This document shows positions 1 through 64,000 of a DNA stretch of 64,000 bases, in pieces. The notes under the pieces are model-generated. The model did not search any database, was not told where the DNA came from, and saw only the letters and a list, made by a program, of their open reading frames with translations. This stretch comes from a virus (taxonomy: Duplodnaviria > Caudoviricetes). The stretch spans positions 1-64,000 of IMG/VR virus record IMGVR_UViG_3300023105_001451; one strand, given 5' to 3'. The translations under genes were made by a program, and so were the position numbers. Position 1 is the stretch's first letter; every line of letters begins with the position of its first letter.

Positions 1-94
1 AAACACCCTACTACCGGATGCCGCTCAGCATGTTACGTGTGCTCCTATACGGATGCTTTTTCCACAGCGGTATTTCTAAACTGGCCCGCTAACC
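1..94 (-). ncRNA. Candidate structured non-coding RNA or DNA element, truncated by the window edge
   Basis: GC-richer non-coding stretch directly after the stop of the GIY-YIG gene. Short stems on the minus strand: AGCGG(90-86)/CCGCT(70-66); GC.TCC-GTATA-GGAGC(56-41); CATCC(20-16)/GGGTG(8-4), with a G-U pair that works only on the minus strand. Confidence 0.3.
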
Positions 95-544
95 TTATGT
101 GTTGGATTGTTTTGCCTTGATGCTATGCTCTAGCAATGCCTGTCGCAATTTGTCGGAACCGCCAACTCTAACATTAATAATTCCATTGTAATACTCGTCG
201 CTCTCTAATACACGGCGGTCAAATTGCTCTCTTGCCTCTATATAGGACATCTCGCCTCTGCCTTTGCAAAGATATAATATTTCTCTTGTAAAGTTTTCTG
301 GGCCTAACTTGTCTACGTCTGCTTGTAGCCTATCTGAAGATCCCCAATAGTCTCTCCAATCGCTTTCTTTGTAGCCTCGTCTTTTATTTTTTTTGCCTTT
401 GAGTGGTGGCTTAGTTGTTTTAAATTTGGCTAGTTTTTTGCCTATGTATTTTTGCCCAGTAGTTGTGTTGGTTATGAGATAAACAAAGCCTTCATATTCG
501 TCTGGTATTGTATCAATTGGTTTGCCTTCATAAGTCCACTGCAT
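95..544 (-). CDS. GIY-YIG family endonuclease (Seg-like catalytic domain, stand-alone)
   Basis: GFVYLITN..TGQKYIGKK (GIY-YIG), YWGSS, FTREIL, conserved E (IEAREQ) and YYN motifs; 149 aa. Confidence 0.8.
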   Translation of the reverse strand: MQWTYEGKPIDTIPDEYEGFVYLITNTTTGQKYIGKKLAKFKTTKPPLKGKKNKRRGYKESDWRDYWGSSDRLQADVDKLGPENFTREILYLCKGRGEMSYIEAREQFDRRVLESDEYYNGIINVRVGGSDKLRQALLEHSIKAKQSNT

Positions 545-549
545 GAACT

Positions 550-555
550 TACTTA
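550..555 (-). promoter_or_regulatory. Late-promoter-like hexamer TAAGTA, 5 nt before the ATG (probably leaderless)
   Basis: Minus strand reads TAAGTA-AGTTC-ATG with no Shine-Dalgarno; same geometry as the pair at 60094-60110. Confidence 0.45.
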
Positions 556-562
556 CCGATGC

Positions 563-766
563 CTATTCTTTGTCACCTTCTTTTTTGGTTTGAAAGGTAT
601 TATGAATTTCGTCCATACGCATTTTAGCAAGATCTCTAATTTCTCTTAAGAGTCTTCTTGCTTCTCTATGTGTGCGAACACTATTTCTTGTTTCAAACTT
701 TTCGTTTGCCTTAAAATATGCCATGTACGCTTTTACTAACTTGTCATGTGTGTCATCATCGATCAT
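563..766 (-). CDS. Small basic helical protein, possibly Hc1/histone H1-like DNA-binding
   Basis: 67 aa, start overlaps the gp46 stop (translational coupling). FETRNSVRTHREARRLLREIRDLAK resembles the F.EKGN.SA..RAR..L.E pattern of small Hc1-like proteins (recalled similarity). Confidence 0.5.
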   Translation of the reverse strand: MIDDDTHDKLVKAYMAYFKANEKFETRNSVRTHREARRLLREIRDLAKMRMDEIHNTFQTKKEGDKE

Positions 767-2532
767 TCTACAACATCTAAATCATTCTCATAACTAGTAA
801 ATCCGTTTTCTTTAACAACTTTTAAAATATGATTTACTCTGCCTACTAATTCGTCTTTGTGACTAATCAAGAAAATGTTTTTATCACGTTCTCTAGTCAT
901 TTTCTTAAGAACACTTAATGAATTTTCAACACCAGCAGTGTCCATACCGCTATCGATCAACTCGTCAATAAACAACAAGTTGATATTTTGATATAAACTT
1001 TCCCAAACATCACGGAATGCAAAACTTAAACCAAGAATCAAACGGTTACGTTCGCCTCTTGACAAATTATCAAAGTCTAAATCTTGTCCTAGTTGGGTAA
1101 TTTCGACATTTAAGTCATTTTGGAATACTACTTGGTGTGGCAAGCCTAATTTATCAAGGTAATATGTGAGCCTATTGTTTAAATATGCAAGATTTTGTTC
1201 AATAATCTTTTTACGAATAAACGAATCTTTGTTTGTTAACAGTTTTAATAAAAATTCTTGATGATCTTTTACATTTGTTAACTCGTTTACAGTATTCCAA
1301 TCAATGTCTTGTATAGCACTGTTATTAAGTTCGTCAATTTGTGCCTGATACGGATCTTCTTCTTGCTGTTTACTTAGCAGTGTTTGCTTTAAGTTATCTA
1401 CATTGTTTCGATGTTCGTATGCTTCTTTAGCAGTTTCGTAAAATGTATTAGGACGACCGTTTATATCTCCGATATCAGCTAATCCTTTTAGTACATCTTC
1501 TAGCTTACTAGCAACTTCAGTTTGATAAGCCATTGCATCGTTTAATTCTTTTGCTTTTCTTGTTTCAATCTCTGCTTTTTTGTCGTCGTGTAGTGCTTGT
1601 CCGCAAGTATAACAAGTAGCATCTTCAAGATTTGCGATGTCTTTTTCTGCTTTTTCTACAGACTTAGTGGCACGTAATAGTGCGCTCTCTAGTGTGCTTT
1701 TTTCTTTATTAAGAGCCGTAATTGCAGTGTTTAATTCAGTCCAATTTTGAAGTTTTTCATGTGCTTCTAGCTCAGAATCAATATTTAAATGCTCTAATTC
1801 GTCGATTGCTTTGGATAGTTTATCGCTATCTTGCTGCTTTTTAGCTAACCAAGCACGTTGATTCTTTTTAAGATTTTCAATAGTAGTTTCGATCTTACTA
1901 TTAGCAGTTTGTATTGCTTCAATTTTAAGAGTTTCTTCTGTAATTAAATCTTTAGTAGATTTAATTTCTTCTTTGAGTGCATCTGCCTTTTCTGATAAGA
2001 TAGTAATACCGAGTAACTGCTCAATAATAGCACGTTGATCGTTAGTTCTCATACTCAAGAACGGTTCTGAGTAAGTGTTTAGTGCAACAATGTGCTTAAA
2101 CATGTCATGACTCATACCTAACAAGTCATTTAAGAATTCTTGCGTCTTACGACTGTCGCCTTGCGATTCGTCTTGTGCTTGTTCTTCTTGATTTATAAAA
2201 AATTTAAAAAATGTAGGAGATCTACCACGTTCGATTCTATAATCTATACCATCTTTTTCAAAATCAAGGCTAACAACCATACCTTTACTGTTAGTTTTAT
2301 TGATAAGGTTGTTACGTTTAATATTAGTTAGTGCTGTTCCGTAAAGAGCGTAACTTAGTGCATTAATAATTGTTGTTTTACCTGTTCCGTTACGTGAACC
2401 GCTATCGTCTCCGCCTTGATCTAAGTTTTCGCCAAGTACTAGTGTTAGTTTTTCTCTGTTAAAATCTACAGCCTGGGTCTGATTACCCACACTCATAAAG
2501 TTTTTTACTGTAAGGTCTTTAATTTTAATCAT
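763..2532 (-). CDS. gp46: Recombination endonuclease ATPase subunit (T4 gp46 / SbcC / Rad50-like)
   Basis: KNFMSVGN N-terminus, Walker A NGTGKTT, central coiled coil with zinc hook CYTC, signature LSRGE, Walker B LLFIDE, H-loop ISH. Confidence 0.95.
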   Translation of the reverse strand: MIKIKDLTVKNFMSVGNQTQAVDFNREKLTLVLGENLDQGGDDSGSRNGTGKTTIINALSYALYGTALTNIKRNNLINKTNSKGMVVSLDFEKDGIDYRIERGRSPTFFKFFINQEEQAQDESQGDSRKTQEFLNDLLGMSHDMFKHIVALNTYSEPFLSMRTNDQRAIIEQLLGITILSEKADALKEEIKSTKDLITEETLKIEAIQTANSKIETTIENLKKNQRAWLAKKQQDSDKLSKAIDELEHLNIDSELEAHEKLQNWTELNTAITALNKEKSTLESALLRATKSVEKAEKDIANLEDATCYTCGQALHDDKKAEIETRKAKELNDAMAYQTEVASKLEDVLKGLADIGDINGRPNTFYETAKEAYEHRNNVDNLKQTLLSKQQEEDPYQAQIDELNNSAIQDIDWNTVNELTNVKDHQEFLLKLLTNKDSFIRKKIIEQNLAYLNNRLTYYLDKLGLPHQVVFQNDLNVEITQLGQDLDFDNLSRGERNRLILGLSFAFRDVWESLYQNINLLFIDELIDSGMDTAGVENSLSVLKKMTRERDKNIFLISHKDELVGRVNHILKVVKENGFTSYENDLDVVE

Positions 2533-3543
2533 TTATAACTCGTTGTATATGTCTAGTAACATCTTTTTGTCAAAGTTATCACTATCGATGGCAGCAATTT
2601 CTTTAGATACTATTTCGTCAACACTTTCAAATGCCGAAATGTCTAAGTCAGTAGTAATCTCTTCGATTTGTTTTTGTGGAATTAGTGTAATTTCTCTGCA
2701 ATTATTTTGCGAAATATATGTTTCTTTGATAAATTGTGCTTCTTCATAAGAAATTGGCACATCAATAGTAACACGCAGATACATTTTAGGTTTAATAATG
2801 TCTGCATCTGGATCTAATAACTTGCTTAATGTAGTTGTACGATATTTTGGGCAATTCCACCAGTTTAAGTATTCGGGCTCTTTACCATTTTCTTTATCTA
2901 GTATCATCATACCACGTTCATCATCCCATGCGTCTGCATAGTTGTGTGGAAATGCATTACCAATATAATGAATCTTGCCTTGTACTTGACGTTTATGGAA
3001 GTGTCCGCTAAACACATAGTCTTGATTTACAAAATGTTGCGGACGCAAGTCTCCGTGATCTGGCATTTGGACCATAGCATTCATATAAAAACTTGGAAGT
3101 TCGAAGTGTCCAAAAATATATTTGGCTTTAATCTTCTCAATTTTCTTCCACTCGTCGCCTACTAGCCATGGAACAAGTGCTACATCATCTTCTTCGTAGA
3201 TTTCGTCTACTAAGGTGATACCTTCAATATGTTTACCGAATATAGTTGAGCTTACATCACGTTTGTCTTTGTAATATAAGTCATGATTACCAACAAACAT
3301 ATAAAATTTGTCAAATGCTTTGCCTAGTTTTTCTAAACAACGTATTGTTGCATCCATTGTTGTAAGATTTAGGCTGTTTCTATTGTGATGCCAGTCACCA
3401 CAAAATATACCAGTTTCACATCCATGATTTTTAGCCTGTTCAATGTACCAATCGATAAATTCTTCACAATCTTCGTTGTGAACACGACTGTTACCTTTCA
3501 ATCCAAAATGGATATCTGTAAAGACTGCTGCTTTTTTAAACAA
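2533..3543 (-). CDS. gp47: Recombination endonuclease nuclease subunit (T4 gp47 / SbcD / Mre11-like)
   Basis: Metallophosphoesterase motifs DIHFG, GDWHH, GNHD, GHFE, SGHFH; adjacent to gp46; TTG start with AGAGGA RBS. Confidence 0.95.
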   Translation of the reverse strand: MFKKAAVFTDIHFGLKGNSRVHNEDCEEFIDWYIEQAKNHGCETGIFCGDWHHNRNSLNLTTMDATIRCLEKLGKAFDKFYMFVGNHDLYYKDKRDVSSTIFGKHIEGITLVDEIYEEDDVALVPWLVGDEWKKIEKIKAKYIFGHFELPSFYMNAMVQMPDHGDLRPQHFVNQDYVFSGHFHKRQVQGKIHYIGNAFPHNYADAWDDERGMMILDKENGKEPEYLNWWNCPKYRTTTLSKLLDPDADIIKPKMYLRVTIDVPISYEEAQFIKETYISQNNCREITLIPQKQIEEITTDLDISAFESVDEIVSKEIAAIDSDNFDKKMLLDIYNEL

Positions 3544-3556
3544 ATTAGAATCCTCT

Positions 3557-3599
3557 ATTATAACAATACTAGTTTACAATCATAAAACTAATATGTCAA
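3557..3599 (-). promoter_or_regulatory. Sigma70-type promoter(s) for gp47-gp46
   Basis: TTGACA(3599-3594)-17 nt-TAAACT(3576-3571), plus an extended -10 TGtTATAAT ending at 3557. Confidence 0.6.
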
Positions 3600-4430
3600 C
3601 TACTTTTTTGCTTCGGCTTCTTTTTCGCGAGCAACTGCTGCTTCCCATTCGCCTTGATGTTGTCTAGTATACGAAGGATTCATGTCATTCATTTCTAAAA
3701 TGTCATCTCTTATGTTTTGATTGCGTTTTTCTAAGTTAATAACACGCACAAAGCTATTAGTAACAGCAGCGGTATAATAAGCAAAGGGGTTATTAGATTT
3801 GGATTCATCAAATTGTAGTCCTATTTGTGATAATTGAAGGATTGCTTGTCCTTTCATCTCATCATTGTAAGTATATCCTCTCACATTTCCTCTAGTTGCA
3901 TATCTATCAACTAGTTTCATCCACATTCTTGCTAATTCGTTAGTGGCTCTTGCATGTTTTAAACTAAAACTACCGTTTTCCATGCCGCCAACCCAGTGAC
4001 TTTTGCCTACGCATACTAATTCGTCATCGTCATTAAACTTATAATGTTGAAAAGGGGGAAAATTTAGTTTTACTTTTGTATCTGCAATAGTTTTCGGTGT
4101 TTTCTTGCGCCCAGGCTCATCAGGAATGTGATCAAAAGTCATTATACGAAAAATTAATTCTTCTTTTGTAATTTTTTTGTAGTCAACTTCGCAGTCTGCT
4201 TGTTTAACTCTTTCTCCGGATGCTTTTCTTTCTTGGTAATCGGCATCTCCTAAACGTTTTGCTTTGTTACGCTTGGCTTCTGCAATGGTTCTTATGTTAA
4301 TCTTTTCTAAACTAGGCAAAATAATATCATATTGTGCATAGTCTGGATCAACAAAGCTGCTAAATTGTGATTTTGAAATATGTATCTGTTTTAATAAATC
4401 TTTATTGTTTAAATAATTCTGTTTCCTCAC
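3600..4430 (-). CDS. gp55: Late-transcription sigma factor (T4 gp55-like)
   Basis: N-terminal NYLNNKDLL; core RGYTYNDEM...QFDESKSNNPFAYYT...F.R.I..EK; T4-like synteny gp55-gp47-gp46. Confidence 0.85.
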   Translation of the reverse strand: MRKQNYLNNKDLLKQIHISKSQFSSFVDPDYAQYDIILPSLEKINIRTIAEAKRNKAKRLGDADYQERKASGERVKQADCEVDYKKITKEELIFRIMTFDHIPDEPGRKKTPKTIADTKVKLNFPPFQHYKFNDDDELVCVGKSHWVGGMENGSFSLKHARATNELARMWMKLVDRYATRGNVRGYTYNDEMKGQAILQLSQIGLQFDESKSNNPFAYYTAAVTNSFVRVINLEKRNQNIRDDILEMNDMNPSYTRQHQGEWEAAVAREKEAEAKK

Positions 4431-4454
4431 AGTAATCTCCTGATTTGATAAGTT

Positions 4455-4483
4455 ATTATAATATACGCAGTTAATTTTGTCAA
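4455..4483 (-). promoter_or_regulatory. Consensus sigma70 promoter driving gp55
   Basis: TTGACA(4483-4478)-17 nt-TATAAT(4460-4455); GGAG RBS downstream. Confidence 0.8.
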
Positions 4484-4484
4484 C

Positions 4485-4490
4485 TAAATA
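4485..4490 (+). promoter_or_regulatory. Late promoter motif (TAAATA) for the baseplate operon
   Basis: cTAAATA followed by AGGAG RBS and ATG at 4508; matches the core of the T4 late promoter TATAAATA. Confidence 0.6.
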
Positions 4491-4507
4491 ATGTATAGGA
4501 GAAGCAT

Positions 4508-5272
4508 ATGGTAGATAGCTTTAGCAACGAAAATTTAAATGGTAGTACATTCCCTTCTGGTTCTGGAGTTTCACAGTCGAGTGAAGCAGTAACAAATCCA
4601 TCAGCTAGAAGAAGAGGCGACTTACCGGTCGGTGCTGTTTCGTCAACTGATTTAAACTTTGTACAAGCCAATTGGGGATCAAAAACAGATTTAGACTGGA
4701 GAGTAAGGCTTTCTTTACCGCCAAACTTTCAAAACAGTCCTGTAATGGCTCCCTTGTTAGAAACAGACGGATTTATGTTTCCTTTTACACCTCAAATAAC
4801 AATGGAACATACTGCTAACTACAATGCACTTCATCCTACACATAGTAATTATCCGTTTCCAGCCTACAAGAACAGTCAAGTGAGTTCTTTAACAATAATT
4901 GGCGAGTTTTTTGTTGAAAATGCAAAAGAAGCTGAGTATTGGGTTGCAGCAACACATTATTTAAGAAGTGTTACTAAAATGGCATATGGTAAAACAAGTA
5001 ATCAAGGTTCTCCGCCCCCTGTTGTTAAATTAAATGGATACGGTGACTTTGTTTTTAATAATATACCTGTAACAGTAACTTACTTTACAGTAGATTTACC
5101 TAGTGATGTTGATTACATTCAATGTGATATTGGTGAAAACGGAACTTGGGTTCCGGTTAGAAGTGCAATCAATGTTCAAGTACAACCTACTTATAGTAGA
5201 AAATCTATTACTAAGTTTAGTTTAGACAAATTTGTTAATGGTGGATATATTGGTAACAAAGGATTTATCTAA
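4508..5272 (+). CDS. Baseplate tail-tube initiator/cap-like protein (gp48/gp54-type)
   Basis: FPFTPQI, Y....PTHSNY, GSPPPVVKLNGYG..VFNNIPV motifs typical of tube-fold baseplate proteins; lies just before gp53. Confidence 0.6.
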   Translation: MVDSFSNENLNGSTFPSGSGVSQSSEAVTNPSARRRGDLPVGAVSSTDLNFVQANWGSKTDLDWRVRLSLPPNFQNSPVMAPLLETDGFMFPFTPQITMEHTANYNALHPTHSNYPFPAYKNSQVSSLTIIGEFFVENAKEAEYWVAATHYLRSVTKMAYGKTSNQGSPPPVVKLNGYGDFVFNNIPVTVTYFTVDLPSDVDYIQCDIGENGTWVPVRSAINVQVQPTYSRKSITKFSLDKFVNGGYIGNKGFI

Positions 5273-5586
5273 TGAGACAGATTGATGTAAACTACGAAAA
5301 TAACAGTCCATGGTTTAAAACTGAAATAGTAAACGATCTTTATTTAGATACTTTACAAATTAGACCAATACCGTCAAGTGACGATGATATTTTATACGAA
5401 GTGCAACCTCAATATACATATCGTCCCGATTTGCTTGCATTTGATTTGTATGGCACTAAAAATTTATGGTGGGTATTTGCACAACGTAACATTGATTTAC
5501 TAAAAGATCCGGTGTACGATTTAATACCAGGCGTTAAAATTTATTTACCTAAAGGGGATGCGTTAGCAAGAACGCTAGGAGCTTAA
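5272..5586 (+). CDS. gp53: Baseplate wedge subunit, LysM-like (T4 gp53-like)
   Basis: YRPDLLAFDLYG..NLWWVF...N motif, ending IYLP. Confidence 0.8.
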   Translation: MRQIDVNYENNSPWFKTEIVNDLYLDTLQIRPIPSSDDDILYEVQPQYTYRPDLLAFDLYGTKNLWWVFAQRNIDLLKDPVYDLIPGVKIYLPKGDALARTLGA

Positions 5587-5587
5587 T

Positions 5588-7966
5588 ATGCCTTTTATAG
5601 ATAACACATCTAATAATATATTCTTTGGAGATAACGGCGTTGGCGCAGCCGGAACTACTAATAGAGCAACTATTAATGATAATGGGACAGTTTCTCAAAC
5701 TCTTAACTTTCTTCAAAATCCTAGTTTAGCAGGAGCAACAGCACTTTATGGTGCTGATGTATATCCTTTTAGAAATGAACTAGATCAGTTTGCAAGTTAT
5801 GCTCCGATATTTACATTAGGCTGTTTAACAAACTTAGAATTTAATTTTCCTTTAAGTTATAGAACCTTAGGACCGTTAGTTAAAATTATTAGAAGCGGTG
5901 GCGGCGGAGGACCAACTATACCGTCATTATACGATTTAGATGGAAAAAGAGAATTTTTTATTGAAGACGTTATGATAAAAAATACAGTAGCACCAAATCC
6001 TAAAACAAGGCATAGTAATGCTACACAAATTAATTTTAAAGTAATTGAACCTTATTCAATGGGGCAGTTTTTTCACAATTTAAGAAGTGCTTCTCTTGTA
6101 ACTGGACACAAAAACTATTTAGAAGCACCTTTTTTATTAAGCGTAGCATTTATAGGATACGACGATGACGGCAACGTTGTTTCACCATTTTTTAGCCAAA
6201 GGCATTTTCCGATACAACTAGTTGAAGTTGACATGGAAGTAAACGAATCAGGTGCAGTATATAGTGTAAAGGCTGCTCCTTATACTGACAGAGCATTAAC
6301 TAATAGAACACAAAGGTTAAAAGCTGATGTAGAAATTACAGGACGTACTGTTGCAGAACTTTTACAAACTGGTCCAAAAAGTTTAACAGCTGAAATGAAT
6401 AGAATTGCAGATGATCAAGTTAAAGCCAGACAGCACGGCTCTTTTGGCGGAATGACAGACAAATATGTTATACAATTTCCAAACACTTCTCTATTAGGTG
6501 CTATATCAGGTGCAGTAAGTTCAATTGCGTCTGCTATAACAGGTTCATTAAACTCGGTAGGAAATACTATACAAGACTGGTATCAAGGATTAGTTGGCGA
6601 CCAAGGAATTGTACCTCCAAGGGTCGGAGAACGATTAGCAGAAAACCAGAATATTTTTACTCTAGGTAGTATGTTAGGAGACAAATTAAAAGCAGAAGCA
6701 ATAACTAACATGAATGATATTGGAAAGTCGTCATTATTGAAACCAGGAACTACATATAACTTTGGTGGCACACCATATCAACTCCCGTCATTTGCTGAAG
6801 ATCCAACCGATCCAACTAGATTAAAACGTGGACTAATATCATACGATCCCGAAGCTCATGCATATTCGTTTGAAAAAGATTCTAAAATTACAGAAATAAT
6901 TGAAGAAGTTATTATCACCTCGCAATATGCTAGAGATTTTTCCGAGATGCGATCTGATGCAACTGGTGCAGTTAGATGGTTTAGAATTGAAGCACAAGTG
7001 TATAACTCGGGAGGACTCTTACAAGGATTAGTTACTGGTGAAACACCAAAAATATATGTTTATCGTGTTAGGCCCTACAAGTCAGATGAGTCTAATTTCT
7101 CAGCACCTGGAGCAACTAGTTTCGGTAAAACGTTGCTTAAACAATTATTAACACCAAAGGCTTATAGTTACATCTATACAGGAGTTAACAAAGATATTAT
7201 CGATTTTGAATTAAAGTTTAATCAAATGTTTTATACCGGAGTTGATGCAGCTAGATCACAAAAGCAGTTATTTTCTAGACTAGGCGGTGCTTTAGGATTT
7301 ACTAAAAAGGATCCTGACACACCAACTACTACTGGTAACAATGCAGGTAATGTAGGATCCGCATCAGGTAATGGTAGAATTGCTGACGATTCTGCAGATA
7401 CAATCCGTGAAGGTGCAAACGGAGGTAATGGTGCTGATGATCCTGAAACTGGTGCAGCAAGATACTTTAATGATATGATGATTAATTCGTCAAATGACTT
7501 GTTAAAAGTTGATTTAAAAATTCACGGTGATCCTTATTTTATTTCAGATGTTGGTGTAGGTAATTATTTAGGATTACCTAGTTTTCCATTTTTACCAGTT
7601 ACACTTGACGGTAGTATGAATCCTATGGACGGCGAAGTTTATGTAATTTTAAACTTTAGAACTCCTATAGATTACGATGGCAAAGATGGTTATGTAGAAT
7701 ATCCTTTAGGCGGATTTTTACCAATTGCCATGTTTAGTGGAATATATTCTGTAATACAAGTAGAAAATAATTTTGAAGATGGAAAGTTTACCCAAACACT
7801 AGAGTTAGCAAGAAAAAGAAATCAAGACATTTCAATTGAAAGTGTTGCTGGCGCAGCTCTTAATTTCTTATTCGGTGGTAACGGAAAAGTAATACAAAAA
7901 GGCAATAAATCAAACCGTATTGGTGTTGAGACAAACCCAGGACCAGATGATGGGTTAAGAGGTTAA
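5588..7966 (+). CDS. Baseplate hub protein (gp27/gpD-like)
   Basis: Between gp53 and gp5; C-terminal LKIHGDPYFI and SGIYSVIQVENNFEDGKFTQTLEL are typical of hub proteins. Confidence 0.65.
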   Translation: MPFIDNTSNNIFFGDNGVGAAGTTNRATINDNGTVSQTLNFLQNPSLAGATALYGADVYPFRNELDQFASYAPIFTLGCLTNLEFNFPLSYRTLGPLVKIIRSGGGGGPTIPSLYDLDGKREFFIEDVMIKNTVAPNPKTRHSNATQINFKVIEPYSMGQFFHNLRSASLVTGHKNYLEAPFLLSVAFIGYDDDGNVVSPFFSQRHFPIQLVEVDMEVNESGAVYSVKAAPYTDRALTNRTQRLKADVEITGRTVAELLQTGPKSLTAEMNRIADDQVKARQHGSFGGMTDKYVIQFPNTSLLGAISGAVSSIASAITGSLNSVGNTIQDWYQGLVGDQGIVPPRVGERLAENQNIFTLGSMLGDKLKAEAITNMNDIGKSSLLKPGTTYNFGGTPYQLPSFAEDPTDPTRLKRGLISYDPEAHAYSFEKDSKITEIIEEVIITSQYARDFSEMRSDATGAVRWFRIEAQVYNSGGLLQGLVTGETPKIYVYRVRPYKSDESNFSAPGATSFGKTLLKQLLTPKAYSYIYTGVNKDIIDFELKFNQMFYTGVDAARSQKQLFSRLGGALGFTKKDPDTPTTTGNNAGNVGSASGNGRIADDSADTIREGANGGNGADDPETGAARYFNDMMINSSNDLLKVDLKIHGDPYFISDVGVGNYLGLPSFPFLPVTLDGSMNPMDGEVYVILNFRTPIDYDGKDGYVEYPLGGFLPIAMFSGIYSVIQVENNFEDGKFTQTLELARKRNQDISIESVAGAALNFLFGGNGKVIQKGNKSNRIGVETNPGPDDGLRG

Positions 7967-7975
7967 GAACATAAA

Positions 7976-9682
7976 ATGGCAACAGAAAAAAGAGATAATT
8001 TAGATAGAAATCGCAATACTACAGGTATATTTCTCGGTAAAGTTGTTAATCATTTAGATACAACTTACATGGGAGGAATACAAGTTGAGATATTAAGAAA
8101 ATCTGCAACAGGTAGTTTTCAAGGCGAAACTGTTGCATGTAAATATGCAAGTCCATTTTATGGACAAACGCCTTATTCTGGACTTTCTGAAAACAGTGAT
8201 TTTGCTAGTACACAAAAAAGTTATGGGTTTTGGGCAGTTCCGCCTGATATTGGTACACAAGTTATAGTTGTAATGCCAGAAGGCGACTTTTCACAAGCAT
8301 ATTGGATTGGGTGTGTACCTGATGTTGGTATGAATTTTATGACACCTGGGTATGCAGGAACAACTTACAATGATCAAGATACTGCTGCTGCATTACCGGT
8401 TGGTGAATATAATAAATTAGTTGAAGGCGGTGACGGCAAAGATGTAACACAAATTACAAAACCTGCTGATCCTAATAAACTTGAACAGCTTGAAGAAAGC
8501 GGACTAAAAACTGATCATATTAGAGGTACTACTACTTCAAGCGCAAGACGAGAAGTTCCTAGTATGGTGTTTGGAATGAGTACACCAGGACCGCATGATC
8601 CTGATGGACCAAAACATCAATACGGTCCGACAATTGGCTCATCAATACAAGCACCGTTTAATAGATTAGGTGGTTCTAGTTTTGTAATGGATGACGGAGA
8701 TCCTAGCTTGTTTAGAAAAATGCCTGCAAAAGATGACAAGATGGAATATGCAAATCTTGACGCTGGAGATACATCAGGCGACAAAAAAATACCAGCAAAT
8801 GAGTTAATAAGATTAAAAACAAGATCAGGGCATCAAATATTATTGCATAACTCAGAAGACTTAATATACATTTCACACGGCAGTGGCAAAAGTTGGATAG
8901 AAATGACAGCCAACGGAAAAATAGAAATTTATTCCGAAGACAGTGTAAGTATTAATACAGATAACGACTTAAACCTTAATGCAGGCAGAGATATTAATAT
9001 GGCTGCTAAAGAAGATATTAATATTATTGCTGATAAAGACATCAAAATGCATTCTTTAGAAAAAACTACGCACCATGCAAAAAATTATAAAATGCATGTT
9101 GAAAATAGATCAGATATTAGAATTGATAATGAATCGTATACTAGAGTAGGGTCTGACCAACATTTGTGGGTCGAAGGTGCTAAATTAACAATTATAAAAA
9201 ACGAAATGAGAACTATGGTTGATAATACTGTAGCACTAGAAGCAAATCGTATATCTCATAGCGCAAAAGATAGACATACTATGGGATCGTCTAACACTTT
9301 TATTAATAGTAATTTAGAAGTAAACGGAAGACTAAATTGTTCACTTTTAAATTCAGGTGCTATAAACGGTACAGGTGCAGGCTCACCGTGGCCTGATTCA
9401 GGACCAGGTGATGATCAAAAACTAAACAGTTATTCTTTCCAGTACACAGGAGAACAACCAGAACTTGCCGAAGGCGGCGAAGAAGCAAAAGAATTTGAAG
9501 ATGATGAATTTGCATTTTATGTTAAAAGAATTCCAAAGCACGAACCTTGGGAAGAACATGAAAATCTTGATCCACAAAAGTTTATTCCTGATGAAACACA
9601 ATCAACAGAAAAAGAACGTCCAGAAGAAGAAGAGTCGGAATTTGAATTTCCTCCAATAGACGATACATTTAAGAAGGGGTAA
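7976..9682 (+). CDS. gp5: Baseplate central spike (gp5/VgrG-like), without a lysozyme domain
   Basis: N-terminal OB-fold (GKVVNHLD..GGIQV; PPDIGTQVIV; YWIGC), RLKTRSGHQI, GKSWIEMTANGKIEIYS, then beta-helix repeats. Confidence 0.75.
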   Translation: MATEKRDNLDRNRNTTGIFLGKVVNHLDTTYMGGIQVEILRKSATGSFQGETVACKYASPFYGQTPYSGLSENSDFASTQKSYGFWAVPPDIGTQVIVVMPEGDFSQAYWIGCVPDVGMNFMTPGYAGTTYNDQDTAAALPVGEYNKLVEGGDGKDVTQITKPADPNKLEQLEESGLKTDHIRGTTTSSARREVPSMVFGMSTPGPHDPDGPKHQYGPTIGSSIQAPFNRLGGSSFVMDDGDPSLFRKMPAKDDKMEYANLDAGDTSGDKKIPANELIRLKTRSGHQILLHNSEDLIYISHGSGKSWIEMTANGKIEIYSEDSVSINTDNDLNLNAGRDINMAAKEDINIIADKDIKMHSLEKTTHHAKNYKMHVENRSDIRIDNESYTRVGSDQHLWVEGAKLTIIKNEMRTMVDNTVALEANRISHSAKDRHTMGSSNTFINSNLEVNGRLNCSLLNSGAINGTGAGSPWPDSGPGDDQKLNSYSFQYTGEQPELAEGGEEAKEFEDDEFAFYVKRIPKHEPWEEHENLDPQKFIPDETQSTEKERPEEEESEFEFPPIDDTFKKG

Positions 9683-9685
9683 TAA

Positions 9686-10141
9686 ATGAGTACAACAGAA
9701 AAATCATTGTATAAACAAATAACTGTAAAGGGCGGCTCTAAAAAAGATAACGTTTACATAAAAAGTCCAACATACAAAGGATTTAGCACTATAAACGATG
9801 ACATTGAAAGTTCAAACACCTTGTATGATATTGCATTAATAAAACAGGATATTATTAATCATTTTCACATCAGGAAAGGTGAAAAACTTAGTGATCCCGA
9901 GTTTGGAACAGTCATATGGGATATACTTTTTGAACCGCTTACTGATCAAATTAAAAATTTAATTATTCAAGACGTATCAGACATTGTTAATTTTGATCCT
10001 AGAGTATCGGTAAATCAAATAATGGTTGATTCATTTGAAAATGGTATACAAGTTACATGTGAGTTAGTTTATTTGCCGTATTCTATAACTGAAACTTTAC
10101 AATTTCAGTTCGACGAAAGTGCAGGATTTTTAACTGAATAA
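9686..10141 (+). CDS. gp25: Baseplate wedge subunit / sheath initiator (T4 gp25-like)
   Basis: IKQDIINHFHIRKGEK..PEFGTVIWDILFEP...DPRV motif. Confidence 0.9.
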   Translation: MSTTEKSLYKQITVKGGSKKDNVYIKSPTYKGFSTINDDIESSNTLYDIALIKQDIINHFHIRKGEKLSDPEFGTVIWDILFEPLTDQIKNLIIQDVSDIVNFDPRVSVNQIMVDSFENGIQVTCELVYLPYSITETLQFQFDESAGFLTE

Positions 10142-10149
10142 TTATATAC

Positions 10150-10173
10150 GCAGTTTTTCAAAACTGCTAAATA
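10150..10173 (+). promoter_or_regulatory. 7-bp hairpin followed by a late promoter motif upstream of gp6
   Basis: GCAGTTT-ttca-AAACTGC (10150-10167), then TAAATA (10168-10173), then AAGGA RBS. Confidence 0.55.
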
Positions 10174-10196
10174 TTACAATAACATAAGGAATAGCA

Positions 10197-13100
10197 ATGT
10201 CCTCAACTGATAGACAAAACCGATTACTATTATCCGAAGATTGGAAGAGAGTATACCAGTCTTTCCGTAATGCAAATTTTAAAAGCTACGACTTTGATAA
10301 TCTTCGTCGTACAATGATTCAGTATTTGAGAGACAACTACCCGGAAGATTTCAACGACTATATCGAATCAAGTGAATATCTTGCACTTGTAGATCTTATT
10401 GCATTCCTTGGACAAAACTTAGCTTTCCGTATTGATTTAAATGCTAGAGAAAATTATTTAGAATTAGCCGATAGACGTGAAAGTGTATTACGTCTTGCAA
10501 GATTACTTTCTTACAATCCTAAGAGAAATCAAGCAGCTAACGGACTTTTAAAAGTTGCCAGTATTAAAACATCAGAAGAAATATATGATAGCAATGGAAG
10601 AAATTTACAAGGACAAACTATCATATGGAATGATGCATCTAATCCTGATTGGTTCGAGCAATTTATTAAAGCAATGAATTCTGCATTACCTTCAAATAAT
10701 ACTTTTGGTAAGCCTGTTAAAAAGGATATAGTAGCCGGAGTGTCAACTGAACAGTATAGATTAAATTCTGTCAATGACGATATACCAGTATTCAAGTATA
10801 CTAAACTAATAGATGGAAGAAGTTTAGGATTTGAAATTGTATCATCGGATATTGTAAATTCTAACATAGCTGAAGAAGCACCATTTCCTGGAAACAAAAT
10901 GGCATTGTTATATAGAGATGACGGCAAAGGCATTTCAAGTCCAAATAGTGGATTTTTCTCTCACTTTAGACAAGGTAATTTAGATCAAGGTGTATTTACA
11001 ATTTCTAATCCTAGTAGCAATCAATCAATATCAATCGAAAGTCCTGACATAAACAATTCAGATGTATGGTTATACAAATTAGATTCTGAAGGATTTGAAA
11101 CTGAGCTTTGGAATAAAGTTGATGCTATTATAGGAAATAACGTTATCTATAATAGTTTAAGCAAAGATGAGAGAAATATATACTCTGTTCTTACACGAGT
11201 TGACGACAGAGTAAACTTAATGTTTAGTGACGGTGTTTTTGGAAATTTACCTCAAGGGTCTTTTAGAGTTTATTACAGAACAAGTATAAATGACAAAATT
11301 AAAATTGTTCCTAAAGATTTTACAAACATTTTAGTTTCGATTCCGTATACTTCTAAAGTAGGAAAAACCGAAACACTTTCGGTAATTTATAATTTACAGT
11401 ATACAGTTGACAACGGAGAACCGTCTGAATCAACAGACACTGTTAGATTTAATGCTCCGTCAACATATTATACACAAAATAGACTTGTAACAGGTGAAGA
11501 CTATCAAGTTGGACCGTTAGGTGTAAGTCAAAGTATTGTAAAAGTAAAAGCAGTTAACAGAGTTAGTAGTGGCATCAGCCGATACTTTGATTTAATTGAT
11601 GCTACTGGTAAGTATAGTCAGACAACACTATACGGTGCTGACGGAGTTATATACAAAGAATACGAAAATAAAATAGCAAATATTAGTTTTGAAACTAAAA
11701 CTGACGTCGAGGGCGCAATTGAAAATATAGTATTGCCTATTCTTGTCAACAAGAAAATTAGAAACTTTTACTTTGATCAGTTCCCAAGAATTTTTACAGA
11801 AGATCTTGGAATTACTTGGAAGTCATTATCAAGTGAAACTAATTTAAATACAGGTTATTTCAATAGTATAGATGGAGTTCCATTAACTTTAGGAACATTT
11901 ACTTCGTCTATTATGTCACTTATAAAATCAGGAGTGTTGATTAAATTTATTGCACCTGCTGGAAAGCATTTCAATTATAAAATGGAATTAATAGACGGTG
12001 ATGCTACTGAAGTTGGTGACTCGTTGTATAAGTGGGTTAAAGTTTTATCAGTAAATGGTACTGGTGTAGAAGACAGAGAAGATGGAACAGGCGCAGTATA
12101 TATCAACGACGACATACCCAACGGTGCGATTTTACAAGAAATTAAACCTGCATTAGCTAATAATCTAATAGCCAGTGTTAAGCAACAGCTAATCGATCAA
12201 ATTTTTACATATAAAACCTTTGGTTTAAGATTTGATCAAAATAGTAGCGAATGGAGACTAGTAACAGAAAATAACCTGTCAATAGGAACTGACTTTTCGA
12301 CAGGTAAAACTGGTGATACAACTAATCAACAACTTGATGCTAGTTGGTTATTGTTATTTGAGAACGACGGCGACACTTACACAATTACCTATAGAGGTAT
12401 GAGGTATGTTTTCGAAAGCGACAAAGAGATTAAGTTTTATTACGATCCTAAAGAAAAAATTTATGATAGTAAAACAGGTAAAATTATTAAAGATTCTATA
12501 AGCGTCTTAGCTATCAATAATAAACCTGACACTACTGATGCATTTACTAGAGACTTTGATTGGGAAATTGTTGATTCTTATAGAGATGCTGAAGGCTATG
12601 TAGATAGTAAAAAACTAGAGGTAAGTTTCTTTGATGCAGACGAAGACGGTATTGTAGATGATGCTGATTTGTTTGACGAAATTGTAAAACCTGAAGTTAA
12701 TTTACAATTAAAATACATAATTTTTGAAAAAATAAAAACTGATGACGGTGTAGAAGATTTTAACTTCCTTGATAACAGTGATTCAAAAGTTATAATTTTA
12801 AACACCAAAGCAGAAATAAGACCGTTTAGCGAATATGATGATGGACAAATTTTCTATTATATCGATACAGATATCTTTGAAGTACTAAATCAAACCACGT
12901 TAAAGTTAGAAATTAGTGCAGATTACAAAGCAAGGCAAGGTAGAAGCAATCTTAAATTTAGATATTATCATGCAGCAAGTGCTGAGGAAAGAATAGATCC
13001 GAGCGTTAGCAATATTATTGATATGTACATACTTGACAGAGCATATGACAATAATTACCGATTATGGTTACAAGAAAAATCAACTAAAAAACCTCTGCCT

Positions 13101-13688
13101 CCGAGTTCAGATCAATTGTTTACATTGTATTCAAGTAACATTAATCAGATTAAATCACTTACGGATGAAATTATATATCACCCAGTTAAGTACAAAATAC
13201 TTTTCGGACAAGAGGCAGAAGAAGATTTGCAGGCTACATTTAAAGTTGTAAAGAACAAAGACAAAGTTTTAAATGACAATGATATTAAGACAAGAATCAT
13301 TACAGCAATTAATCAATTCTTTGCTCTAGAAAATTGGGACTTTGGTGAAAGATTTTATTTCTCAGAACTTGCAAATTATGTTATGTACGAATTATCACCA
13401 GATTTATCAACATTTATTATAGTTCCTAATCAACAAGGGCAAAGTTTTGGTAGTCTGTATGAAATAAAATCTGAAGCAGACGAAATATTTATAAGTGGCG
13501 CAACTGTTGATAACGTAGAAATTATCGATGCAGTCACAGCTTCTAAACTAAAAGCACAAGACGCTGTGGTTACCCAAGTTACAACACCTAACACGGGAAT
13601 ACAAAGTTCAACATTTGACGATACATCAACAAAGATATCAACATCAAACAATGTGCTTAACAACACTAATAGAGGAACAACTTACTAA
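10197..13688 (+). CDS. gp6: Baseplate wedge subunit (T4 gp6-like), extended
   Basis: YDFDNLRR.MI.YL...YPE.FNDY.ESS, A.RRESV.RLA..L.YNP, F.DGVFG.LP, AP..YYTQNR.VT.EDY motifs; 1163 aa. Confidence 0.88.
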   Translation: MSSTDRQNRLLLSEDWKRVYQSFRNANFKSYDFDNLRRTMIQYLRDNYPEDFNDYIESSEYLALVDLIAFLGQNLAFRIDLNARENYLELADRRESVLRLARLLSYNPKRNQAANGLLKVASIKTSEEIYDSNGRNLQGQTIIWNDASNPDWFEQFIKAMNSALPSNNTFGKPVKKDIVAGVSTEQYRLNSVNDDIPVFKYTKLIDGRSLGFEIVSSDIVNSNIAEEAPFPGNKMALLYRDDGKGISSPNSGFFSHFRQGNLDQGVFTISNPSSNQSISIESPDINNSDVWLYKLDSEGFETELWNKVDAIIGNNVIYNSLSKDERNIYSVLTRVDDRVNLMFSDGVFGNLPQGSFRVYYRTSINDKIKIVPKDFTNILVSIPYTSKVGKTETLSVIYNLQYTVDNGEPSESTDTVRFNAPSTYYTQNRLVTGEDYQVGPLGVSQSIVKVKAVNRVSSGISRYFDLIDATGKYSQTTLYGADGVIYKEYENKIANISFETKTDVEGAIENIVLPILVNKKIRNFYFDQFPRIFTEDLGITWKSLSSETNLNTGYFNSIDGVPLTLGTFTSSIMSLIKSGVLIKFIAPAGKHFNYKMELIDGDATEVGDSLYKWVKVLSVNGTGVEDREDGTGAVYINDDIPNGAILQEIKPALANNLIASVKQQLIDQIFTYKTFGLRFDQNSSEWRLVTENNLSIGTDFSTGKTGDTTNQQLDASWLLLFENDGDTYTITYRGMRYVFESDKEIKFYYDPKEKIYDSKTGKIIKDSISVLAINNKPDTTDAFTRDFDWEIVDSYRDAEGYVDSKKLEVSFFDADEDGIVDDADLFDEIVKPEVNLQLKYIIFEKIKTDDGVEDFNFLDNSDSKVIILNTKAEIRPFSEYDDGQIFYYIDTDIFEVLNQTTLKLEISADYKARQGRSNLKFRYYHAASAEERIDPSVSNIIDMYILDRAYDNNYRLWLQEKSTKKPLPPSSDQLFTLYSSNINQIKSLTDEIIYHPVKYKILFGQEAEEDLQATFKVVKNKDKVLNDNDIKTRIITAINQFFALENWDFGERFYFSELANYVMYELSPDLSTFIIVPNQQGQSFGSLYEIKSEADEIFISGATVDNVEIIDAVTASKLKAQDAVVTQVTTPNTGIQSSTFDDTSTKISTSNNVLNNTNRGTTY

Positions 13689-16600
13689 TGGCATATAATA
13701 ACGGTCAAAGTGAATATCCAGTACCAACCGGAGATGGAGATTCTGGTAAGAGAGAAAGTGCTAGACACTTACCTAAGTATTTTAGAACAGATAAAAATAA
13801 AAAGTTTTTACAGTCTACGTTAGATCAAATTTTACAACCCGGTGTTGCAGAAAAAGTTAATTCTTATGTAGGAAGAAAAAGCGCAAAGGCTTATAATCTG
13901 AGCGATAATTATTTGCCAGAAGTTTCTAAAGACAGAGAAGACTATCAATTAGAGCCTGTTAGTGTAATAGAAGATTTAATCGGCAATGTTGATTTTTATG
14001 CAGATTATAGAGATTATATAAACCAAATTAAAGCCCAAGGCGGAACAGCCGATAATCACGGTAGAAATAATAAAGAAGAATTTTATGCTTGGGATCCTCA
14101 TATTGACTGGGATAAATTTTCTAACTTTAGAGAATATTATTGGTTAGCAAATGGACCTAGATCTGTTATTATACCGGGAGAAAGCAAAGAAATAACAAGC
14201 ACCTATACTGTAAAACTTGCAGAAGCATTAGGCGACTATTCGTATGTGTTTACTCCTGACGGTTTAACAAATAATCCTAATCTAAAACTTTATAGAGGTG
14301 TAAAATATAGATTTGAAATTGATACTCCTGGAGTACCGTTAACTTTTAGAACTGCAAGAGTTTTAGATGACGAATTTTTGTTAAATGACGGGATTTCTCA
14401 ACAAGAAGTTGAGCAAGGTGTTATTGAATTAGAATTAGGTAGAGACGCACCAGATGAACTTTATTATGTTTCAAGCAATGATGTAAACATTGGCGGATTT
14501 ATAAAAGTTGCAAATGTTGAAGATGCAACTTTTATAGATGTTGAAGCAGAAATACTTGGTAAAAAAAGTTATACATCTAGAGATGGATGGACAGTATCTA
14601 ACGGATTAAAAGTAAGATTTCAAGGCGAAGTAATTCCTGAAAAATATTCAGATTCTGAATGGTATGTTGAAGGAGTCGGAGATGCGATTGTTTTAGTTTC
14701 GGGACGTGATGTTGAAGTTTCATTTCCGGTAGGCATCGACGTTGATGTTCCTTTTGACGCTGATGAAGGATTTGATAACTTTCCATTCTCAGAAGCAACG
14801 GGATATCCAAGAGACAAGGATTACATCACAATTAATCGTTCTAGCACCGACGGTAACTTTTGGTCTAGATATAACAGATGGTTTCATAAAGATGTAATTG
14901 AACTTGCCGACAGCATTAACAAGTCAGTAACTCTTCTTGATCAAACTACAAGAGCAAACAGACCTATAATTGAGTTTGATCCAGGAATAAAATTATATAA
15001 CTTTGGAACATCTTCAAAAGGTATAGTTGACTTAATTGACGATTATACTACTGATGTATTTTCAACTATAGAAGGAAGTTTAGGATACAATATAGACGGA
15101 ATACAAGTATCTCAAGGAATGCGTATTCTATTTTTAGCAGATCCTGATCCTCTTGTAACAGGTAAAATATTTGAAGTTAATTTTTTACAGTTTAGAGGCA
15201 GCGGCACTGGAGGACAAATTCAGTTAATAGAAGTTGCAGATTCTGATCCTATAGCAGGAGAAAATATTCTAGTTACCAGAGGTGAGCAGTATGGTGGTAA
15301 AATTTGGTACTATGATGGTACTGTTTGGAACCTAGCACAAGAAAAAGTTTCAGTAAACCAGCCTCCAATATTCGATGTGTTTGATGTAGATGATGTAAGT
15401 TTTTCTAATACTTCTAAGTATCCAGCATCTTCTTTTAGAGGAACAAAGCTGTTTAGTTATAAAGAAAATAGTTTAACAACAGACTCTGAATTAGGGTTTG
15501 GATTAAGTTATAGAAGTATTGAAAACGTTGGCGATATCGTTTTTGATTTTAATTACAATACAGATACTTTCCAGTATCAAATTGGCGATACAATTATCGA
15601 TACTAATATTAATACAGGATTTTTAAGAAAGTATAACAGCAATAATCAATTTGAAGTAAAAGGTGTTTATGTAAAAAGTGACCGATTAAGCGAACAAGCA
15701 GTTGTGTTACAATACGTAAATGATGAAACACGATTAACGTATCCAATTAATTGTTTTAATCAAAGTGCATATTTAGACGATTTAAATGTAATTGTTTATG
15801 TGGATAATGTTAGACAATATGATGGTATAGATTACGAGTGTATTGATACAGCAGATAAACTTAAAAATGTTAAATTTTTGAAAGACATAGATGTTAATGC
15901 AGTTATTATATTAAAATGTTTTTCATCTGCAATAAAAAACAATAATGGATATTATGAAATTGCAAATAATTTAGAACGCAATCCGTTAAACGAAGACATT
16001 AGTACGTTTACACTTGGTGAAGTTTCTGATCATGTATTAAGTATTACAGAAAATGCTAGTGAATTTAGTGGTGTATTTCCTGGACCTAGTAATTTAAGAG
16101 ATATTAGTAAATTAAGTACTTACGGAAGAAAGTTTATTAAACATAGTGCTCCGTTAAATCTGTCAATTTACAGCTTGCTAGATAAATCATCTAATGCTCC
16201 AAATGCTGTTAGATATGCACGTAAAGAATACAGTAAATTTAAAAGAGTGTTTTTAGAAACTGCCGAATCTTTAGGTTACGAAGGACCAGTAAGACAACAT
16301 GTTGATAAAATTATCTCAGAAATAACAAAAGATAAAACTAATACAATGCCTTTCTATCAAAGTGATATGATTCCGTTTGGCGCAAGTATTACTACAAAAA
16401 TTACTGTAGAAGATGCAGATGCAAGATTTTTTGCACTCAATACTCCTTTTACGCTATCAAAATTAAGTACAAATGCAGTAACAGTTTATATTAACGGATC
16501 TCAGTTAATTCACGAAAGAGATTATGTTTTCAATGAAGAAGGTTTTTTAGAAATCACAGTTGAAAAAAACTTTGGTGATATAATTGAAATTAATGAATAT

Positions 16601-19600
16601 GATACAACTAATGGTTCATACATTCCACCAACTCCTACTAAATTAGGTTTGTATCCGGCTTATGAGCCTGTTATATATGTTGACGATTCATATCAGCCAG
16701 CAGTTACATTAATTAAAGGTCATGACGGAAGTATAGTACGTGCCTTCGGTGACTTTAGAGATAATCTTATTATTGAATTAGAAAAAAGAATTTTCAATAA
16801 CATAAAAATAAAGTATGACACTAGTGAAATAAACATACACTCATTCTTGCCAGGCTTGTCGAGAAATACGGCATTCTCAAGATTAGAGGTTGATAAAACA
16901 ATGACGCCAGATTTTATACAATGGCTTTCATTAGTAGATCAAGATTATACCGAACACGCATTTTTTGACAGATCTAATAACTTTAGTTACAACTATTCGT
17001 CATTGTCAGACAAGAATGGAGATAAGCTACCCGGATGGTGGAGAGGCATTTATAGATACTATTATGATACAATAACTCCGCATTTAACTCCTTGGGAAAT
17101 GTTAGGCTTTAGCATTGAACCAAAATGGTGGAAAGAACAGTACGGACCTGCTCCATATACAAAAAATAATAACTTACTATGGGAAGATCTAGAAAAGGGT
17201 ATAATTAGAGAACCTGGTAAAGGATTTGTTATTAATAAATTATATGCCCGTCCAGGACTTTCGACATTTATTCCGGTTGACGCACAAGGAAATATACTAG
17301 CACCATCTGAGTGTAATATACCTTTAAGATTTACGTTTAATAATATTACTTCTGGATTTAAGTTTGGAGATTCGGCGCCGGTTGAAGACGCTTGGAGATC
17401 TAGTTCTGAATATCCGTTCTCTGTAATTACATCTTGGTTAATTAATAATCCGTCAACTTTGCTATCTAGTGGTTTTGATAGATCTAGACAAAAAAGAAAT
17501 ATATTAGGACAGTTTGTTTATACTGAAACTAACAGACATATTAGATTGCAGGATTTAGTATTTCCGTCTAATATTAATAGTTCACAAAAAGTGTTTACAT
17601 CAGGTTTAATAAATTATATTCAAAGTTATATGTCTTATAACTTAACAGAATCTTTTGATACGTATCAATCTAATTTAAAGTCTATAAAAAATAAATTAGC
17701 ATTTAAGCTAGGAGGATATTCTGATAAAGAAAAATTTAAATTAATTCTTGATAGCAGAACTCCTTTGAATCAAGGAAATGTTTTTATTCCTGAAGAAAAC
17801 TACAAACTATTTTTAAACACTAGCTATGCTATTAATACAGTTACATATAGTGGTGTGATTATTGAAAAAACTTTAGGAGGATTTTCAATAAGAGGATACG
17901 ATTCTTTATTTCCTGCATTTAAATATTTTGAACCATATACATCAACTGGCGATGTTACAGTAAATGTTGGAGGCGTATCAGAAACTTTTGCTTCATGGAC
18001 TGAAAATAAAACATATGTTAAAGACTTAATAGTTGAATATAACGGATCGTTTTATAGAACTTTAAGAACAGTTACTTCTTCAGAAGAATTTGATCCAAAT
18101 GATTTTGTAAAATTGTCTAGATTGCCTGTAACAGGGGGTATAGATGCTACATTTAAAACAAAATTTGAAAAGTCTCAAATTTTACAATTACCATACGGAA
18201 GTATTCTTCCTACAATACAAGATGTCGTTGACTTTTTATTAGGTTACGAAGAATGGTTAAAAGTTCAAGGATTTAGATTTGAACACTTTGACGGTAAAGA
18301 AGTTATAATTTCAGATTGGAAAAATTCAGCTAGAGAGTTTATGTTCTGGACAATGCATAACTGGGGCGATAATGCTATAATTTCACTCAGTCCAGCAGCT
18401 GACCAAATTTGGTTCGAAACAGAATATTCGGTAGTAGATAATGTTATCGATAATTTTTATGGTTACGGAATATTCAAAGCAAGCGGAAAACCGTTAGATA
18501 CATCAAAATTAAATTTTGATAGAATAGATGTTAACAAATTTAAAATTACACCAAATTCTTCATCAGACGGTGTATATGCAATTAAATTACCTGTTGTACA
18601 AAAAGAACACATTGTATTAATTGATAATAGCACAGTGTTTGGTGATGTAGTTTATCAACCATCAACTGGGTATAGACAAGAACGAATTAAAACATTTGGA
18701 TATAGAACATCTGGATGGGATGGCAGTTTAAACATTCCAGGATTTATTTACACCGAAGTAACAATTAAAGAATGGGAATCTTGGAAAGATTACGACATCG
18801 GTTCAATTGTTAAGTACAAAGAGTTTTATTATAGTGCAAATAGTAAAATCTCAGGTAAAGAAACATTTACATTTAATGACTGGACTCGCATATCAGACGT
18901 TCCAGAAAGTACTCTTAAACCTAATTTTGAATACAAAATTAATCAATTTGCAGACTTTTATGATTTGGATACTGACAACTTTGATACAGAGCAACAACAA
19001 TTAGCACAGCATTTGATAGGTTATCAAAAAAGATCGTATCTAGAAAATATTATTAACGACGAAGTCAGTCAATATAAATTTTATCAAGGAATGATAAAAG
19101 AAAAAGGAACTAAAAACAGTTTAGATAAACTATTTGATGTTCTTAGTGCAGACGACAAAGAGAGTCTCGATTTTTATGAAGAATGGGCAATTAAACAAGG
19201 TCAGTATGGCGCAAGTGAAGGCTTTGATGAAGTTGAATTTACTTTAGATGAAAGAAAATTCCGAATTAATCCACAGCCTATTAAGCTATCTAATTCAGAT
19301 GAAGATGAAGGATTAATATATAAAATTAAAGATTACGAAGTTTACAAAAAGCCAGATAATTATAGTAATAATTTATTTCCTTTGCTTGAAGACTATAAGC
19401 AATTTACTCGTAGTCCTGGATTTATGAATATTGAAGATGTAAAAGAACTTGTTCCAGACTACGATTCTTTGTTAACTTTAAATATTGATAATCTTAATAA
19501 TCTTGATTATGTTTGGACAGGCTCAGATAATAACAAATGGGATGTTTTACAATACGGAATCGGAAATGAACAGATTGTATCATTAAAAACAAGTCCAGAA

Positions 19601-22600
19601 AAATCGCCAAATACTCCGGATCTTTTTGAAATAGAATTAACCTTAACATCAGTAGCAGAAGATGTTAATATTGGCGATGTTATTGGTATTTTTAATATAC
19701 AAGTTCCAAAAGATTTAAATGAAGATTCTACAAAAATAAACACAACTAATACAGAATTAAATTCTTTAAAAGGTTTCTTTAAAGTTACCGGAAAATATTT
19801 AAACAAACTTTATGTAGGTTCGTCTACACAACTTGATGCAATACCAGAATGTACTGGTCTTATGTCTAAGTTTTCTTCAGTTAAGGTTGCAGATTATCTT
19901 GAAGCTAATCAATTAACACAAAAAGGTGTTAAAAATGAATCGCTAGTTTGGATACAAAATAATGATCAAAATTGGAAGGTTTTAAAGAATACACAGGCTT
20001 ATAGTTTATTACAAACTATACCAGCTGAAGAAGAAGGCACTACAAACGAGTTTGGAAAAACTATTACCGTAGACAACCGCAATAGTTTGTTATCTGTTGC
20101 TTCGCCGTCTTCGGGTATAAGTGGAAAACTGTTTATATATAACAGAGGTGGCAATAATCAAAATTTCCAATTTGCTCAAATTATCGAACCGAGTACATCA
20201 GGAGTTAGTGATCCTGGTAATTCATTTGGTTCTGGGCAAAGTTTTAGTAAAGACGGAAAATACTTAGTTGTTGGTGCACCGAAAGCATCTAATATTAAAA
20301 CAAGGTATCAAGGATTCTTTGACGAAGCTGCAAATTATGACAATGGCGATATTGTACAATACGGAGGACAACTTTGGGAAGTTGTTGTAGATATTTTAGG
20401 CGCACAAGACGAACAAGAGTTTGGAAGTTTTGGCTCTAATATTGAAGTATTACAAAGTAATAATGTTTTCCAAAACGAAGCATTTTTTAGAAATATACTA
20501 TTAGGTGATTATCCATTTGACGGTGATGAGATAGAAACCGATCATATTTTAATTAGAGCATCTTTTGATCAATACGAAGCAACAGGTCCAGGTGATACAG
20601 TATTTTTTGATTGGTATGCTATTACTACAGCTAATCAGTTTGATCCATTATCACCTAGAGTTCCGTTCCAAACTGACGACATGCCTTTAGGTTATACGCA
20701 AGAAGGACTAACAGAAGCGTACTTAGAAAGCGGATTAGTAATACGCGGAAAAGCTGATGTTATCTTGTATACGCCTATTATATCAACAGTACCTCAAGTA
20801 GGAGATCAAATAGAATCTACTGGTGTGTTTGGATATGTTTCTTATGTAAGAGTAGACGAAGCAAGAGCAACCATTTATGTCGAAAGAACATCGGGTATTT
20901 GGCCAGCAGCTGATAATTTATTTTTAGAAAGCGGTGAATTTGTTGGTGCTTATGTAAGACAAGCACCTAATGACACTATAGATGTTAGTGATCAACTTGG
21001 TGGCTATTGGTACTTTGATTTACCTAATCCGATATTACTAACAGAAAATAATGTAGATGAAGGCAGAGCCCTTGCAGTTTATAATATTATTCCATCTGGA
21101 AAAACAGATCCAGGCGGCGCAGGCGGAAATATTTGGGATTTAAATAACACAGTTACTAATATAGGCGATAATTCAATTAACAGTTATATTAGAACACTAA
21201 CATATCAAGGTTCTCCAGGACCTGCAGGTAATTTAGATATTATTCCAAGTGACTTATTTGTAGTTAGGGCATCTAAAGACTTAACTGATAATCTAACTCC
21301 TGGAGACGAAATAGGTCTAGAAGTAATTCGATTCCCTGATTTTACTAACAATAATGAATTTATTGATTTAACTGTTACCGGTCTAGAATATACTGACACT
21401 AATAAAAAACATATACTTTATGATTTATGGGACGGCTACATAGATTTTGATTTAGACGAAACTGATTCAAATACAGGTCAACCATTTGAGCCTAGAATTG
21501 GACAGTTTGTTAGAGAAAGAACACCTAACCCTGGTGCTACTGCTAAAGTTGCATTTTATCAAAAGTTTAACAACAGTCGTGCTAGAGTATATGTTACTAA
21601 TGTACAAGGTACATGGGGTATCGGAAACGACGGTAGAACATTAGAAATGATTGGCGATCCTCAAGATCCTAATCCGATATACGCAGTTGATCAAGATTTA
21701 GGTGATATTAGAGCAACAGCTTTAGGTAGTGATACTTTAGGAATTGGCAAGTTATGTGTGATTCAATTGCCGGCTGAAATAGAAACTGTTCCAGTACAAA
21801 GTACACTTATAGGCGCAGAATATTTAATATATAGAGATTTTCCAATTTTTGGATTACCTAGAGAAGCTAACATTCCAGGCTCTACAAACTTAGATTACAA
21901 GCAAGTATTTAAAATACCAGTAAATCCAGATGGTCCATCAACAAATGTTAATAATTTAGGATACTATGCAATTTATGAAAGAGAAAATGTTTCTACATTT
22001 AATATTGTAGATACATTAATTGTTCCTGAATTAGTAGAAGATTTAAATGTTGGATCACAAATAAAAATAGCAAAAAGAAATGATTTATATAAGGCATTTA
22101 TTAAAGCTGAAGGTAATGGTACAATATCAAATCCAGGAAGAATATACTTTGTTAATAAAGGCACTGATGATGAAGGTATTGTTTATGATTGGGAATATGC
22201 TAAAGACAAACGATATAAGGGAGTCTTTAGTGACCAAAACGAATATTTGCTAGACGACTATGTTTATTACGAAGGATATTTTTATAAAGCCTTAACAAAT
22301 ATTGCAGGAGATGGTACAGCATTTGTTACAACAGAGTGGGAATTAATTAACAACGATCAAATTAGGAGTATTGATTATTTAGGTTATATTCCAAATGATA
22401 CTAGTATATTGCCAGAAGACTTTGATTACAAAGGATTATTTGATTCAAATTCTACATATATTGTTGATGAAATAGTTCAATATCTTGATGGAAATTTTTA
22501 TAAAGCATTAAGAAACATTCCTTTAAATTATAATGGATTTGTTGACGTTGAAGGAATAATAGAATATCCTGCCGAAGATTGGGAACAGATATCTTTCACA

Positions 22601-25600
22601 CCGGGCGGCGATCAGTCACTCAAAATAGATACTACGTTGCTTAGAAATTTTGCAGAAAAATTTGATGTAAGTGACAATGGAGAAGTTTTAGTTGCAACAG
22701 CAGAATATGAATACAATGCAGATCCTTGGGAAGCTAATACTGATTATCAAGTAGGAGTTAGAGTAAAATATAATAATGATTTTTACGAATGTATTGTTGA
22801 AGTAGACGGATCGCTTCCTGTACATGCGACATTTAGTGCTACTAATATTGTTAACTTCTGGAAAAAATTACCTATTATTAAAAAGGTAATAGTTTATAGA
22901 AATGTAAACGATAATTATCAAAAATCACAAGAATTAATTGCGCCGATTGTTGATGAAAATATGGAATTCGGAGTTACACTAAGCATTAGTCAAGACGGAA
23001 AGATGATTGCAGTTGGTGCCCCTGGAGCCGATGTAAACAACGAACTAGACATAGGTGCAGTCTTTGTTTACAAACAAGTAAATGGTACTTTTGAATTATC
23101 ACAAACTTTAACAAGTACAAATCAAATTCAAGGCGAACAATTTGGTAGGAACATTGATTTTGACGGATTTACTTTATATGTTAGTGCGTTCAATGCATCA
23201 AGCGACGACAATACTACATTTGATTTAGAATCAACAGTATTTGACAACAAATTTACAACATTTAAAAACGAAATAGCTTCAAATGGTGTTGTTTATGTTT
23301 ATAGCAGAATAGACGAAGCACTAGTATTTGGACAATCTCTTGATTATCATACATATGCATCAAGAGATAATATTGCTGAAATAGATGTGTTTGGTAGAAA
23401 TATGTTAGCAAGTAACAACCATTTGTATTTGTCTGTTCCTCAGTATAAAAATCAAGATGATAAACTTGGATTAATTTTAGATTATAGAAGAGCTGATAAT
23501 CAACAATTATGGAAAGTTCATAGAGAGTATTCGGCACCTGTTGATTTAGAAAAAATTAAAAAAGTGATGCTATATAACAAATCTAAAAATGAAATTATAA
23601 CTAATTTAGATTATATAGATCCTATTCAAGGAAAAATTGCTGGACCTGCAGACGAAGAACTTAGATACAAAACGCCAGTTGATCCTGCTTACTACAATAA
23701 CTCATCGATTAATAACGTTGTTCTTGACGAAAATAGAAGTTGGGGCACAGAGCAGGTAGGAAGACTTTGGTGGGATTTGACTACAACAAAATTCTTTAAT
23801 GTTTATCAAGGAAACTTAATTTATAAATCTAATAACTTTAATACTTTATTTCCTGGAGCATCTGTGGACATTTATGAATGGGTGCAATCGTCTGTTTTGC
23901 CTACCGAATGGGACAAAAGATCTAGTGAAAACAAAGAAGGATTTTCTGGAACAACAAAGTACGGTAGTGACGCTTATTGTACTAGAAGAGTATACGATAC
24001 CATTGCTAAGAGATTTATAACTTACTATTATTTCTGGGTTAAAAATAAAACATCTGTTCCAGACGTGCAAGGCAGAAGTATATCAGCTCTTACAGTAAAG
24101 AATTTAATTGAAGATCCGGCAGGACAAAAATACAAATTTATTACATTTAAAGACGCACAATCAATGGTGCTGTATAATTGTGCATCATTAATGGAAGATC
24201 AAGATATAGTTTTAAATGTTCAATATTGGACAACAGGAAACAAATATTCTAACATTCATAATCAATATCAAATTGTTACTGAAGGATTAGCTACAAGCGT
24301 TCCTAATGATGCAATTAGACAAAAATTAATAGATAGTTTAATAGGTTATGACTCTCAAAATAGACCAGTACCGGATTTAAATCTAGCACCTAATGAAAGA
24401 TACGGAATTTTTAATAAGCCACGACAAGGTTGGTTTGTCAACAGACAAGAAGCATTAAAGCAAGTAATTGAGCGTGTTAATAATGTACTTCAAAAAACTT
24501 TAGTTGTTGAAGAAAAGGATATATCTAAATTTTTAGATACAGATCCAGCACCATCGGTTAGTACTGGAAGATACGATACAGCAATTGATAATTATGTTGA
24601 TTTACAGTTTGTTAGTATTGTTAGAGCACAGACTGCAGAACTACAACCTGTGATACAAGACGGTAAAATAGTTCGTGTAGACATTATTAATCCAGGAAGA
24701 AGTTACAAATATGCACCTGCATACGAAATTACAGGTCAAGGTTCTGGCGCAGAATTAGAATTTAGTCTGGATGTATTAGGTCAAATTTCAGAAGTTACAA
24801 TTAAAAACCCAGGTATAAACTATAATGATAATACTTCTATTACAGTTAGACCGTTTGCAGTATTAGTAAATGCAGATGAAACTGTTAATAATAATTGGGG
24901 AATATATCATTTAATTAACAATAATTGGGTTAGAGTTTCGTCGCAGTCATATGATGTTACAGCGTATTGGAACTACTCTGATTGGTATGCAGAAGGGTAT
25001 AGTGAGTTTACTGAAATAGATAATGTTATTGATTTTAATTATAATTTGCAGTCTCTAGACGACAGCATTGGACAGATAGTTAAAATTCTTAATACTGGCG
25101 GCGAAGGTTGGCTGTTGTTAGAAAAAATAAACAATGCTGATACAGTAGATTATACAGTAAACTATAAAACCGTAGGTAAAGAAAACGGAACTATACAACT
25201 TTCAGACACATTATTTAATTATGCACAGAACTTAGTAGGCTTTGATAATCAAACTTTTGACACACAATTCTTTGATAAACAGCCTGTACAAGAACTAAGA
25301 TTAATTTTTGAAGCATTACAAAGTGACATATTCGTTGCAGATTTAGCAAATGAATTTAATAATTTATTCTTCCTTGCATTGCGTTATGTCTTTACAGAAC
25401 AAGGTTACGTCGATTGGGCATTTAAAACAAGTTTTGTAAAAGCTAAACATAATGTAGGACAACTAAGACAGTTAGTTAACTTTAAAAATGATAGTCTTGA
25501 GAGCTATGAACAGTATATTAAAGAAGTTAAACCGTACAAAACAAAAATTAGAGAATATGTTTCGACTTACGATAAGTTAGAAAATTCTTCAAACGTAATT

Positions 25601-28600
25601 TCTGACTTTGATGCACCTCCAAGATACAACAACGAAACTTCAAAAATAAGTCCTATTGATGTAAGAGTAGTAAACGGAGTATTGTTTGGAACTGGAGTTT
25701 TACAAGGAGCTGATAATAACTGGTTAGAAAATGCATCTTATAAAATTGTAGACATTAAAATTGCAGATCCCGGAGAGGGATATACCGAAGTACCAGAAAT
25801 AATTATCGAAGGAAATGCTACAGCAAAAGCATCAATAGGTTCTAATGGAGTAATTTCGAGTATAATAGTTACAGATAGCGGAAGCGGATACACTAGTTTG
25901 CCAGAAATTACAATTAATGGTACATTAAGAGAAGGCGGCAGAGAAGCAACTCTTGGTGCAGTATTAGGAGACACTCCGGTAAGAACTATGCATACTATTG
26001 TTAAGTTTGATAGAGTTAGTGGAGCATTCTTTATTACACAACTTAATGAAACAGAAACATTTACAGGAACTGGTAGTAGATCAAAATTTGATTTGAAATG
26101 GCCAATGGATTTACGAACAAATACTATCGAAATATTTGTAGACGGTGAACTTGTTCTAGGAAGTAACTACACATTTACTAATCGTGTAGACGAGGAAGAA
26201 ACTTATACACGTTATCACGGAGAAATTGAATTTATTGATCCACCTGCAAATGAATCAGTAATTGAAATTAACTATAAAAAGTGGATTAACTTATTAGACG
26301 CCCAGGATAGAATAAACTTATTCTATAATCCAACAGACGGGCAAATAGGTAAAGATATTAGTCAATTAATGGATGGTATTGATTATGGTGGTGTCGAAGT
26401 TAAGAGTTTTGAGTTCGGTGCACCTCCAGGTTGGGATACTGGCGAATGGTTTACAGATAACTGGGACGTATATGACGATAACTTTGATGATGAAATTTTT
26501 GTAACAGATGGTTCTACATTAACATTTGATTTAGCAAAGCCATTAGCTAAAGATGTAAAATACAATGTTTATATTAATGGTGTTAGAATTGACGATGACG
26601 AATGGGACGGAACGTCAACAGTTGAAAATCCTTATGCTATTATGGCACCTATTATCGGCGATGGCGTTACTGATACATTTACATTTGAAAATGAAATTGG
26701 ATACAGAAAAGCAGCTGAAGAAATTGACCCAGGCGACGGCAACGGATCTTTTGATAACCCTCCGGGGATTACTGTAACAATACGTAGATCTACTTCTGAT
26801 GGTAGTAGAGCTGTTAGTGAATCGGCATACGATACTGCAATTACTGGCGGCGATCTTGCTTATACAACAGCATTAGGTATTAATGCAGAAGATATTGATA
26901 TAGACGGTGACGGTTTTGTAACTGTAACAACATCAAAAGGACCTGAAGAAACAGTTCCAGGACAAATTATGGATACGTTAGATATAACTGTATACGAACG
27001 TCCTAATAGTGGTTCGGGTGTTATTGAAGTAGCAGCATATAAATCAGACGGAATAACATCAGAATATGCAATAACTCAAGGGACGTTTTCTTCAGATGAC
27101 GTGATTGTAAAATTAAATTACGAAATTGTTGATAGCTCTCAATACAGAGTTGACTTTGACAAAAAGACTGTTGATTTTTATACAGCGCCAGCTGCCGGAA
27201 ACGATATTGTAATTGTTTCTGTAGGTATTGGCGGAACTGATTTGTTGGATTACGGTGAAACAATTACCGACGGAAGTACACAACTATACGAAACAGCAAT
27301 TCCTTATAGTGAAGACCTTACTGCGTATGTAACTGTAAATGGTACTGAACTTCCATTTACTTTAGTTGACAACAACGGCGATGTAGGTATTAGATTCTCT
27401 CAAACTCCTCTTGCAGATAGATTATTACAGTTTGCTATTTTTAACTCTACAGTAGAGACATTTAGTAAAGTAGCAGTTAGTACTATAACAGCTGACGGCA
27501 GTTCGTTAGCTTATGAATTACCAAGAACACCGTTTGAGCAACAGCCAACTTCGTATTATACTATTGTAACAGTAAACAATGAAAGAGTTTTAACTGCGGG
27601 GTATAGTGAAGTATTTACAGTAGAAGAAAATGTAACAGATTATAGATTGAAAGTATGGCAAATTCCAGTAGGAAGTACTGAAGGCACAGAGATTAAAGTT
27701 TTCTTAAATGATAGAGAGCTTGAATTCTTGCAAGAATGGACCTATGAAGGTGCCGGATCGTTTAACCCTAACATTTCCGCAGATGCACAACCAGGAAGTA
27801 CAATTCAGTTAAACCAAGGTATTGGACAACCAGGTGACGAATTAAAAGTGTTTATTCTTTCAAGCGGTGAATATAGATTTGGATACTTTGATACAACTAA
27901 TGACTTTATTGACACTAGCGGAAAGCAAACACCAGCAGTAGTTACTCCTGTTATAGAAGATGGAGTAATTGTTGATGTTATTATTTCAAACCCAGGAAGA
28001 GGTTATAACAGTAGTTCTGGTATAGCAGCAACTTCAGAGGTTGGCATTGGAGCAGAGTTTGAAATTGAAGTTGATGAGATTGGCAGAATAGAAAATATTA
28101 TAATTGTTAATGGCGGCGAACGCTATGACGATGATACTACAATTAATATTGAAATTGTTCCTATTCCAGCAGTAATTTACTTTGATGAAGTCTTTGCTGA
28201 AAATGATATAATTAAAGTTTATCAGTTTAGTAATCACAACGGTTTAGGTATTGAGAGAGAAAAGTACGACATATTAGAAAAAACGCAAATGACAGCCGGA
28301 ACACAAGGGTATTACGATTCAAGACTCCTACGTAACGGTTTTATAGATTTACGTTCAGAAGCAATAAGTGTAAACTATGTTTGGGTAAGCCTAAATGGTA
28401 GATGGTTAACTCCTACTGCTGACTATATTCTTTTAGAAAACAATAAAACAATACAACTAATTACTCCGGTAGAACAGTATGATGTAGTAGACGTTATGCA
28501 CTTTGCTGCACCACCTGTTTCGACTAGATTTGGATGGCGTCAGTTTAAAGATATGTTAAACAGAACAACTTACTTACGTTTGTCAAGAGATGACGAGCAC

Positions 28601-29689
28601 GAGTTAGCTGCACCATTACGTTGGTATGATAGATCTATTGAAGTTGCAGAAGGTTTTGAAACATTGCCACAACCTACGTCAACTAGTAAATATCCAGGAG
28701 TGATATTTATTGAAGGCGAAAGAATCGAATTCTTCCGTAGGGAAGGCAATATTCTAAAACAACTTCGTAGAGGAACAATGGGTACTGGTGTAAAGGATGA
28801 ATATGCAGCAGGGACTTACTTCTATAATCAAGGTCTTGACAGTGTTGTACCTTATAAAGATGAAGAAGATAGATTTACAGTTAAAAGTGGCACTTACACA
28901 GACACTTCTGTAACGTATCCAAACTCATCTCCGGACATAACAGTTGATAGTATTTCTTACAGTTTCAATAATAACACTGTATTTCCTGTAAGAGTTGCAG
29001 GAGTTTACGAACAAATAGCAACGGTTACTGGTACTGGATTTAGACCCGAGGTTAAGGTACTAATGCAAGACGAAACTGGTAACATCAGAGAGCTAGAAAA
29101 AGTGTCTAGCACAGAAACTGAAATACAATTCCATACAGAAACAATGCCAGTAGGTGCATACGATTTAGTAATTTATAATCCAAGAGAAGAATCACCTGCA
29201 TTAAGACAAGAAAGTTATTTAGTAATGCCTAAGTTCTTACCATATGTACAAATATTGGTAGATTTTAGTCCAGAAGCGTTTACTGATGTTGTACAGAATC
29301 CAACAGAAACAGGAGAATGGTATAAAGCACCGTTTGATGAAGGTGGTATTCCAGAAGAATATTGGCAAGCACTTAATATTGAAGTTTTTGCTAATGGTAA
29401 AAGATTACGCAAAGCACCGATAACAATTTATGATGTTACAAAAGGACAAGGTAGTCCAGATGGCGATATACAGCTCGAAGCAGAATATGCAGTAAACAAA
29501 AACGAAGGTGGCTATGTAAGATTAACTACACCGCCAGAACCGGAAACTACGCTAACTATTGTTAGAAAATTAGGGGCAGATTGGAGAGAACTAGATAATG
29601 AAAGTTCAAATCAGTTTAAACCCTTAGGAATTTCTAATACAGAAGTAGCAACTTTCTTACGTGGAAAGACAATTAATTTGCCGCGATAA
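13688..29689 (+). CDS. Giant (5333 aa) baseplate wedge / adhesin-like virion protein in the gp7 position
   Basis: Follows gp6 with overlapping stop/start; N-terminal LPKYFRT..NKKFL..TLDQ. Contains CBM5/12-like repeats, FG-GAP-like propeller repeats, I..PG.GY repeats, DG.T..F Ig-like repeats and an IPT/TIG-like domain near the C-terminus. Confidence 0.75.
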   Translation: MAYNNGQSEYPVPTGDGDSGKRESARHLPKYFRTDKNKKFLQSTLDQILQPGVAEKVNSYVGRKSAKAYNLSDNYLPEVSKDREDYQLEPVSVIEDLIGNVDFYADYRDYINQIKAQGGTADNHGRNNKEEFYAWDPHIDWDKFSNFREYYWLANGPRSVIIPGESKEITSTYTVKLAEALGDYSYVFTPDGLTNNPNLKLYRGVKYRFEIDTPGVPLTFRTARVLDDEFLLNDGISQQEVEQGVIELELGRDAPDELYYVSSNDVNIGGFIKVANVEDATFIDVEAEILGKKSYTSRDGWTVSNGLKVRFQGEVIPEKYSDSEWYVEGVGDAIVLVSGRDVEVSFPVGIDVDVPFDADEGFDNFPFSEATGYPRDKDYITINRSSTDGNFWSRYNRWFHKDVIELADSINKSVTLLDQTTRANRPIIEFDPGIKLYNFGTSSKGIVDLIDDYTTDVFSTIEGSLGYNIDGIQVSQGMRILFLADPDPLVTGKIFEVNFLQFRGSGTGGQIQLIEVADSDPIAGENILVTRGEQYGGKIWYYDGTVWNLAQEKVSVNQPPIFDVFDVDDVSFSNTSKYPASSFRGTKLFSYKENSLTTDSELGFGLSYRSIENVGDIVFDFNYNTDTFQYQIGDTIIDTNINTGFLRKYNSNNQFEVKGVYVKSDRLSEQAVVLQYVNDETRLTYPINCFNQSAYLDDLNVIVYVDNVRQYDGIDYECIDTADKLKNVKFLKDIDVNAVIILKCFSSAIKNNNGYYEIANNLERNPLNEDISTFTLGEVSDHVLSITENASEFSGVFPGPSNLRDISKLSTYGRKFIKHSAPLNLSIYSLLDKSSNAPNAVRYARKEYSKFKRVFLETAESLGYEGPVRQHVDKIISEITKDKTNTMPFYQSDMIPFGASITTKITVEDADARFFALNTPFTLSKLSTNAVTVYINGSQLIHERDYVFNEEGFLEITVEKNFGDIIEINEYDTTNGSYIPPTPTKLGLYPAYEPVIYVDDSYQPAVTLIKGHDGSIVRAFGDFRDNLIIELEKRIFNNIKIKYDTSEINIHSFLPGLSRNTAFSRLEVDKTMTPDFIQWLSLVDQDYTEHAFFDRSNNFSYNYSSLSDKNGDKLPGWWRGIYRYYYDTITPHLTPWEMLGFSIEPKWWKEQYGPAPYTKNNNLLWEDLEKGIIREPGKGFVINKLYARPGLSTFIPVDAQGNILAPSECNIPLRFTFNNITSGFKFGDSAPVEDAWRSSSEYPFSVITSWLINNPSTLLSSGFDRSRQKRNILGQFVYTETNRHIRLQDLVFPSNINSSQKVFTSGLINYIQSYMSYNLTESFDTYQSNLKSIKNKLAFKLGGYSDKEKFKLILDSRTPLNQGNVFIPEENYKLFLNTSYAINTVTYSGVIIEKTLGGFSIRGYDSLFPAFKYFEPYTSTGDVTVNVGGVSETFASWTENKTYVKDLIVEYNGSFYRTLRTVTSSEEFDPNDFVKLSRLPVTGGIDATFKTKFEKSQILQLPYGSILPTIQDVVDFLLGYEEWLKVQGFRFEHFDGKEVIISDWKNSAREFMFWTMHNWGDNAIISLSPAADQIWFETEYSVVDNVIDNFYGYGIFKASGKPLDTSKLNFDRIDVNKFKITPNSSSDGVYAIKLPVVQKEHIVLIDNSTVFGDVVYQPSTGYRQERIKTFGYRTSGWDGSLNIPGFIYTEVTIKEWESWKDYDIGSIVKYKEFYYSANSKISGKETFTFNDWTRISDVPESTLKPNFEYKINQFADFYDLDTDNFDTEQQQLAQHLIGYQKRSYLENIINDEVSQYKFYQGMIKEKGTKNSLDKLFDVLSADDKESLDFYEEWAIKQGQYGASEGFDEVEFTLDERKFRINPQPIKLSNSDEDEGLIYKIKDYEVYKKPDNYSNNLFPLLEDYKQFTRSPGFMNIEDVKELVPDYDSLLTLNIDNLNNLDYVWTGSDNNKWDVLQYGIGNEQIVSLKTSPEKSPNTPDLFEIELTLTSVAEDVNIGDVIGIFNIQVPKDLNEDSTKINTTNTELNSLKGFFKVTGKYLNKLYVGSSTQLDAIPECTGLMSKFSSVKVADYLEANQLTQKGVKNESLVWIQNNDQNWKVLKNTQAYSLLQTIPAEEEGTTNEFGKTITVDNRNSLLSVASPSSGISGKLFIYNRGGNNQNFQFAQIIEPSTSGVSDPGNSFGSGQSFSKDGKYLVVGAPKASNIKTRYQGFFDEAANYDNGDIVQYGGQLWEVVVDILGAQDEQEFGSFGSNIEVLQSNNVFQNEAFFRNILLGDYPFDGDEIETDHILIRASFDQYEATGPGDTVFFDWYAITTANQFDPLSPRVPFQTDDMPLGYTQEGLTEAYLESGLVIRGKADVILYTPIISTVPQVGDQIESTGVFGYVSYVRVDEARATIYVERTSGIWPAADNLFLESGEFVGAYVRQAPNDTIDVSDQLGGYWYFDLPNPILLTENNVDEGRALAVYNIIPSGKTDPGGAGGNIWDLNNTVTNIGDNSINSYIRTLTYQGSPGPAGNLDIIPSDLFVVRASKDLTDNLTPGDEIGLEVIRFPDFTNNNEFIDLTVTGLEYTDTNKKHILYDLWDGYIDFDLDETDSNTGQPFEPRIGQFVRERTPNPGATAKVAFYQKFNNSRARVYVTNVQGTWGIGNDGRTLEMIGDPQDPNPIYAVDQDLGDIRATALGSDTLGIGKLCVIQLPAEIETVPVQSTLIGAEYLIYRDFPIFGLPREANIPGSTNLDYKQVFKIPVNPDGPSTNVNNLGYYAIYERENVSTFNIVDTLIVPELVEDLNVGSQIKIAKRNDLYKAFIKAEGNGTISNPGRIYFVNKGTDDEGIVYDWEYAKDKRYKGVFSDQNEYLLDDYVYYEGYFYKALTNIAGDGTAFVTTEWELINNDQIRSIDYLGYIPNDTSILPEDFDYKGLFDSNSTYIVDEIVQYLDGNFYKALRNIPLNYNGFVDVEGIIEYPAEDWEQISFTPGGDQSLKIDTTLLRNFAEKFDVSDNGEVLVATAEYEYNADPWEANTDYQVGVRVKYNNDFYECIVEVDGSLPVHATFSATNIVNFWKKLPIIKKVIVYRNVNDNYQKSQELIAPIVDENMEFGVTLSISQDGKMIAVGAPGADVNNELDIGAVFVYKQVNGTFELSQTLTSTNQIQGEQFGRNIDFDGFTLYVSAFNASSDDNTTFDLESTVFDNKFTTFKNEIASNGVVYVYSRIDEALVFGQSLDYHTYASRDNIAEIDVFGRNMLASNNHLYLSVPQYKNQDDKLGLILDYRRADNQQLWKVHREYSAPVDLEKIKKVMLYNKSKNEIITNLDYIDPIQGKIAGPADEELRYKTPVDPAYYNNSSINNVVLDENRSWGTEQVGRLWWDLTTTKFFNVYQGNLIYKSNNFNTLFPGASVDIYEWVQSSVLPTEWDKRSSENKEGFSGTTKYGSDAYCTRRVYDTIAKRFITYYYFWVKNKTSVPDVQGRSISALTVKNLIEDPAGQKYKFITFKDAQSMVLYNCASLMEDQDIVLNVQYWTTGNKYSNIHNQYQIVTEGLATSVPNDAIRQKLIDSLIGYDSQNRPVPDLNLAPNERYGIFNKPRQGWFVNRQEALKQVIERVNNVLQKTLVVEEKDISKFLDTDPAPSVSTGRYDTAIDNYVDLQFVSIVRAQTAELQPVIQDGKIVRVDIINPGRSYKYAPAYEITGQGSGAELEFSLDVLGQISEVTIKNPGINYNDNTSITVRPFAVLVNADETVNNNWGIYHLINNNWVRVSSQSYDVTAYWNYSDWYAEGYSEFTEIDNVIDFNYNLQSLDDSIGQIVKILNTGGEGWLLLEKINNADTVDYTVNYKTVGKENGTIQLSDTLFNYAQNLVGFDNQTFDTQFFDKQPVQELRLIFEALQSDIFVADLANEFNNLFFLALRYVFTEQGYVDWAFKTSFVKAKHNVGQLRQLVNFKNDSLESYEQYIKEVKPYKTKIREYVSTYDKLENSSNVISDFDAPPRYNNETSKISPIDVRVVNGVLFGTGVLQGADNNWLENASYKIVDIKIADPGEGYTEVPEIIIEGNATAKASIGSNGVISSIIVTDSGSGYTSLPEITINGTLREGGREATLGAVLGDTPVRTMHTIVKFDRVSGAFFITQLNETETFTGTGSRSKFDLKWPMDLRTNTIEIFVDGELVLGSNYTFTNRVDEEETYTRYHGEIEFIDPPANESVIEINYKKWINLLDAQDRINLFYNPTDGQIGKDISQLMDGIDYGGVEVKSFEFGAPPGWDTGEWFTDNWDVYDDNFDDEIFVTDGSTLTFDLAKPLAKDVKYNVYINGVRIDDDEWDGTSTVENPYAIMAPIIGDGVTDTFTFENEIGYRKAAEEIDPGDGNGSFDNPPGITVTIRRSTSDGSRAVSESAYDTAITGGDLAYTTALGINAEDIDIDGDGFVTVTTSKGPEETVPGQIMDTLDITVYERPNSGSGVIEVAAYKSDGITSEYAITQGTFSSDDVIVKLNYEIVDSSQYRVDFDKKTVDFYTAPAAGNDIVIVSVGIGGTDLLDYGETITDGSTQLYETAIPYSEDLTAYVTVNGTELPFTLVDNNGDVGIRFSQTPLADRLLQFAIFNSTVETFSKVAVSTITADGSSLAYELPRTPFEQQPTSYYTIVTVNNERVLTAGYSEVFTVEENVTDYRLKVWQIPVGSTEGTEIKVFLNDRELEFLQEWTYEGAGSFNPNISADAQPGSTIQLNQGIGQPGDELKVFILSSGEYRFGYFDTTNDFIDTSGKQTPAVVTPVIEDGVIVDVIISNPGRGYNSSSGIAATSEVGIGAEFEIEVDEIGRIENIIIVNGGERYDDDTTINIEIVPIPAVIYFDEVFAENDIIKVYQFSNHNGLGIEREKYDILEKTQMTAGTQGYYDSRLLRNGFIDLRSEAISVNYVWVSLNGRWLTPTADYILLENNKTIQLITPVEQYDVVDVMHFAAPPVSTRFGWRQFKDMLNRTTYLRLSRDDEHELAAPLRWYDRSIEVAEGFETLPQPTSTSKYPGVIFIEGERIEFFRREGNILKQLRRGTMGTGVKDEYAAGTYFYNQGLDSVVPYKDEEDRFTVKSGTYTDTSVTYPNSSPDITVDSISYSFNNNTVFPVRVAGVYEQIATVTGTGFRPEVKVLMQDETGNIRELEKVSSTETEIQFHTETMPVGAYDLVIYNPREESPALRQESYLVMPKFLPYVQILVDFSPEAFTDVVQNPTETGEWYKAPFDEGGIPEEYWQALNIEVFANGKRLRKAPITIYDVTKGQGSPDGDIQLEAEYAVNKNEGGYVRLTTPPEPETTLTIVRKLGADWRELDNESSNQFKPLGISNTEVATFLRGKTINLPR

Positions 29690-29692
29690 ATA
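29687..29692 (+). promoter_or_regulatory. Late promoter motif TAAATA
   Basis: Overlaps the stop of the giant gene, upstream of an AGGA RBS and ATG 29713. Confidence 0.55.
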
Positions 29693-29712
29693 GTATTGAC
29701 AGGAAAACAAAA

Positions 29713-30327
29713 ATGGCTGATAATTTTAAAGATACACAAGGAATAATGTTGCAAGGACATATAAAAATACACGATCCAGAATCGGGCGAAGTTATTGTGA
29801 ACAAACGCAATGCTATTCATTACGAAAATATGAGTGTAGCTCTTGCAGAAAGTTTATCTAATGCAGGGCAAGGCTGGATTAACGAGATGAGCTTTGGTAA
29901 TGGTGGTACTAGCGTAGATCCAACCGGGGTAATTACTTACCTAACTCCTAACAGTACTGGTGTTAATGCAAGTCTATACAACCAAACATTTACAAAGGTT
30001 GTAGATGATAGAAGTGTTAATAATATTGATCCTGCAAGAAACAAAACAGAAATAAGACATGTTAGCGGTACAAATTATACAGACATTTTAATTACATGTT
30101 TATTGGATTACGGAGAGCCAAACGGCCAAGATGCTTTTGATACAGCATCGAACAGCAATAACTTATATGTATTTGACGAACTAGGATTAAAAAGTTATAA
30201 TCCAGATGGTGACGGAAAGTTGCTGACGCACGTTATTTTCCATCCAGTTCAAAAAAGTTTAAACAGATTAATTCAAATTGATTATACAGTAAGAATTCAA
30301 TCATTAACCGGATTTAACGAGGGGTAA
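29713..30327 (+). CDS. Putative baseplate / tail-fibre attachment protein
   Basis: 204 aa; G.I.I.D..SGEV.V.K.NAI, FDELGL and HVIFHPVQKSLNR.IQIDYTVRI are typical of fibre-attachment proteins; in the late operon. Confidence 0.55.
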   Translation: MADNFKDTQGIMLQGHIKIHDPESGEVIVNKRNAIHYENMSVALAESLSNAGQGWINEMSFGNGGTSVDPTGVITYLTPNSTGVNASLYNQTFTKVVDDRSVNNIDPARNKTEIRHVSGTNYTDILITCLLDYGEPNGQDAFDTASNSNNLYVFDELGLKSYNPDGDGKLLTHVIFHPVQKSLNRLIQIDYTVRIQSLTGFNEG

Positions 30328-30331
30328 TTAA

Positions 30332-32431
30332 ATGGCATATACAATTAGTTACACTGATGTTTCAAAAGAAGGTACAATCACAATTGAAGACGGTACAATT
30401 AATGAAGTTACTAGTCTAAGATTACCAGGAAGAAATACAACAGCTTATGGTGCTGTTATTGCAGAAAGTTTCTTGCATTTATTAGAAAACTTTGCTTCTC
30501 AAGCAGAACCAGCTAATCCTTCAGAAGGACAAATATGGTATAATAATGATCCATCAGAAGAAAATCTTTATGTGTATAACGGAACAAACTGGGTACCTGC
30601 AAGTGGTATAACCAAATCTGAAGAAACTCCGTCATTTGCAAAAACAGGTGATCTTTGGGTTGACATTGACAATCAGCAGTTGTATCTATTTACTGGTGGT
30701 GGTTGGATTCTAGTAGGTCCACAGTTTAGTGAAGGACTTGCAACAGGTGCAAGAGCAGATCAAATTATTGGACAAGACAACAATTCTTACACAGTGTTAA
30801 GAATTGAAGTTAATGGTACAACAGTAGGTATTATTTCAGGCGCAGACAATTCGTTTATTCCAAAAGCAACTATTGCAGGATTTGCTCAGATCAATCCAGG
30901 TTTTAATGTTATTAGTAGAGATACAAATGCAGACGGCCTAAGTGATTTTAAATTCTTTGGTACTGCTGAGAAGGCAGAAAACTTAATTGTTAACAACGAA
31001 GTTATTGCAGCTGGAGATTTTCTAAGGGGTGACACGACTAGTACAACAACATTTCCTTTAAACATTCAAAACAACCAAGGTATTAACTACGGTATTAATA
31101 GTGAATTAACAATCGGTGTAGAAGGACAAGCAGGTATTATACAACATAACGTTGGTGGTTCTAACATCGATATGCGTGTAAGAACTTCTAACCAAACAAA
31201 AACGGTTATACGTGTTGACTCTAATTTAAGAGTTGGTGTTAATACAGAAGCACCGGAGCAAGCTCTTGATGTTGTAGGTACAATACAAGCAAGTGAAAAT
31301 TTGTTAGTAAATGGTACAACACAAAGCTCTACTATTAACAACGGTGCTTTGATTGTTCGTGGTGGCGCCGCAGTTAAGCAAAATTTAAATGTTGGTGGAA
31401 CTACTACATTAAACGATTTATTAACAACTAAAGTAATCACTCCAGATGATAATGCAATTCGAGATATTGGAACAGCCGTTAATAGTTACAGACACGTATA
31501 TGCTACAAGATTCTTTGGAGATATTACTGGTACAGTTACAGGAACAATTGATGGACGATCTACTCAGTCAGATAAACTTACAGACAGAACTACATTTATT
31601 ATGGAAGGTGATGTTAGCACATTAGCTCCTGTTGAGTTTGACGGTGCTTTCCAAGATCCAAGTTTTGACAATGGTGTAGATGCAAATGGAGATCCGCTAC
31701 CTGCAGGCGAACAACCACTACAAAAGAAATTCCGTACAGAAATTTCAAACAGTTTTATTGCAGGAAAACCAGAAGAATCTGATGTTGCTAATAATGATCT
31801 AATTTTGTTTAATGATGTCGCCGGAGCAAGTCCAGGACTTAAAAGTGCCACTAAACAAAATTTCTTAAAATCAATACCTAGGACACCGGCAGGTGTAATT
31901 TTACCCTACGGAGGCTCATCTGCACCACAAGGTTGGTTGATTTGTGACGGAAGAGAATTAGAAAGAGATCTTTGGGAAGAACTGTTTTCAGCAATAGGAT
32001 TTAACTTTAAACCATCCTCACAAGTTACACCAGGATTTTTTGCCATACCAGATTTAAGAGGTAGAATGCCTCTAGGCGCAGATAATATGGGAGGCACATC
32101 AGCAAATACTGTACAAGCTGCATCTGCAGATGTTATAGGTGCTACTGATGGCGCAGAAGAAAAATTAATTAGCATTAACCAAATTCCGGATCACGTACAT
32201 GATTTACAAGATGCAGACAACAACCAATATTATGTGTATCAAGATAGACAAGATCCTACAACTGATACCAATGTTGAGCAAGTTCAAGGTCCGGACGCAG
32301 CAGATACAGCACAAAGACTTAGAAACAGCGGTAACATTCAGGGCAGAAACGACAGCTTTGTACAAGATGGGTTTAGCGTAATGCCGCCAACATTAACATT
32401 GAATTATATTATATATGGTGGAAGAGAATAA
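30332..32431 (+). CDS. Tail fibre protein with C-terminal tail-collar domain
   Basis: Shared N-terminal module (L.L.GRN...YG....E.F..LLENFA..GQIW); tail collar PAGVILPYGGSSAPQGWLICDG...LF.AIG...PDLRGR; IPDHVH; MPPTLTLNYII. Confidence 0.85.
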   Translation: MAYTISYTDVSKEGTITIEDGTINEVTSLRLPGRNTTAYGAVIAESFLHLLENFASQAEPANPSEGQIWYNNDPSEENLYVYNGTNWVPASGITKSEETPSFAKTGDLWVDIDNQQLYLFTGGGWILVGPQFSEGLATGARADQIIGQDNNSYTVLRIEVNGTTVGIISGADNSFIPKATIAGFAQINPGFNVISRDTNADGLSDFKFFGTAEKAENLIVNNEVIAAGDFLRGDTTSTTTFPLNIQNNQGINYGINSELTIGVEGQAGIIQHNVGGSNIDMRVRTSNQTKTVIRVDSNLRVGVNTEAPEQALDVVGTIQASENLLVNGTTQSSTINNGALIVRGGAAVKQNLNVGGTTTLNDLLTTKVITPDDNAIRDIGTAVNSYRHVYATRFFGDITGTVTGTIDGRSTQSDKLTDRTTFIMEGDVSTLAPVEFDGAFQDPSFDNGVDANGDPLPAGEQPLQKKFRTEISNSFIAGKPEESDVANNDLILFNDVAGASPGLKSATKQNFLKSIPRTPAGVILPYGGSSAPQGWLICDGRELERDLWEELFSAIGFNFKPSSQVTPGFFAIPDLRGRMPLGADNMGGTSANTVQAASADVIGATDGAEEKLISINQIPDHVHDLQDADNNQYYVYQDRQDPTTDTNVEQVQGPDAADTAQRLRNSGNIQGRNDSFVQDGFSVMPPTLTLNYIIYGGRE

Positions 32432-34401
32432 TGAGCTACAAAATTAATAAATCTAACGGCGAACTAATAGTAGACTTAGTAGACGGTCAAATAGACGAAA
32501 CATCCACCGATATTACACTAATTGGTAGAAACTATAAAGGTTTTGGTGAAAAAATTAACGAAAATTTTGTTAAATTAATGGAAAATTTTGCTAAAACTAG
32601 TGCTCCAGGTTCGCCTCTCGTAGGACAATTATGGTACGACACAGCAGAAGAAAGACTAAAAGTTTACACAGGCGAAACATTTAAAACAGCATCCGGCGCA
32701 TTAGTAAGCCAAACACAACCTAATCTTGTTACAGGTGACATTTGGATTGATAGTTTTAATAATAAAATGTATTTTTATGATGGAGCAGATATTGTTCTAG
32801 TCGGTCCGCAATATTCAGCAGGACAAGGAAAAACTACAATTGAAGCGTTTACTGTTATTGATAACACCGGTAAAGATCAAACAGTTTTGTTTATGTATAT
32901 TTCAGGTTTACTAACCGGCATATATTCAAGAACACAATTTAGACCACGTGAAAACATCACAGGATATCCAATAGATCAAACTGATACTAATAATCCTAAG
33001 CGTCAATTAATAAAACAGGGATTTAATCCGGTAGATACCTCGTTTTCATGGCAAGGCACTGCATTAAGTACACAATCACTTATTAACGATGCAGGCGAAG
33101 CATTTACAGATGCTAACTTTATGAAAACTGATAGAGATACTAGTACACTAGGTAGTCTTGCAGTTAAAAACGAAAATGGTATAACTGTTGGTGTTAGCGA
33201 TACAGTATATGCTGCACTAAGGGTTGATAGACAAAACGCTGATGTTACAGCACTTGAAGCTCAACAAACAAACAAAAATTTTGTTATAAGAACAAAACGA
33301 TCAAACTCAGTAGACGATGTGTTTTATGTTAACACTCCAATAAAACGTGTAGGTATCTATACTAATTCTCCGTCAGTTGGATTTGATGTTAATACAGACG
33401 CAAAAGTACAAGGTGACTTAACAGTTAACGGTGACTTAACAGTACAGGGCGACAGTACTTTTATTCAAACACAAACTTTACAAGTTGAAGATAAAAATAT
33501 TGAACTTTCAACAGCTACAAACGGTGATCCTGCAGGTGATGATTTAGTAGCCGACGGTGGCGGCATAACTCTAAGATCAACCGACGGCGATAAAACTATA
33601 TTATACAGTCAAACTATTGATAGTTGGACGTTTAGTCATGACTTAAACTTAGATGGCACCTCAGCAGTTTACAAAATAGATGGTGTTAACAAACTTAGTG
33701 AAAATAGAATTGATGATACAGTATTGTATGCAGAAGGACTAGTAAGAATTGGAACGCTACAATACTTAAATGTTGATAATTTTAATTTAAACGGATCAAC
33801 ATTAACAACTACTAACCCATTGTTTATTACTTCTAATGGTGTTATTACTGTTAACAATAATAGAATTGAAGGTGTATTAACACCTATTAGTAACAGAGTA
33901 TCTTTACGTGACGGCACACCGGAATCAGCTAATTCTTCTGTTGCTACTAAACGTTACGTAGACGAAGAAATTAAAGCTGAACCGTTAGTTGTATCTTTAG
34001 ATGTAACAGGATACGCTAATCCGGAAGTTAGTTTTGCACTTGGCGGTCCATATAATAACGTAAAAAGTGTAATAGAACAACTTTATAGTGCAGCTTTAAA
34101 AGAAGAAGGTGCATTAGCAAAAGTTTACTGTACTAGTTACTCACAAACATCGGTTACAGGTATTGACGTTGATCAATTAGTTGACGATCCTGATAATCCA
34201 GGCGGCCCTCAGATTTCAGCTGTTAGAAAAAGTTTTATAGCTGTTGATAAAGACGATGTTTCTAGTACAGAATCAGTACTGCAAGACGTAGAGTTCTTGC
34301 CAGTTTCAGCAAGCGCAGGATTTGTTCCTGACAGGGCAATTATGGAATTTGAAGTAGTCGGTAACACATGGAGTTGGAATGGAACCACAGTACTTTCATA
34401 A
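32431..34401 (+). CDS. Tail fibre protein (paralog)
   Basis: Same N-terminal module (LIGRNYKGFGE.INENFVKLMENFA..GQLWYD); GDLTV repeats; VEDKNIEL..ADGGGITL; ATKRYVD fibre motif. Confidence 0.8.
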   Translation: MSYKINKSNGELIVDLVDGQIDETSTDITLIGRNYKGFGEKINENFVKLMENFAKTSAPGSPLVGQLWYDTAEERLKVYTGETFKTASGALVSQTQPNLVTGDIWIDSFNNKMYFYDGADIVLVGPQYSAGQGKTTIEAFTVIDNTGKDQTVLFMYISGLLTGIYSRTQFRPRENITGYPIDQTDTNNPKRQLIKQGFNPVDTSFSWQGTALSTQSLINDAGEAFTDANFMKTDRDTSTLGSLAVKNENGITVGVSDTVYAALRVDRQNADVTALEAQQTNKNFVIRTKRSNSVDDVFYVNTPIKRVGIYTNSPSVGFDVNTDAKVQGDLTVNGDLTVQGDSTFIQTQTLQVEDKNIELSTATNGDPAGDDLVADGGGITLRSTDGDKTILYSQTIDSWTFSHDLNLDGTSAVYKIDGVNKLSENRIDDTVLYAEGLVRIGTLQYLNVDNFNLNGSTLTTTNPLFITSNGVITVNNNRIEGVLTPISNRVSLRDGTPESANSSVATKRYVDEEIKAEPLVVSLDVTGYANPEVSFALGGPYNNVKSVIEQLYSAALKEEGALAKVYCTSYSQTSVTGIDVDQLVDDPDNPGGPQISAVRKSFIAVDKDDVSSTESVLQDVEFLPVSASAGFVPDRAIMEFEVVGNTWSWNGTTVLS

Positions 34402-34407
34402 CACAGA

Positions 34408-34413
34408 TAAATA
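34408..34413 (+). promoter_or_regulatory. Late promoter motif TAAATA
   Basis: Intergenic gaTAAATA upstream of AGGGG RBS and ATG 34439. Confidence 0.55.
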
Positions 34414-34438
34414 CAATAACGCATTAGGGGTTTAACGA

Positions 34439-35974
34439 ATGGCATATACAATAGATACATACAGCAATAGTAAAAGCTGGAAAATTGAAGATGGTACTAT
34501 TGACCAAACAACCGACTTAAAACTAGTTGGTAAAAACTATGCTGGCTATGGTGAGATACAAAACGAAAATTTTGTATTTTTACTAGAAAACTTTGCAGGG
34601 CAAGTAGAACCGCCACGCAAGTTAGCTGGTCAAATTTGGTTTGATAGCGGAAACAGTAAATTAAAATTCTTTGATGGCTTAAAATGGCGTACTACAGGCG
34701 GCGCCGAAGTAAGCGATACTGTTCCAACAGGCTTAAAAGAAGGTGATTTTTGGTGGGATACATCAAACGAACAGCTTTATACATATAATGGCGGTGATTT
34801 TGTACTTATCGGACCCCAAAGTGCAGGATCAGGACAAACACAGATTGTAAGCCGTTCAGTTCGCGACACCTTAGGAAATAGTAGAAATATTATTACCGCA
34901 GTAGTTAATGACGAAACTGTCTTAGCATTTAGTAATGCAGATTTTACAATTGACACTAATGATGTTGACAGTAATATTTCTGGCTTTGATAGAATAAGAC
35001 CAGGTTTAACACTTAAAAATACAATTAATAGTTCTGGCGGTGTAACTTCAGGATCCTTTAGACTAGTAGGTACTGCAACTAACTCTGAAAAATTGGGTGG
35101 TTTAGCAGCTTCAAACTACGTTCAATCAAATAATCCTGTATTTACTGGGTTAGCAACATATTCTGAAGATGGATTACAAATTGGTGATAGTGGCGACTTT
35201 ACACTAAAAGTTGAAAATGACAACCAAGGCGTCATTGAAAACGGCAACGGTAGTCAAATTATTATACGTGCAAAAGACTTATTTGGTAATGTTTTAAACC
35301 CTGTAAGATTTTTTTACAATGCTGTTATACCAGGACTTGTTGGTAATACTGAAACAGTTGCGGCAACTAGTTTAGGAACTAGTGATTATAGATGGCCAAA
35401 TGTTTTTGCATTAAATTATGAAGGCTTAGGACAAGTTTCTAAAGGAATAATGAAACCAAACGCAGTTTATGACCCAGACCCATTAACTGGCACAATGCAA
35501 AACGGAGATGCAATACTTCCTTCAGAAGAAACTGCTGCTAACACAATTCCTGTTAGAGACGGCCTTGGAGATATCTATGCAAGACGATTCCAAGGTGTGG
35601 CAACAGAAGCATGGTATGCTGACTTAGCAGAAAAATATACAACAGATGCAGACTATCCAGTTGGAACAGTTATGGCAGTAGCTACACAAGGCACAGCCGA
35701 AGCAAGATCAGCTAACAGAGGAAGCATTGCAATAGGTGTTATATCTGAAGAACCTGCATTTTTAATGAACAAGGGTTGTGACGGTCAAGCAGTTGGTTTA
35801 AAAGGGCGTGTTCCTGTCCGCGTAGTTGGTCCTGTTAAAAAAGGCGAAGCAGTTTATGTTGATGATAACGGTTGTGCAAGTACAGCAATCAACGGCGGCT
35901 GTATAGTAGGTATTGCACTTGTATCTAGCGATGTAGAAGAAGAAAAATTAATCGAGTGCGTTTTGAAAGTATAA
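34439..35974 (+). CDS. Tail fibre protein with C-terminal intramolecular-chaperone / autocleavage-like (peptidase G2-type) domain
   Basis: Same N-terminal module; C-terminal YADLAEKY..D..Y..GTV, IGVIS..PAFLMN, VGLKGRVPVRVVG.V.KG. Confidence 0.8.
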   Translation: MAYTIDTYSNSKSWKIEDGTIDQTTDLKLVGKNYAGYGEIQNENFVFLLENFAGQVEPPRKLAGQIWFDSGNSKLKFFDGLKWRTTGGAEVSDTVPTGLKEGDFWWDTSNEQLYTYNGGDFVLIGPQSAGSGQTQIVSRSVRDTLGNSRNIITAVVNDETVLAFSNADFTIDTNDVDSNISGFDRIRPGLTLKNTINSSGGVTSGSFRLVGTATNSEKLGGLAASNYVQSNNPVFTGLATYSEDGLQIGDSGDFTLKVENDNQGVIENGNGSQIIIRAKDLFGNVLNPVRFFYNAVIPGLVGNTETVAATSLGTSDYRWPNVFALNYEGLGQVSKGIMKPNAVYDPDPLTGTMQNGDAILPSEETAANTIPVRDGLGDIYARRFQGVATEAWYADLAEKYTTDADYPVGTVMAVATQGTAEARSANRGSIAIGVISEEPAFLMNKGCDGQAVGLKGRVPVRVVGPVKKGEAVYVDDNGCASTAINGGCIVGIALVSSDVEEEKLIECVLKV

Positions 35975-35977
35975 ATA
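35970..35977 (+). promoter_or_regulatory. T4-consensus late promoter TATAAATA
   Basis: Exact TATAAATA overlapping the previous stop, upstream of AGGA RBS and ATG 36004. Confidence 0.7.
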
Positions 35978-36003
35978 TACTAGCATATAATAGGATAACT
36001 TAA

Positions 36004-36924
36004 ATGGCAGTAAATAAAGAAACCACCATTACCGCAGCAAACTATAACACACTGCAAAATAGAGTTGCTAGATTGCTCGGCGGCGGCAACGGCCAAGAAG
36101 GTTACGGGCAAGATTTAAGCAGTTCTCCAGTAGCAGCAAATAGTATTGTTTATGCAAGTGATATGAATTTATTATTGCAAGACATTAATGCAATTTCTAT
36201 TCACCAATCAGGATCACCAACACCGTTACAACCGGTAACATCAAGTAGTTCAATTTTAGCTAACGAAAGAGAAGTTGGTGACTACGATGGGTTTAATCAG
36301 TACATTTTTGAAGTTACGAGGTTAGAAGCAAATCCAGGACAAGTAGACGGAACACAAGTTACTATTGAAACTCTTGCAACAGATTCAAGATTTGCTCCAT
36401 GGAACGGACAATTATCGCATAGTTTTACATTAACTTTTGACGATAGTGATCATAGACGTGCATATTTTAACGCTGGCGGACAGATTTATATTAGTGCTCA
36501 AATTGAAACTAATTCTAATGCTAAAGGCGACGACTGGAAACAGATGCTTACAAACATGGGTGTAATTCAATTTAAATCTAATACTACATCTAAAACAGGT
36601 ATTGGCGGAACATTATTTCCAGACGGTAACGGGCCTATTGGTAACTTTCAATTAACTGCATCTTTAATAAAGCTGTTTGAAAGAACAGGGCAGCAAGAAG
36701 CGTATGCTGAAAATAGATATCTTGTTTTTGTTAAAGAAACAAGTAATAGAGCAATTCAGTTTACAATTCAATTTCAAGATCAAGATTTAGGGGATCCAAA
36801 TATAGATGAGGAAGTGCAGGGCACACTTGTAAGCAAAGTACAGCTTTTAAGGCCAACAGGAAATTCTGTTTCTGTTGCCGCTCCAAGTTATGCAGCACTT
36901 TCTAGTTTAGAATTAGGAAACTAA
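36004..36924 (+). CDS. Virion structural protein (paralog 1)
   Basis: I.A.NYN..Q.R....LG.G....GYGQ N-terminus and RRAYFNAGGQI motif shared with the next gene; has a late promoter. Confidence 0.6.
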   Translation: MAVNKETTITAANYNTLQNRVARLLGGGNGQEGYGQDLSSSPVAANSIVYASDMNLLLQDINAISIHQSGSPTPLQPVTSSSSILANEREVGDYDGFNQYIFEVTRLEANPGQVDGTQVTIETLATDSRFAPWNGQLSHSFTLTFDDSDHRRAYFNAGGQIYISAQIETNSNAKGDDWKQMLTNMGVIQFKSNTTSKTGIGGTLFPDGNGPIGNFQLTASLIKLFERTGQQEAYAENRYLVFVKETSNRAIQFTIQFQDQDLGDPNIDEEVQGTLVSKVQLLRPTGNSVSVAAPSYAALSSLELGN

Positions 36925-36928
36925 ATCT

Positions 36929-37963
36929 ATGGTATCAACAGGTAACTTAGTACAAGCAACAGACTACACAGATGCTCTTGATAGAATCCTTGTCTTACTA
37001 GGCGACGGAACAGGTCAAGACGGATACGGACAAATTGTTCCAAGCTATGAAGCATACAAAGATGTTAGTGTAAATGACGAACTAATTGATCACGATCATT
37101 TAGAAATGTTAAAGACAGACATTAATACTTGCAGACAGCACCAAGCATCTACAGATGCATATACATCTACTTTTAGCACAGGCGATATAATTGGAGCAGA
37201 TGCTAGTGGCCCTAGCGCAAGTAATCTTAATGATAATGCAAAAGGGTTTAATGATTTATTAGCTGCAATTACAGTTGTTGAAAATAATGCAGATTCTATA
37301 GATGATTTTACAATCGGCACAGCAAGATCTTTAGCAGTTAGTACTCGTACAAGTCCTTGGGGCGGCGACGGTGATCCAGACGATAATATTTGGTGTGAGT
37401 TAGATCTTTTGTTTGAAGGAGGTTATGCAACAACCAACGCAGCTGGAAGAACTTCTGCAACAGGCGCAGATCATAGAAGACATTTTTTTAACGCAGGTGG
37501 CGATTTAAGACTTACATTTACAAGTGGAGCGAATACTTCAAAGGACCAAAACTGGGCTTCGATGTTTAATAATGTTACAGTAATATTTGGTAAAAATGCA
37601 ACAACAGCAAATACTGGCGCAGCAGCTGATGGCAGCACAGACGTTAACGGAGACGGTGCTATTAATGCAGCAGTCGGAAATTTTCAGTTAACTACAGGAT
37701 ATAAAGAAATATTTAGAAAGTATGGTTCTGGTGTTTATGACGAAAACTACTATAGAGTAAGAGCCAAGCGTGTAAACAATGACACAATTAGATTTAGAAT
37801 AGATTTTAACGATATTAACGAAGGACAGCCTAACTTCGACGAACGTGTTCTAGTATCAGGCGGGTCTCAGTCTGCAGGTGTACATGCAAAACAGCCCACA
37901 GGCGATTATGTATCAATTCCTTTACCTGCTGGCAGCGAGTTTGCTGCATTCCAAGACAACTAA
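36929..37963 (+). CDS. Virion structural protein (paralog 2)
   Basis: LLGDGTGQDGYGQ, RRHFFNAGGDL, GNFQLT, G.PN.DE shared with 36004-36924. Confidence 0.6.
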   Translation: MVSTGNLVQATDYTDALDRILVLLGDGTGQDGYGQIVPSYEAYKDVSVNDELIDHDHLEMLKTDINTCRQHQASTDAYTSTFSTGDIIGADASGPSASNLNDNAKGFNDLLAAITVVENNADSIDDFTIGTARSLAVSTRTSPWGGDGDPDDNIWCELDLLFEGGYATTNAAGRTSATGADHRRHFFNAGGDLRLTFTSGANTSKDQNWASMFNNVTVIFGKNATTANTGAAADGSTDVNGDGAINAAVGNFQLTTGYKEIFRKYGSGVYDENYYRVRAKRVNNDTIRFRIDFNDINEGQPNFDERVLVSGGSQSAGVHAKQPTGDYVSIPLPAGSEFAAFQDN

Positions 37964-37970
37964 TCAGCTC

Positions 37971-37999
37971 TTGACAAAATCTTAAACTGAGTATATAAT
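37971..37999 (+). promoter_or_regulatory. Consensus sigma70 promoter at the start of the enzyme island
   Basis: TTGACA(37971-37976)-17 nt-TATAAT(37994-37999); GGAG RBS before ATG 38024. Confidence 0.8.
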
Positions 38000-38023
38000 T
38001 ACTAATATACTTGGAGATCCCGT

Positions 38024-38371
38024 ATGGACGAAAGATTAGAAAAAGCATTAGAATTTTCAAACTACATGACTACGCTAAACAATCAAAAGCGTATTATAAA
38101 AGAACAATTTTCCGAAAATTGTGTTCACTATCTCGACGGAGGCAAGTTTACAGTAAACAGAGAACTAATGACGTTTTGTCAAATGATTGTTAGCAGAGAA
38201 ATGACTAGTGCAGTTCTCATTGATGACAATGATACTCCTATCGAAATTAAGGATATGGTAAAATTCTTAGATGATATTATTGACATTTATTTTACAAAGT
38301 CGTATGAATACTTAGACAAGTATACAGAAATTAAAACAAACAGATCTGTCGAAGGTTTGATTAATATATGA
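38024..38371 (+). CDS. Hypothetical protein
   Basis: 115-aa ORF with RBS, first in a translationally coupled operon; no catalytic motif seen. Confidence 0.7.
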   Translation: MDERLEKALEFSNYMTTLNNQKRIIKEQFSENCVHYLDGGKFTVNRELMTFCQMIVSREMTSAVLIDDNDTPIEIKDMVKFLDDIIDIYFTKSYEYLDKYTEIKTNRSVEGLINI

Positions 38372-39222
38372 CCAGAGGTGTAGTACTATTTGCACAAAAC
38401 AATCATACTATAGATTATGTTAAACAAGCAATTTTTTGTGCTAAAAAAATTAAAAAGCATTTAGGGTTATCAGTAGCAATAGCAACTGATAATGTCTCCT
38501 ATCTTGAAAAAACATATCCGTATTATAAAAAATATTTCGATCATGTACTTTCTTTAGATTGGAAAGAGTGTACACAAAAAAGAATTTATCGAGACGGCAC
38601 AATGAGTGATAGAACACTTGAGTGGAGAAATCACGATAGAAGCACAGTATACGATATATCACCATATGACGAAACTATTGTAATGGATACCGATTTTATA
38701 GTCGGAAACTCTTTACTAAACAATGCTTTTGACACAGATGATGATTTTTTAATTTGTAGAGACATTGAAGATCTTAATCCAGAACGTGTAGAAAGTTTTG
38801 AAAAGATTAGCGACAGAAGTATTGATATGTATTGGGCTACTTTGTTTTATTTTAAGAAAACAGAACGAACAAAAGCGTTCTTTAATTTAGTTGAACATAT
38901 TAAAGAAAACTGGTTATATTATAGATTAGTTTATCAAATAGCAAATAAAACTTATAGAAATGATTTTAGTTTTAGTATTGCTATTCATTTAATGAACGGT
39001 AATCAAAAAACAAATTGGCCTAAAGCAATGCCTGGAAAATTATGGTTTACAACAGACAATGATGTATTAGTTAAAATGGACGATGAAAAATATGTATTTT
39101 TACTTGATAAAAAAGATTGGAAGGGTCATTACACATTATCGTCGATAGATAATACAAATATTCATGTAATGAATAAATTTAGTTTAGATAGAGCAATTAG
39201 CAAGGAGTTAGCAAATGAGTAA
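38368..39222 (+). CDS. GT-A fold glycosyltransferase (GT8-like)
   Basis: RGVVLFA N-terminus, SPYDETIVMDTD (DxD), YWATLFYF, RNDFSFSIA. Confidence 0.75.
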   Translation: MTRGVVLFAQNNHTIDYVKQAIFCAKKIKKHLGLSVAIATDNVSYLEKTYPYYKKYFDHVLSLDWKECTQKRIYRDGTMSDRTLEWRNHDRSTVYDISPYDETIVMDTDFIVGNSLLNNAFDTDDDFLICRDIEDLNPERVESFEKISDRSIDMYWATLFYFKKTERTKAFFNLVEHIKENWLYYRLVYQIANKTYRNDFSFSIAIHLMNGNQKTNWPKAMPGKLWFTTDNDVLVKMDDEKYVFLLDKKDWKGHYTLSSIDNTNIHVMNKFSLDRAISKELANE

Positions 39223-40057
39223 AGGATTTTGTTTGTTAGCTCAGAATAATGATAACACAAATTATGTACGCCAGGCATATGCACTTGCACTTAGTTTACA
39301 TAGATATAACACAGATCAAAAAATCAGTCTTATAACAAACGACAAAGTACCAGAAAGTTGGACACATGCGTTTGATAAAATTATTCCTATTCCGTGGCAA
39401 GATGATGCAAATGAACAAGATTGGAAAATAAACAATAGATGGAAGGTGTATCACGCAAGTCCTTATGAACAAACTATTGTACTTGAAGCAGATATGCTTG
39501 TTCTTAGCAATATAACACATTGGTGGAATGAATTAGAAAAATACGATGTATATTTTACAAGTAATGTAAACACGTATCGTAATGAAGTTGTTACTAGCAG
39601 ATATTATAGAAAAACTTTTGATGCAAACGAATTGCCGAATTTGTACAGTGCATTACATTATTTTAGAAAAGGCGATAAAGCAAAAGAATTTTACACCTTG
39701 TTAGAAATTGTAATGCAAAATTGGGAATTATTTTACAGTAAGTATGCAAAAGAAAGATACCAAAAGTGGTGTAGCGTTGACTTATGTGCAGCTATTGTAA
39801 GTAAAATTTTAGATAACGAAAAAGAAATAACAAATCCTAAAAGTTTTATTACGTTTACGCACATGAAACCACATGCTCAACGTTGGAAAAATGTTCCTGA
39901 AAAATGGACTAGTGTAATAGGAAAATACTATCGAAATGATGGTAACTTAATGTTAGGAAATTTTCTACAGTCTGGTTTATTGCACTATGTAGAGGACGAG
40001 TTTCTGACAGAAAAAATTATAGAGAAATTAGAAAATGGAACGCAAGTATTATCTTAA
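39215..40057 (+). CDS. GT-A fold glycosyltransferase (GT8-like), paralog
   Basis: KGFCLLAQN, FDKIIPIP, SPYEQTIVLEAD (ExD variant), FTHMK, LHYVE. Confidence 0.75.
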   Translation: MSKGFCLLAQNNDNTNYVRQAYALALSLHRYNTDQKISLITNDKVPESWTHAFDKIIPIPWQDDANEQDWKINNRWKVYHASPYEQTIVLEADMLVLSNITHWWNELEKYDVYFTSNVNTYRNEVVTSRYYRKTFDANELPNLYSALHYFRKGDKAKEFYTLLEIVMQNWELFYSKYAKERYQKWCSVDLCAAIVSKILDNEKEITNPKSFITFTHMKPHAQRWKNVPEKWTSVIGKYYRNDGNLMLGNFLQSGLLHYVEDEFLTEKIIEKLENGTQVLS

Positions 40058-40601
40058 TTTTAAAGAAGACGGCACAGTCTGGAAAGTATCTAATGTACTA
40101 GACGAAAGTTCTTTGTACATTAATATTTCTAAAGAACTTATGTACGATTTTGCAGAGTGTCGAAAGAGTATGGAAGATTTTATTGTCGTACCTAGCGATT
40201 CAGCTGACTCACAGTTTGAATTAAAGTCTAAACACACAAGTTTAGAAGATTTCGATGTTGATAAAAGTATACATCGATTACCGAAACATGATATTAATCA
40301 CAATCTAGTGTTTCACATTAAACAAAACGTATCCGAAGGAACCTGGAAAGCAAGCGTGTCTCCAGGTCTTAAATCGTTAATTAATAGCACAGCATATTAT
40401 AAGGATAAAGTGCATCGTCTTTTTGTTACCGACGAAGATGATCCTAATTTTTTATTAGATACACTAGAAGTAAATTTTTCTTCTGTAATGAATGGCGAAG
40501 CAATTATAGAAAATACAAAAAAAGAAGTTGCTCAAAGGAACGATGTGAGTGTATACTGTGGTAAAGCCTTTGAGAATTATAATCATATAGTGGAAGAATG
40601 A
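40035..40601 (+). CDS. Hypothetical protein
   Basis: 188-aa ORF coupled to its neighbours; no motif recognised. Confidence 0.65.
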   Translation: MERKYYLNFKEDGTVWKVSNVLDESSLYINISKELMYDFAECRKSMEDFIVVPSDSADSQFELKSKHTSLEDFDVDKSIHRLPKHDINHNLVFHIKQNVSEGTWKASVSPGLKSLINSTAYYKDKVHRLFVTDEDDPNFLLDTLEVNFSSVMNGEAIIENTKKEVAQRNDVSVYCGKAFENYNHIVEE

Positions 40602-41497
40602 TGTCAAAAATTAAAGTAATTGATCAAGATATTATATTTTTGTCCTACGACGAACCAAACGCAGAAAAAAACTATGCAGATTTGTGTAGTAAAATTCCTT
40701 GGGCAAAACGTGTACACGGAGTGCATGGTAGTGATGCCGCACACAAAGCATGTGCAGATTTGTCAGAAACAGAATATTTTGTTACTGTTGATGCAGACAA
40801 CATTATTGATCAAGAATTTCTTAATCAAGAAGTTGATATTGAGGAATTAGGTGTTACTCCAGAACATGTGTTTAGTTGGTGTGGCAAGGTACATGTTAAT
40901 GGACTTATGTACGGCAACGGCGGTCTTAAAATGTGGACACGTAAATTTGTCCACAATATGAAAACACACGAAAATAGCGAGGACGGCGATGAACGAGGAA
41001 AAGTTGAATTCTGCTTCGACAACAAATATTACCAATTTAACGAAAACTACAGCGTTTCTTATACTAATGCGACACCTTGGCAGGCTTGGCGGGCGGGCTT
41101 TCGCGAAGGTGTTAAGATGTCTTTGGATCAAGGAGCCAAAGTAGATGATTTGCGTACAGTATGGTGGCAAAACTATGATAGACTGCTTATATGGAGTCAG
41201 ATAGGTGCAGATGTTGAAAACGGTATATGGAGTATACTAGGCGCACGTCAAGGTTGCTACATGACAAACTGTACAGATTGGGACTATGCAAATGTGCGTG
41301 ACTTTGAATGGTTAAACAACTTTTGGGAAAGTGATGTAAAGGATTTACAACCTAACGAAGAAGCAGAACGTTTAGGTTTAGAAATACTTAAAGGCACAGG
41401 AGTAGATATTTCTACTAAACCTCTAGATGCAGAACAAAGTAAGTTTTTTAAACAAGTATATCAAAATAGCGCAAGAATTTTACGGAGAGCTAAATGA
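40598..41497 (+). CDS. GT-A (GT2-like) glycosyltransferase
   Basis: DIIFLSYDEPNA, RVHGVHGSDAAHKACA, FVTVDAD (DxD), YGNGGLK, AWRAGFREGVK; homologous to the C-terminal domain of 48556-50490. Confidence 0.75.
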   Translation: MMSKIKVIDQDIIFLSYDEPNAEKNYADLCSKIPWAKRVHGVHGSDAAHKACADLSETEYFVTVDADNIIDQEFLNQEVDIEELGVTPEHVFSWCGKVHVNGLMYGNGGLKMWTRKFVHNMKTHENSEDGDERGKVEFCFDNKYYQFNENYSVSYTNATPWQAWRAGFREGVKMSLDQGAKVDDLRTVWWQNYDRLLIWSQIGADVENGIWSILGARQGCYMTNCTDWDYANVRDFEWLNNFWESDVKDLQPNEEAERLGLEILKGTGVDISTKPLDAEQSKFFKQVYQNSARILRRAK

Positions 41498-41991
41498 ATG
41501 AAAACTTAAAAAAATGGAAGGCGTCTATCGATAACTTTTTTGGCTGGGTTAAAAAAACAGAACTAGTTGAATTAGAAGATATTGATGTATCAGAAGATCC
41601 AGTGCGCCCTGAGCTTGATGTAGAATGGCGCACAACCTTTAGCAGAAAAATTTATGGATTAAAGCACGAAGATGATATCGAAGGCATTGTATGTGTTGCA
41701 TATACAAACGATATACCGTCAAGCGTAAAAGAATTAGATTTAATGAGTCAAAATGCACATCTTAAACAAGATGCAGACACAGCAATAGCGTATACTATTT
41801 GGAGCCGTAAACGTGGTGCAGGAAAAGAACTAATATTTAAACTTGCAGAGCATATTAGAACTAAGCCTGAAATAAAATCTTTAGTAACACTATCACCACT
41901 TACACCTATGGCAACCCATTTTCATATACGCAACGGTGCAAAACAAATTGCAATACACAATACAACGCAGAATTTTAAATATCCCTTATGA
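41494..41991 (+). CDS. GNAT-fold protein resembling the malonyl-CoA decarboxylase catalytic domain
   Basis: AIAYTIWSRKRGAGKELI (acyl-CoA binding-like loop), LVTLSP motif, FH.RNGA. Confidence 0.55.
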   Translation: MNENLKKWKASIDNFFGWVKKTELVELEDIDVSEDPVRPELDVEWRTTFSRKIYGLKHEDDIEGIVCVAYTNDIPSSVKELDLMSQNAHLKQDADTAIAYTIWSRKRGAGKELIFKLAEHIRTKPEIKSLVTLSPLTPMATHFHIRNGAKQIAIHNTTQNFKYPL

Positions 41992-43370
41992 GTAACGAAC
42001 AACGTATAAAGATACTAGAAGAAAAGCGTGAAAAAATTAACAATGTTAGTTGTAGTTTCTGCACGGCTAAATGGCTACAAACTACGTTGTTACTGCAAAA
42101 TGGTTACAATCACAGTTGCCATCATCCTGCTCCGCACAAAATTCCTTTAGAAGAAATAGAAGCAGATCCTGCTGCATTGCACAACAGCCAATACAAAAAA
42201 GAACAAAGACTAAAAATGCTTACAGGCGAACGCCCTAGCGAATGTAGTTATTGTTGGAAAATTGAAGATTTAGATAAAACATATTTTTCAGATAGACACT
42301 ATAAAACATCAGATTGGTGGGCCTGGGATAGATTCGAAGAAATAGCATATAGCGATCCGGGCGAAAATGTTTATCCTAGTTACCTTGAAGTAAGTTTTTC
42401 AAACGCATGTAATTTTGCTTGTGCATATTGTTCACCGGAGATTAGCAGTAAGTGGATGGAAGATGTAAAACAAAATGGACCTTATCCTACTAAACATGGT
42501 GCCCATCATTTAGACTATTTAGAACAAACAGGAAAGATGCCGTATAAGAATAAAGACTATAATCCATATGTAGAGGCATTTTGGAAATGGTTTCCTGAAG
42601 CACTGCCACATTTAAAAGTCTTGCGTATTACAGGTGGCGAACCTACGATGTCAAAAGATACATGGAAACTGCTTGATTATCTAATCGAAAATCCACGTAA
42701 AGATTTAGATGTAGCAATTAATACAAACGGTTGTGTTGAAGATAAGCTCATTGATAAGCTAATAGATAAAATCAACAAGTTAGCTAAACTAGGTGTTAAG
42801 GTTGATGTATATACTAGTTTAGAGAGTACTGGTGAACAAGCAGAATACGCAAGAGATGGATTAAGTTATTATGCATGGATTGCTAATATTGAAAGAATTT
42901 TAAAAGAAACACAAAGCACAGTTGCTATAATGACAACTATTAATATTCTTAGTTTAACTACGTTTGTTGATTTTGTAATGACAGTAATGGATTTGCGCAA
43001 AATTTATAATACTAGTTTTGAACATAATAGAGTGCCAATGAGTATTAATACAATGCACTGGCCTCCGCACTTACAATGCACATTACTTGATAAAGAATAC
43101 CGTACTAAATTTGCTGATACTATCGAAAATGCTTGTAAAAGTTGGCTAAAGTACTATACTAAAGAAAAATATGCTAGAATATATTTAGAAGAATTCGACC
43201 AAATACAAAGATTTTGTGATTACTTGCGTACAACGGAGCCAGCAACAGAGCATAGAGCTGACTTTGTACGATACATACAAGCATACGATGAAAGAAGAAA
43301 CAAAGACTTTGTGGGAACTTTTCCACAATATGCACATTTGTTAGAGGAATGGAATGGCGAAAAAACCTGA
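41988..43370 (+). CDS. Radical SAM enzyme with N-terminal twitch-like domain (rSAM 1)
   Basis: SFCTAKW...SCHH...ECSYCW N-domain; CNFACAYC; ITGGEP; INTN. Confidence 0.9.
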   Translation: MSNEQRIKILEEKREKINNVSCSFCTAKWLQTTLLLQNGYNHSCHHPAPHKIPLEEIEADPAALHNSQYKKEQRLKMLTGERPSECSYCWKIEDLDKTYFSDRHYKTSDWWAWDRFEEIAYSDPGENVYPSYLEVSFSNACNFACAYCSPEISSKWMEDVKQNGPYPTKHGAHHLDYLEQTGKMPYKNKDYNPYVEAFWKWFPEALPHLKVLRITGGEPTMSKDTWKLLDYLIENPRKDLDVAINTNGCVEDKLIDKLIDKINKLAKLGVKVDVYTSLESTGEQAEYARDGLSYYAWIANIERILKETQSTVAIMTTINILSLTTFVDFVMTVMDLRKIYNTSFEHNRVPMSINTMHWPPHLQCTLLDKEYRTKFADTIENACKSWLKYYTKEKYARIYLEEFDQIQRFCDYLRTTEPATEHRADFVRYIQAYDERRNKDFVGTFPQYAHLLEEWNGEKT

Positions 43371-44802
43371 CGAAACATTACAGCAATATCGTGACAGGGT
43401 ATTAGACAGCAAAAGTAAAAGTTTTTGCGGAGCAAAGTGGTTTAATGCAACTACTTGGCTAGGCAGCGGCACGACTGCAAGTTGTCATCACCCGCCTGCA
43501 CATAAAATTCCAGTAGTAGAAGTTGAGGAAGATTATACTGCTATTCATAATACAAAGCATAAAAAAGAAATGCGCCGTATGATGCAAACAGGTGAACGTC
43601 CACGTGAGTGCGAATACTGTTGGAAAATGGAAGATATGAAAAAAGATGCTGTTAGTGACAGAACTTTTAAAAGTATTATCTATTCAGACGAAGAACTACA
43701 ACGTGCATACGAAATGGATCACAATGAAAGTGTTAATCTTAAGACGTTTGAAATTGCGTTTGATAGAACGTGTAATCTAGCTTGTTCATACTGTAATGCT
43801 TCTTTCTCAACAACATGGGCCAAAGACATCAAGAAACATGGCGAGTACACAAATCTTGTAAGCGATGGCGCAGGAGCATTCCGTCAAGACGGTAGTTGGA
43901 CACAGCCTTACAAAGATGATGAAGACAATCCCTACATTCAAGCATTTTGGAAATGGTGGGACAACGGCTTGTCAGACAGTCTAGAAGAACTACGCATTAC
44001 AGGCGGTGAGCCTTTGATGAGCGGAAACACTTGGAAACTGTTTGATTGGTTTGAAGCACAAGATAGTGATATGCGTTTTGCTATTAACAGCAATCTAATT
44101 GCTAAAAAAGATATTGTAGACAAACTAATTGCTAAAACACAAGGTATGAATCACTTTGAATTGTACACAAGTTGTGAAGCAGTAGGCGAACAAGCAGAAT
44201 ATATTCGTGATGGATTAGTGTATGAACAGTGGCTAACCAACATCAAACGTATTCTTACTGAAGCAAATACTAAAGGCGTACACATTATGATGACAATCAA
44301 CAGCCTTTGCTTGTTTAGTATTACAGAATTCTTAGATGAAGTATACAAATTAAAAGAACTTACACAAAGTAGAACACCTACTGTTAGTTTAAATTTACTG
44401 CGTTTTCCAAGTTTTCAGAGCCCACTAGCATTACCTAATCATATTAAAGATTATTGTCACGAAAAACTAAGCACTTGGTGGGAAGAAAACAAGCACAAGC
44501 CAGGTTGGCATGAGTTTGAACGTGCAAGTATTGAGCGACTAATAGATTATCTTGTTACTGTAGATGCTCCGCATCGTAGAACAAGTAACCCAGTTACACT
44601 TTGGCGTGACTTTAAAACATTTTATGCACAATACGATGTGCGTAGAAACAAAAGCATCTATGTTTTTCCAAAAATCCTAACAGATTGGGTAGAAAGTATT
44701 CCAGATACAGATGCAAGCATTATGGAACTTGCTGATAAAGAAGGCTGGATACTAAAACCTGACAACAAAAACATAGACGAACCGTTGGCGGCATATGACT
44801 GA
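43354..44802 (+). CDS. Radical SAM enzyme with N-terminal twitch-like domain (rSAM 2)
   Basis: SFCGAKW...SCHH...ECEYCW; CNLACSYC; ITGGEP; close paralog of rSAM 1. Confidence 0.9.
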   Translation: MAKKPDETLQQYRDRVLDSKSKSFCGAKWFNATTWLGSGTTASCHHPPAHKIPVVEVEEDYTAIHNTKHKKEMRRMMQTGERPRECEYCWKMEDMKKDAVSDRTFKSIIYSDEELQRAYEMDHNESVNLKTFEIAFDRTCNLACSYCNASFSTTWAKDIKKHGEYTNLVSDGAGAFRQDGSWTQPYKDDEDNPYIQAFWKWWDNGLSDSLEELRITGGEPLMSGNTWKLFDWFEAQDSDMRFAINSNLIAKKDIVDKLIAKTQGMNHFELYTSCEAVGEQAEYIRDGLVYEQWLTNIKRILTEANTKGVHIMMTINSLCLFSITEFLDEVYKLKELTQSRTPTVSLNLLRFPSFQSPLALPNHIKDYCHEKLSTWWEENKHKPGWHEFERASIERLIDYLVTVDAPHRRTSNPVTLWRDFKTFYAQYDVRRNKSIYVFPKILTDWVESIPDTDASIMELADKEGWILKPDNKNIDEPLAAYD

Positions 44803-46105
44803 TAAAGTTGGACCATACTTTTGCACAGCACCATGGACACATACTTACGTTAGCCCACAGGGCGAGCGTAGGCTTTGTTGTGCAAGCCGTGAAGATGCCA
44901 GCTTTCAAAAGCAATACATAGACGCAGGTGACAACGACAATGCAGAATTTTCACCAGTAAGTCTAGAAGAACACTGGAACAGCGAATATATGAAAGATAT
45001 TCGCAAGCGTATCCTTGCAGGAGAGAAGATTTCGCAGTGTGATGTGTGCAACAACCAAATACTAAACTTGCATACCTATAAAAATTATTTTACTAACACA
45101 CTTTTCCCACACAAAATTGATGACATAATTGCCAGCACAAGAGAAGATGGCTACACAACCATGCAGCCCGTTAGTTTTGACTATCGTATTTCAAACTTGT
45201 GCAACTTTAAATGTCGTATGTGTGGCGAGCAATTAAGTTCTAGTTGGGAAACAGAAAAGATTAAACACAATGTAGTCAACTATGAGCGTGAAAAATGGAT
45301 GCAACCTGACACACGTAAGAAGATTGCAACGTTTCAAAAGGAAGTTCTTGAAACAGAACTACAAGCAGCAGTTGACAAAGGCATTGTAGAGGAGTTATAT
45401 TGGGTAGGCGGTGAGCCTTTAATGTATGACATACATTGGCGCATTATGCAACAGTTGGTTGATGAAGGAAAAAGTCAAGATGTAGTTGTACGCTACAATA
45501 CAAACTTGAGTAGAACACACTACAAGGACTATAAACTGTATGAAATGTTGGATAATTTCAAACGTGTTAACATTTGTGCCAGCATAGACGGTGTAGGTGC
45601 CGTTGGCGAGTACATTAGAACAGGACTCAAGTGGGACGAATGGCTACAAAACTTCAAAGACGGCATGTTTCTTATTGACAAGTACGGCAATGATGCAATG
45701 GTGTTTGATGTAACACTGACAACACCAGGACTTTTTGATTTGCAACGTATGTTTGATGTAGTTACAGAGCTAGATGTAAAGAGCTACTTTAAAATTACCT
45801 TTGCATTTGATCCTAGTGTGCTAATGAGCCCTATGTGTTTGCCAAGACACGTACTAGATGAGCAAATACACAAACTGTTAGACTATATCAAGCCAAGAGT
45901 AACACACAAAACTCGTGTGTATCAAGAAACACTTGAAAATATGCTTGAACGTCCTACGTTTGAAGAAGAATACATCAACTATGCAGACGGTTGGAGACGT
46001 GGTAAGAAGAATATATTGTTTATTGAAAGCATAAGAACACAAGACGTTACATTTAGAGATACACTAAGTGACGCAGGCAAGGAATGGTGGGATAACATTG
46101 AGTAA
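44795..46105 (+). CDS. Radical SAM enzyme with N-terminal twitch-like domain (rSAM 3)
   Basis: FCTAPW..RLCC...CDVC; CNFKCRMC; VGGEP; YNTN; SIDG. Confidence 0.9.
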   Translation: MTDKVGPYFCTAPWTHTYVSPQGERRLCCASREDASFQKQYIDAGDNDNAEFSPVSLEEHWNSEYMKDIRKRILAGEKISQCDVCNNQILNLHTYKNYFTNTLFPHKIDDIIASTREDGYTTMQPVSFDYRISNLCNFKCRMCGEQLSSSWETEKIKHNVVNYEREKWMQPDTRKKIATFQKEVLETELQAAVDKGIVEELYWVGGEPLMYDIHWRIMQQLVDEGKSQDVVVRYNTNLSRTHYKDYKLYEMLDNFKRVNICASIDGVGAVGEYIRTGLKWDEWLQNFKDGMFLIDKYGNDAMVFDVTLTTPGLFDLQRMFDVVTELDVKSYFKITFAFDPSVLMSPMCLPRHVLDEQIHKLLDYIKPRVTHKTRVYQETLENMLERPTFEEEYINYADGWRRGKKNILFIESIRTQDVTFRDTLSDAGKEWWDNIE

Positions 46106-47276
46106 AACATTTTGCCCTTTACCGTGGACACACCTAGCAACACACCCGCATGGTAGTGTTACACTCTGTTGCGAAAGTGATATGAACAATCGTAACAGCG
46201 AATCACAAAACTTACCACGTGAGTTTGTTACACTGCACAACACAGAGTACGACTTTGTCAAAATTATGAACAGCGACTTGTTTAAGCAAGTTCGCAAAGA
46301 CATGCTGGAAGGTAAACAGCCAGCGCCTTGTTCAAAATGCTACAAACTAGAAGCACTGGGCAACGAAAGTAAACGTATAAGAGACAGCAACCTGTTGGAT
46401 CTTGATGTACGTGATGCAAGACGTATCACAGACGCAGACGGAACACTAACAGAAGTTAATTTTGAATTTATTGAACTGCGACTAGGCAACATATGTAACC
46501 TAGCATGTCGTTCGTGTAATCCGCAAAGCAGTAGTAAGTGGATACGTGATTGGGAGAAACTAAACGAACGTAAATTTGACATGCCACAGAGCATGTTTGA
46601 TTGGCCCTTAGACGAACGCTTTTGGGCGAGCCTAGCAGAACACTGTAACAATACACGCAAAGTTTACATTAACGGCGGAGAGCCTTTGCTTGTAGATAAG
46701 CACATGCGTTTCTTAGAGTTTTTAATTGCTAAAGATTTGGCTAAGAATATTACACTTGTCTATAGCACAAATGCAACTATCATAAACGACAAGTATATCA
46801 ACTTGTGGAAAGAATTTAAACAAGTAGAGTTTATGGTAAGTATTGACTGCTTAGAAGAACGCAATAACTATCTGCGACATCCTGCTAAGTGGGACAAAAC
46901 TGTTGAAGCATTTGACTGGCTACATAGTTTAGGACACAAAAGTTATGTGCTACAAACAGTAAGCATAATGAATATTTACTATATCAAAGAATTTTGGGAG
47001 TACTTTCGTGCTAAAGATGTATACGTTTCACACAACATGGTACATCATCCAAACTACTACAGTGCAGCAAATGCACCTCAACATGCCAAACAGGCTGTGC
47101 TAGACAAAATTGCTGGTATGCCGTTCTATGACAATATAAATAATTTTCTAAGTCAAGAAGCAAATACAGCAGCATTTGAACAGTTCTTAACAGAGAACAA
47201 ACGTTTAGATGTTATACGCAATCAAAGCTACGCAGAAACATTCAAGGAATGGCATGATAAACTTATACTACGATAA
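46098..47276 (+). CDS. Radical SAM enzyme with N-terminal twitch-like domain (rSAM 4)
   Basis: FCPLPW..TLCC...CSKC; CNLACRSC; NGGEP. The likely start is TTG 46098, overlapping the previous gene's end; the ORF track starts it at 46068. Confidence 0.88.
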   Translation: MSKTFCPLPWTHLATHPHGSVTLCCESDMNNRNSESQNLPREFVTLHNTEYDFVKIMNSDLFKQVRKDMLEGKQPAPCSKCYKLEALGNESKRIRDSNLLDLDVRDARRITDADGTLTEVNFEFIELRLGNICNLACRSCNPQSSSKWIRDWEKLNERKFDMPQSMFDWPLDERFWASLAEHCNNTRKVYINGGEPLLVDKHMRFLEFLIAKDLAKNITLVYSTNATIINDKYINLWKEFKQVEFMVSIDCLEERNNYLRHPAKWDKTVEAFDWLHSLGHKSYVLQTVSIMNIYYIKEFWEYFRAKDVYVSHNMVHHPNYYSAANAPQHAKQAVLDKIAGMPFYDNINNFLSQEANTAAFEQFLTENKRLDVIRNQSYAETFKEWHDKLILR

Positions 47277-48540
47277 TATAATAGAAGATGTGCCTGCTCC
47301 AAACGGAGCAAAAGAAATTACCTTAACTGATGACGCAAGACGTGTACCTCATGTTGCAAATTATAGACCAGAATCGCCTATTGCAAAATTTAATACTTTT
47401 TATTTTGTAATGAAGGCACAAAAAACTGTAGTAAAACTTCATACCGGAAAACCTAAATTTGCTAAAAATTTATTTTATCCGATCGAAATTAATCATTCAA
47501 TATATGGTTGGAACAGAGATTGGACTAATTTATTATCTGCTAGAGCAAAAGCACTTATAGTAAAAAATAAAATGAGACTTTTAATACTTGCTCCTCGAAT
47601 TACTGGAACAAGATATTTTATTAGAAAATTAAAAATACGTATAGACGAACTAGTTGAATCTGGCATACCAAGAAAAAATATTCATTTAGTATTAGGTGAA
47701 TTAAACGATGTTTATAGAAATATGCTAGATTTAAAAACTGTTTACGGATTTGATTGGTGGCAAGTTTATTCGCAATTAATTTTTAAAGTAAAAACAGGCC
47801 AATCAAGTTTGCATTGGTTATCGCATTCTGACTTAGAGTTATTTAATGAACCTATTCCAGAATTTGATATTGATAACTGGAATCCGAAAAAAGTTTACAA
47901 TTTAGTTCCTAGCGATGGCAGAGATCACGATATTGCATTACTACTAGAACTAATTGATAAAAATGCAATTAATGATGGATATTATACATTTGACAAAAGC
48001 AAGTACGATTTAAAAAGAGATTTAAAAATAGTATACATTGATCCTAGGCAATCTCATTTTGAAAAAGATAATAAAACTCGTATAATGAAACGCATCGAAG
48101 AATATGATAATAAAGACGATGTTAACTTAAATGATACAATATTTTCAATCTTATGTGAAAACCATGAAATTTCTGCAGGTACAGATTATAAACAAGAAAT
48201 TAGAAGTTTAGCAACAAGTTACGAAATATGGAAATACATTTATATAGGACATCCGTTTGCAGTATTAGGATGTGCAGATATAATTGCTTACTTAAATAAT
48301 CAAGGATATTTTACATTCAATCAAATGATTAGTCAAAAATACGACAGCATCTATTATCCTGCTAAACGATCTAAAGAAATTGTTAATAATATTTCATATA
48401 TCAAATCATTACCTGAAGAGCAGATTAAAGAACGAATAGAGAACATCAAACCTTTTTTAAAAAAGAATAGAGAAAAATTTTTAAACAGACGAATGCAAGG
48501 AAAGTTTTTAGAACTTTTCGTTGACATGATGTACGAATGA
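47254..48540 (+). CDS. Hypothetical protein, possibly GT-B/GT10-like glycosyltransferase-related
   Basis: C-terminal EIWKYIYIGHPFAVLG....IAYL..QGY.TF...I...YD resembles the EK..KP....PF...G motif of GT10-like viral proteins. ATG 47254 has an AAGGA RBS. Confidence 0.45.
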   Translation: MINLYYDNIIEDVPAPNGAKEITLTDDARRVPHVANYRPESPIAKFNTFYFVMKAQKTVVKLHTGKPKFAKNLFYPIEINHSIYGWNRDWTNLLSARAKALIVKNKMRLLILAPRITGTRYFIRKLKIRIDELVESGIPRKNIHLVLGELNDVYRNMLDLKTVYGFDWWQVYSQLIFKVKTGQSSLHWLSHSDLELFNEPIPEFDIDNWNPKKVYNLVPSDGRDHDIALLLELIDKNAINDGYYTFDKSKYDLKRDLKIVYIDPRQSHFEKDNKTRIMKRIEEYDNKDDVNLNDTIFSILCENHEISAGTDYKQEIRSLATSYEIWKYIYIGHPFAVLGCADIIAYLNNQGYFTFNQMISQKYDSIYYPAKRSKEIVNNISYIKSLPEEQIKERIENIKPFLKKNREKFLNRRMQGKFLELFVDMMYE

Positions 48541-48549
48541 GCGTATAAT
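48521..48549 (+). promoter_or_regulatory. Consensus sigma70 promoter giving a probably leaderless mRNA
   Basis: TTGACA(48521-48526)-17 nt-TATAAT(48544-48549); ATG at 48556 lies at the expected +1; no SD. Confidence 0.75.
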
Positions 48550-48555
48550 ACTATA

Positions 48556-50490
48556 ATGTATGATATTGTTTTTATAAATGATAATACAATCTATGCAGCG
48601 ACATCTTGGAAACAACTAAAAGAAAAGTATCCAAGAGCAAAATCTGCTGATTCATTAGAACACGCTCAAAAAATGTCTTTTACTAAAATGTTTTGGGTAG
48701 TTTGGCCCGATGTTGATATTTGTGATGATTTTAAATTTGATTATCGTGCAGACGAATGGAGCCAAGATTATATACATACCTTTTTAAACGGTACACATCG
48801 AGATGGCATTTTACTTGTGCCTAAACGTGCAGATATTTCAGACCGCGAAATACGACATAGATTTTTTATAAACAAAAAAGAAGTAGACATTGTAGCAAGT
48901 ACACCTAAGCCTTTTAATTTGTATTATATTGATACATGGGAAGAATATGAAAGTGCATTAGAAAACAGTTCAACAGAAATGTTTTGGGCAGTTTCACGTA
49001 ACTTAAAATACAGTCAATCATACATAAACAACTTTTATTTTAGTCATCATAACAGTTATGATAGAAAGGAAAATCATGCGTTTGTACATGATGTTGATGG
49101 AAGGAAACTATACAACGGCGTTTTCTTATGTTCAAAAAATAAACCACTTAACAAAAGACAAATTGACTACAGATTCTTAGTAAATGCAAAGCAGTGGGAC
49201 GATGTAGTAAGTGGTCCTAGACAATACGATATTTGTACAGTTAATAGCTATGAAGATTATCTTAGTTTTTTAGAAAACGTAGAAACAGAAATGTTTTGGA
49301 TGATTCCTTCACATGTACATGTACGTGACGACTTTAAATTTGATATGTACTTCAGTCATGATAATGATTATGACAGAAAAATTAATCATGTATTTAAAAA
49401 CGGTGAATACTACGACGGTATTGTTCTATGCAGTAAATATGCACCTATAAGTGAACGTGAGTTTAAATATAGATTTATTACAAATAAAAAAGAACACGAT
49501 ATAATAGCAAGTGATTCACTTGCATACGATAAAATTGTAGTAAACACATACGAAGAATTTTGTGAACTAAGAAAAAAAGTAAGCACACACTTTTTCTATG
49601 TTATACCTAGTGATGTAGATGTAACATGGGACTTCAAATATCATATACCTTATTACGAACGTGATAACATACATGTATTTAAAAACGGCAAGTACCACGA
49701 CGGTGTTTTTTTAATACACAAAGATAAGACACTTGCACAGCGTGAATTTGACTACAGGTTTTTTGTAAACAAAAAAGAAATTGATATAACTGTTAGTACG
49801 CCTAAACCATATGATATAGTATTCATTTCTTATAACGAATCTAATGCAGATGATAACTATACTATGCTTACACAGCGTTTTCCTAGAGCAAAACGCATAC
49901 ATGGTGTTAAAGGCATTCATCAAGCACATATAGAAGCAGCAAAGTTATGTACAACAAATATGTTTTTTGTTGTAGACGGTGATGCACAAGTACTAAATGA
50001 TTTTAACTTTGATCATCAAGTGCCGAAATGGCAAAGAGATCAAGTGTTTGTTTGGCGTAGTCGTAATCCAATAAATGATTTAGAATACGGTTACGGTGGC
50101 GTAAAGTTATTTCCAGTAAAAGAAACACTTAATATGGATGTAACAAAGACTGATATGACAACAAGTATTAGTCCTAAGTTTAATGCGATGGATAGTGTAA
50201 GCAATGTAACAGCATTTGACACGGATGCATTTTCAACTTGGAAAAGTGCTTTTAGAGAATGTTGTAAATTATCAAGTAAAACAATACGAGGACAAGTAGA
50301 TAATGAAACAGAAGAAAGACTTAACACCTGGTGCGAGATGGGAGAGGATACATTGTATGGAAAGTATGCTATTCACGGTGCTCGGAGTGGTCGTGACTAC
50401 GGTTATGATAATCGCTATAAACCAGATAGCTTAAATTTAATTAATAACTTTGAATGGCTAAAGGAGCAGTTTGATGCAGTTAGTATCTGA
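48556..50490 (+). CDS. Multi-repeat GT-A glycosyltransferase (four degenerate modules plus one intact module)
   Basis: Four ~100-aa repeats (FW/FY...H.F.NG...DG..L..K...RE..YRF..NKKE.DI..S.P) followed by ISYNESNA..RIHGVKGIHQAH..FFVVDGD..YGYGGVK..SAFREC. Confidence 0.75.
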   Translation: MYDIVFINDNTIYAATSWKQLKEKYPRAKSADSLEHAQKMSFTKMFWVVWPDVDICDDFKFDYRADEWSQDYIHTFLNGTHRDGILLVPKRADISDREIRHRFFINKKEVDIVASTPKPFNLYYIDTWEEYESALENSSTEMFWAVSRNLKYSQSYINNFYFSHHNSYDRKENHAFVHDVDGRKLYNGVFLCSKNKPLNKRQIDYRFLVNAKQWDDVVSGPRQYDICTVNSYEDYLSFLENVETEMFWMIPSHVHVRDDFKFDMYFSHDNDYDRKINHVFKNGEYYDGIVLCSKYAPISEREFKYRFITNKKEHDIIASDSLAYDKIVVNTYEEFCELRKKVSTHFFYVIPSDVDVTWDFKYHIPYYERDNIHVFKNGKYHDGVFLIHKDKTLAQREFDYRFFVNKKEIDITVSTPKPYDIVFISYNESNADDNYTMLTQRFPRAKRIHGVKGIHQAHIEAAKLCTTNMFFVVDGDAQVLNDFNFDHQVPKWQRDQVFVWRSRNPINDLEYGYGGVKLFPVKETLNMDVTKTDMTTSISPKFNAMDSVSNVTAFDTDAFSTWKSAFRECCKLSSKTIRGQVDNETEERLNTWCEMGEDTLYGKYAIHGARSGRDYGYDNRYKPDSLNLINNFEWLKEQFDAVSI

Positions 50491-51535
50491 TATTAGAACT
50501 GTTCACATAGAACTTACAGATAAGTGTCAAGCACAGTGTCCGATGTGTGCTAGAAATTATCATGGCGGCGCCACACGTCCGTTTATACGTAACGGTGATA
50601 TATCTATTGACCAGTTTAAAAAATGGTTTCCTAAATCTTTTTTAGCACAGTTGTATAACTTTTATAGTTGTGGTAATTATGGAGATCCTGCTTTTGCACA
50701 AGATTGCTTAGAAATATATTCTTATGTTAGAGAATGTAATCCTACTACACATCTAGGAATACACACCAATGGAGGAATGCGAAATCCTGCTTGGTGGAAA
50801 CAGCTTGCACAATATAATATTGAAGTTGTGTTTGCGGTTGACGGATTTAAAGGCAAACATGAATTATATCGTAAAAATACAAAGTTTGATAAAGTTATTG
50901 AAAACTTAACAGCATTTTGTAATGCTGGCGGAAACGCAAGAGTTGACAGCTTAGTTTTTGCACATAATGAATATGATGTAGACGATCTTGAAAAATATCT
51001 TCTAGAACTAGGAGTAAAAAAAGTAAACTTTGTTAGCACCACACGTTTTTACGAAATGACTTCTTATGAAGTTCATGATAATAGCGGCAATGTAGAATAC
51101 ACTATTTCACCTGCACAATCAGAACGTTTTAAACGCACACCTAATAAAAGTTTAATAAATTTAGTAGATAAAGATTATAGAGATGCTGCAATAGAACAAA
51201 GTAAGATAGATCCTAAATGCATAACTGATAAAGGAATATATGTTGACCCTTATGGTGATATATTTCCTTGTTGTTGGCTAGGAGGCGATTATTTAGAACA
51301 ACCTATCGAAGAAAAATTGCCTATACATTATTTAAGAAATTTAAGTGTAGAAAATACTAAAGACATTTTAAGAAAAGTAGGAATACCTAATTGTAAAGAT
51401 AATGTATTACATTTTGATAGTAACTTATTTGAAAGGCTACCGGATTTTTGGCAAGGTAAAGACAAATGTATGACTTGTGCAAGACAGTGTAGTAAGCTAG
51501 TATATGACGACAACAACAAATATTCCGTGGCATAA
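50471..51535 (+). CDS. Radical SAM enzyme with C-terminal SPASM/twitch domain (rSAM 5)
   Basis: CQAQCPMC; CGNYGDP; HTNG; FAVDG; C-terminal KC....IYVDPYGDIFPCCW and C..C...C. Confidence 0.9.
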   Translation: MMQLVSDIRTVHIELTDKCQAQCPMCARNYHGGATRPFIRNGDISIDQFKKWFPKSFLAQLYNFYSCGNYGDPAFAQDCLEIYSYVRECNPTTHLGIHTNGGMRNPAWWKQLAQYNIEVVFAVDGFKGKHELYRKNTKFDKVIENLTAFCNAGGNARVDSLVFAHNEYDVDDLEKYLLELGVKKVNFVSTTRFYEMTSYEVHDNSGNVEYTISPAQSERFKRTPNKSLINLVDKDYRDAAIEQSKIDPKCITDKGIYVDPYGDIFPCCWLGGDYLEQPIEEKLPIHYLRNLSVENTKDILRKVGIPNCKDNVLHFDSNLFERLPDFWQGKDKCMTCARQCSKLVYDDNNKYSVA

Positions 51536-52493
51536 TATTACTGAGTTTGGGCAGAAAACCCTCCTAAAGAGCCATCTTTTTACAGTTTCTTGGATCCTGG
51601 CTAGATTTTGTAATTATAACTGCTCTTATTGCTGGCCATACGCTAGATCTAGTACCCCGGACCACCATGATTTAGAAATTTACTTAAACACCCTTGATAG
51701 CATCAAAGCACAGGCTCGTGCAAATAACTTCACAGATTTCCACTTCAGTTTCAGTGGCGGCGAGCCTACAGCCTATAAATACTTTGGGGAGATTATAGAT
51801 CATTACTGTAGTGATACAGCACCCGAGTATCAAAGTATACATATGACTACAAATTTGTCACCAGGAAGTAAATGGTGGAATAGGTGGTTAGATGCAACAA
51901 GCACTTTGCAACGTAAAAGTATAACAGCAAGTTTTCACGATGAATTTGCTAGTGAACAAGAGTTTGGAGACAAATGTCTGCAACTTATGAATGGAGGAGT
52001 TTATGTTACGATCAATCAAGTTATGGTTCCAGAAAGGTTTGAAGAGCTTTACTTCCGTTTGGAACGATTTGCCTCCAGAGGTATTAATGTCACTCTCAAG
52101 CCCCAGTCCAATGATACCGCCACAAGCGTGGTTGGAGGCTATACACATGAACAAGTTCGACTCATGCAAGAAGGATTCCCACAGCAGTGGCAAGGCGAAA
52201 AAGTCGCACAAATCGCACTCTACGATGACAAAGGAATAGAGTACGAATTAGATCAAGCAGAACGTTTTAATGCGTTTGGCTTTAACAAGTTTCAAGGGTG
52301 GACTTGCAATGCAGGTTACCAAGGAATAGTTATTCGTGAAAACGAAGTTAAACGCAGTTACAGTTGTCATGAAGAGCCTTTGGGCACATTGTCTGAAGGA
52401 TTTGAAATATTCAAAGAACCACGCAAGTGTGTAACACCTACATGTGTTAGTTCGGCAGATAGTAAATTACCTAAGGTGAAATATGAAAGTTGA
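51504..52493 (+). CDS. Radical SAM enzyme with C-terminal twitch domain (rSAM 6)
   Basis: W.L.RFCNYNCSYC; FSGGEPT; MTTNLS; ASFH; GWTCNAG...SC...C..PTC. Confidence 0.9.
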   Translation: MTTTTNIPWHNITEFGQKTLLKSHLFTVSWILARFCNYNCSYCWPYARSSTPDHHDLEIYLNTLDSIKAQARANNFTDFHFSFSGGEPTAYKYFGEIIDHYCSDTAPEYQSIHMTTNLSPGSKWWNRWLDATSTLQRKSITASFHDEFASEQEFGDKCLQLMNGGVYVTINQVMVPERFEELYFRLERFASRGINVTLKPQSNDTATSVVGGYTHEQVRLMQEGFPQQWQGEKVAQIALYDDKGIEYELDQAERFNAFGFNKFQGWTCNAGYQGIVIRENEVKRSYSCHEEPLGTLSEGFEIFKEPRKCVTPTCVSSADSKLPKVKYES

Positions 52494-53088
52494 TATAGAA
52501 GACGTTCTGTTTTGGATGGATGCAATTCGCAACAGCGAAGATAGATATCGCACCTTAGAAAGTTTTTGGAAAGGACAAGTTCGCAGTAAAACTTGGCTTG
52601 TTGAAGAACTTGAAAAAAATTTACCTCGATATCATAAAGAAAGAACAATAGCAATATATGGAGGATGGAACGGTGTACTGTCTAGCATATTATTCAACAG
52701 CAAAATTAATATTGAACATATTACAAGCATAGATATTGATCCTACGTGCGAAGAAATAGCCCGCACAGTAAATAAGCGTCAAGAGATGCTTGGAAGATTT
52801 AGTGCAATAACATCAGATATGACAACATACACAACAATGGCAGATGTTGCTATCAATACCAGTTGCGAACACATAACACAAGAACAATACAACCAGTGGT
52901 TAAGCAATCAGCCTGATGATGCAGTTATTGTATTACAAAGTAATAATTACTTTGAGCATGAAGAACACATACGCTGTTCAATTGACTTAAATGACTTTAC
53001 AAAAATGAGCGGCATAAAGCCCTTCTATAGAGGTAGTATGGATACACCTAAGTACGAACGTTTTATGATTATAGGCAAAAAGAAATGA
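52483..53088 (+). CDS. Class I SAM-dependent methyltransferase
   Basis: IAIYGGWNG (motif I), SIDID, INTSCEH, LQSNN. Confidence 0.75.
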   Translation: MKVDIEDVLFWMDAIRNSEDRYRTLESFWKGQVRSKTWLVEELEKNLPRYHKERTIAIYGGWNGVLSSILFNSKINIEHITSIDIDPTCEEIARTVNKRQEMLGRFSAITSDMTTYTTMADVAINTSCEHITQEQYNQWLSNQPDDAVIVLQSNNYFEHEEHIRCSIDLNDFTKMSGIKPFYRGSMDTPKYERFMIIGKKK

Positions 53089-54485
53089 AATGGTACGACA
53101 GCGAGGATACACGACTAGGAAAGTTCCAGCGTGATTTAGAATCTAAGTCATCGTGTACTTTCTGTGTGCTTCCTTGGATACATCTTGCTACTCGTCCTAA
53201 CGGAGATATGCGACTTTGTTGTACTGCTAATGCCAGTGGTGCGGGCGAGGATCACGAAGTAGGACTTGTTAAAGCAGAGGACGGAAAGCCCGCTAATTTC
53301 GCACGTACAACGCCCTTAGAAGCGTTTAACAGCGACTATATGAAAAGTGTACGCACAACTATGCTTAATGGTGAAATACCTGCTAGTTGTAAAGGATGCT
53401 TTGAAGAAGAAGCACAAGGCATTGTTAGCAAACGCATCTGGGAAACTGCTACATGGATGAACGATGAAGGCGTTGACGTAGAAGAACTTATTGCTCAGAC
53501 TCAAGAAGACGGAACCGTTCCAGAGCAACTACAATACTTAGACTTGCGACTAGGACACACTTGTAATATCAAGTGCGTAATGTGCAGCCCGCATGACAGT
53601 TCAAAGTGGGTAGCAGACTGGCAAAAACTTATTCCTGTGTTACAAGACGAAGATGTAAAACGTCAGATGCGCTGGGACAAAAAAGAGTTCAACAACAAAT
53701 GGTATGAAAAAGGCAAGTTCTGGGATGAGCTGTATGCACAAGTTCCAAACCTAAAGCAAGTTTACTTTGCTGGCGGTGAGCCGCTTATGATTGCAGAACA
53801 TAAAAAGTTTTTGGAAGAAATTGTACGTCAAGGATACGAGCAAAACATATTGCTACGTTACAATTCAAACGGTATACTTGTAGACGAAGAACTAATCAAA
53901 CTGTGGAGCAAGTTTAAGAAAGTCAAGTTTGCTATTTCAATTGACAGTTACAACGAACGTGATGAATACATACGCTTCCCTACAAAGTTTGCAGATGTAG
54001 AACGCACACTAAGATTACTAGACGACACGCCTGACAACATACACATAAGCATTGCAACAGCAGTACAAGTGTTCAATATAAAAACTATACCAGAGTTTGT
54101 CAAGTGGAAAGTCAACAGCAAATTTAAAAAAGTAAACATAGGACTAATTGACGGCAACGTAATGGGAGGTGGATTAGTAAATGCACACCTTGTACATATA
54201 CCTACATTCTTAAACATTACCATGTTGCCTGAGGAAGATAAACTAGAAGTGCATCATAGATTTGCAAAACTAAAACAATGGCTGTGGGAAAACTACACAC
54301 AGGATGATGACTTTTGGCTACATAATCCCAAAGGATGGAGACAGTGGGAAGGTATGTTAAAGTATATGGATAGTCGTGACAGTTCACACTTGCTGCCGGG
54401 CTTTAAAGAATATGTAAACAAACTGGATGCAATTAGAGGATTGTGTGCAGCAAAAACTTTTCCAGAGTTAGCACACCTGCTATGA
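53085..54485 (+). CDS. Radical SAM enzyme with N-terminal twitch-like domain (rSAM 7)
   Basis: FCVLPW..RLCC...CKGC; CNIKCVMC; FAGGEP; YNSNG; SIDS. Confidence 0.9.
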   Translation: MKWYDSEDTRLGKFQRDLESKSSCTFCVLPWIHLATRPNGDMRLCCTANASGAGEDHEVGLVKAEDGKPANFARTTPLEAFNSDYMKSVRTTMLNGEIPASCKGCFEEEAQGIVSKRIWETATWMNDEGVDVEELIAQTQEDGTVPEQLQYLDLRLGHTCNIKCVMCSPHDSSKWVADWQKLIPVLQDEDVKRQMRWDKKEFNNKWYEKGKFWDELYAQVPNLKQVYFAGGEPLMIAEHKKFLEEIVRQGYEQNILLRYNSNGILVDEELIKLWSKFKKVKFAISIDSYNERDEYIRFPTKFADVERTLRLLDDTPDNIHISIATAVQVFNIKTIPEFVKWKVNSKFKKVNIGLIDGNVMGGGLVNAHLVHIPTFLNITMLPEEDKLEVHHRFAKLKQWLWENYTQDDDFWLHNPKGWRQWEGMLKYMDSRDSSHLLPGFKEYVNKLDAIRGLCAAKTFPELAHLL

Positions 54486-55396
54486 AACTAACACGGATAA
54501 TAAACACAAGAAGTTACGATGAGCTAGAAATTACATTCTGGCCCACAGACATTTGTAACTTTAATTGTCCCTATTGCTTTCCAGGCAGCACAGATGGCAA
54601 ATATCGTTATAGTGATGTAGACGTTGCTCTTGACAAGTTTGAAAAGTTATTTGCACAATACAACAAAGCAAAATATCATTTGACTATTGCCGGAGGTGGA
54701 GAGCCAACGCTGTGGCCCAAACTAGAATATTTTTGCGAGCGTGTAAAGCAACTAGCAAATGTACGAATAAGTCTAGTAAGCAACGGCAGCAGAACACTAC
54801 GTTGGTGGAAAGACAATGCAAAGTTTATTGACGAAGCAGTACTCAGTTGTCATGTGCATGATGTAGACATTTCACACTTTGTAGAAGTTGCAGACACACT
54901 ATATGAAAGCGGCACAGAAGTTCTAGGTATGATGCTTATGGATGCACAAGAATGGAACCGTTGTGTAGACTATGTTAACATAATGCTAAACAGCAGATTG
55001 CCTTGGAACGTACAAGCAAAGGAAGTTGTAAGCAGCCCTGGTAGAGATGTTAACAGTTATACACAAGAACAGTTAGCCTATCTAAAAGATCCTATCAAAC
55101 GCTTTACACTGAGCAAAGACATATCAGAATATAGACACGTAGAAAGTTTAGGCTTTTACGGAGACAAGCAATTTCCTGCAACAGCAAATACACATATAAT
55201 GAACAAGCAAAACTACTTCAAAGGCTGGAAGTGCAATATGCCACTAGAACGTATTGCTATAGATGCTGGACTAAATGTTAGTGGAAGTTGCGGAGTAAAG
55301 TTTGATAAACTAGAACCTGTTGTTTGCCCTAAAGATTGTTGCGACTGTCAACCTGACACACACATTACAAAATCAATGCCAACTAGCAATATCTAA
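54482..55396 (+). CDS. Radical SAM enzyme with C-terminal twitch domain (rSAM 8)
   Basis: CNFNCPYC; GGGEPT; SNG; FKGWKC...GSC...C...CCDC. The likely start is ATG 54482 (ATGA overlap); the ORF track starts it at 54443. Confidence 0.88.
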   Translation: MKLTRIINTRSYDELEITFWPTDICNFNCPYCFPGSTDGKYRYSDVDVALDKFEKLFAQYNKAKYHLTIAGGGEPTLWPKLEYFCERVKQLANVRISLVSNGSRTLRWWKDNAKFIDEAVLSCHVHDVDISHFVEVADTLYESGTEVLGMMLMDAQEWNRCVDYVNIMLNSRLPWNVQAKEVVSSPGRDVNSYTQEQLAYLKDPIKRFTLSKDISEYRHVESLGFYGDKQFPATANTHIMNKQNYFKGWKCNMPLERIAIDAGLNVSGSCGVKFDKLEPVVCPKDCCDCQPDTHITKSMPTSNI

Positions 55397-56473
55397 GATT
55401 TTTGCATCAGCTTTTTGTGTAAAGTTTATGTATAAATTCTTAACTTTTAAATTTAATCTAGCAACTAAATTTTCTTGCGCAAGTAGTCTGTGTTTTAAAG
55501 AATTTTGTGCAACAGTGCCTTCGTAAGAAAATATATTTGATAAATTTACTAATGTTTTTAAATTGGGATCTAAGTAATTTACAATAGATAATTCATTGAG
55601 TAAATCTGTATGAACAAAAACATATTCTATACCTTCCTTTCGCGGACAATTTTCTTGCCAATATTTTAATGCTTTTTCGTTATAATCGTAAAATATTACT
55701 TTGCCTTTGTCAACTAAGTCTAAATATAATGTACCACTAGCAGGTAAAACTAACTGTTCGTACTTGTCTGTGATTCCTGTTGTCCATTCAGTATTTTCTG
55801 TATGTACGTGTTCGTATTTACAGTAATAGCTTTTGTATTCGATTGCTTCCTTTTTCCAATAATAATCTTTTTCGCTTTCTGGATAGTAATGCTTCTTGTT
55901 ATTTCTAATACTATCATCAAACACTATTACAGGCAAGTTATTTTCAAATGCTAGTCTTAACAAGTTCCATCCATGGCAACGATTTGCATATCGTACCTTG
56001 CGAGTGCCTGGCATTACAAATGTAGGTGTATAGTTGTCGTGTATGTTGTCTAAGCTACGTGCAGGTTCTGTCTGGGTGTGTGATGCGTGTAATTCCTTAA
56101 ACCCCACTGTAGGGCTTTGTAAACGCTTAAAATGTGCCATATTAAGTACATAACACTGATGATGTACTTCATAATACGCATCATACATAGTCCTATCTAG
56201 TATGTGTCCTGCTATAAAAAAATCTTTTTTTACAAGTTCTTCTAATGCTTCAAAAAATGCAAATCCATTAATGTATTCAGTACCAGGGCTCATTACAACA
56301 GCATAATCAGTGGTTACACTTCTTAATAGCTCATCTTCGTCTTTACCTGTAATAACTTTATAACCTTTTACTAAAAGATTGCTTACTGTAAAGTCAGCAA
56401 TATTTTTAATAGTTGTTTTTATATACTCGTTTGCATAGTTATCTATATCATCTACAATACAAAATGTAATCAT
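55373..56473 (-). CDS. Hypothetical protein (possible GT-A-like N-terminus, Rossmann/methyltransferase-like C-terminus)
   Basis: 366-aa ORF; AGHILD, HHQCYVLN, PASG, IFYDYN, NLSNIF; no confident family. Confidence 0.6.
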   Translation of the reverse strand: MITFCIVDDIDNYANEYIKTTIKNIADFTVSNLLVKGYKVITGKDEDELLRSVTTDYAVVMSPGTEYINGFAFFEALEELVKKDFFIAGHILDRTMYDAYYEVHHQCYVLNMAHFKRLQSPTVGFKELHASHTQTEPARSLDNIHDNYTPTFVMPGTRKVRYANRCHGWNLLRLAFENNLPVIVFDDSIRNNKKHYYPESEKDYYWKKEAIEYKSYYCKYEHVHTENTEWTTGITDKYEQLVLPASGTLYLDLVDKGKVIFYDYNEKALKYWQENCPRKEGIEYVFVHTDLLNELSIVNYLDPNLKTLVNLSNIFSYEGTVAQNSLKHRLLAQENLVARLNLKVKNLYINFTQKADAKILDIASWH

Positions 56474-57369
56474 TCTATGTTTACCTTAGTTAACGGAATG
56501 TCGGCAGCACAAGTACACCATTTGCGTGTACAAGTTATCCACTCTTCCGGTTGTTTAAAACTGCCGTCATATATGTTACCTAAACTTCCTCCTACTCTAC
56601 AAGTAGCACGATGAACTTCACCGTCCCAATTAATCATTAAACTTTCAATACCGGCGGCACATTTCCAGCCTTCAAATCCATTTAAATTTTCTTTAATAAT
56701 ATCGTTAGCGTGTTTTAAATTATTTTCATCTATTACACAATTTGGAAGCGCAGTTGCGTTAGTATCTAAAATCCATTTTAAATCTTTTTCTTTGTAACGC
56801 ATATCGTCAAACCAATCATGCTTTTCAGTCCAGCGTATACGTCTTATGACATATGGCATGTTATGTCCGTGAAAACGTGCAACAGCCATTCTCACTTTAT
56901 CCATATGTTCATGGTGTGCCATTACATTTACTTGAAATGGGATTCGATCTAAGTTTTCATTATGCTGACCAAACAACATAATATTATCCATGGCTCGTTC
57001 CCAATGTTCGTTATCAAAATGTAAACTAAACACATAATGATCTACAGGTGCTTCAGCATACCACGTGTAAGGCCTCAATCCGTTAGTGGTTACATTTATC
57101 CAGTCTAATCTTTGTCTTGCATGTTTTACAAGTTCTTCAAAGTCAGGATGTATACATGGCTCGCCACCTGTAAAACTTACACGTATAGGCTTGTCTAATT
57201 CTGCTAATGCATCTACTGTGTCTAACAAAACTTTTATATTAGTATGCGGACTAAAGTTGTCGTGTATTTCCGCAGGGCAATATGCACAATCTAAGTTGCA
57301 ACGCTTGCCTAAGTTCCATTCAACCTTAATTGAATTTTGATGAGGCCATTTTGATGTTACTTTGTACAT
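56470..57369 (-). CDS. Radical SAM enzyme with C-terminal twitch domain (rSAM 9)
   Basis: WNLGKRCNLDCAYC; FTGGEP; TTNG; SLHF; GWKCAAG...ATC..GGSLGNI...C...WC.CAAD; paralog of rSAM 6 and 8. Confidence 0.9.
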   Translation of the reverse strand: MYKVTSKWPHQNSIKVEWNLGKRCNLDCAYCPAEIHDNFSPHTNIKVLLDTVDALAELDKPIRVSFTGGEPCIHPDFEELVKHARQRLDWINVTTNGLRPYTWYAEAPVDHYVFSLHFDNEHWERAMDNIMLFGQHNENLDRIPFQVNVMAHHEHMDKVRMAVARFHGHNMPYVIRRIRWTEKHDWFDDMRYKEKDLKWILDTNATALPNCVIDENNLKHANDIIKENLNGFEGWKCAAGIESLMINWDGEVHRATCRVGGSLGNIYDGSFKQPEEWITCTRKWCTCAADIPLTKVNIE

Positions 57370-58166
57370 GTTACACCTTTGACTTTATTAAACTTTTTTA
57401 AGTCATCTTTTTTAATTTTTTGAGATATATCTGCTACCGGTATCATGCCTAAATTTTTATTTTTAAAATTAAATGATTGTTTTTTAAGCCACAAGTTTAT
57501 ATACATTTTTCTTAGTAAGTATATTGGATAAAAAGTTGTTGGTCCAAACTTAACCATAAAATCTGCGCTATAAAATTGCTGAGGGCGTATTCCGTCTGCT
57601 ATAGTATCATTATCTTTAAATATGTCAAGAATTGTTTTTCCAACCTGACAATAATTAATATAAACAGTACCAGATGTCCATCTAAATGTAAAGTGCTTCA
57701 TGTCATCTTCTGTAAGATTAATTATAGGCCTATCTTTAAATGTAACAACTACAGTAGGATGATTTTTTGTTCTAGTTTCTGCTTCTAGTTTGTGTATTAG
57801 AACATTAAACTTTTCAATAGCTTCTTGTGCTTCTGTATGAGCATTATTAAAAAACTCAGTACCTTCAATAACTTCGCCACGTAAATCTTCAAAGAACTTG
57901 TGCAGGTAGTTTAAATCTCCTTGCATATCAGTACTAGCACTACTAATATATCGATCAATATAAACACCGTGCTGTTTTATTGTATTAATACATTTATTAA
58001 GCTCGGGTATAAGGTTTTGTGTACCCCAGTTAGTAAATCTATCTGTTTCGTATAATGGATAATTTTTACAAAGTTCCTCGTACCATTTTTTAGCAATGTT
58101 AGTGTCTCTGACTTTAAATGGTATACTAATATCTTCTTTGCCGTTTGTTAATATTAAATTAAACAT
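57357..58166 (-). CDS. Hypothetical protein
   Basis: 269-aa ORF between two radical SAM genes; LNYLH..FE, N..IH..E and Y..VGK are conserved-looking motifs. Confidence 0.65.
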   Translation of the reverse strand: MFNLILTNGKEDISIPFKVRDTNIAKKWYEELCKNYPLYETDRFTNWGTQNLIPELNKCINTIKQHGVYIDRYISSASTDMQGDLNYLHKFFEDLRGEVIEGTEFFNNAHTEAQEAIEKFNVLIHKLEAETRTKNHPTVVVTFKDRPIINLTEDDMKHFTFRWTSGTVYINYCQVGKTILDIFKDNDTIADGIRPQQFYSADFMVKFGPTTFYPIYLLRKMYINLWLKKQSFNFKNKNLGMIPVADISQKIKKDDLKKFNKVKGVTCTK

Positions 58167-59427
58167 AGAATTTAAACTCCGGATTCACACTAAAGAAGTC
58201 TTGCCCGCGAGTTTTATCTAATGCACGATTAAAGTTTATACAGTCTTGCCAATGTGTGTCGTACATACATTTTGCTTCTAAGAAATTAATATTATCTTGT
58301 ATTTGTTGTAATGTAACTGTTTTGAGCAACTCGTTTTCTTGTATAACAGCGTAATCAAGAATTTTAATTTGCATATCTTTTAAGTCACTAACAACCTTTT
58401 GTTTTAATTCTGGTGGTAGTGTTTGTGCAGACAGTGCCATAGGATAATTTACACGATGTGAATAAAATACAATGCCCATATCATTTAAGAAATAATCTAT
58501 AACATCACAGATTTGCATTATATTATTTGCTTGTACAGTAAACGCACCTACTACACGACTTACATTAGGAAATTCTTTAAACACCTTGATGTTCTCTTCT
58601 ATTTCTTCAAACTTGCCATTGCCTCTAATGTATTCATAGACATCGTGTATACCGTCTATGCTTACGTTTACAGCAATTGATTTAAACTTGGGCCAATAGT
58701 CATGTATAGTGCGTCCACCTTTTATGCCTAGTGTAGTACCGTTTGTAGCATACTTTATTTCTATATTTTCACCATATGGCGCAAGCATGTCTAGTATTTT
58801 ATAATGATAAGGATCCATTAATGGCTCGCCACCTGCAAACTCTACACGTCTAAAAAACGGTAGTAGTTTTTCAAAACTATTCCACCAGTTATCACTGTTG
58901 TCAAATGGACCTATATACTTGCCTGGTGTATCTGTAAGTTTGTCTATTATTGGAATAAGAATATTATCTTCTTTTTCGTAATATGGTTTTACTTCGTTCC
59001 AATCTTTCCAACTTGTGCTGTCTAAAGGATTACACATACGACATTTTAAATTACACAAGTTGTTAAGTTTAATTTCCATAGTAGGAATTTCAAATGGCAT
59101 TGCATAATCGTCGTCTAGTGCGTCTAGTGCGTTAGGATACAAGTTTATACGTGCTTCTGGTATAACTCCTGCTATATGACGTTGTCGTAAGCTCTGTACA
59201 CCCTGATCCTCTAAGTCAAAGCAAGGTTTGCATACTTCTGGACGCTCGTCATTTAATACTTGTCTGCGTACTTCACGCATGGTGTCGTTGTTCCATGCTT
59301 GTTCTAAAGTTTCGTCTTGTATGTAGCCAATAGGAGCACTGCGGCAGCAAACTTTAATTGCTCCGTCCTCTCGTGTAGCAAGTCCTGTAAAAGGATGCAT
59401 ACAGAATGTACAACTATTCGACTTCAC
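58159..59427 (-). CDS. Radical SAM enzyme with N-terminal twitch-like domain (rSAM 10)
   Basis: FCMHPF..KVCC...CKPC; CNLKCRMC; FAGGEP; YATNG; SIDG. Confidence 0.9.
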   Translation of the reverse strand: MKSNSCTFCMHPFTGLATREDGAIKVCCRSAPIGYIQDETLEQAWNNDTMREVRRQVLNDERPEVCKPCFDLEDQGVQSLRQRHIAGVIPEARINLYPNALDALDDDYAMPFEIPTMEIKLNNLCNLKCRMCNPLDSTSWKDWNEVKPYYEKEDNILIPIIDKLTDTPGKYIGPFDNSDNWWNSFEKLLPFFRRVEFAGGEPLMDPYHYKILDMLAPYGENIEIKYATNGTTLGIKGGRTIHDYWPKFKSIAVNVSIDGIHDVYEYIRGNGKFEEIEENIKVFKEFPNVSRVVGAFTVQANNIMQICDVIDYFLNDMGIVFYSHRVNYPMALSAQTLPPELKQKVVSDLKDMQIKILDYAVIQENELLKTVTLQQIQDNINFLEAKCMYDTHWQDCINFNRALDKTRGQDFFSVNPEFKFYV

Positions 59428-60088
59428 CTAACGCCCACTCCCGTTCTCTACACCAAAAGCATTCTCCGCATATTGGAACAGGGTTACCCGGTGTATATGT
59501 TTTATAATTCAAACCTTCAAACTCTCCTTCACAACTACGAGTAATGTCAAACAAATCTAGAATATCGTAATTATAGTATTGTTGTATAATCCAGTCTTTC
59601 TTAGTATACACGAAAGGATGCACAATGTCAACTCCCATATGTTTCATATGTAAAGGTAATACACCTTCATCTCGTTCGGGTAATCCGCCGGGTACGTCTT
59701 CTGGATTTTTAGTAACAGCAGCATACCATGCATCTAAGTTATAATTATGTATTACCCATTCGTTGTGAGCTCTAAGTATAATTCTATTGCCAGGTTTTAC
59801 TGCGCCGTATTCATCAGTAATAAAAGTTGTATTAGGTTCTTCCATTTCGGGCGGTATAAAGTTTTCTAAATGTTCTATACGATTAGGAAAATTATACTTA
59901 AACCATCTAACAACTTGCTGAGCAACATGACGCTGCCAAGGTCGTGTTTTCCACATTCGTATTTGTGTAGTAAAATAAATGTCTGCATTAGTTTCTTTTA
60001 ATATAAGATATGCTAGTAAAGCACTGTCTGCTCCGCCGCTTAAACTAATACCTATACGCTTCCACCCAGGATTCAAGAACAAGTTCAT
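59414..60088 (-). CDS. QueC-like PP-loop (adenine nucleotide alpha-hydrolase) ATPase
   Basis: ISLSGGADS PP-loop; PFV..KK; C-terminal TRSC...CGECFWCRER zinc motif as in 7-cyano-7-deazaguanine synthase. Confidence 0.7.
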   Translation of the reverse strand: MNLFLNPGWKRIGISLSGGADSALLAYLILKETNADIYFTTQIRMWKTRPWQRHVAQQVVRWFKYNFPNRIEHLENFIPPEMEEPNTTFITDEYGAVKPGNRIILRAHNEWVIHNYNLDAWYAAVTKNPEDVPGGLPERDEGVLPLHMKHMGVDIVHPFVYTKKDWIIQQYYNYDILDLFDITRSCEGEFEGLNYKTYTPGNPVPICGECFWCREREWALGEVE

Positions 60089-60093
60089 GCTTA

Positions 60094-60110
60094 TACTTAT
60101 TCGTTAAATA
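60094..60110. promoter_or_regulatory. Back-to-back divergent late-promoter-like hexamers
   Basis: TAAGTA (minus, 60099-60094) and TAAATA (plus, 60105-60110), each exactly 5 nt from its ATG, in a 27-nt gap. Confidence 0.6.
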
Positions 60111-60115
60111 TCTGT

Positions 60116-60769
60116 ATGCTAGAGAGAACTGAATATACTGTAAAAGTTCCTAAAATTAACGAAGATTTTGAAAATTTTAAAACTACGTTAAATCAGCCAA
60201 CTGGAGATTTTTTCTACGATCCGTGGGAAATTAAACCAGAGTATAAAGGAACAGTTTGGGAAAAATTGCTTAAGAGCTTGCCTGAGCCTCACGGCGAAGC
60301 TCGTGTAATTGTAATGCAACCTGGTACTACTTATATGGCTCATGCTGATATTGATAATCGTTGGCATCTAAATTTACAAAGCGAACAGGCTTATCTAATT
60401 AATTTAGTTTCTCAAGATATGCATTTATTAGAAAAAGACGGATACTGGTATTATATGGATGCAGGAAATATACACACTGCGTCAAACTATGGTAGTATTC
60501 CTAGAATACAGTTAGTTGTAAGAGAACTATTAACAGCAACAGAAATAGAAGAACTTGCACAAGTTACAATTAAACCGGCAATGCCGCAATATGATTATAG
60601 ATATAAATTTGACAATATAATTAGCCCATGGCTTAATACTGCTAATAAAGATGGTGTTATAAAAGATTTTGAGGTTGACGGCGAAGTTGTTAAATTTAAA
60701 ATACCAATTACAGAATTAAGTTTAAAATTGCCAAAGGAGTTTCGCATTGAAGTGGAAACCATATCTTAA
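60116..60769 (+). CDS. 2OG-Fe(II) oxygenase (aspartyl/asparaginyl beta-hydroxylase-like)
   Basis: AHAD (HxD), RWHL, IHTASNYG..PRIQLVV (distal His and 2OG-binding Arg). Confidence 0.75.
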   Translation: MLERTEYTVKVPKINEDFENFKTTLNQPTGDFFYDPWEIKPEYKGTVWEKLLKSLPEPHGEARVIVMQPGTTYMAHADIDNRWHLNLQSEQAYLINLVSQDMHLLEKDGYWYYMDAGNIHTASNYGSIPRIQLVVRELLTATEIEELAQVTIKPAMPQYDYRYKFDNIISPWLNTANKDGVIKDFEVDGEVVKFKIPITELSLKLPKEFRIEVETIS

Positions 60770-61421
60770 ACTAAGCGAAGAAGGCAATCCGTGCATGGCT
60801 CAACAAACTTACGAGCCTTTAGTTAGTGAAGACGGAAAAACTTTCTGTAAAAATTATGCTTGGCCGAATGATTATCAATATATGGAAACAAAAGATCGTC
60901 CGTTATATACTGACGAAGTTGTTGAATGGTTTTGGTTTAATGAACTTACTTATTTAGAGGTCTTTAAAGATAAACCTTACGCACCTGAAGTTACTGATAT
61001 TGATTATGTTAACAGAAAAATATATCTTAAATGGAATGAGGCAAGTTGTAATCAAATAATTTATAGTGGGCTGCCTTGGCCGCAAAATGTTTGGCGTCAA
61101 CAAATTAAAGATATTATGCTTGACATTTACAATGAGGGCGTATATAAATTAACAATGTATCCTCACTGTCATTATATAAGCAGTGAAGGAAACATGCGAG
61201 CAATTGACTGGTACGGATGTGTACCTGTTGAAGAGCCTTACATCGAAGAAAAATATATGCAAGGCATAATTCATGAAACTGCTCAATTTCGTTTAGAAGA
61301 AACAGGTGCAGCGGTAGACAATGTTTTAAATTTAGAGACTATGTTTAAGAGAAGTTTAGGCACTCATGTAAAATGGGGAGACCAAGATATGAGCTACATA
61401 TACAAGGAAATTTTTAAATGA
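60747..61421 (+). CDS. Protein-kinase-like / phosphotransferase fold protein
   Basis: FCK lysine, NE..YL helix Glu, YAPEV, IDWYG (DFG-like); the catalytic loop is atypical (YKLTMYPH). Confidence 0.45.
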   Translation: MKWKPYLKLSEEGNPCMAQQTYEPLVSEDGKTFCKNYAWPNDYQYMETKDRPLYTDEVVEWFWFNELTYLEVFKDKPYAPEVTDIDYVNRKIYLKWNEASCNQIIYSGLPWPQNVWRQQIKDIMLDIYNEGVYKLTMYPHCHYISSEGNMRAIDWYGCVPVEEPYIEEKYMQGIIHETAQFRLEETGAAVDNVLNLETMFKRSLGTHVKWGDQDMSYIYKEIFK

Positions 61422-62275
61422 ATATTGTAGTGTTTGGACATAGTATTGGATTAGACGACGGAGTTCAAGAAGATCATTGGACTCGTTATTTAGAAAAAAG
61501 ACTTAGTACAAATGTAGTTAATAAATGTGTAGCACAATGTAGCGAAGAACGCATTTTGTTTAATTTGAAAAAAACAAAAAATATTGATTTGGCAATAATT
61601 ATTCATACTCCTCCTTGGGCAATATTTGTTCCAACATGGGACAGAGACATACAAAACGTAGACAAGGATAGTTTTAATAGTAAAGTTGATATTTTAAAAT
61701 TTTTAGATAGTGCAGGAATTACAGGTACTGAAGAAATAGATGAAGCTGTTGATTGGTATTCCGTAGTATCTAACGGAATGATACAAGAATTGTTTAAACG
61801 CTATGGTATTGAATTTGAAGAGATGACTCCTGGTATACAAGAGTTTTTAGATAATGGAAATACTACAATTATTAAACAAGAATTTTTAGAACTAGTTGAA
61901 AAGAGTAAAGGAGATGTAGAATACTATAATAGTTTATTTGATGCATTAACTTTATTTAGAAAACATTTATATCATCCGGATTTGGCAATGAATAGATATT
62001 ACGGAGCTCTAATACAAATTGATCAATATATAACAGCAATGAATATACCGTGTATTCATTTGCTAGATAATCCTGCTTGGTATCCTAAATGGTTTAAATT
62101 TACATCAGGTATTGTTGATACAGAATTACAAAAAACAAAACGAGAAACAGGACCTTATTATGTTGGGTATAATAAATCCTGTAATGCATTAAACAAGGAA
62201 GGTAACGAACTAATATATAATAAAATAGTTGAATTGGCTGCGGGGGCAGGATTCGAACCTGCATTCACGAGTTAA
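61418..62275 (+). CDS. SGNH/GDSL-like protein
   Basis: IVVFGHS (block I), W...L.......VN..V...S (block II); the block V His is not evident. The C-terminus runs into the antisense strand of the tRNA. Confidence 0.5.
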   Translation: MNIVVFGHSIGLDDGVQEDHWTRYLEKRLSTNVVNKCVAQCSEERILFNLKKTKNIDLAIIIHTPPWAIFVPTWDRDIQNVDKDSFNSKVDILKFLDSAGITGTEEIDEAVDWYSVVSNGMIQELFKRYGIEFEEMTPGIQEFLDNGNTTIIKQEFLELVEKSKGDVEYYNSLFDALTLFRKHLYHPDLAMNRYYGALIQIDQYITAMNIPCIHLLDNPAWYPKWFKFTSGIVDTELQKTKRETGPYYVGYNKSCNALNKEGNELIYNKIVELAAGAGFEPAFTS

Positions 62276-62311
62276 CCGCCCGCTGCTTTACCAACTGTTA
62301 GCTACCCCGAC
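62235..62311 (-). tRNA. tRNA-Asn(GTT)-like gene, non-canonical
   Basis: Minus strand: D arm GCT-AACAGTTGGTAA-AGC, anticodon arm GCGGG-CGGTTAA-CTCGT, T arm GCAGG-TTCGAAT-CCTGC, 3' CCCCGCA-G-CCA. Only 5 of 7 acceptor pairs form contiguously, and position 33 is G. Confidence 0.7.
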
Positions 62312-62349
62312 TTCCGGAATGGGTCATAAGACTCCGTAGACCGGCATAT

Positions 62350-62357
62350 TATTTATA
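62350..62357 (-). promoter_or_regulatory. T4-consensus late promoter TATAAATA for the tRNA-like RNA
   Basis: Plus-strand TATTTATA at 62350-62357 is TATAAATA on the minus strand, directly upstream of the hairpin and tRNA. Confidence 0.6.
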
Positions 62358-62370
62358 GAAGGAAAATGAA

Positions 62371-62946
62371 TTGGCAACGTATTTAGGAACAACAGACGGC
62401 ATCATTGACTGGGATCCTATTGTAGAGATTTGTAAGGATTGTACAACAGGAGACTACAATTCAGTTAAATCAGTTGTTGAACGATCTGAAGGCAATTGGC
62501 GTGATAATCCAGAGCTACTAGGAAGGTACCATGAGATTATTAATACCTGGGATGATGCTGGATATAACTTAGAAGAAATTGAATGGTGGGACTATTATCC
62601 CGGTGAACATTTTGATATAGAAATACAAAACAAATTTGCAAAAATAGTAAATGCAGAACCGTTAAGAGTTTTTGTAAGTGATGTACGTCCTGGAACAAAC
62701 GTACCATATCATTGGGACGTTGAAGACAATGAAGAAGAATGGTTAGCACAAGGAGAACTAAAACGCTGGGTTTGCTTTATGGATAAGCCTCGCTGGGGTA
62801 GTGTGTTAATATTAGAAGACAAAGCATTTCATAATGTGCCACAAGGTGAAATATGGGAATGGGATAATTACAGAAGTTATCACGCAGGAACAAGTTGCGG
62901 TATACATCATCAATATTTGTTTCATTTTTTAGGGAGACCCAAATAA
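62371..62946 (+). CDS. 2OG-Fe(II) oxygenase (cupin/DSBH fold)
   Basis: PG..VPYHWD (HxD), YHAGTSCG; TTG start with AAGGA RBS. Confidence 0.7.
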   Translation: MATYLGTTDGIIDWDPIVEICKDCTTGDYNSVKSVVERSEGNWRDNPELLGRYHEIINTWDDAGYNLEEIEWWDYYPGEHFDIEIQNKFAKIVNAEPLRVFVSDVRPGTNVPYHWDVEDNEEEWLAQGELKRWVCFMDKPRWGSVLILEDKAFHNVPQGEIWEWDNYRSYHAGTSCGIHHQYLFHFLGRPK

Positions 62947-63476
62947 TGGTAAGAAGCATTGGAGTATGTAACACAATCAACTGGGATGCAGTAATTAAAG
63001 ACTGCGAAAATTCAAATCCTGAGTATGTAGGACCTAGTCATAAGCGTGGAGATAATATACCTGGTTTAGATCCTATATTAGACATGTGGGAAGAAGCAGG
63101 ATATAAAACTGTACACGAAGGTGGAACTGCTGGATGGGATATGTTTATTCCAGGTAAACAATTTGACACAAGCATAGTAGATGCTTGGAACGAACACTAC
63201 AATTTAGACTGTAAAAATGTTTGGATAAGCAGAGTATGGCCCGGACGGTTTGCTCCTATACATTGGGACGTACACGATGACGAAGAAAACTTACCCGAAT
63301 GTGCAAGATATCACTCGCATATTGGTAAGCCTCAGTGGGGACATATTTTTATTGTAGACGATAAATGTTTGTATAATAGAACACAAGGTGAAACGTTTAG
63401 ATGGGAAAATAGAAAATTATGGCATGCAGGAACTAACTGTGGTACAACACCTAAATATATATGGAATGCTTGGTAA
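62946..63476 (+). CDS. 2OG-Fe(II) oxygenase, paralog of the preceding gene
   Basis: PGRFAPIHWD, WHAGTNCG. The likely start is ATG 62946 (TAATG overlap, GGAG RBS); the ORF track starts it at 62895. Confidence 0.7.
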   Translation: MVRSIGVCNTINWDAVIKDCENSNPEYVGPSHKRGDNIPGLDPILDMWEEAGYKTVHEGGTAGWDMFIPGKQFDTSIVDAWNEHYNLDCKNVWISRVWPGRFAPIHWDVHDDEENLPECARYHSHIGKPQWGHIFIVDDKCLYNRTQGETFRWENRKLWHAGTNCGTTPKYIWNAW

Positions 63477-63485
63477 GGAGAAAAG

Positions 63486-64000
63486 ATGGAAAAAGTATTA
63501 TCAGAGATGCCTAGAATATCAGTTTTTACTGATGTACTTACAGATGAAGAATCAGATTACTATGTAAAAAAATACAGTGAACTAGGAATGAATCCTGATG
63601 CAGGATTAGAATCACGAGAGCAAACAAATGGGCAAATCACAGAAGAAGTAGAACAGCGTAGTATTAGCTGGGATACTGATAACGAAGATAGAGAGTTTTT
63701 TAAAAAACGTCTTGCAGAAACAGTTGGATTTCCGATTGAACATATAGAAGCAGGCGATATTTATAGATATCAACCTGGACAGTATTTTGGTCTGCATCAC
63801 GACTTTCCTTACACTCCAGAAGAAATTGCATATTATGAAAAAGGTGGTGACAGAAAAGCAACAGGTATTTTTTGGTTAACAGGTGACTTCGAAGGCGGTA
63901 CTTGTGATTTTCCTGAACTAGATGTATCAGTAAAGCCTGTAAAAAATGGTATGTTTTATTTTGAATATGACTACGAAGATGAAGCAATTAATCAGTCAAC
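63486..64000 (+). CDS. Prolyl 4-hydroxylase-like 2OG-Fe(II) oxygenase (3' truncated by the window edge)
   Basis: Not in the ORF track; translated by hand from ATG 63486 (AAGGAG RBS): PRISVFTDVLTDEE...YRYQPGQYFGLHHD...GDRKAT...FEGGTCDFPELDVSVKP, open to the window end. Confidence 0.8.
   Translation, partial: MEKVLSEMPRISVFTDVLTDEESDYYVKKYSELGMNPDAGLESREQTNGQITEEVEQRSISWDTDNEDREFFKKRLAETVGFPIEHIEAGDIYRYQPGQYFGLHHDFPYTPEEIAYYEKGGDRKATGIFWLTGDFEGGTCDFPELDVSVKPVKNGMFYFEYDYEDEAINQS

What the first reader, a model, noticed from the sequence alone, without database searches (positions are those of the whole stretch)
38024..64000. A ~26-kb phage tailoring-enzyme island (10 radical SAM enzymes, glycosyltransferases, oxygenases) directly behind the tail-fibre genes
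Seen: ten CxxxCxxC radical SAM genes, four GT-A glycosyltransferases plus one possible GT, a GNAT-fold protein, a methyltransferase, a QueC-like ATPase, a kinase-like and an SGNH-like protein, and four 2OG-Fe(II) oxygenases. Most are joined by overlapping stop/start codons, immediately after the baseplate and fibre operon. Established: twitch-type radical SAM enzymes such as BtrN oxidise sugar-like substrates, and GT8/GT2 enzymes transfer nucleotide sugars. Inference: this is a phage-encoded assembly line that builds and then chemically tailors a glycan. The target could be virion fibres or baseplate, phage DNA bases (anti-restriction hypermodification) or the host surface (superinfection exclusion). 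I know of no characterised phage pathway with this composition.
Basis: partly seen in the sequence, partly recalled or inferred. Interest (0 to 1): 0.9.

Follow-up and report, generated by a model that had tools for sequence, protein, structure and literature searches.

The report
Jumbo-phage radical-SAM sugar-tailoring island
An uncultured marine giant phage devotes about 43 kb, right behind its tail-fibre genes, to soluble sugar-transferring enzymes, 16 iron-sulfur radical SAM enzymes and about ten iron oxygenases; they most likely build and chemically edit an unusual sugar decoration, but its product and target have never been measured.

Summary
The window holds ten intact CxxxCxxC radical SAM genes. 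The island runs on past the window end to about 81.3 kb of the 123.5-kb contig, giving 16 radical SAMs and about 49 genes, mostly overlapping. Eight radical SAMs belong to NCBIfam NF033640 (N-terminal twitch), which has no close solved structure; I found no paper characterising it. The glycosyltransferase claims have no Pfam support but hold at fold level: 39215 (paralogue 38368) has a GT8/glycogenin-like fold, and 48556 (paralogue 40598) has a GT-A domain. UDP-glucose-dehydrogenase-like and SDR genes belong to the island and sit inside its conserved core in a close relative. All island proteins are predicted soluble. dN/dS is 0.05-0.21. Four related jumbo-phage contigs keep the order baseplate, fibres, GT8 pair, radical SAM island (7-22 radical SAMs). 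The cultured Ralstonia phage RsoM2USA has an eight-gene syntenic version.

Best reading: a cytoplasmic nucleotide-sugar tailoring and transfer pathway. The acceptor is unproven; virion proteins are the leading candidate. The BtrN analogy is weak. Consensus sigma-70 promoters head the first two operons.

Similar islands were noted in passing in three papers (PMC7029224, PMC5332604, PMC2853527). This scan has already flagged and followed up the same kind of island in at least 63 other genomes.

The parts
37971..37999 (+). Consensus sigma-70-type promoter (TTGACA-17-TATAAT, 12/12), 24 nt before the first island gene
   Evidence: Conserved at 11/12 in relative L100.
38024..38371 (+). 115-aa protein of unknown function at the head of the island
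   Evidence: No Pfam or PHROG hit. 33% identical to RsoM2USA ORF354 in the same position.
38368..39222 (+). GT8-like glycosyltransferase paralogue (DTD motif)
   Evidence: Paralogue of 39215 (alignment). 37% identical to RsoM2USA ORF353.
39215..40057 (+). GT8/glycogenin-like fold glycosyltransferase
   Evidence: AF2 pLDDT 88.9. Foldseek PDB top hits are glycogenin, LgtC, UGGT and GlyE at E about 1e-8. Viral GT8/GT34-like neighbours. 1912 homologues, none with a Pfam domain.
40035..40601 (+). 188-aa protein, unknown function
   Evidence: No family hit. A gene of similar size (ORF351) sits at the same position in RsoM2USA.
40598..41497 (+). GT-A-like transferase (VDAD motif), paralogue of the C-terminal domain of 48556
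   Evidence: 46% identical to RsoM2USA ORF350.
41494..41991 (+). GNAT-fold-like protein (malonyl-CoA decarboxylase C-terminal domain hit)
   Evidence: Pfam PF05292, E 1.5e-7, 31.7 bits against a cut-off of 23.2.
41988..47276 (+). Four tandem N-terminal-twitch radical SAM genes (41988-43370, 43354-44802, 44795-46105, 46068-47276)
   Evidence: NF033640 at 300-346 bits against a cut-off of 170. CX3CX2C at about residue 140. Best Bdellovibrionota matches: 36-53% identity for three of them, and 33-38% for 41988, weaker than to its paralogue 43354. 41988 is 45% identical to RsoM2USA ORF349.
47209..48540 (+). 443-aa protein, unknown function
   Evidence: No family hit.
48521..48549 (+). Second consensus sigma-70-type promoter (12/12), 6 nt before 48556
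   Evidence: A 12/12 site also precedes the orthologue in L043.
48556..50490 (+). 644-aa protein: four degenerate ~100-aa copies of a GT-A-like half-domain, then a complete GT-A domain (residues 416-644, DGD motif)
   Evidence: AF2 pLDDT 93.8. Foldseek and VIA hits to B4GALNT1, ThuS, WrtF, SpsA and IspD, Z 9-11.6. Repeat alignment. 1316 homologues, some up to about 1800 aa with many repeats.
50471..51535 (+). Radical SAM with no N-terminal twitch. Nearest named families are the tungsten-cofactor maturase and BlsE (cytosylglucuronate decarboxylase), both far below cut-off
   Evidence: Present in 65 of 80 related loci.
51504..52493 (+). Short (~300 aa) radical SAM, class B
   Evidence: Present in 72 of 80 loci.
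52483..53088 (+). Class-I methyltransferase-like protein (GGWNG motif), always next to the 53085 radical SAM
   Evidence: 80 of 80 loci. Weak Pfam methyltransferase hits. Virus-only clusters whose nearest named neighbours are methyltransferases. 32% identical to RsoM2USA ORF347.
53085..54485 (+). N-terminal-twitch radical SAM, the most conserved core member
   Evidence: NF033640 at 388 bits. More than 3200 homologues in metagenomes. 80 IMG/VR loci.
54443..55396 (+). Short radical SAM, class B
55373..56473 (-). 366-aa protein, unknown function; virus-only family
56470..57369 (-). Short radical SAM, class B
   Evidence: Present in 74 of 80 loci.
57357..58166 (-). 269-aa protein, unknown function
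58159..59427 (-). N-terminal-twitch radical SAM
   Evidence: NF033640 at 322 bits.
59414..60088 (-). PP-loop ATP pyrophosphatase, QueC-like layout (SGGADS plus four invariant Cys)
   Evidence: Present in 57 of 80 loci.
60089..60115 (.). Divergent 27-bp junction with TAAGTA-N5-ATG on one strand and TAAATA-N5-ATG on the other (late-type boxes)
60116..60769 (+). Aspartyl/asparaginyl beta-hydroxylase-like Fe(II)/2OG oxygenase
   Evidence: Pfam PF05118, 24.1 bits against a cut-off of 22.6.
60747..61421 (+). Protein-kinase-fold-like protein (weak)
   Evidence: Profile against PDB: Bud32/PRPK and Ser/Thr kinases, E 0.006-0.07.
61418..62275 (+). 285-aa protein; possible SGNH-like (N-terminal FGHS motif only)
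   Evidence: no family hit.
62235..62311 (-). tRNA-Asn (GTT) embedded in the island
   Evidence: ARAGORN.
62371..63476 (+). Two paralogous cupin/2OG-like proteins (62371-62946, 62895-63476) with an invariant HxD...H
   Evidence: No Pfam or PDB sequence hit.
63486..64000 (+). 2OG-Fe(II) oxygenase (P4H-type); the ORF ends at 64082, beyond the window
   Evidence: Pfam PF13640, 26 bits against a cut-off of 27; ORF end.

Best explanation
The island is a cytoplasmic pathway made only of soluble enzymes. It takes nucleotide sugars, edits them heavily, and transfers the product with GT8-like and GT-A-like transferases.

Proposed steps:
1. A UDP-glucose-dehydrogenase-like enzyme and SDR epimerase/dehydratases supply precursors such as uronic or 4-keto sugars.
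2. Sixteen radical SAM enzymes do oxygen-independent C-H chemistry (oxidation, epimerisation, decarboxylation, deoxygenation, C-methylation). They comprise eight N-terminal-twitch, six short, one BlsE-like and one B12-dependent C-methyltransferase-like enzyme.
3. About ten Fe(II)/2OG-type oxygenases, a methyltransferase-like, a PP-loop (QueC-like), a kinase-like and a GNAT-like protein add hydroxyl, methyl, amide, phosphate or acyl groups.
4. The transferases attach the result to an acceptor inside the infected cell.

The most likely acceptor is the phage's own virion proteins encoded just upstream (fibres and the 5333-aa protein).

Shown: gene content, folds, conservation, synteny and solubility.
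Inferred: that the radical SAMs act on sugars, the order of steps, and the acceptor.

My odds: sugar or glycan product about 0.55-0.6; virion acceptor given that, about half.
For: - GT8-like and GT-A-like folds.
- Nucleotide-sugar dehydrogenase-like and SDR genes at the island's end. Both lie inside the conserved core, between the 51504-like radical SAM and the methyltransferase-like gene, in relative L099.
- An SDR epimerase directly precedes an N_Twi radical SAM array in a Bdellovibrionales genome.
- RsoM2USA keeps an eight-gene minimal set right after MS-confirmed virion genes: small protein, two GT8-like, a 188-aa-type gene, GT-A, N_Twi radical SAM, GT-A, methyltransferase-like (PMC8504454).
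- The order baseplate wedge, fibres, GT8 pair, radical SAM island holds in all 4 long relatives that contain the wedge.
- No island protein has a predicted transmembrane helix, and no Pfam or NCBIfam hit to a flippase, polymerase or polyprenyl-phosphate transferase. This fits a cytoplasmic acceptor.
- dN/dS is 0.05-0.21 for 21 genes.
- Gene content is hypervariable between relatives (7-22 radical SAMs), as expected for a host-interaction trait.
- The B12 radical SAM resembles KedN5-type C-methyltransferases.
Against: - No radical SAM here has a characterised close relative. NF033640 has no close solved structure.
- In two of three Bdellovibrionota contexts the N_Twi arrays sit among housekeeping genes (tsaD-ksgA-smpB; def, leuS) with no sugar genes.
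- SPASM/twitch radical SAMs and AspH/P4H-type oxygenases more often modify peptides or proteins.
- The first two operons carry perfect sigma-70 promoters like those of the replication module, not the ATAAATA boxes that precede the fibre genes. This weakens a strict 'made with the virion' argument.
- Synteny with the fibres could simply be inherited gene order within one phage lineage.
- No glycan, modified protein or modified base has been measured in any of these phages.
Confidence: 0.4

Rival explanations
1. Host-envelope remodelling. The enzymes alter host LPS, capsule or lipid on the cytoplasmic face early in infection, to block superinfection or change the cell surface. This is the role proposed for glycosyltransferases in pelagimyophage host-recognition clusters.
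For: - Consensus sigma-70 promoters head the first two operons, the same class as before the replication genes.
- The GT8 fold is typical of LPS enzymes such as LgtC.
- The AspH family (PF05118) also contains the lipid A hydroxylase LpxO (my own knowledge).
- Relatives carry two FA_desaturase genes inside the island.
- This is the published interpretation for pelagimyophages (PMC7029224).
Against: - All 49 island proteins lack predicted transmembrane helices.
- There is no Pfam or NCBIfam hit to a flippase, polymerase, ligase or polyprenyl-phosphate transferase.
- The position next to the fibres is conserved from marine phages to a soil Ralstonia phage whose host has a very different envelope.
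Confidence: 0.15
2. Protein-level post-translational modification. The radical SAMs and AspH/P4H-like oxygenases act directly on amino-acid residues of virion proteins (epimerisation, cross-links, hydroxylation, C-methylation, in a proteusin/RiPP-like way), and the transferases only add sugars on top.
For: - The nearest named relatives of the radical SAMs are mostly peptide maturases (PapB, YhhB, DynA, StsB, anSME), although far below cut-off.
- The PDB profile's best hit is the CteB peptide maturase.
- There are AspH-like and P4H-type oxygenases.
- GT-A hits include the peptide S-glycosyltransferases ThuS and SunS.
- The island adjoins a 5333-aa virion protein and the fibres.
Against: - No PqqD/RRE domain was detected in any radical SAM.
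- There is no room for a small precursor gene, since the junctions overlap.
- The fibres have no collagen-like repeats.
- The sugar-nucleotide genes are embedded in the radical SAM core in L099.
- Bdellovibrionota arrays have no obvious partner protein.
Confidence: 0.15
3. Nucleobase, nucleoside or DNA hypermodification, or a diffusible nucleoside/aminoglycoside-like small molecule. The QueC-like PP-loop protein plus radical SAM pairs and the transferases build a modified base or sugar-nucleoside, for anti-restriction or host takeover.
For: - The PP-loop protein with a QueC-like Cys layout lies next to an N_Twi radical SAM in 57 of 80 loci.
- KVP40 also has a QueC-like gene beside two distant N_Twi-like radical SAMs.
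- No canonical QueC lies in the 123.5-kb contig, while another reader reports folE, queD, queE and TGT genes downstream.
- The promoters are of the early-like sigma-70 type.
- There is BlsE-like and KedN5-like similarity.
Against: - The QueC hit is below the cut-off (17 against 22 bits), and KVP40's QueC-like protein is not BLAST-similar to 59414.
- No Pfam or NCBIfam hit to a DNA-binding, base-exchange or hydroxymethylase domain in the island.
- A separate deazaguanine module, noted by another reader but not checked here, may already cover DNA modification.
- No Pfam-detectable exporter or self-resistance gene is present.
Confidence: 0.15
4. Auxiliary metabolic genes. The radical SAMs boost or redirect host cofactor or Fe-S metabolism, as suggested for Campylobacter phages CP220/CPt10 and for marine EVGs, with no single product.
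For: Published suggestions in PMC2853527 and PMC5332604.
Against: - The genes form tight operons with conserved internal order, together with transferases and tailoring enzymes.
- No hit reaches the cut-off of any cofactor-biosynthesis family.
Confidence: 0.05

Closest known systems
NCBIfam NF033640, N_Twi_rSAM (twitch domain-containing radical SAM protein)
   Same: Eight island proteins score 190-388 bits against a cut-off of 170. They share an N-terminal four-Cys twitch-like domain, then CX3CX2C and GGEP motifs.
   Different: The family is only a catalogue entry. No member has a close solved structure, and my literature searches found no paper characterising it, so membership gives no function.
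Host-recognition cluster (HRC) of pelagimyophages and cyanomyophages (Zaragoza-Solas et al. 2020, PMC7029224)
   Same: A large hypervariable region beside the tail-fibre genes that holds GT8-type glycosyltransferases, UDP-glucose dehydrogenase, AspH-like genes and radical SAM cassettes.
   Different: That description is for T4-like phages of about 150-200 kb. This phage is an RsoM2USA/Rak2-type jumbo phage (baseplate wedge about 35% identical; CheckV rates the contig 33% complete). The radical SAM load is far larger (16; 22 in a relative). The HRC function was only guessed (O-chain modification).
Ralstonia phage RsoM2USA ORF346-354 (MG752970; PMC8504454)
   Same: Same gene order directly after virion genes. 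ORF354, 353, 352, 350, 349, 348 and 347 match 38024, 38368, 39215, 40598, 41988, the C-terminal domain of 48556, and 52483 at 32-46% identity.
   Different: It has only one N_Twi radical SAM at this locus, no oxygenase block, and every gene is annotated 'hypothetical protein'. Nothing has been tested.
Radical-SAM-rich Campylobacter phages CP220/CPt10 (Timms et al. 2010, PMC2853527) and the T4-like marine EVG with 12 radical SAM genes (Nishimura et al. 2017, PMC5332604)
   Same: Phages with about a dozen radical SAM genes, partly in an exchangeable module, of unknown function.
   Different: No Campylobacter phage matched N_Twi queries by tblastn. Those papers interpret the genes as metabolic or Fe-S related, with no link to fibres or glycosyltransferases.
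BtrN / BlsE / DesII-type radical SAM enzymes acting on sugars
   Same: Radical SAM core plus an auxiliary Fe-S (twitch) domain. 50471 and the family profile have weak similarity to BlsE.
   Different: The twitch domain is N-terminal here, not C-terminal. The similarity is generic (BtrN E 0.008, twitch domain only; BlsE 41 bits against a cut-off of 400). The substrate is unknown.
Virus-encoded virion glycosylation (mycobacteriophage capsid/tail glycosylation; Mimivirus fibril and chlorovirus glycan machinery) - from my own knowledge
   Same: A virus encodes its own transferases and sugar-nucleotide enzymes next to structural genes.
   Different: As far as I know, none of those systems uses radical SAM enzymes, let alone 16. 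No glycan has been shown for this phage group.

Membership tests
NF033640 N_Twi_rSAM | Score above the curated cut-off (170 bits) across the full-length model | tested here: met
   41988, 43354, 44795, 46068, 53085 and 58159(-) score 300-388 bits. 66319(-) and 73962 score 190 and 197 bits.
NF033640 N_Twi_rSAM | Cys-rich twitch-like domain N-terminal to the CX3CX2C radical SAM core | tested here: met
   Invariant C27, C46, C102 and C105 precede C160/C164/C167 in the 8-paralogue alignment. The Pfam SPASM hit covers residues about 10-90, ahead of Radical_SAM.
Radical SAM superfamily | CX3CX2C cluster motif and a Pfam PF04055 hit | tested here: met
   All 10 in-window genes and 6 beyond the window carry the motif. 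75328(-) has the motif and paralogy but no PF04055 hit.
Glycosyltransferase family 8 (CAZy GT8) | GT-A fold resembling glycogenin/LgtC | tested here: met
   39215 model, pLDDT 88.9. Foldseek E 1e-8 to glycogenin, TM 0.47-0.53.
Glycosyltransferase family 8 (CAZy GT8) | Sequence-profile membership (Pfam Glyco_transf_8) | tested here: not met
   No Pfam hit for 38368 or 39215 even at E<=10. None of 120 listed homologues carries a Pfam domain. They are therefore GT8-like in fold, not filed as GT8.
Glycosyltransferase family 8 (CAZy GT8) | DxD metal/nucleotide-sugar motif after the fourth strand | tested here: inconclusive
   38368 has DTD. 39215 has EAD, where many homologues have DAD or DVD; the second Asp is invariant.
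GT-A fold nucleotide-diphospho-sugar transferases (GT2-like) | Rossmann-like GT-A domain with a DxD motif | tested here: met
   48556 residues 416-576 score Z 9-11.6 to B4GALNT1, ThuS, WrtF and SpsA, but also to IspD cytidylyltransferases. Motifs DGD (48556) and DAD (40598).
GT-A fold nucleotide-diphospho-sugar transferases (GT2-like) | Glycosyl-transfer activity | not testable with these tools
   Needs an enzyme assay. The fold is shared with nucleotidyltransferases.
Pelagi-/cyanomyophage host-recognition cluster (PMC7029224) | Hypervariable block beside the tail fibres with GTs, LPS-type sugar genes and radical SAM cassettes | tested here: met
   description.
Pelagi-/cyanomyophage host-recognition cluster (PMC7029224) | Carried by T4-like pelagi- or cyanomyophages | tested here: not met
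   The baseplate wedge matches Atu_ph07, SCTP-2, GAP32 and Rak2-type jumbo phages at about 35%, not pelagi- or cyanophages. Island genes match only RsoM2USA among isolates.
BtrN-type twitch radical SAM dehydrogenases | C-terminal twitch domain and significant sequence similarity to BtrN | tested here: not met
   The twitch domain is N-terminal. The only BtrN match is E 0.0084, covering the twitch segment.
RiPP radical SAM/SPASM maturases | RRE/PqqD recognition domain and an adjacent precursor peptide gene | tested here: inconclusive
   No PqqD/RRE hit. Overlapping junctions leave no obvious precursor gene. Small overlapping ORFs were not searched systematically.
QueC (7-cyano-7-deazaguanine synthase) | PP-loop SGGxDS and a C-terminal four-Cys zinc site | tested here: met
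   Invariant S17 G18 G19 D21 S22 and C186, C207, C210, C213 in 17 homologues.
QueC (7-cyano-7-deazaguanine synthase) | Score above the Pfam PF06508 gathering cut-off | tested here: not met
   17.2 bits against 22, covering the C-terminal 74 residues only. The six-frame family search of the contig finds nothing.

The most novel reading that the evidence does not exclude
These aquatic jumbo phages coat their own fibres or giant virion protein with a glycan whose sugars are diversified by a rapidly swapping set of radical SAM and Fe/2OG enzymes. This would be a virus-encoded, radical-chemistry 'glycan wardrobe' that tunes host recognition or shields the virion. It would also reveal the first function and new sugar chemistry for the very large, unstudied N-terminal-twitch radical SAM family.
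Probability: 0.28. Interest if true: 0.88.

Novelty: new variant of a known kind. Interest (0 to 1): 0.74.

Why it matters
- If the product is a virion glycan, this would be the first radical-SAM-built glycan in any virus. It would also be a new layer of host-range or defence-evasion variation in abundant ocean phages.
- The N-terminal-twitch radical SAM family has thousands of members in metagenomes, eight in this phage and arrays in predatory Bdellovibrionota, and no known reaction. Any substrate assignment would open new enzymology.
- Sixteen oxygen-labile Fe-S enzymes sit beside about ten oxygen-requiring oxygenases in a surface-water phage, which is itself a puzzle.
- A cultured phage, RsoM2USA, carries a minimal eight-gene version, so the question can be tested directly.

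Tried and rejected
- **DNA similarity to isolates.** Megablast of 20 kb of the island against 50,697 phage records found nothing. tblastn of the 905-aa ORF at 111885-114602 also found nothing.
- **PHROGs.** Ten unannotated island proteins gave one weak hit.
- **Pfam at E<=10.** Gave no GT, kinase or SGNH hit for the claimed proteins.
- **Profile searches against PDB sequences.** Nothing usable for the methyltransferase-like, PP-loop, GT-A-like, 55373 and cupin-like families.
- **ESM Atlas.** Returned only virus-only unnamed clusters for 52483 and 55373.
- **Paralogue alignment as a locus query.** It was too divergent to use.
- **'Relatives' search.** Not available for a virus record.
- **Collagen-like acceptor idea** (P4H plus GT, as in Mimivirus). 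Rejected: the fibres and the giant protein have no GXY runs.
- **Viperin-like reading of the short radical SAMs.** Rejected: hits of 24-48 bits against a cut-off of 180, covering only the cluster-binding N-terminus.
- **Pseudogenisation.** Rejected: frames are intact and dN/dS is 0.05-0.21.
- **Recent foreign insertion.** Not supported: GC of 0.30-0.40 is like the rest of the contig, and the position is conserved in relatives.
- **Bacterial context of N_Twi arrays.** Not diagnostic: housekeeping neighbours in two genomes, an epimerase plus an arginase-fold gene in one.

Full report
**Context.** The window is the first 64 kb of a 123.5-kb IMG/VR viral contig that CheckV rates 33% complete, which implies a jumbo phage of about 350 kb. 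Upstream of the finding lie SbcCD-like genes, a baseplate hub and wedge, a 5333-aa ORF and several fibre-like genes. The baseplate wedge is about 35% identical to those of Atu_ph07, SCTP-2, GAP32 and related 350-490-kb myoviruses. 'Jumbo' is therefore right, and 'T4-like' holds only loosely.

**Observation.**
- All ten claimed radical SAM genes exist, with CX3CX2C motifs and Pfam or NCBIfam support.
- Gene junctions are almost all overlaps.
- The island does not stop at 64000. Six more radical SAMs follow, with three further AspH-like proteins, a TauD-family dioxygenase, more HxD...H proteins, a B12-binding radical SAM, a nucleotide-sugar dehydrogenase-like gene and an SDR epimerase/dehydratase. 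The island ends at about 81283, where a fibre-like gene with an Mtd_N domain lies on the other strand.
- The real unit is therefore about 43 kb, about 49 genes and 16 radical SAMs, bracketed by fibre genes.

**Radical SAM classes.** All-against-all BLAST and NCBIfam give four classes:
- Eight N-terminal-twitch enzymes of NF033640 (190-388 bits against a cut-off of 170). Four invariant Cys lie ahead of the CX3CX2C motif.
- Six short enzymes of about 300 aa, with only generic similarity to other families.
- One enzyme (50471) nearest to the tungsten-cofactor maturase and BlsE, but far below their cut-offs.
- One KedN5-like B12 C-methyltransferase-type enzyme, also below its cut-off.

A profile of the eight N_Twi paralogues finds no close solved structure. 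The best PDB hits are CteB, BlsE, MoaA and viperin at E 1e-10 to 1e-6, over the core only. BtrN matches at E 0.008, over the twitch segment only.

**Glycosyltransferase claims.** Pfam finds no GT even at E<=10. I spent both structure predictions on this question.
- 39215 was folded with 24 homologues (pLDDT 88.9). Its top PDB matches are glycogenin, LgtC, the UGGT catalytic domain and GlyE (E about 1e-8, TM about 0.5). Its viral matches include annotated GT8/GT34-type proteins. 38368 is its paralogue.
- 48556 (pLDDT 93.8) consists of four degenerate copies of a ~100-aa half-domain followed by a full GT-A domain. Residues 416-576 score Z 9-11.6 to B4GALNT1, ThuS, WrtF and SpsA, and also to IspD-type nucleotidyltransferases. 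40598 is a paralogue of that domain.
- 'Four GT-A-type proteins' is thus supported at fold level. Family membership by sequence is not.

**Other assignments.**
- The GNAT-like call rests on a Pfam MCD hit.
- The methyltransferase call rests on weak hits and a GGWNG motif.
- The QueC-like call rests on a PP-loop and four conserved Cys, with a sub-threshold Pfam score.
- The kinase-like call rests on an E 0.006 profile hit.
- The SGNH call rests on a motif only.
- The 62371/62895 oxygenases rest on an invariant HxD...H.

**Conservation.**
- The 53085-type radical SAM has more than 3200 homologues in metagenomes and 80 IMG/VR loci.
- tblastn of all island proteins against those loci shows a core present in 57-80 of 80 loci: 50471, 51504, 52483, 53085, 54443, 56470, 58159 and 59414. 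The oxygenase and kinase-like genes are present in about half.
- Five long relatives carry 7, 7, 11, 15 and 22 radical SAM hits.
- In all four relatives that include the baseplate wedge, the order is wedge, then about 25 kb, then the GT8-like pair, then the radical SAM block.
- Twenty-one island genes have dN/dS of 0.05-0.21 against orthologues.

**Clues to the substrate.**
1. In a close relative (L099) the dehydrogenase-like and SDR genes sit inside the core, between the 51504-like radical SAM and the methyltransferase-like gene.
2. One cultured phage, Ralstonia phage RsoM2USA, has the same head of the island in the same order, directly after virion genes. ORF354 to ORF347 match 38024, 38368, 39215, 40598, 41988, the C-terminal domain of 48556, and 52483 at 32-46% identity, with ORF351 sitting where 40035 does. 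ORF361, 359 and 356 are MS-confirmed virion proteins (PMC8504454).
3. Bdellovibrionota genomes carry tandem arrays of N_Twi genes. Their best matches to 43354, 44795 and 46068 are 36-53% identical; matches to 41988 are 33-38% and weaker than to its paralogue 43354. In one genome an SDR epimerase and an arginase-fold gene precede the array. In two others the neighbours are housekeeping genes. This context is therefore not decisive.
4. None of the 49 island proteins has a predicted transmembrane helix, and no Pfam or NCBIfam hit points to export or polymerisation machinery. This fits a cytoplasmic acceptor better than an autonomous surface-polysaccharide pathway.
5. Relatives also carry FA_desaturase genes in the island, a reminder that lipid substrates are not excluded.

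**Transcription signals.**
- Eight perfect TTGACA-N16-17-TATAAT sites occur in the contig, against about 0.3 expected by my own rough estimate from base composition.
- Seven lie 6-137 nt before gene starts. Two of them head the island's first two plus-strand operons (37971 and 48521).
- The eighth (79009) lies inside the 3' end of the B12 radical SAM gene, a little under 200 nt upstream of a further oxygenase-like ORF.
- The other perfect sites precede non-structural genes of the replication region.
- The entry promoter is conserved in marine relatives.
- The fibre genes are preceded instead by ATAAATA boxes. The second half of the island uses TAAATA or TAAGTA boxes 5 nt before the ATG at divergent junctions.
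- By analogy with T4, from my own knowledge, this suggests that part of the island is transcribed by unmodified host polymerase, possibly early. That is compatible with slow maturation of Fe-S enzymes, but it weakens a simple 'late, with the virion' argument. The timing is an inference.

**Literature.**
- Zaragoza-Solas et al. 2020 describe a hypervariable host-recognition cluster next to the fibres of pelagimyophages, with GT8 transferases, UDP-glucose dehydrogenase and radical SAM cassettes. They guess at O-chain modification.
- Nishimura et al. 2017 note a T4-like marine genome with 12 radical SAM genes.
- Timms et al. 2010 note 11-12 radical SAM genes in Campylobacter phages. Those phages do not match N_Twi queries.
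- KVP40-type vibriophages hold two distant N_Twi-like genes next to a QueC-like gene.
- None of these papers reports a product.

**Earlier notes of this scan.** They describe the same kind of island in at least 63 other genomes, with follow-ups that reached the same closest-known families and the RsoM2USA lead. I reached NF033640, the Bdellovibrionota arrays, the HRC paper and RsoM2USA from my own searches before reading those notes. The Campylobacter paper was a lead from them.

**Verdict.**
- The best reading is a soluble nucleotide-sugar tailoring and transfer pathway. I put a sugar product at about 0.55-0.6. Virion proteins are the leading but unproven acceptor, which puts the full statement at about 0.4.
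- The rivals are envelope remodelling, direct protein modification, and nucleobase or small-molecule synthesis, at about 0.15 each. A diffuse metabolic role is at about 0.05.
- The island is a new, extreme variant of a gene-island type that has been noticed but never characterised.

Noticed in passing
window 13688-29689 (+): A single 5333-aa ORF between the baseplate wedge and the fibre genes. It has patchy similarity to RsoM2USA ORF361, an MS-confirmed virion protein of more than 288 kDa. The orthologue in a relative has faint TIG and CBM_5_12 hits. It is a candidate acceptor for the island's product.
   Followed up: partly
window 37971-37999, 48521-48549, 4455-4483(-); contig 79009, 85647, 104210, 110473, 121699: Eight perfect TTGACA-N16/17-TATAAT promoters in 123.5 kb (my rough expectation is about 0.3). 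Seven lie 6-137 nt before gene starts. Fibre genes instead have ATAAATA boxes. This suggests two clean promoter classes in this phage.
   Followed up: partly
window 60089-60115; contig 68148-68174 and 71849-71854: Very short divergent junctions in which TAAATA or TAAGTA lies 5 nt before the ATG on both strands, with no Shine-Dalgarno sequence. They may give leaderless late-type mRNAs, as other readers of this genome noted.
   Followed up: partly
window 62235-62311 (-): ARAGORN calls an ordinary 77-nt tRNA-Asn(GTT) inside the island, overlapping the 3' end of ORF 61418-62275. Another reader proposed a split acceptor stem with a 35-nt insertion. I did not examine that.
   Followed up: partly
L093/L096, L087, L094/L097 (Bdellovibrionota genomes): Predatory-bacteria chromosomes carry tandem arrays of 2-5 N-terminal-twitch radical SAM genes, up to about 53% identical to particular phage paralogues. 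The arrays sit among housekeeping genes (tsaD-ksgA-smpB; def, leuS) or after an SDR and an arginase-fold gene. The direction of transfer and the function are unknown.
   Followed up: partly
L084-L086 6270-7816: Close relatives carry two adjacent FA_desaturase-family genes inside the same island. This contig lacks them.
   Followed up: no
L101 (Vibrio phage KVP40, KVP40.0258-0261): The cultured phage KVP40 has a QueC-like gene, a PF04095-type gene and two distant N_Twi-like radical SAM genes side by side, next to nadV. It could be a second cultured model for part of the core.
   Followed up: partly
window 48556-50490; homologues P0361-P0366: The GT-A-like domain family forms proteins of up to about 1800 aa, with up to 12 matched stretches of the degenerate half-domain repeat. 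This is an unusual repeat architecture for a transferase fold.
   Followed up: no
contig 79198-79683 (L001 15198-15683): An extra ORF of about 160 aa with an HKD...H motif fills the apparent 414-nt gap before the dehydrogenase-like gene. My ORF filter had missed it.
   Followed up: no
whole 123.5-kb contig: No canonical QueC (PF06508) is present, although another reader reports folE, queD, queE and TGT-type genes at about 92-106 kb. The missing step may lie in the unsequenced two thirds of the genome, or the PP-loop protein 59414(-) may supply it.
   Followed up: partly
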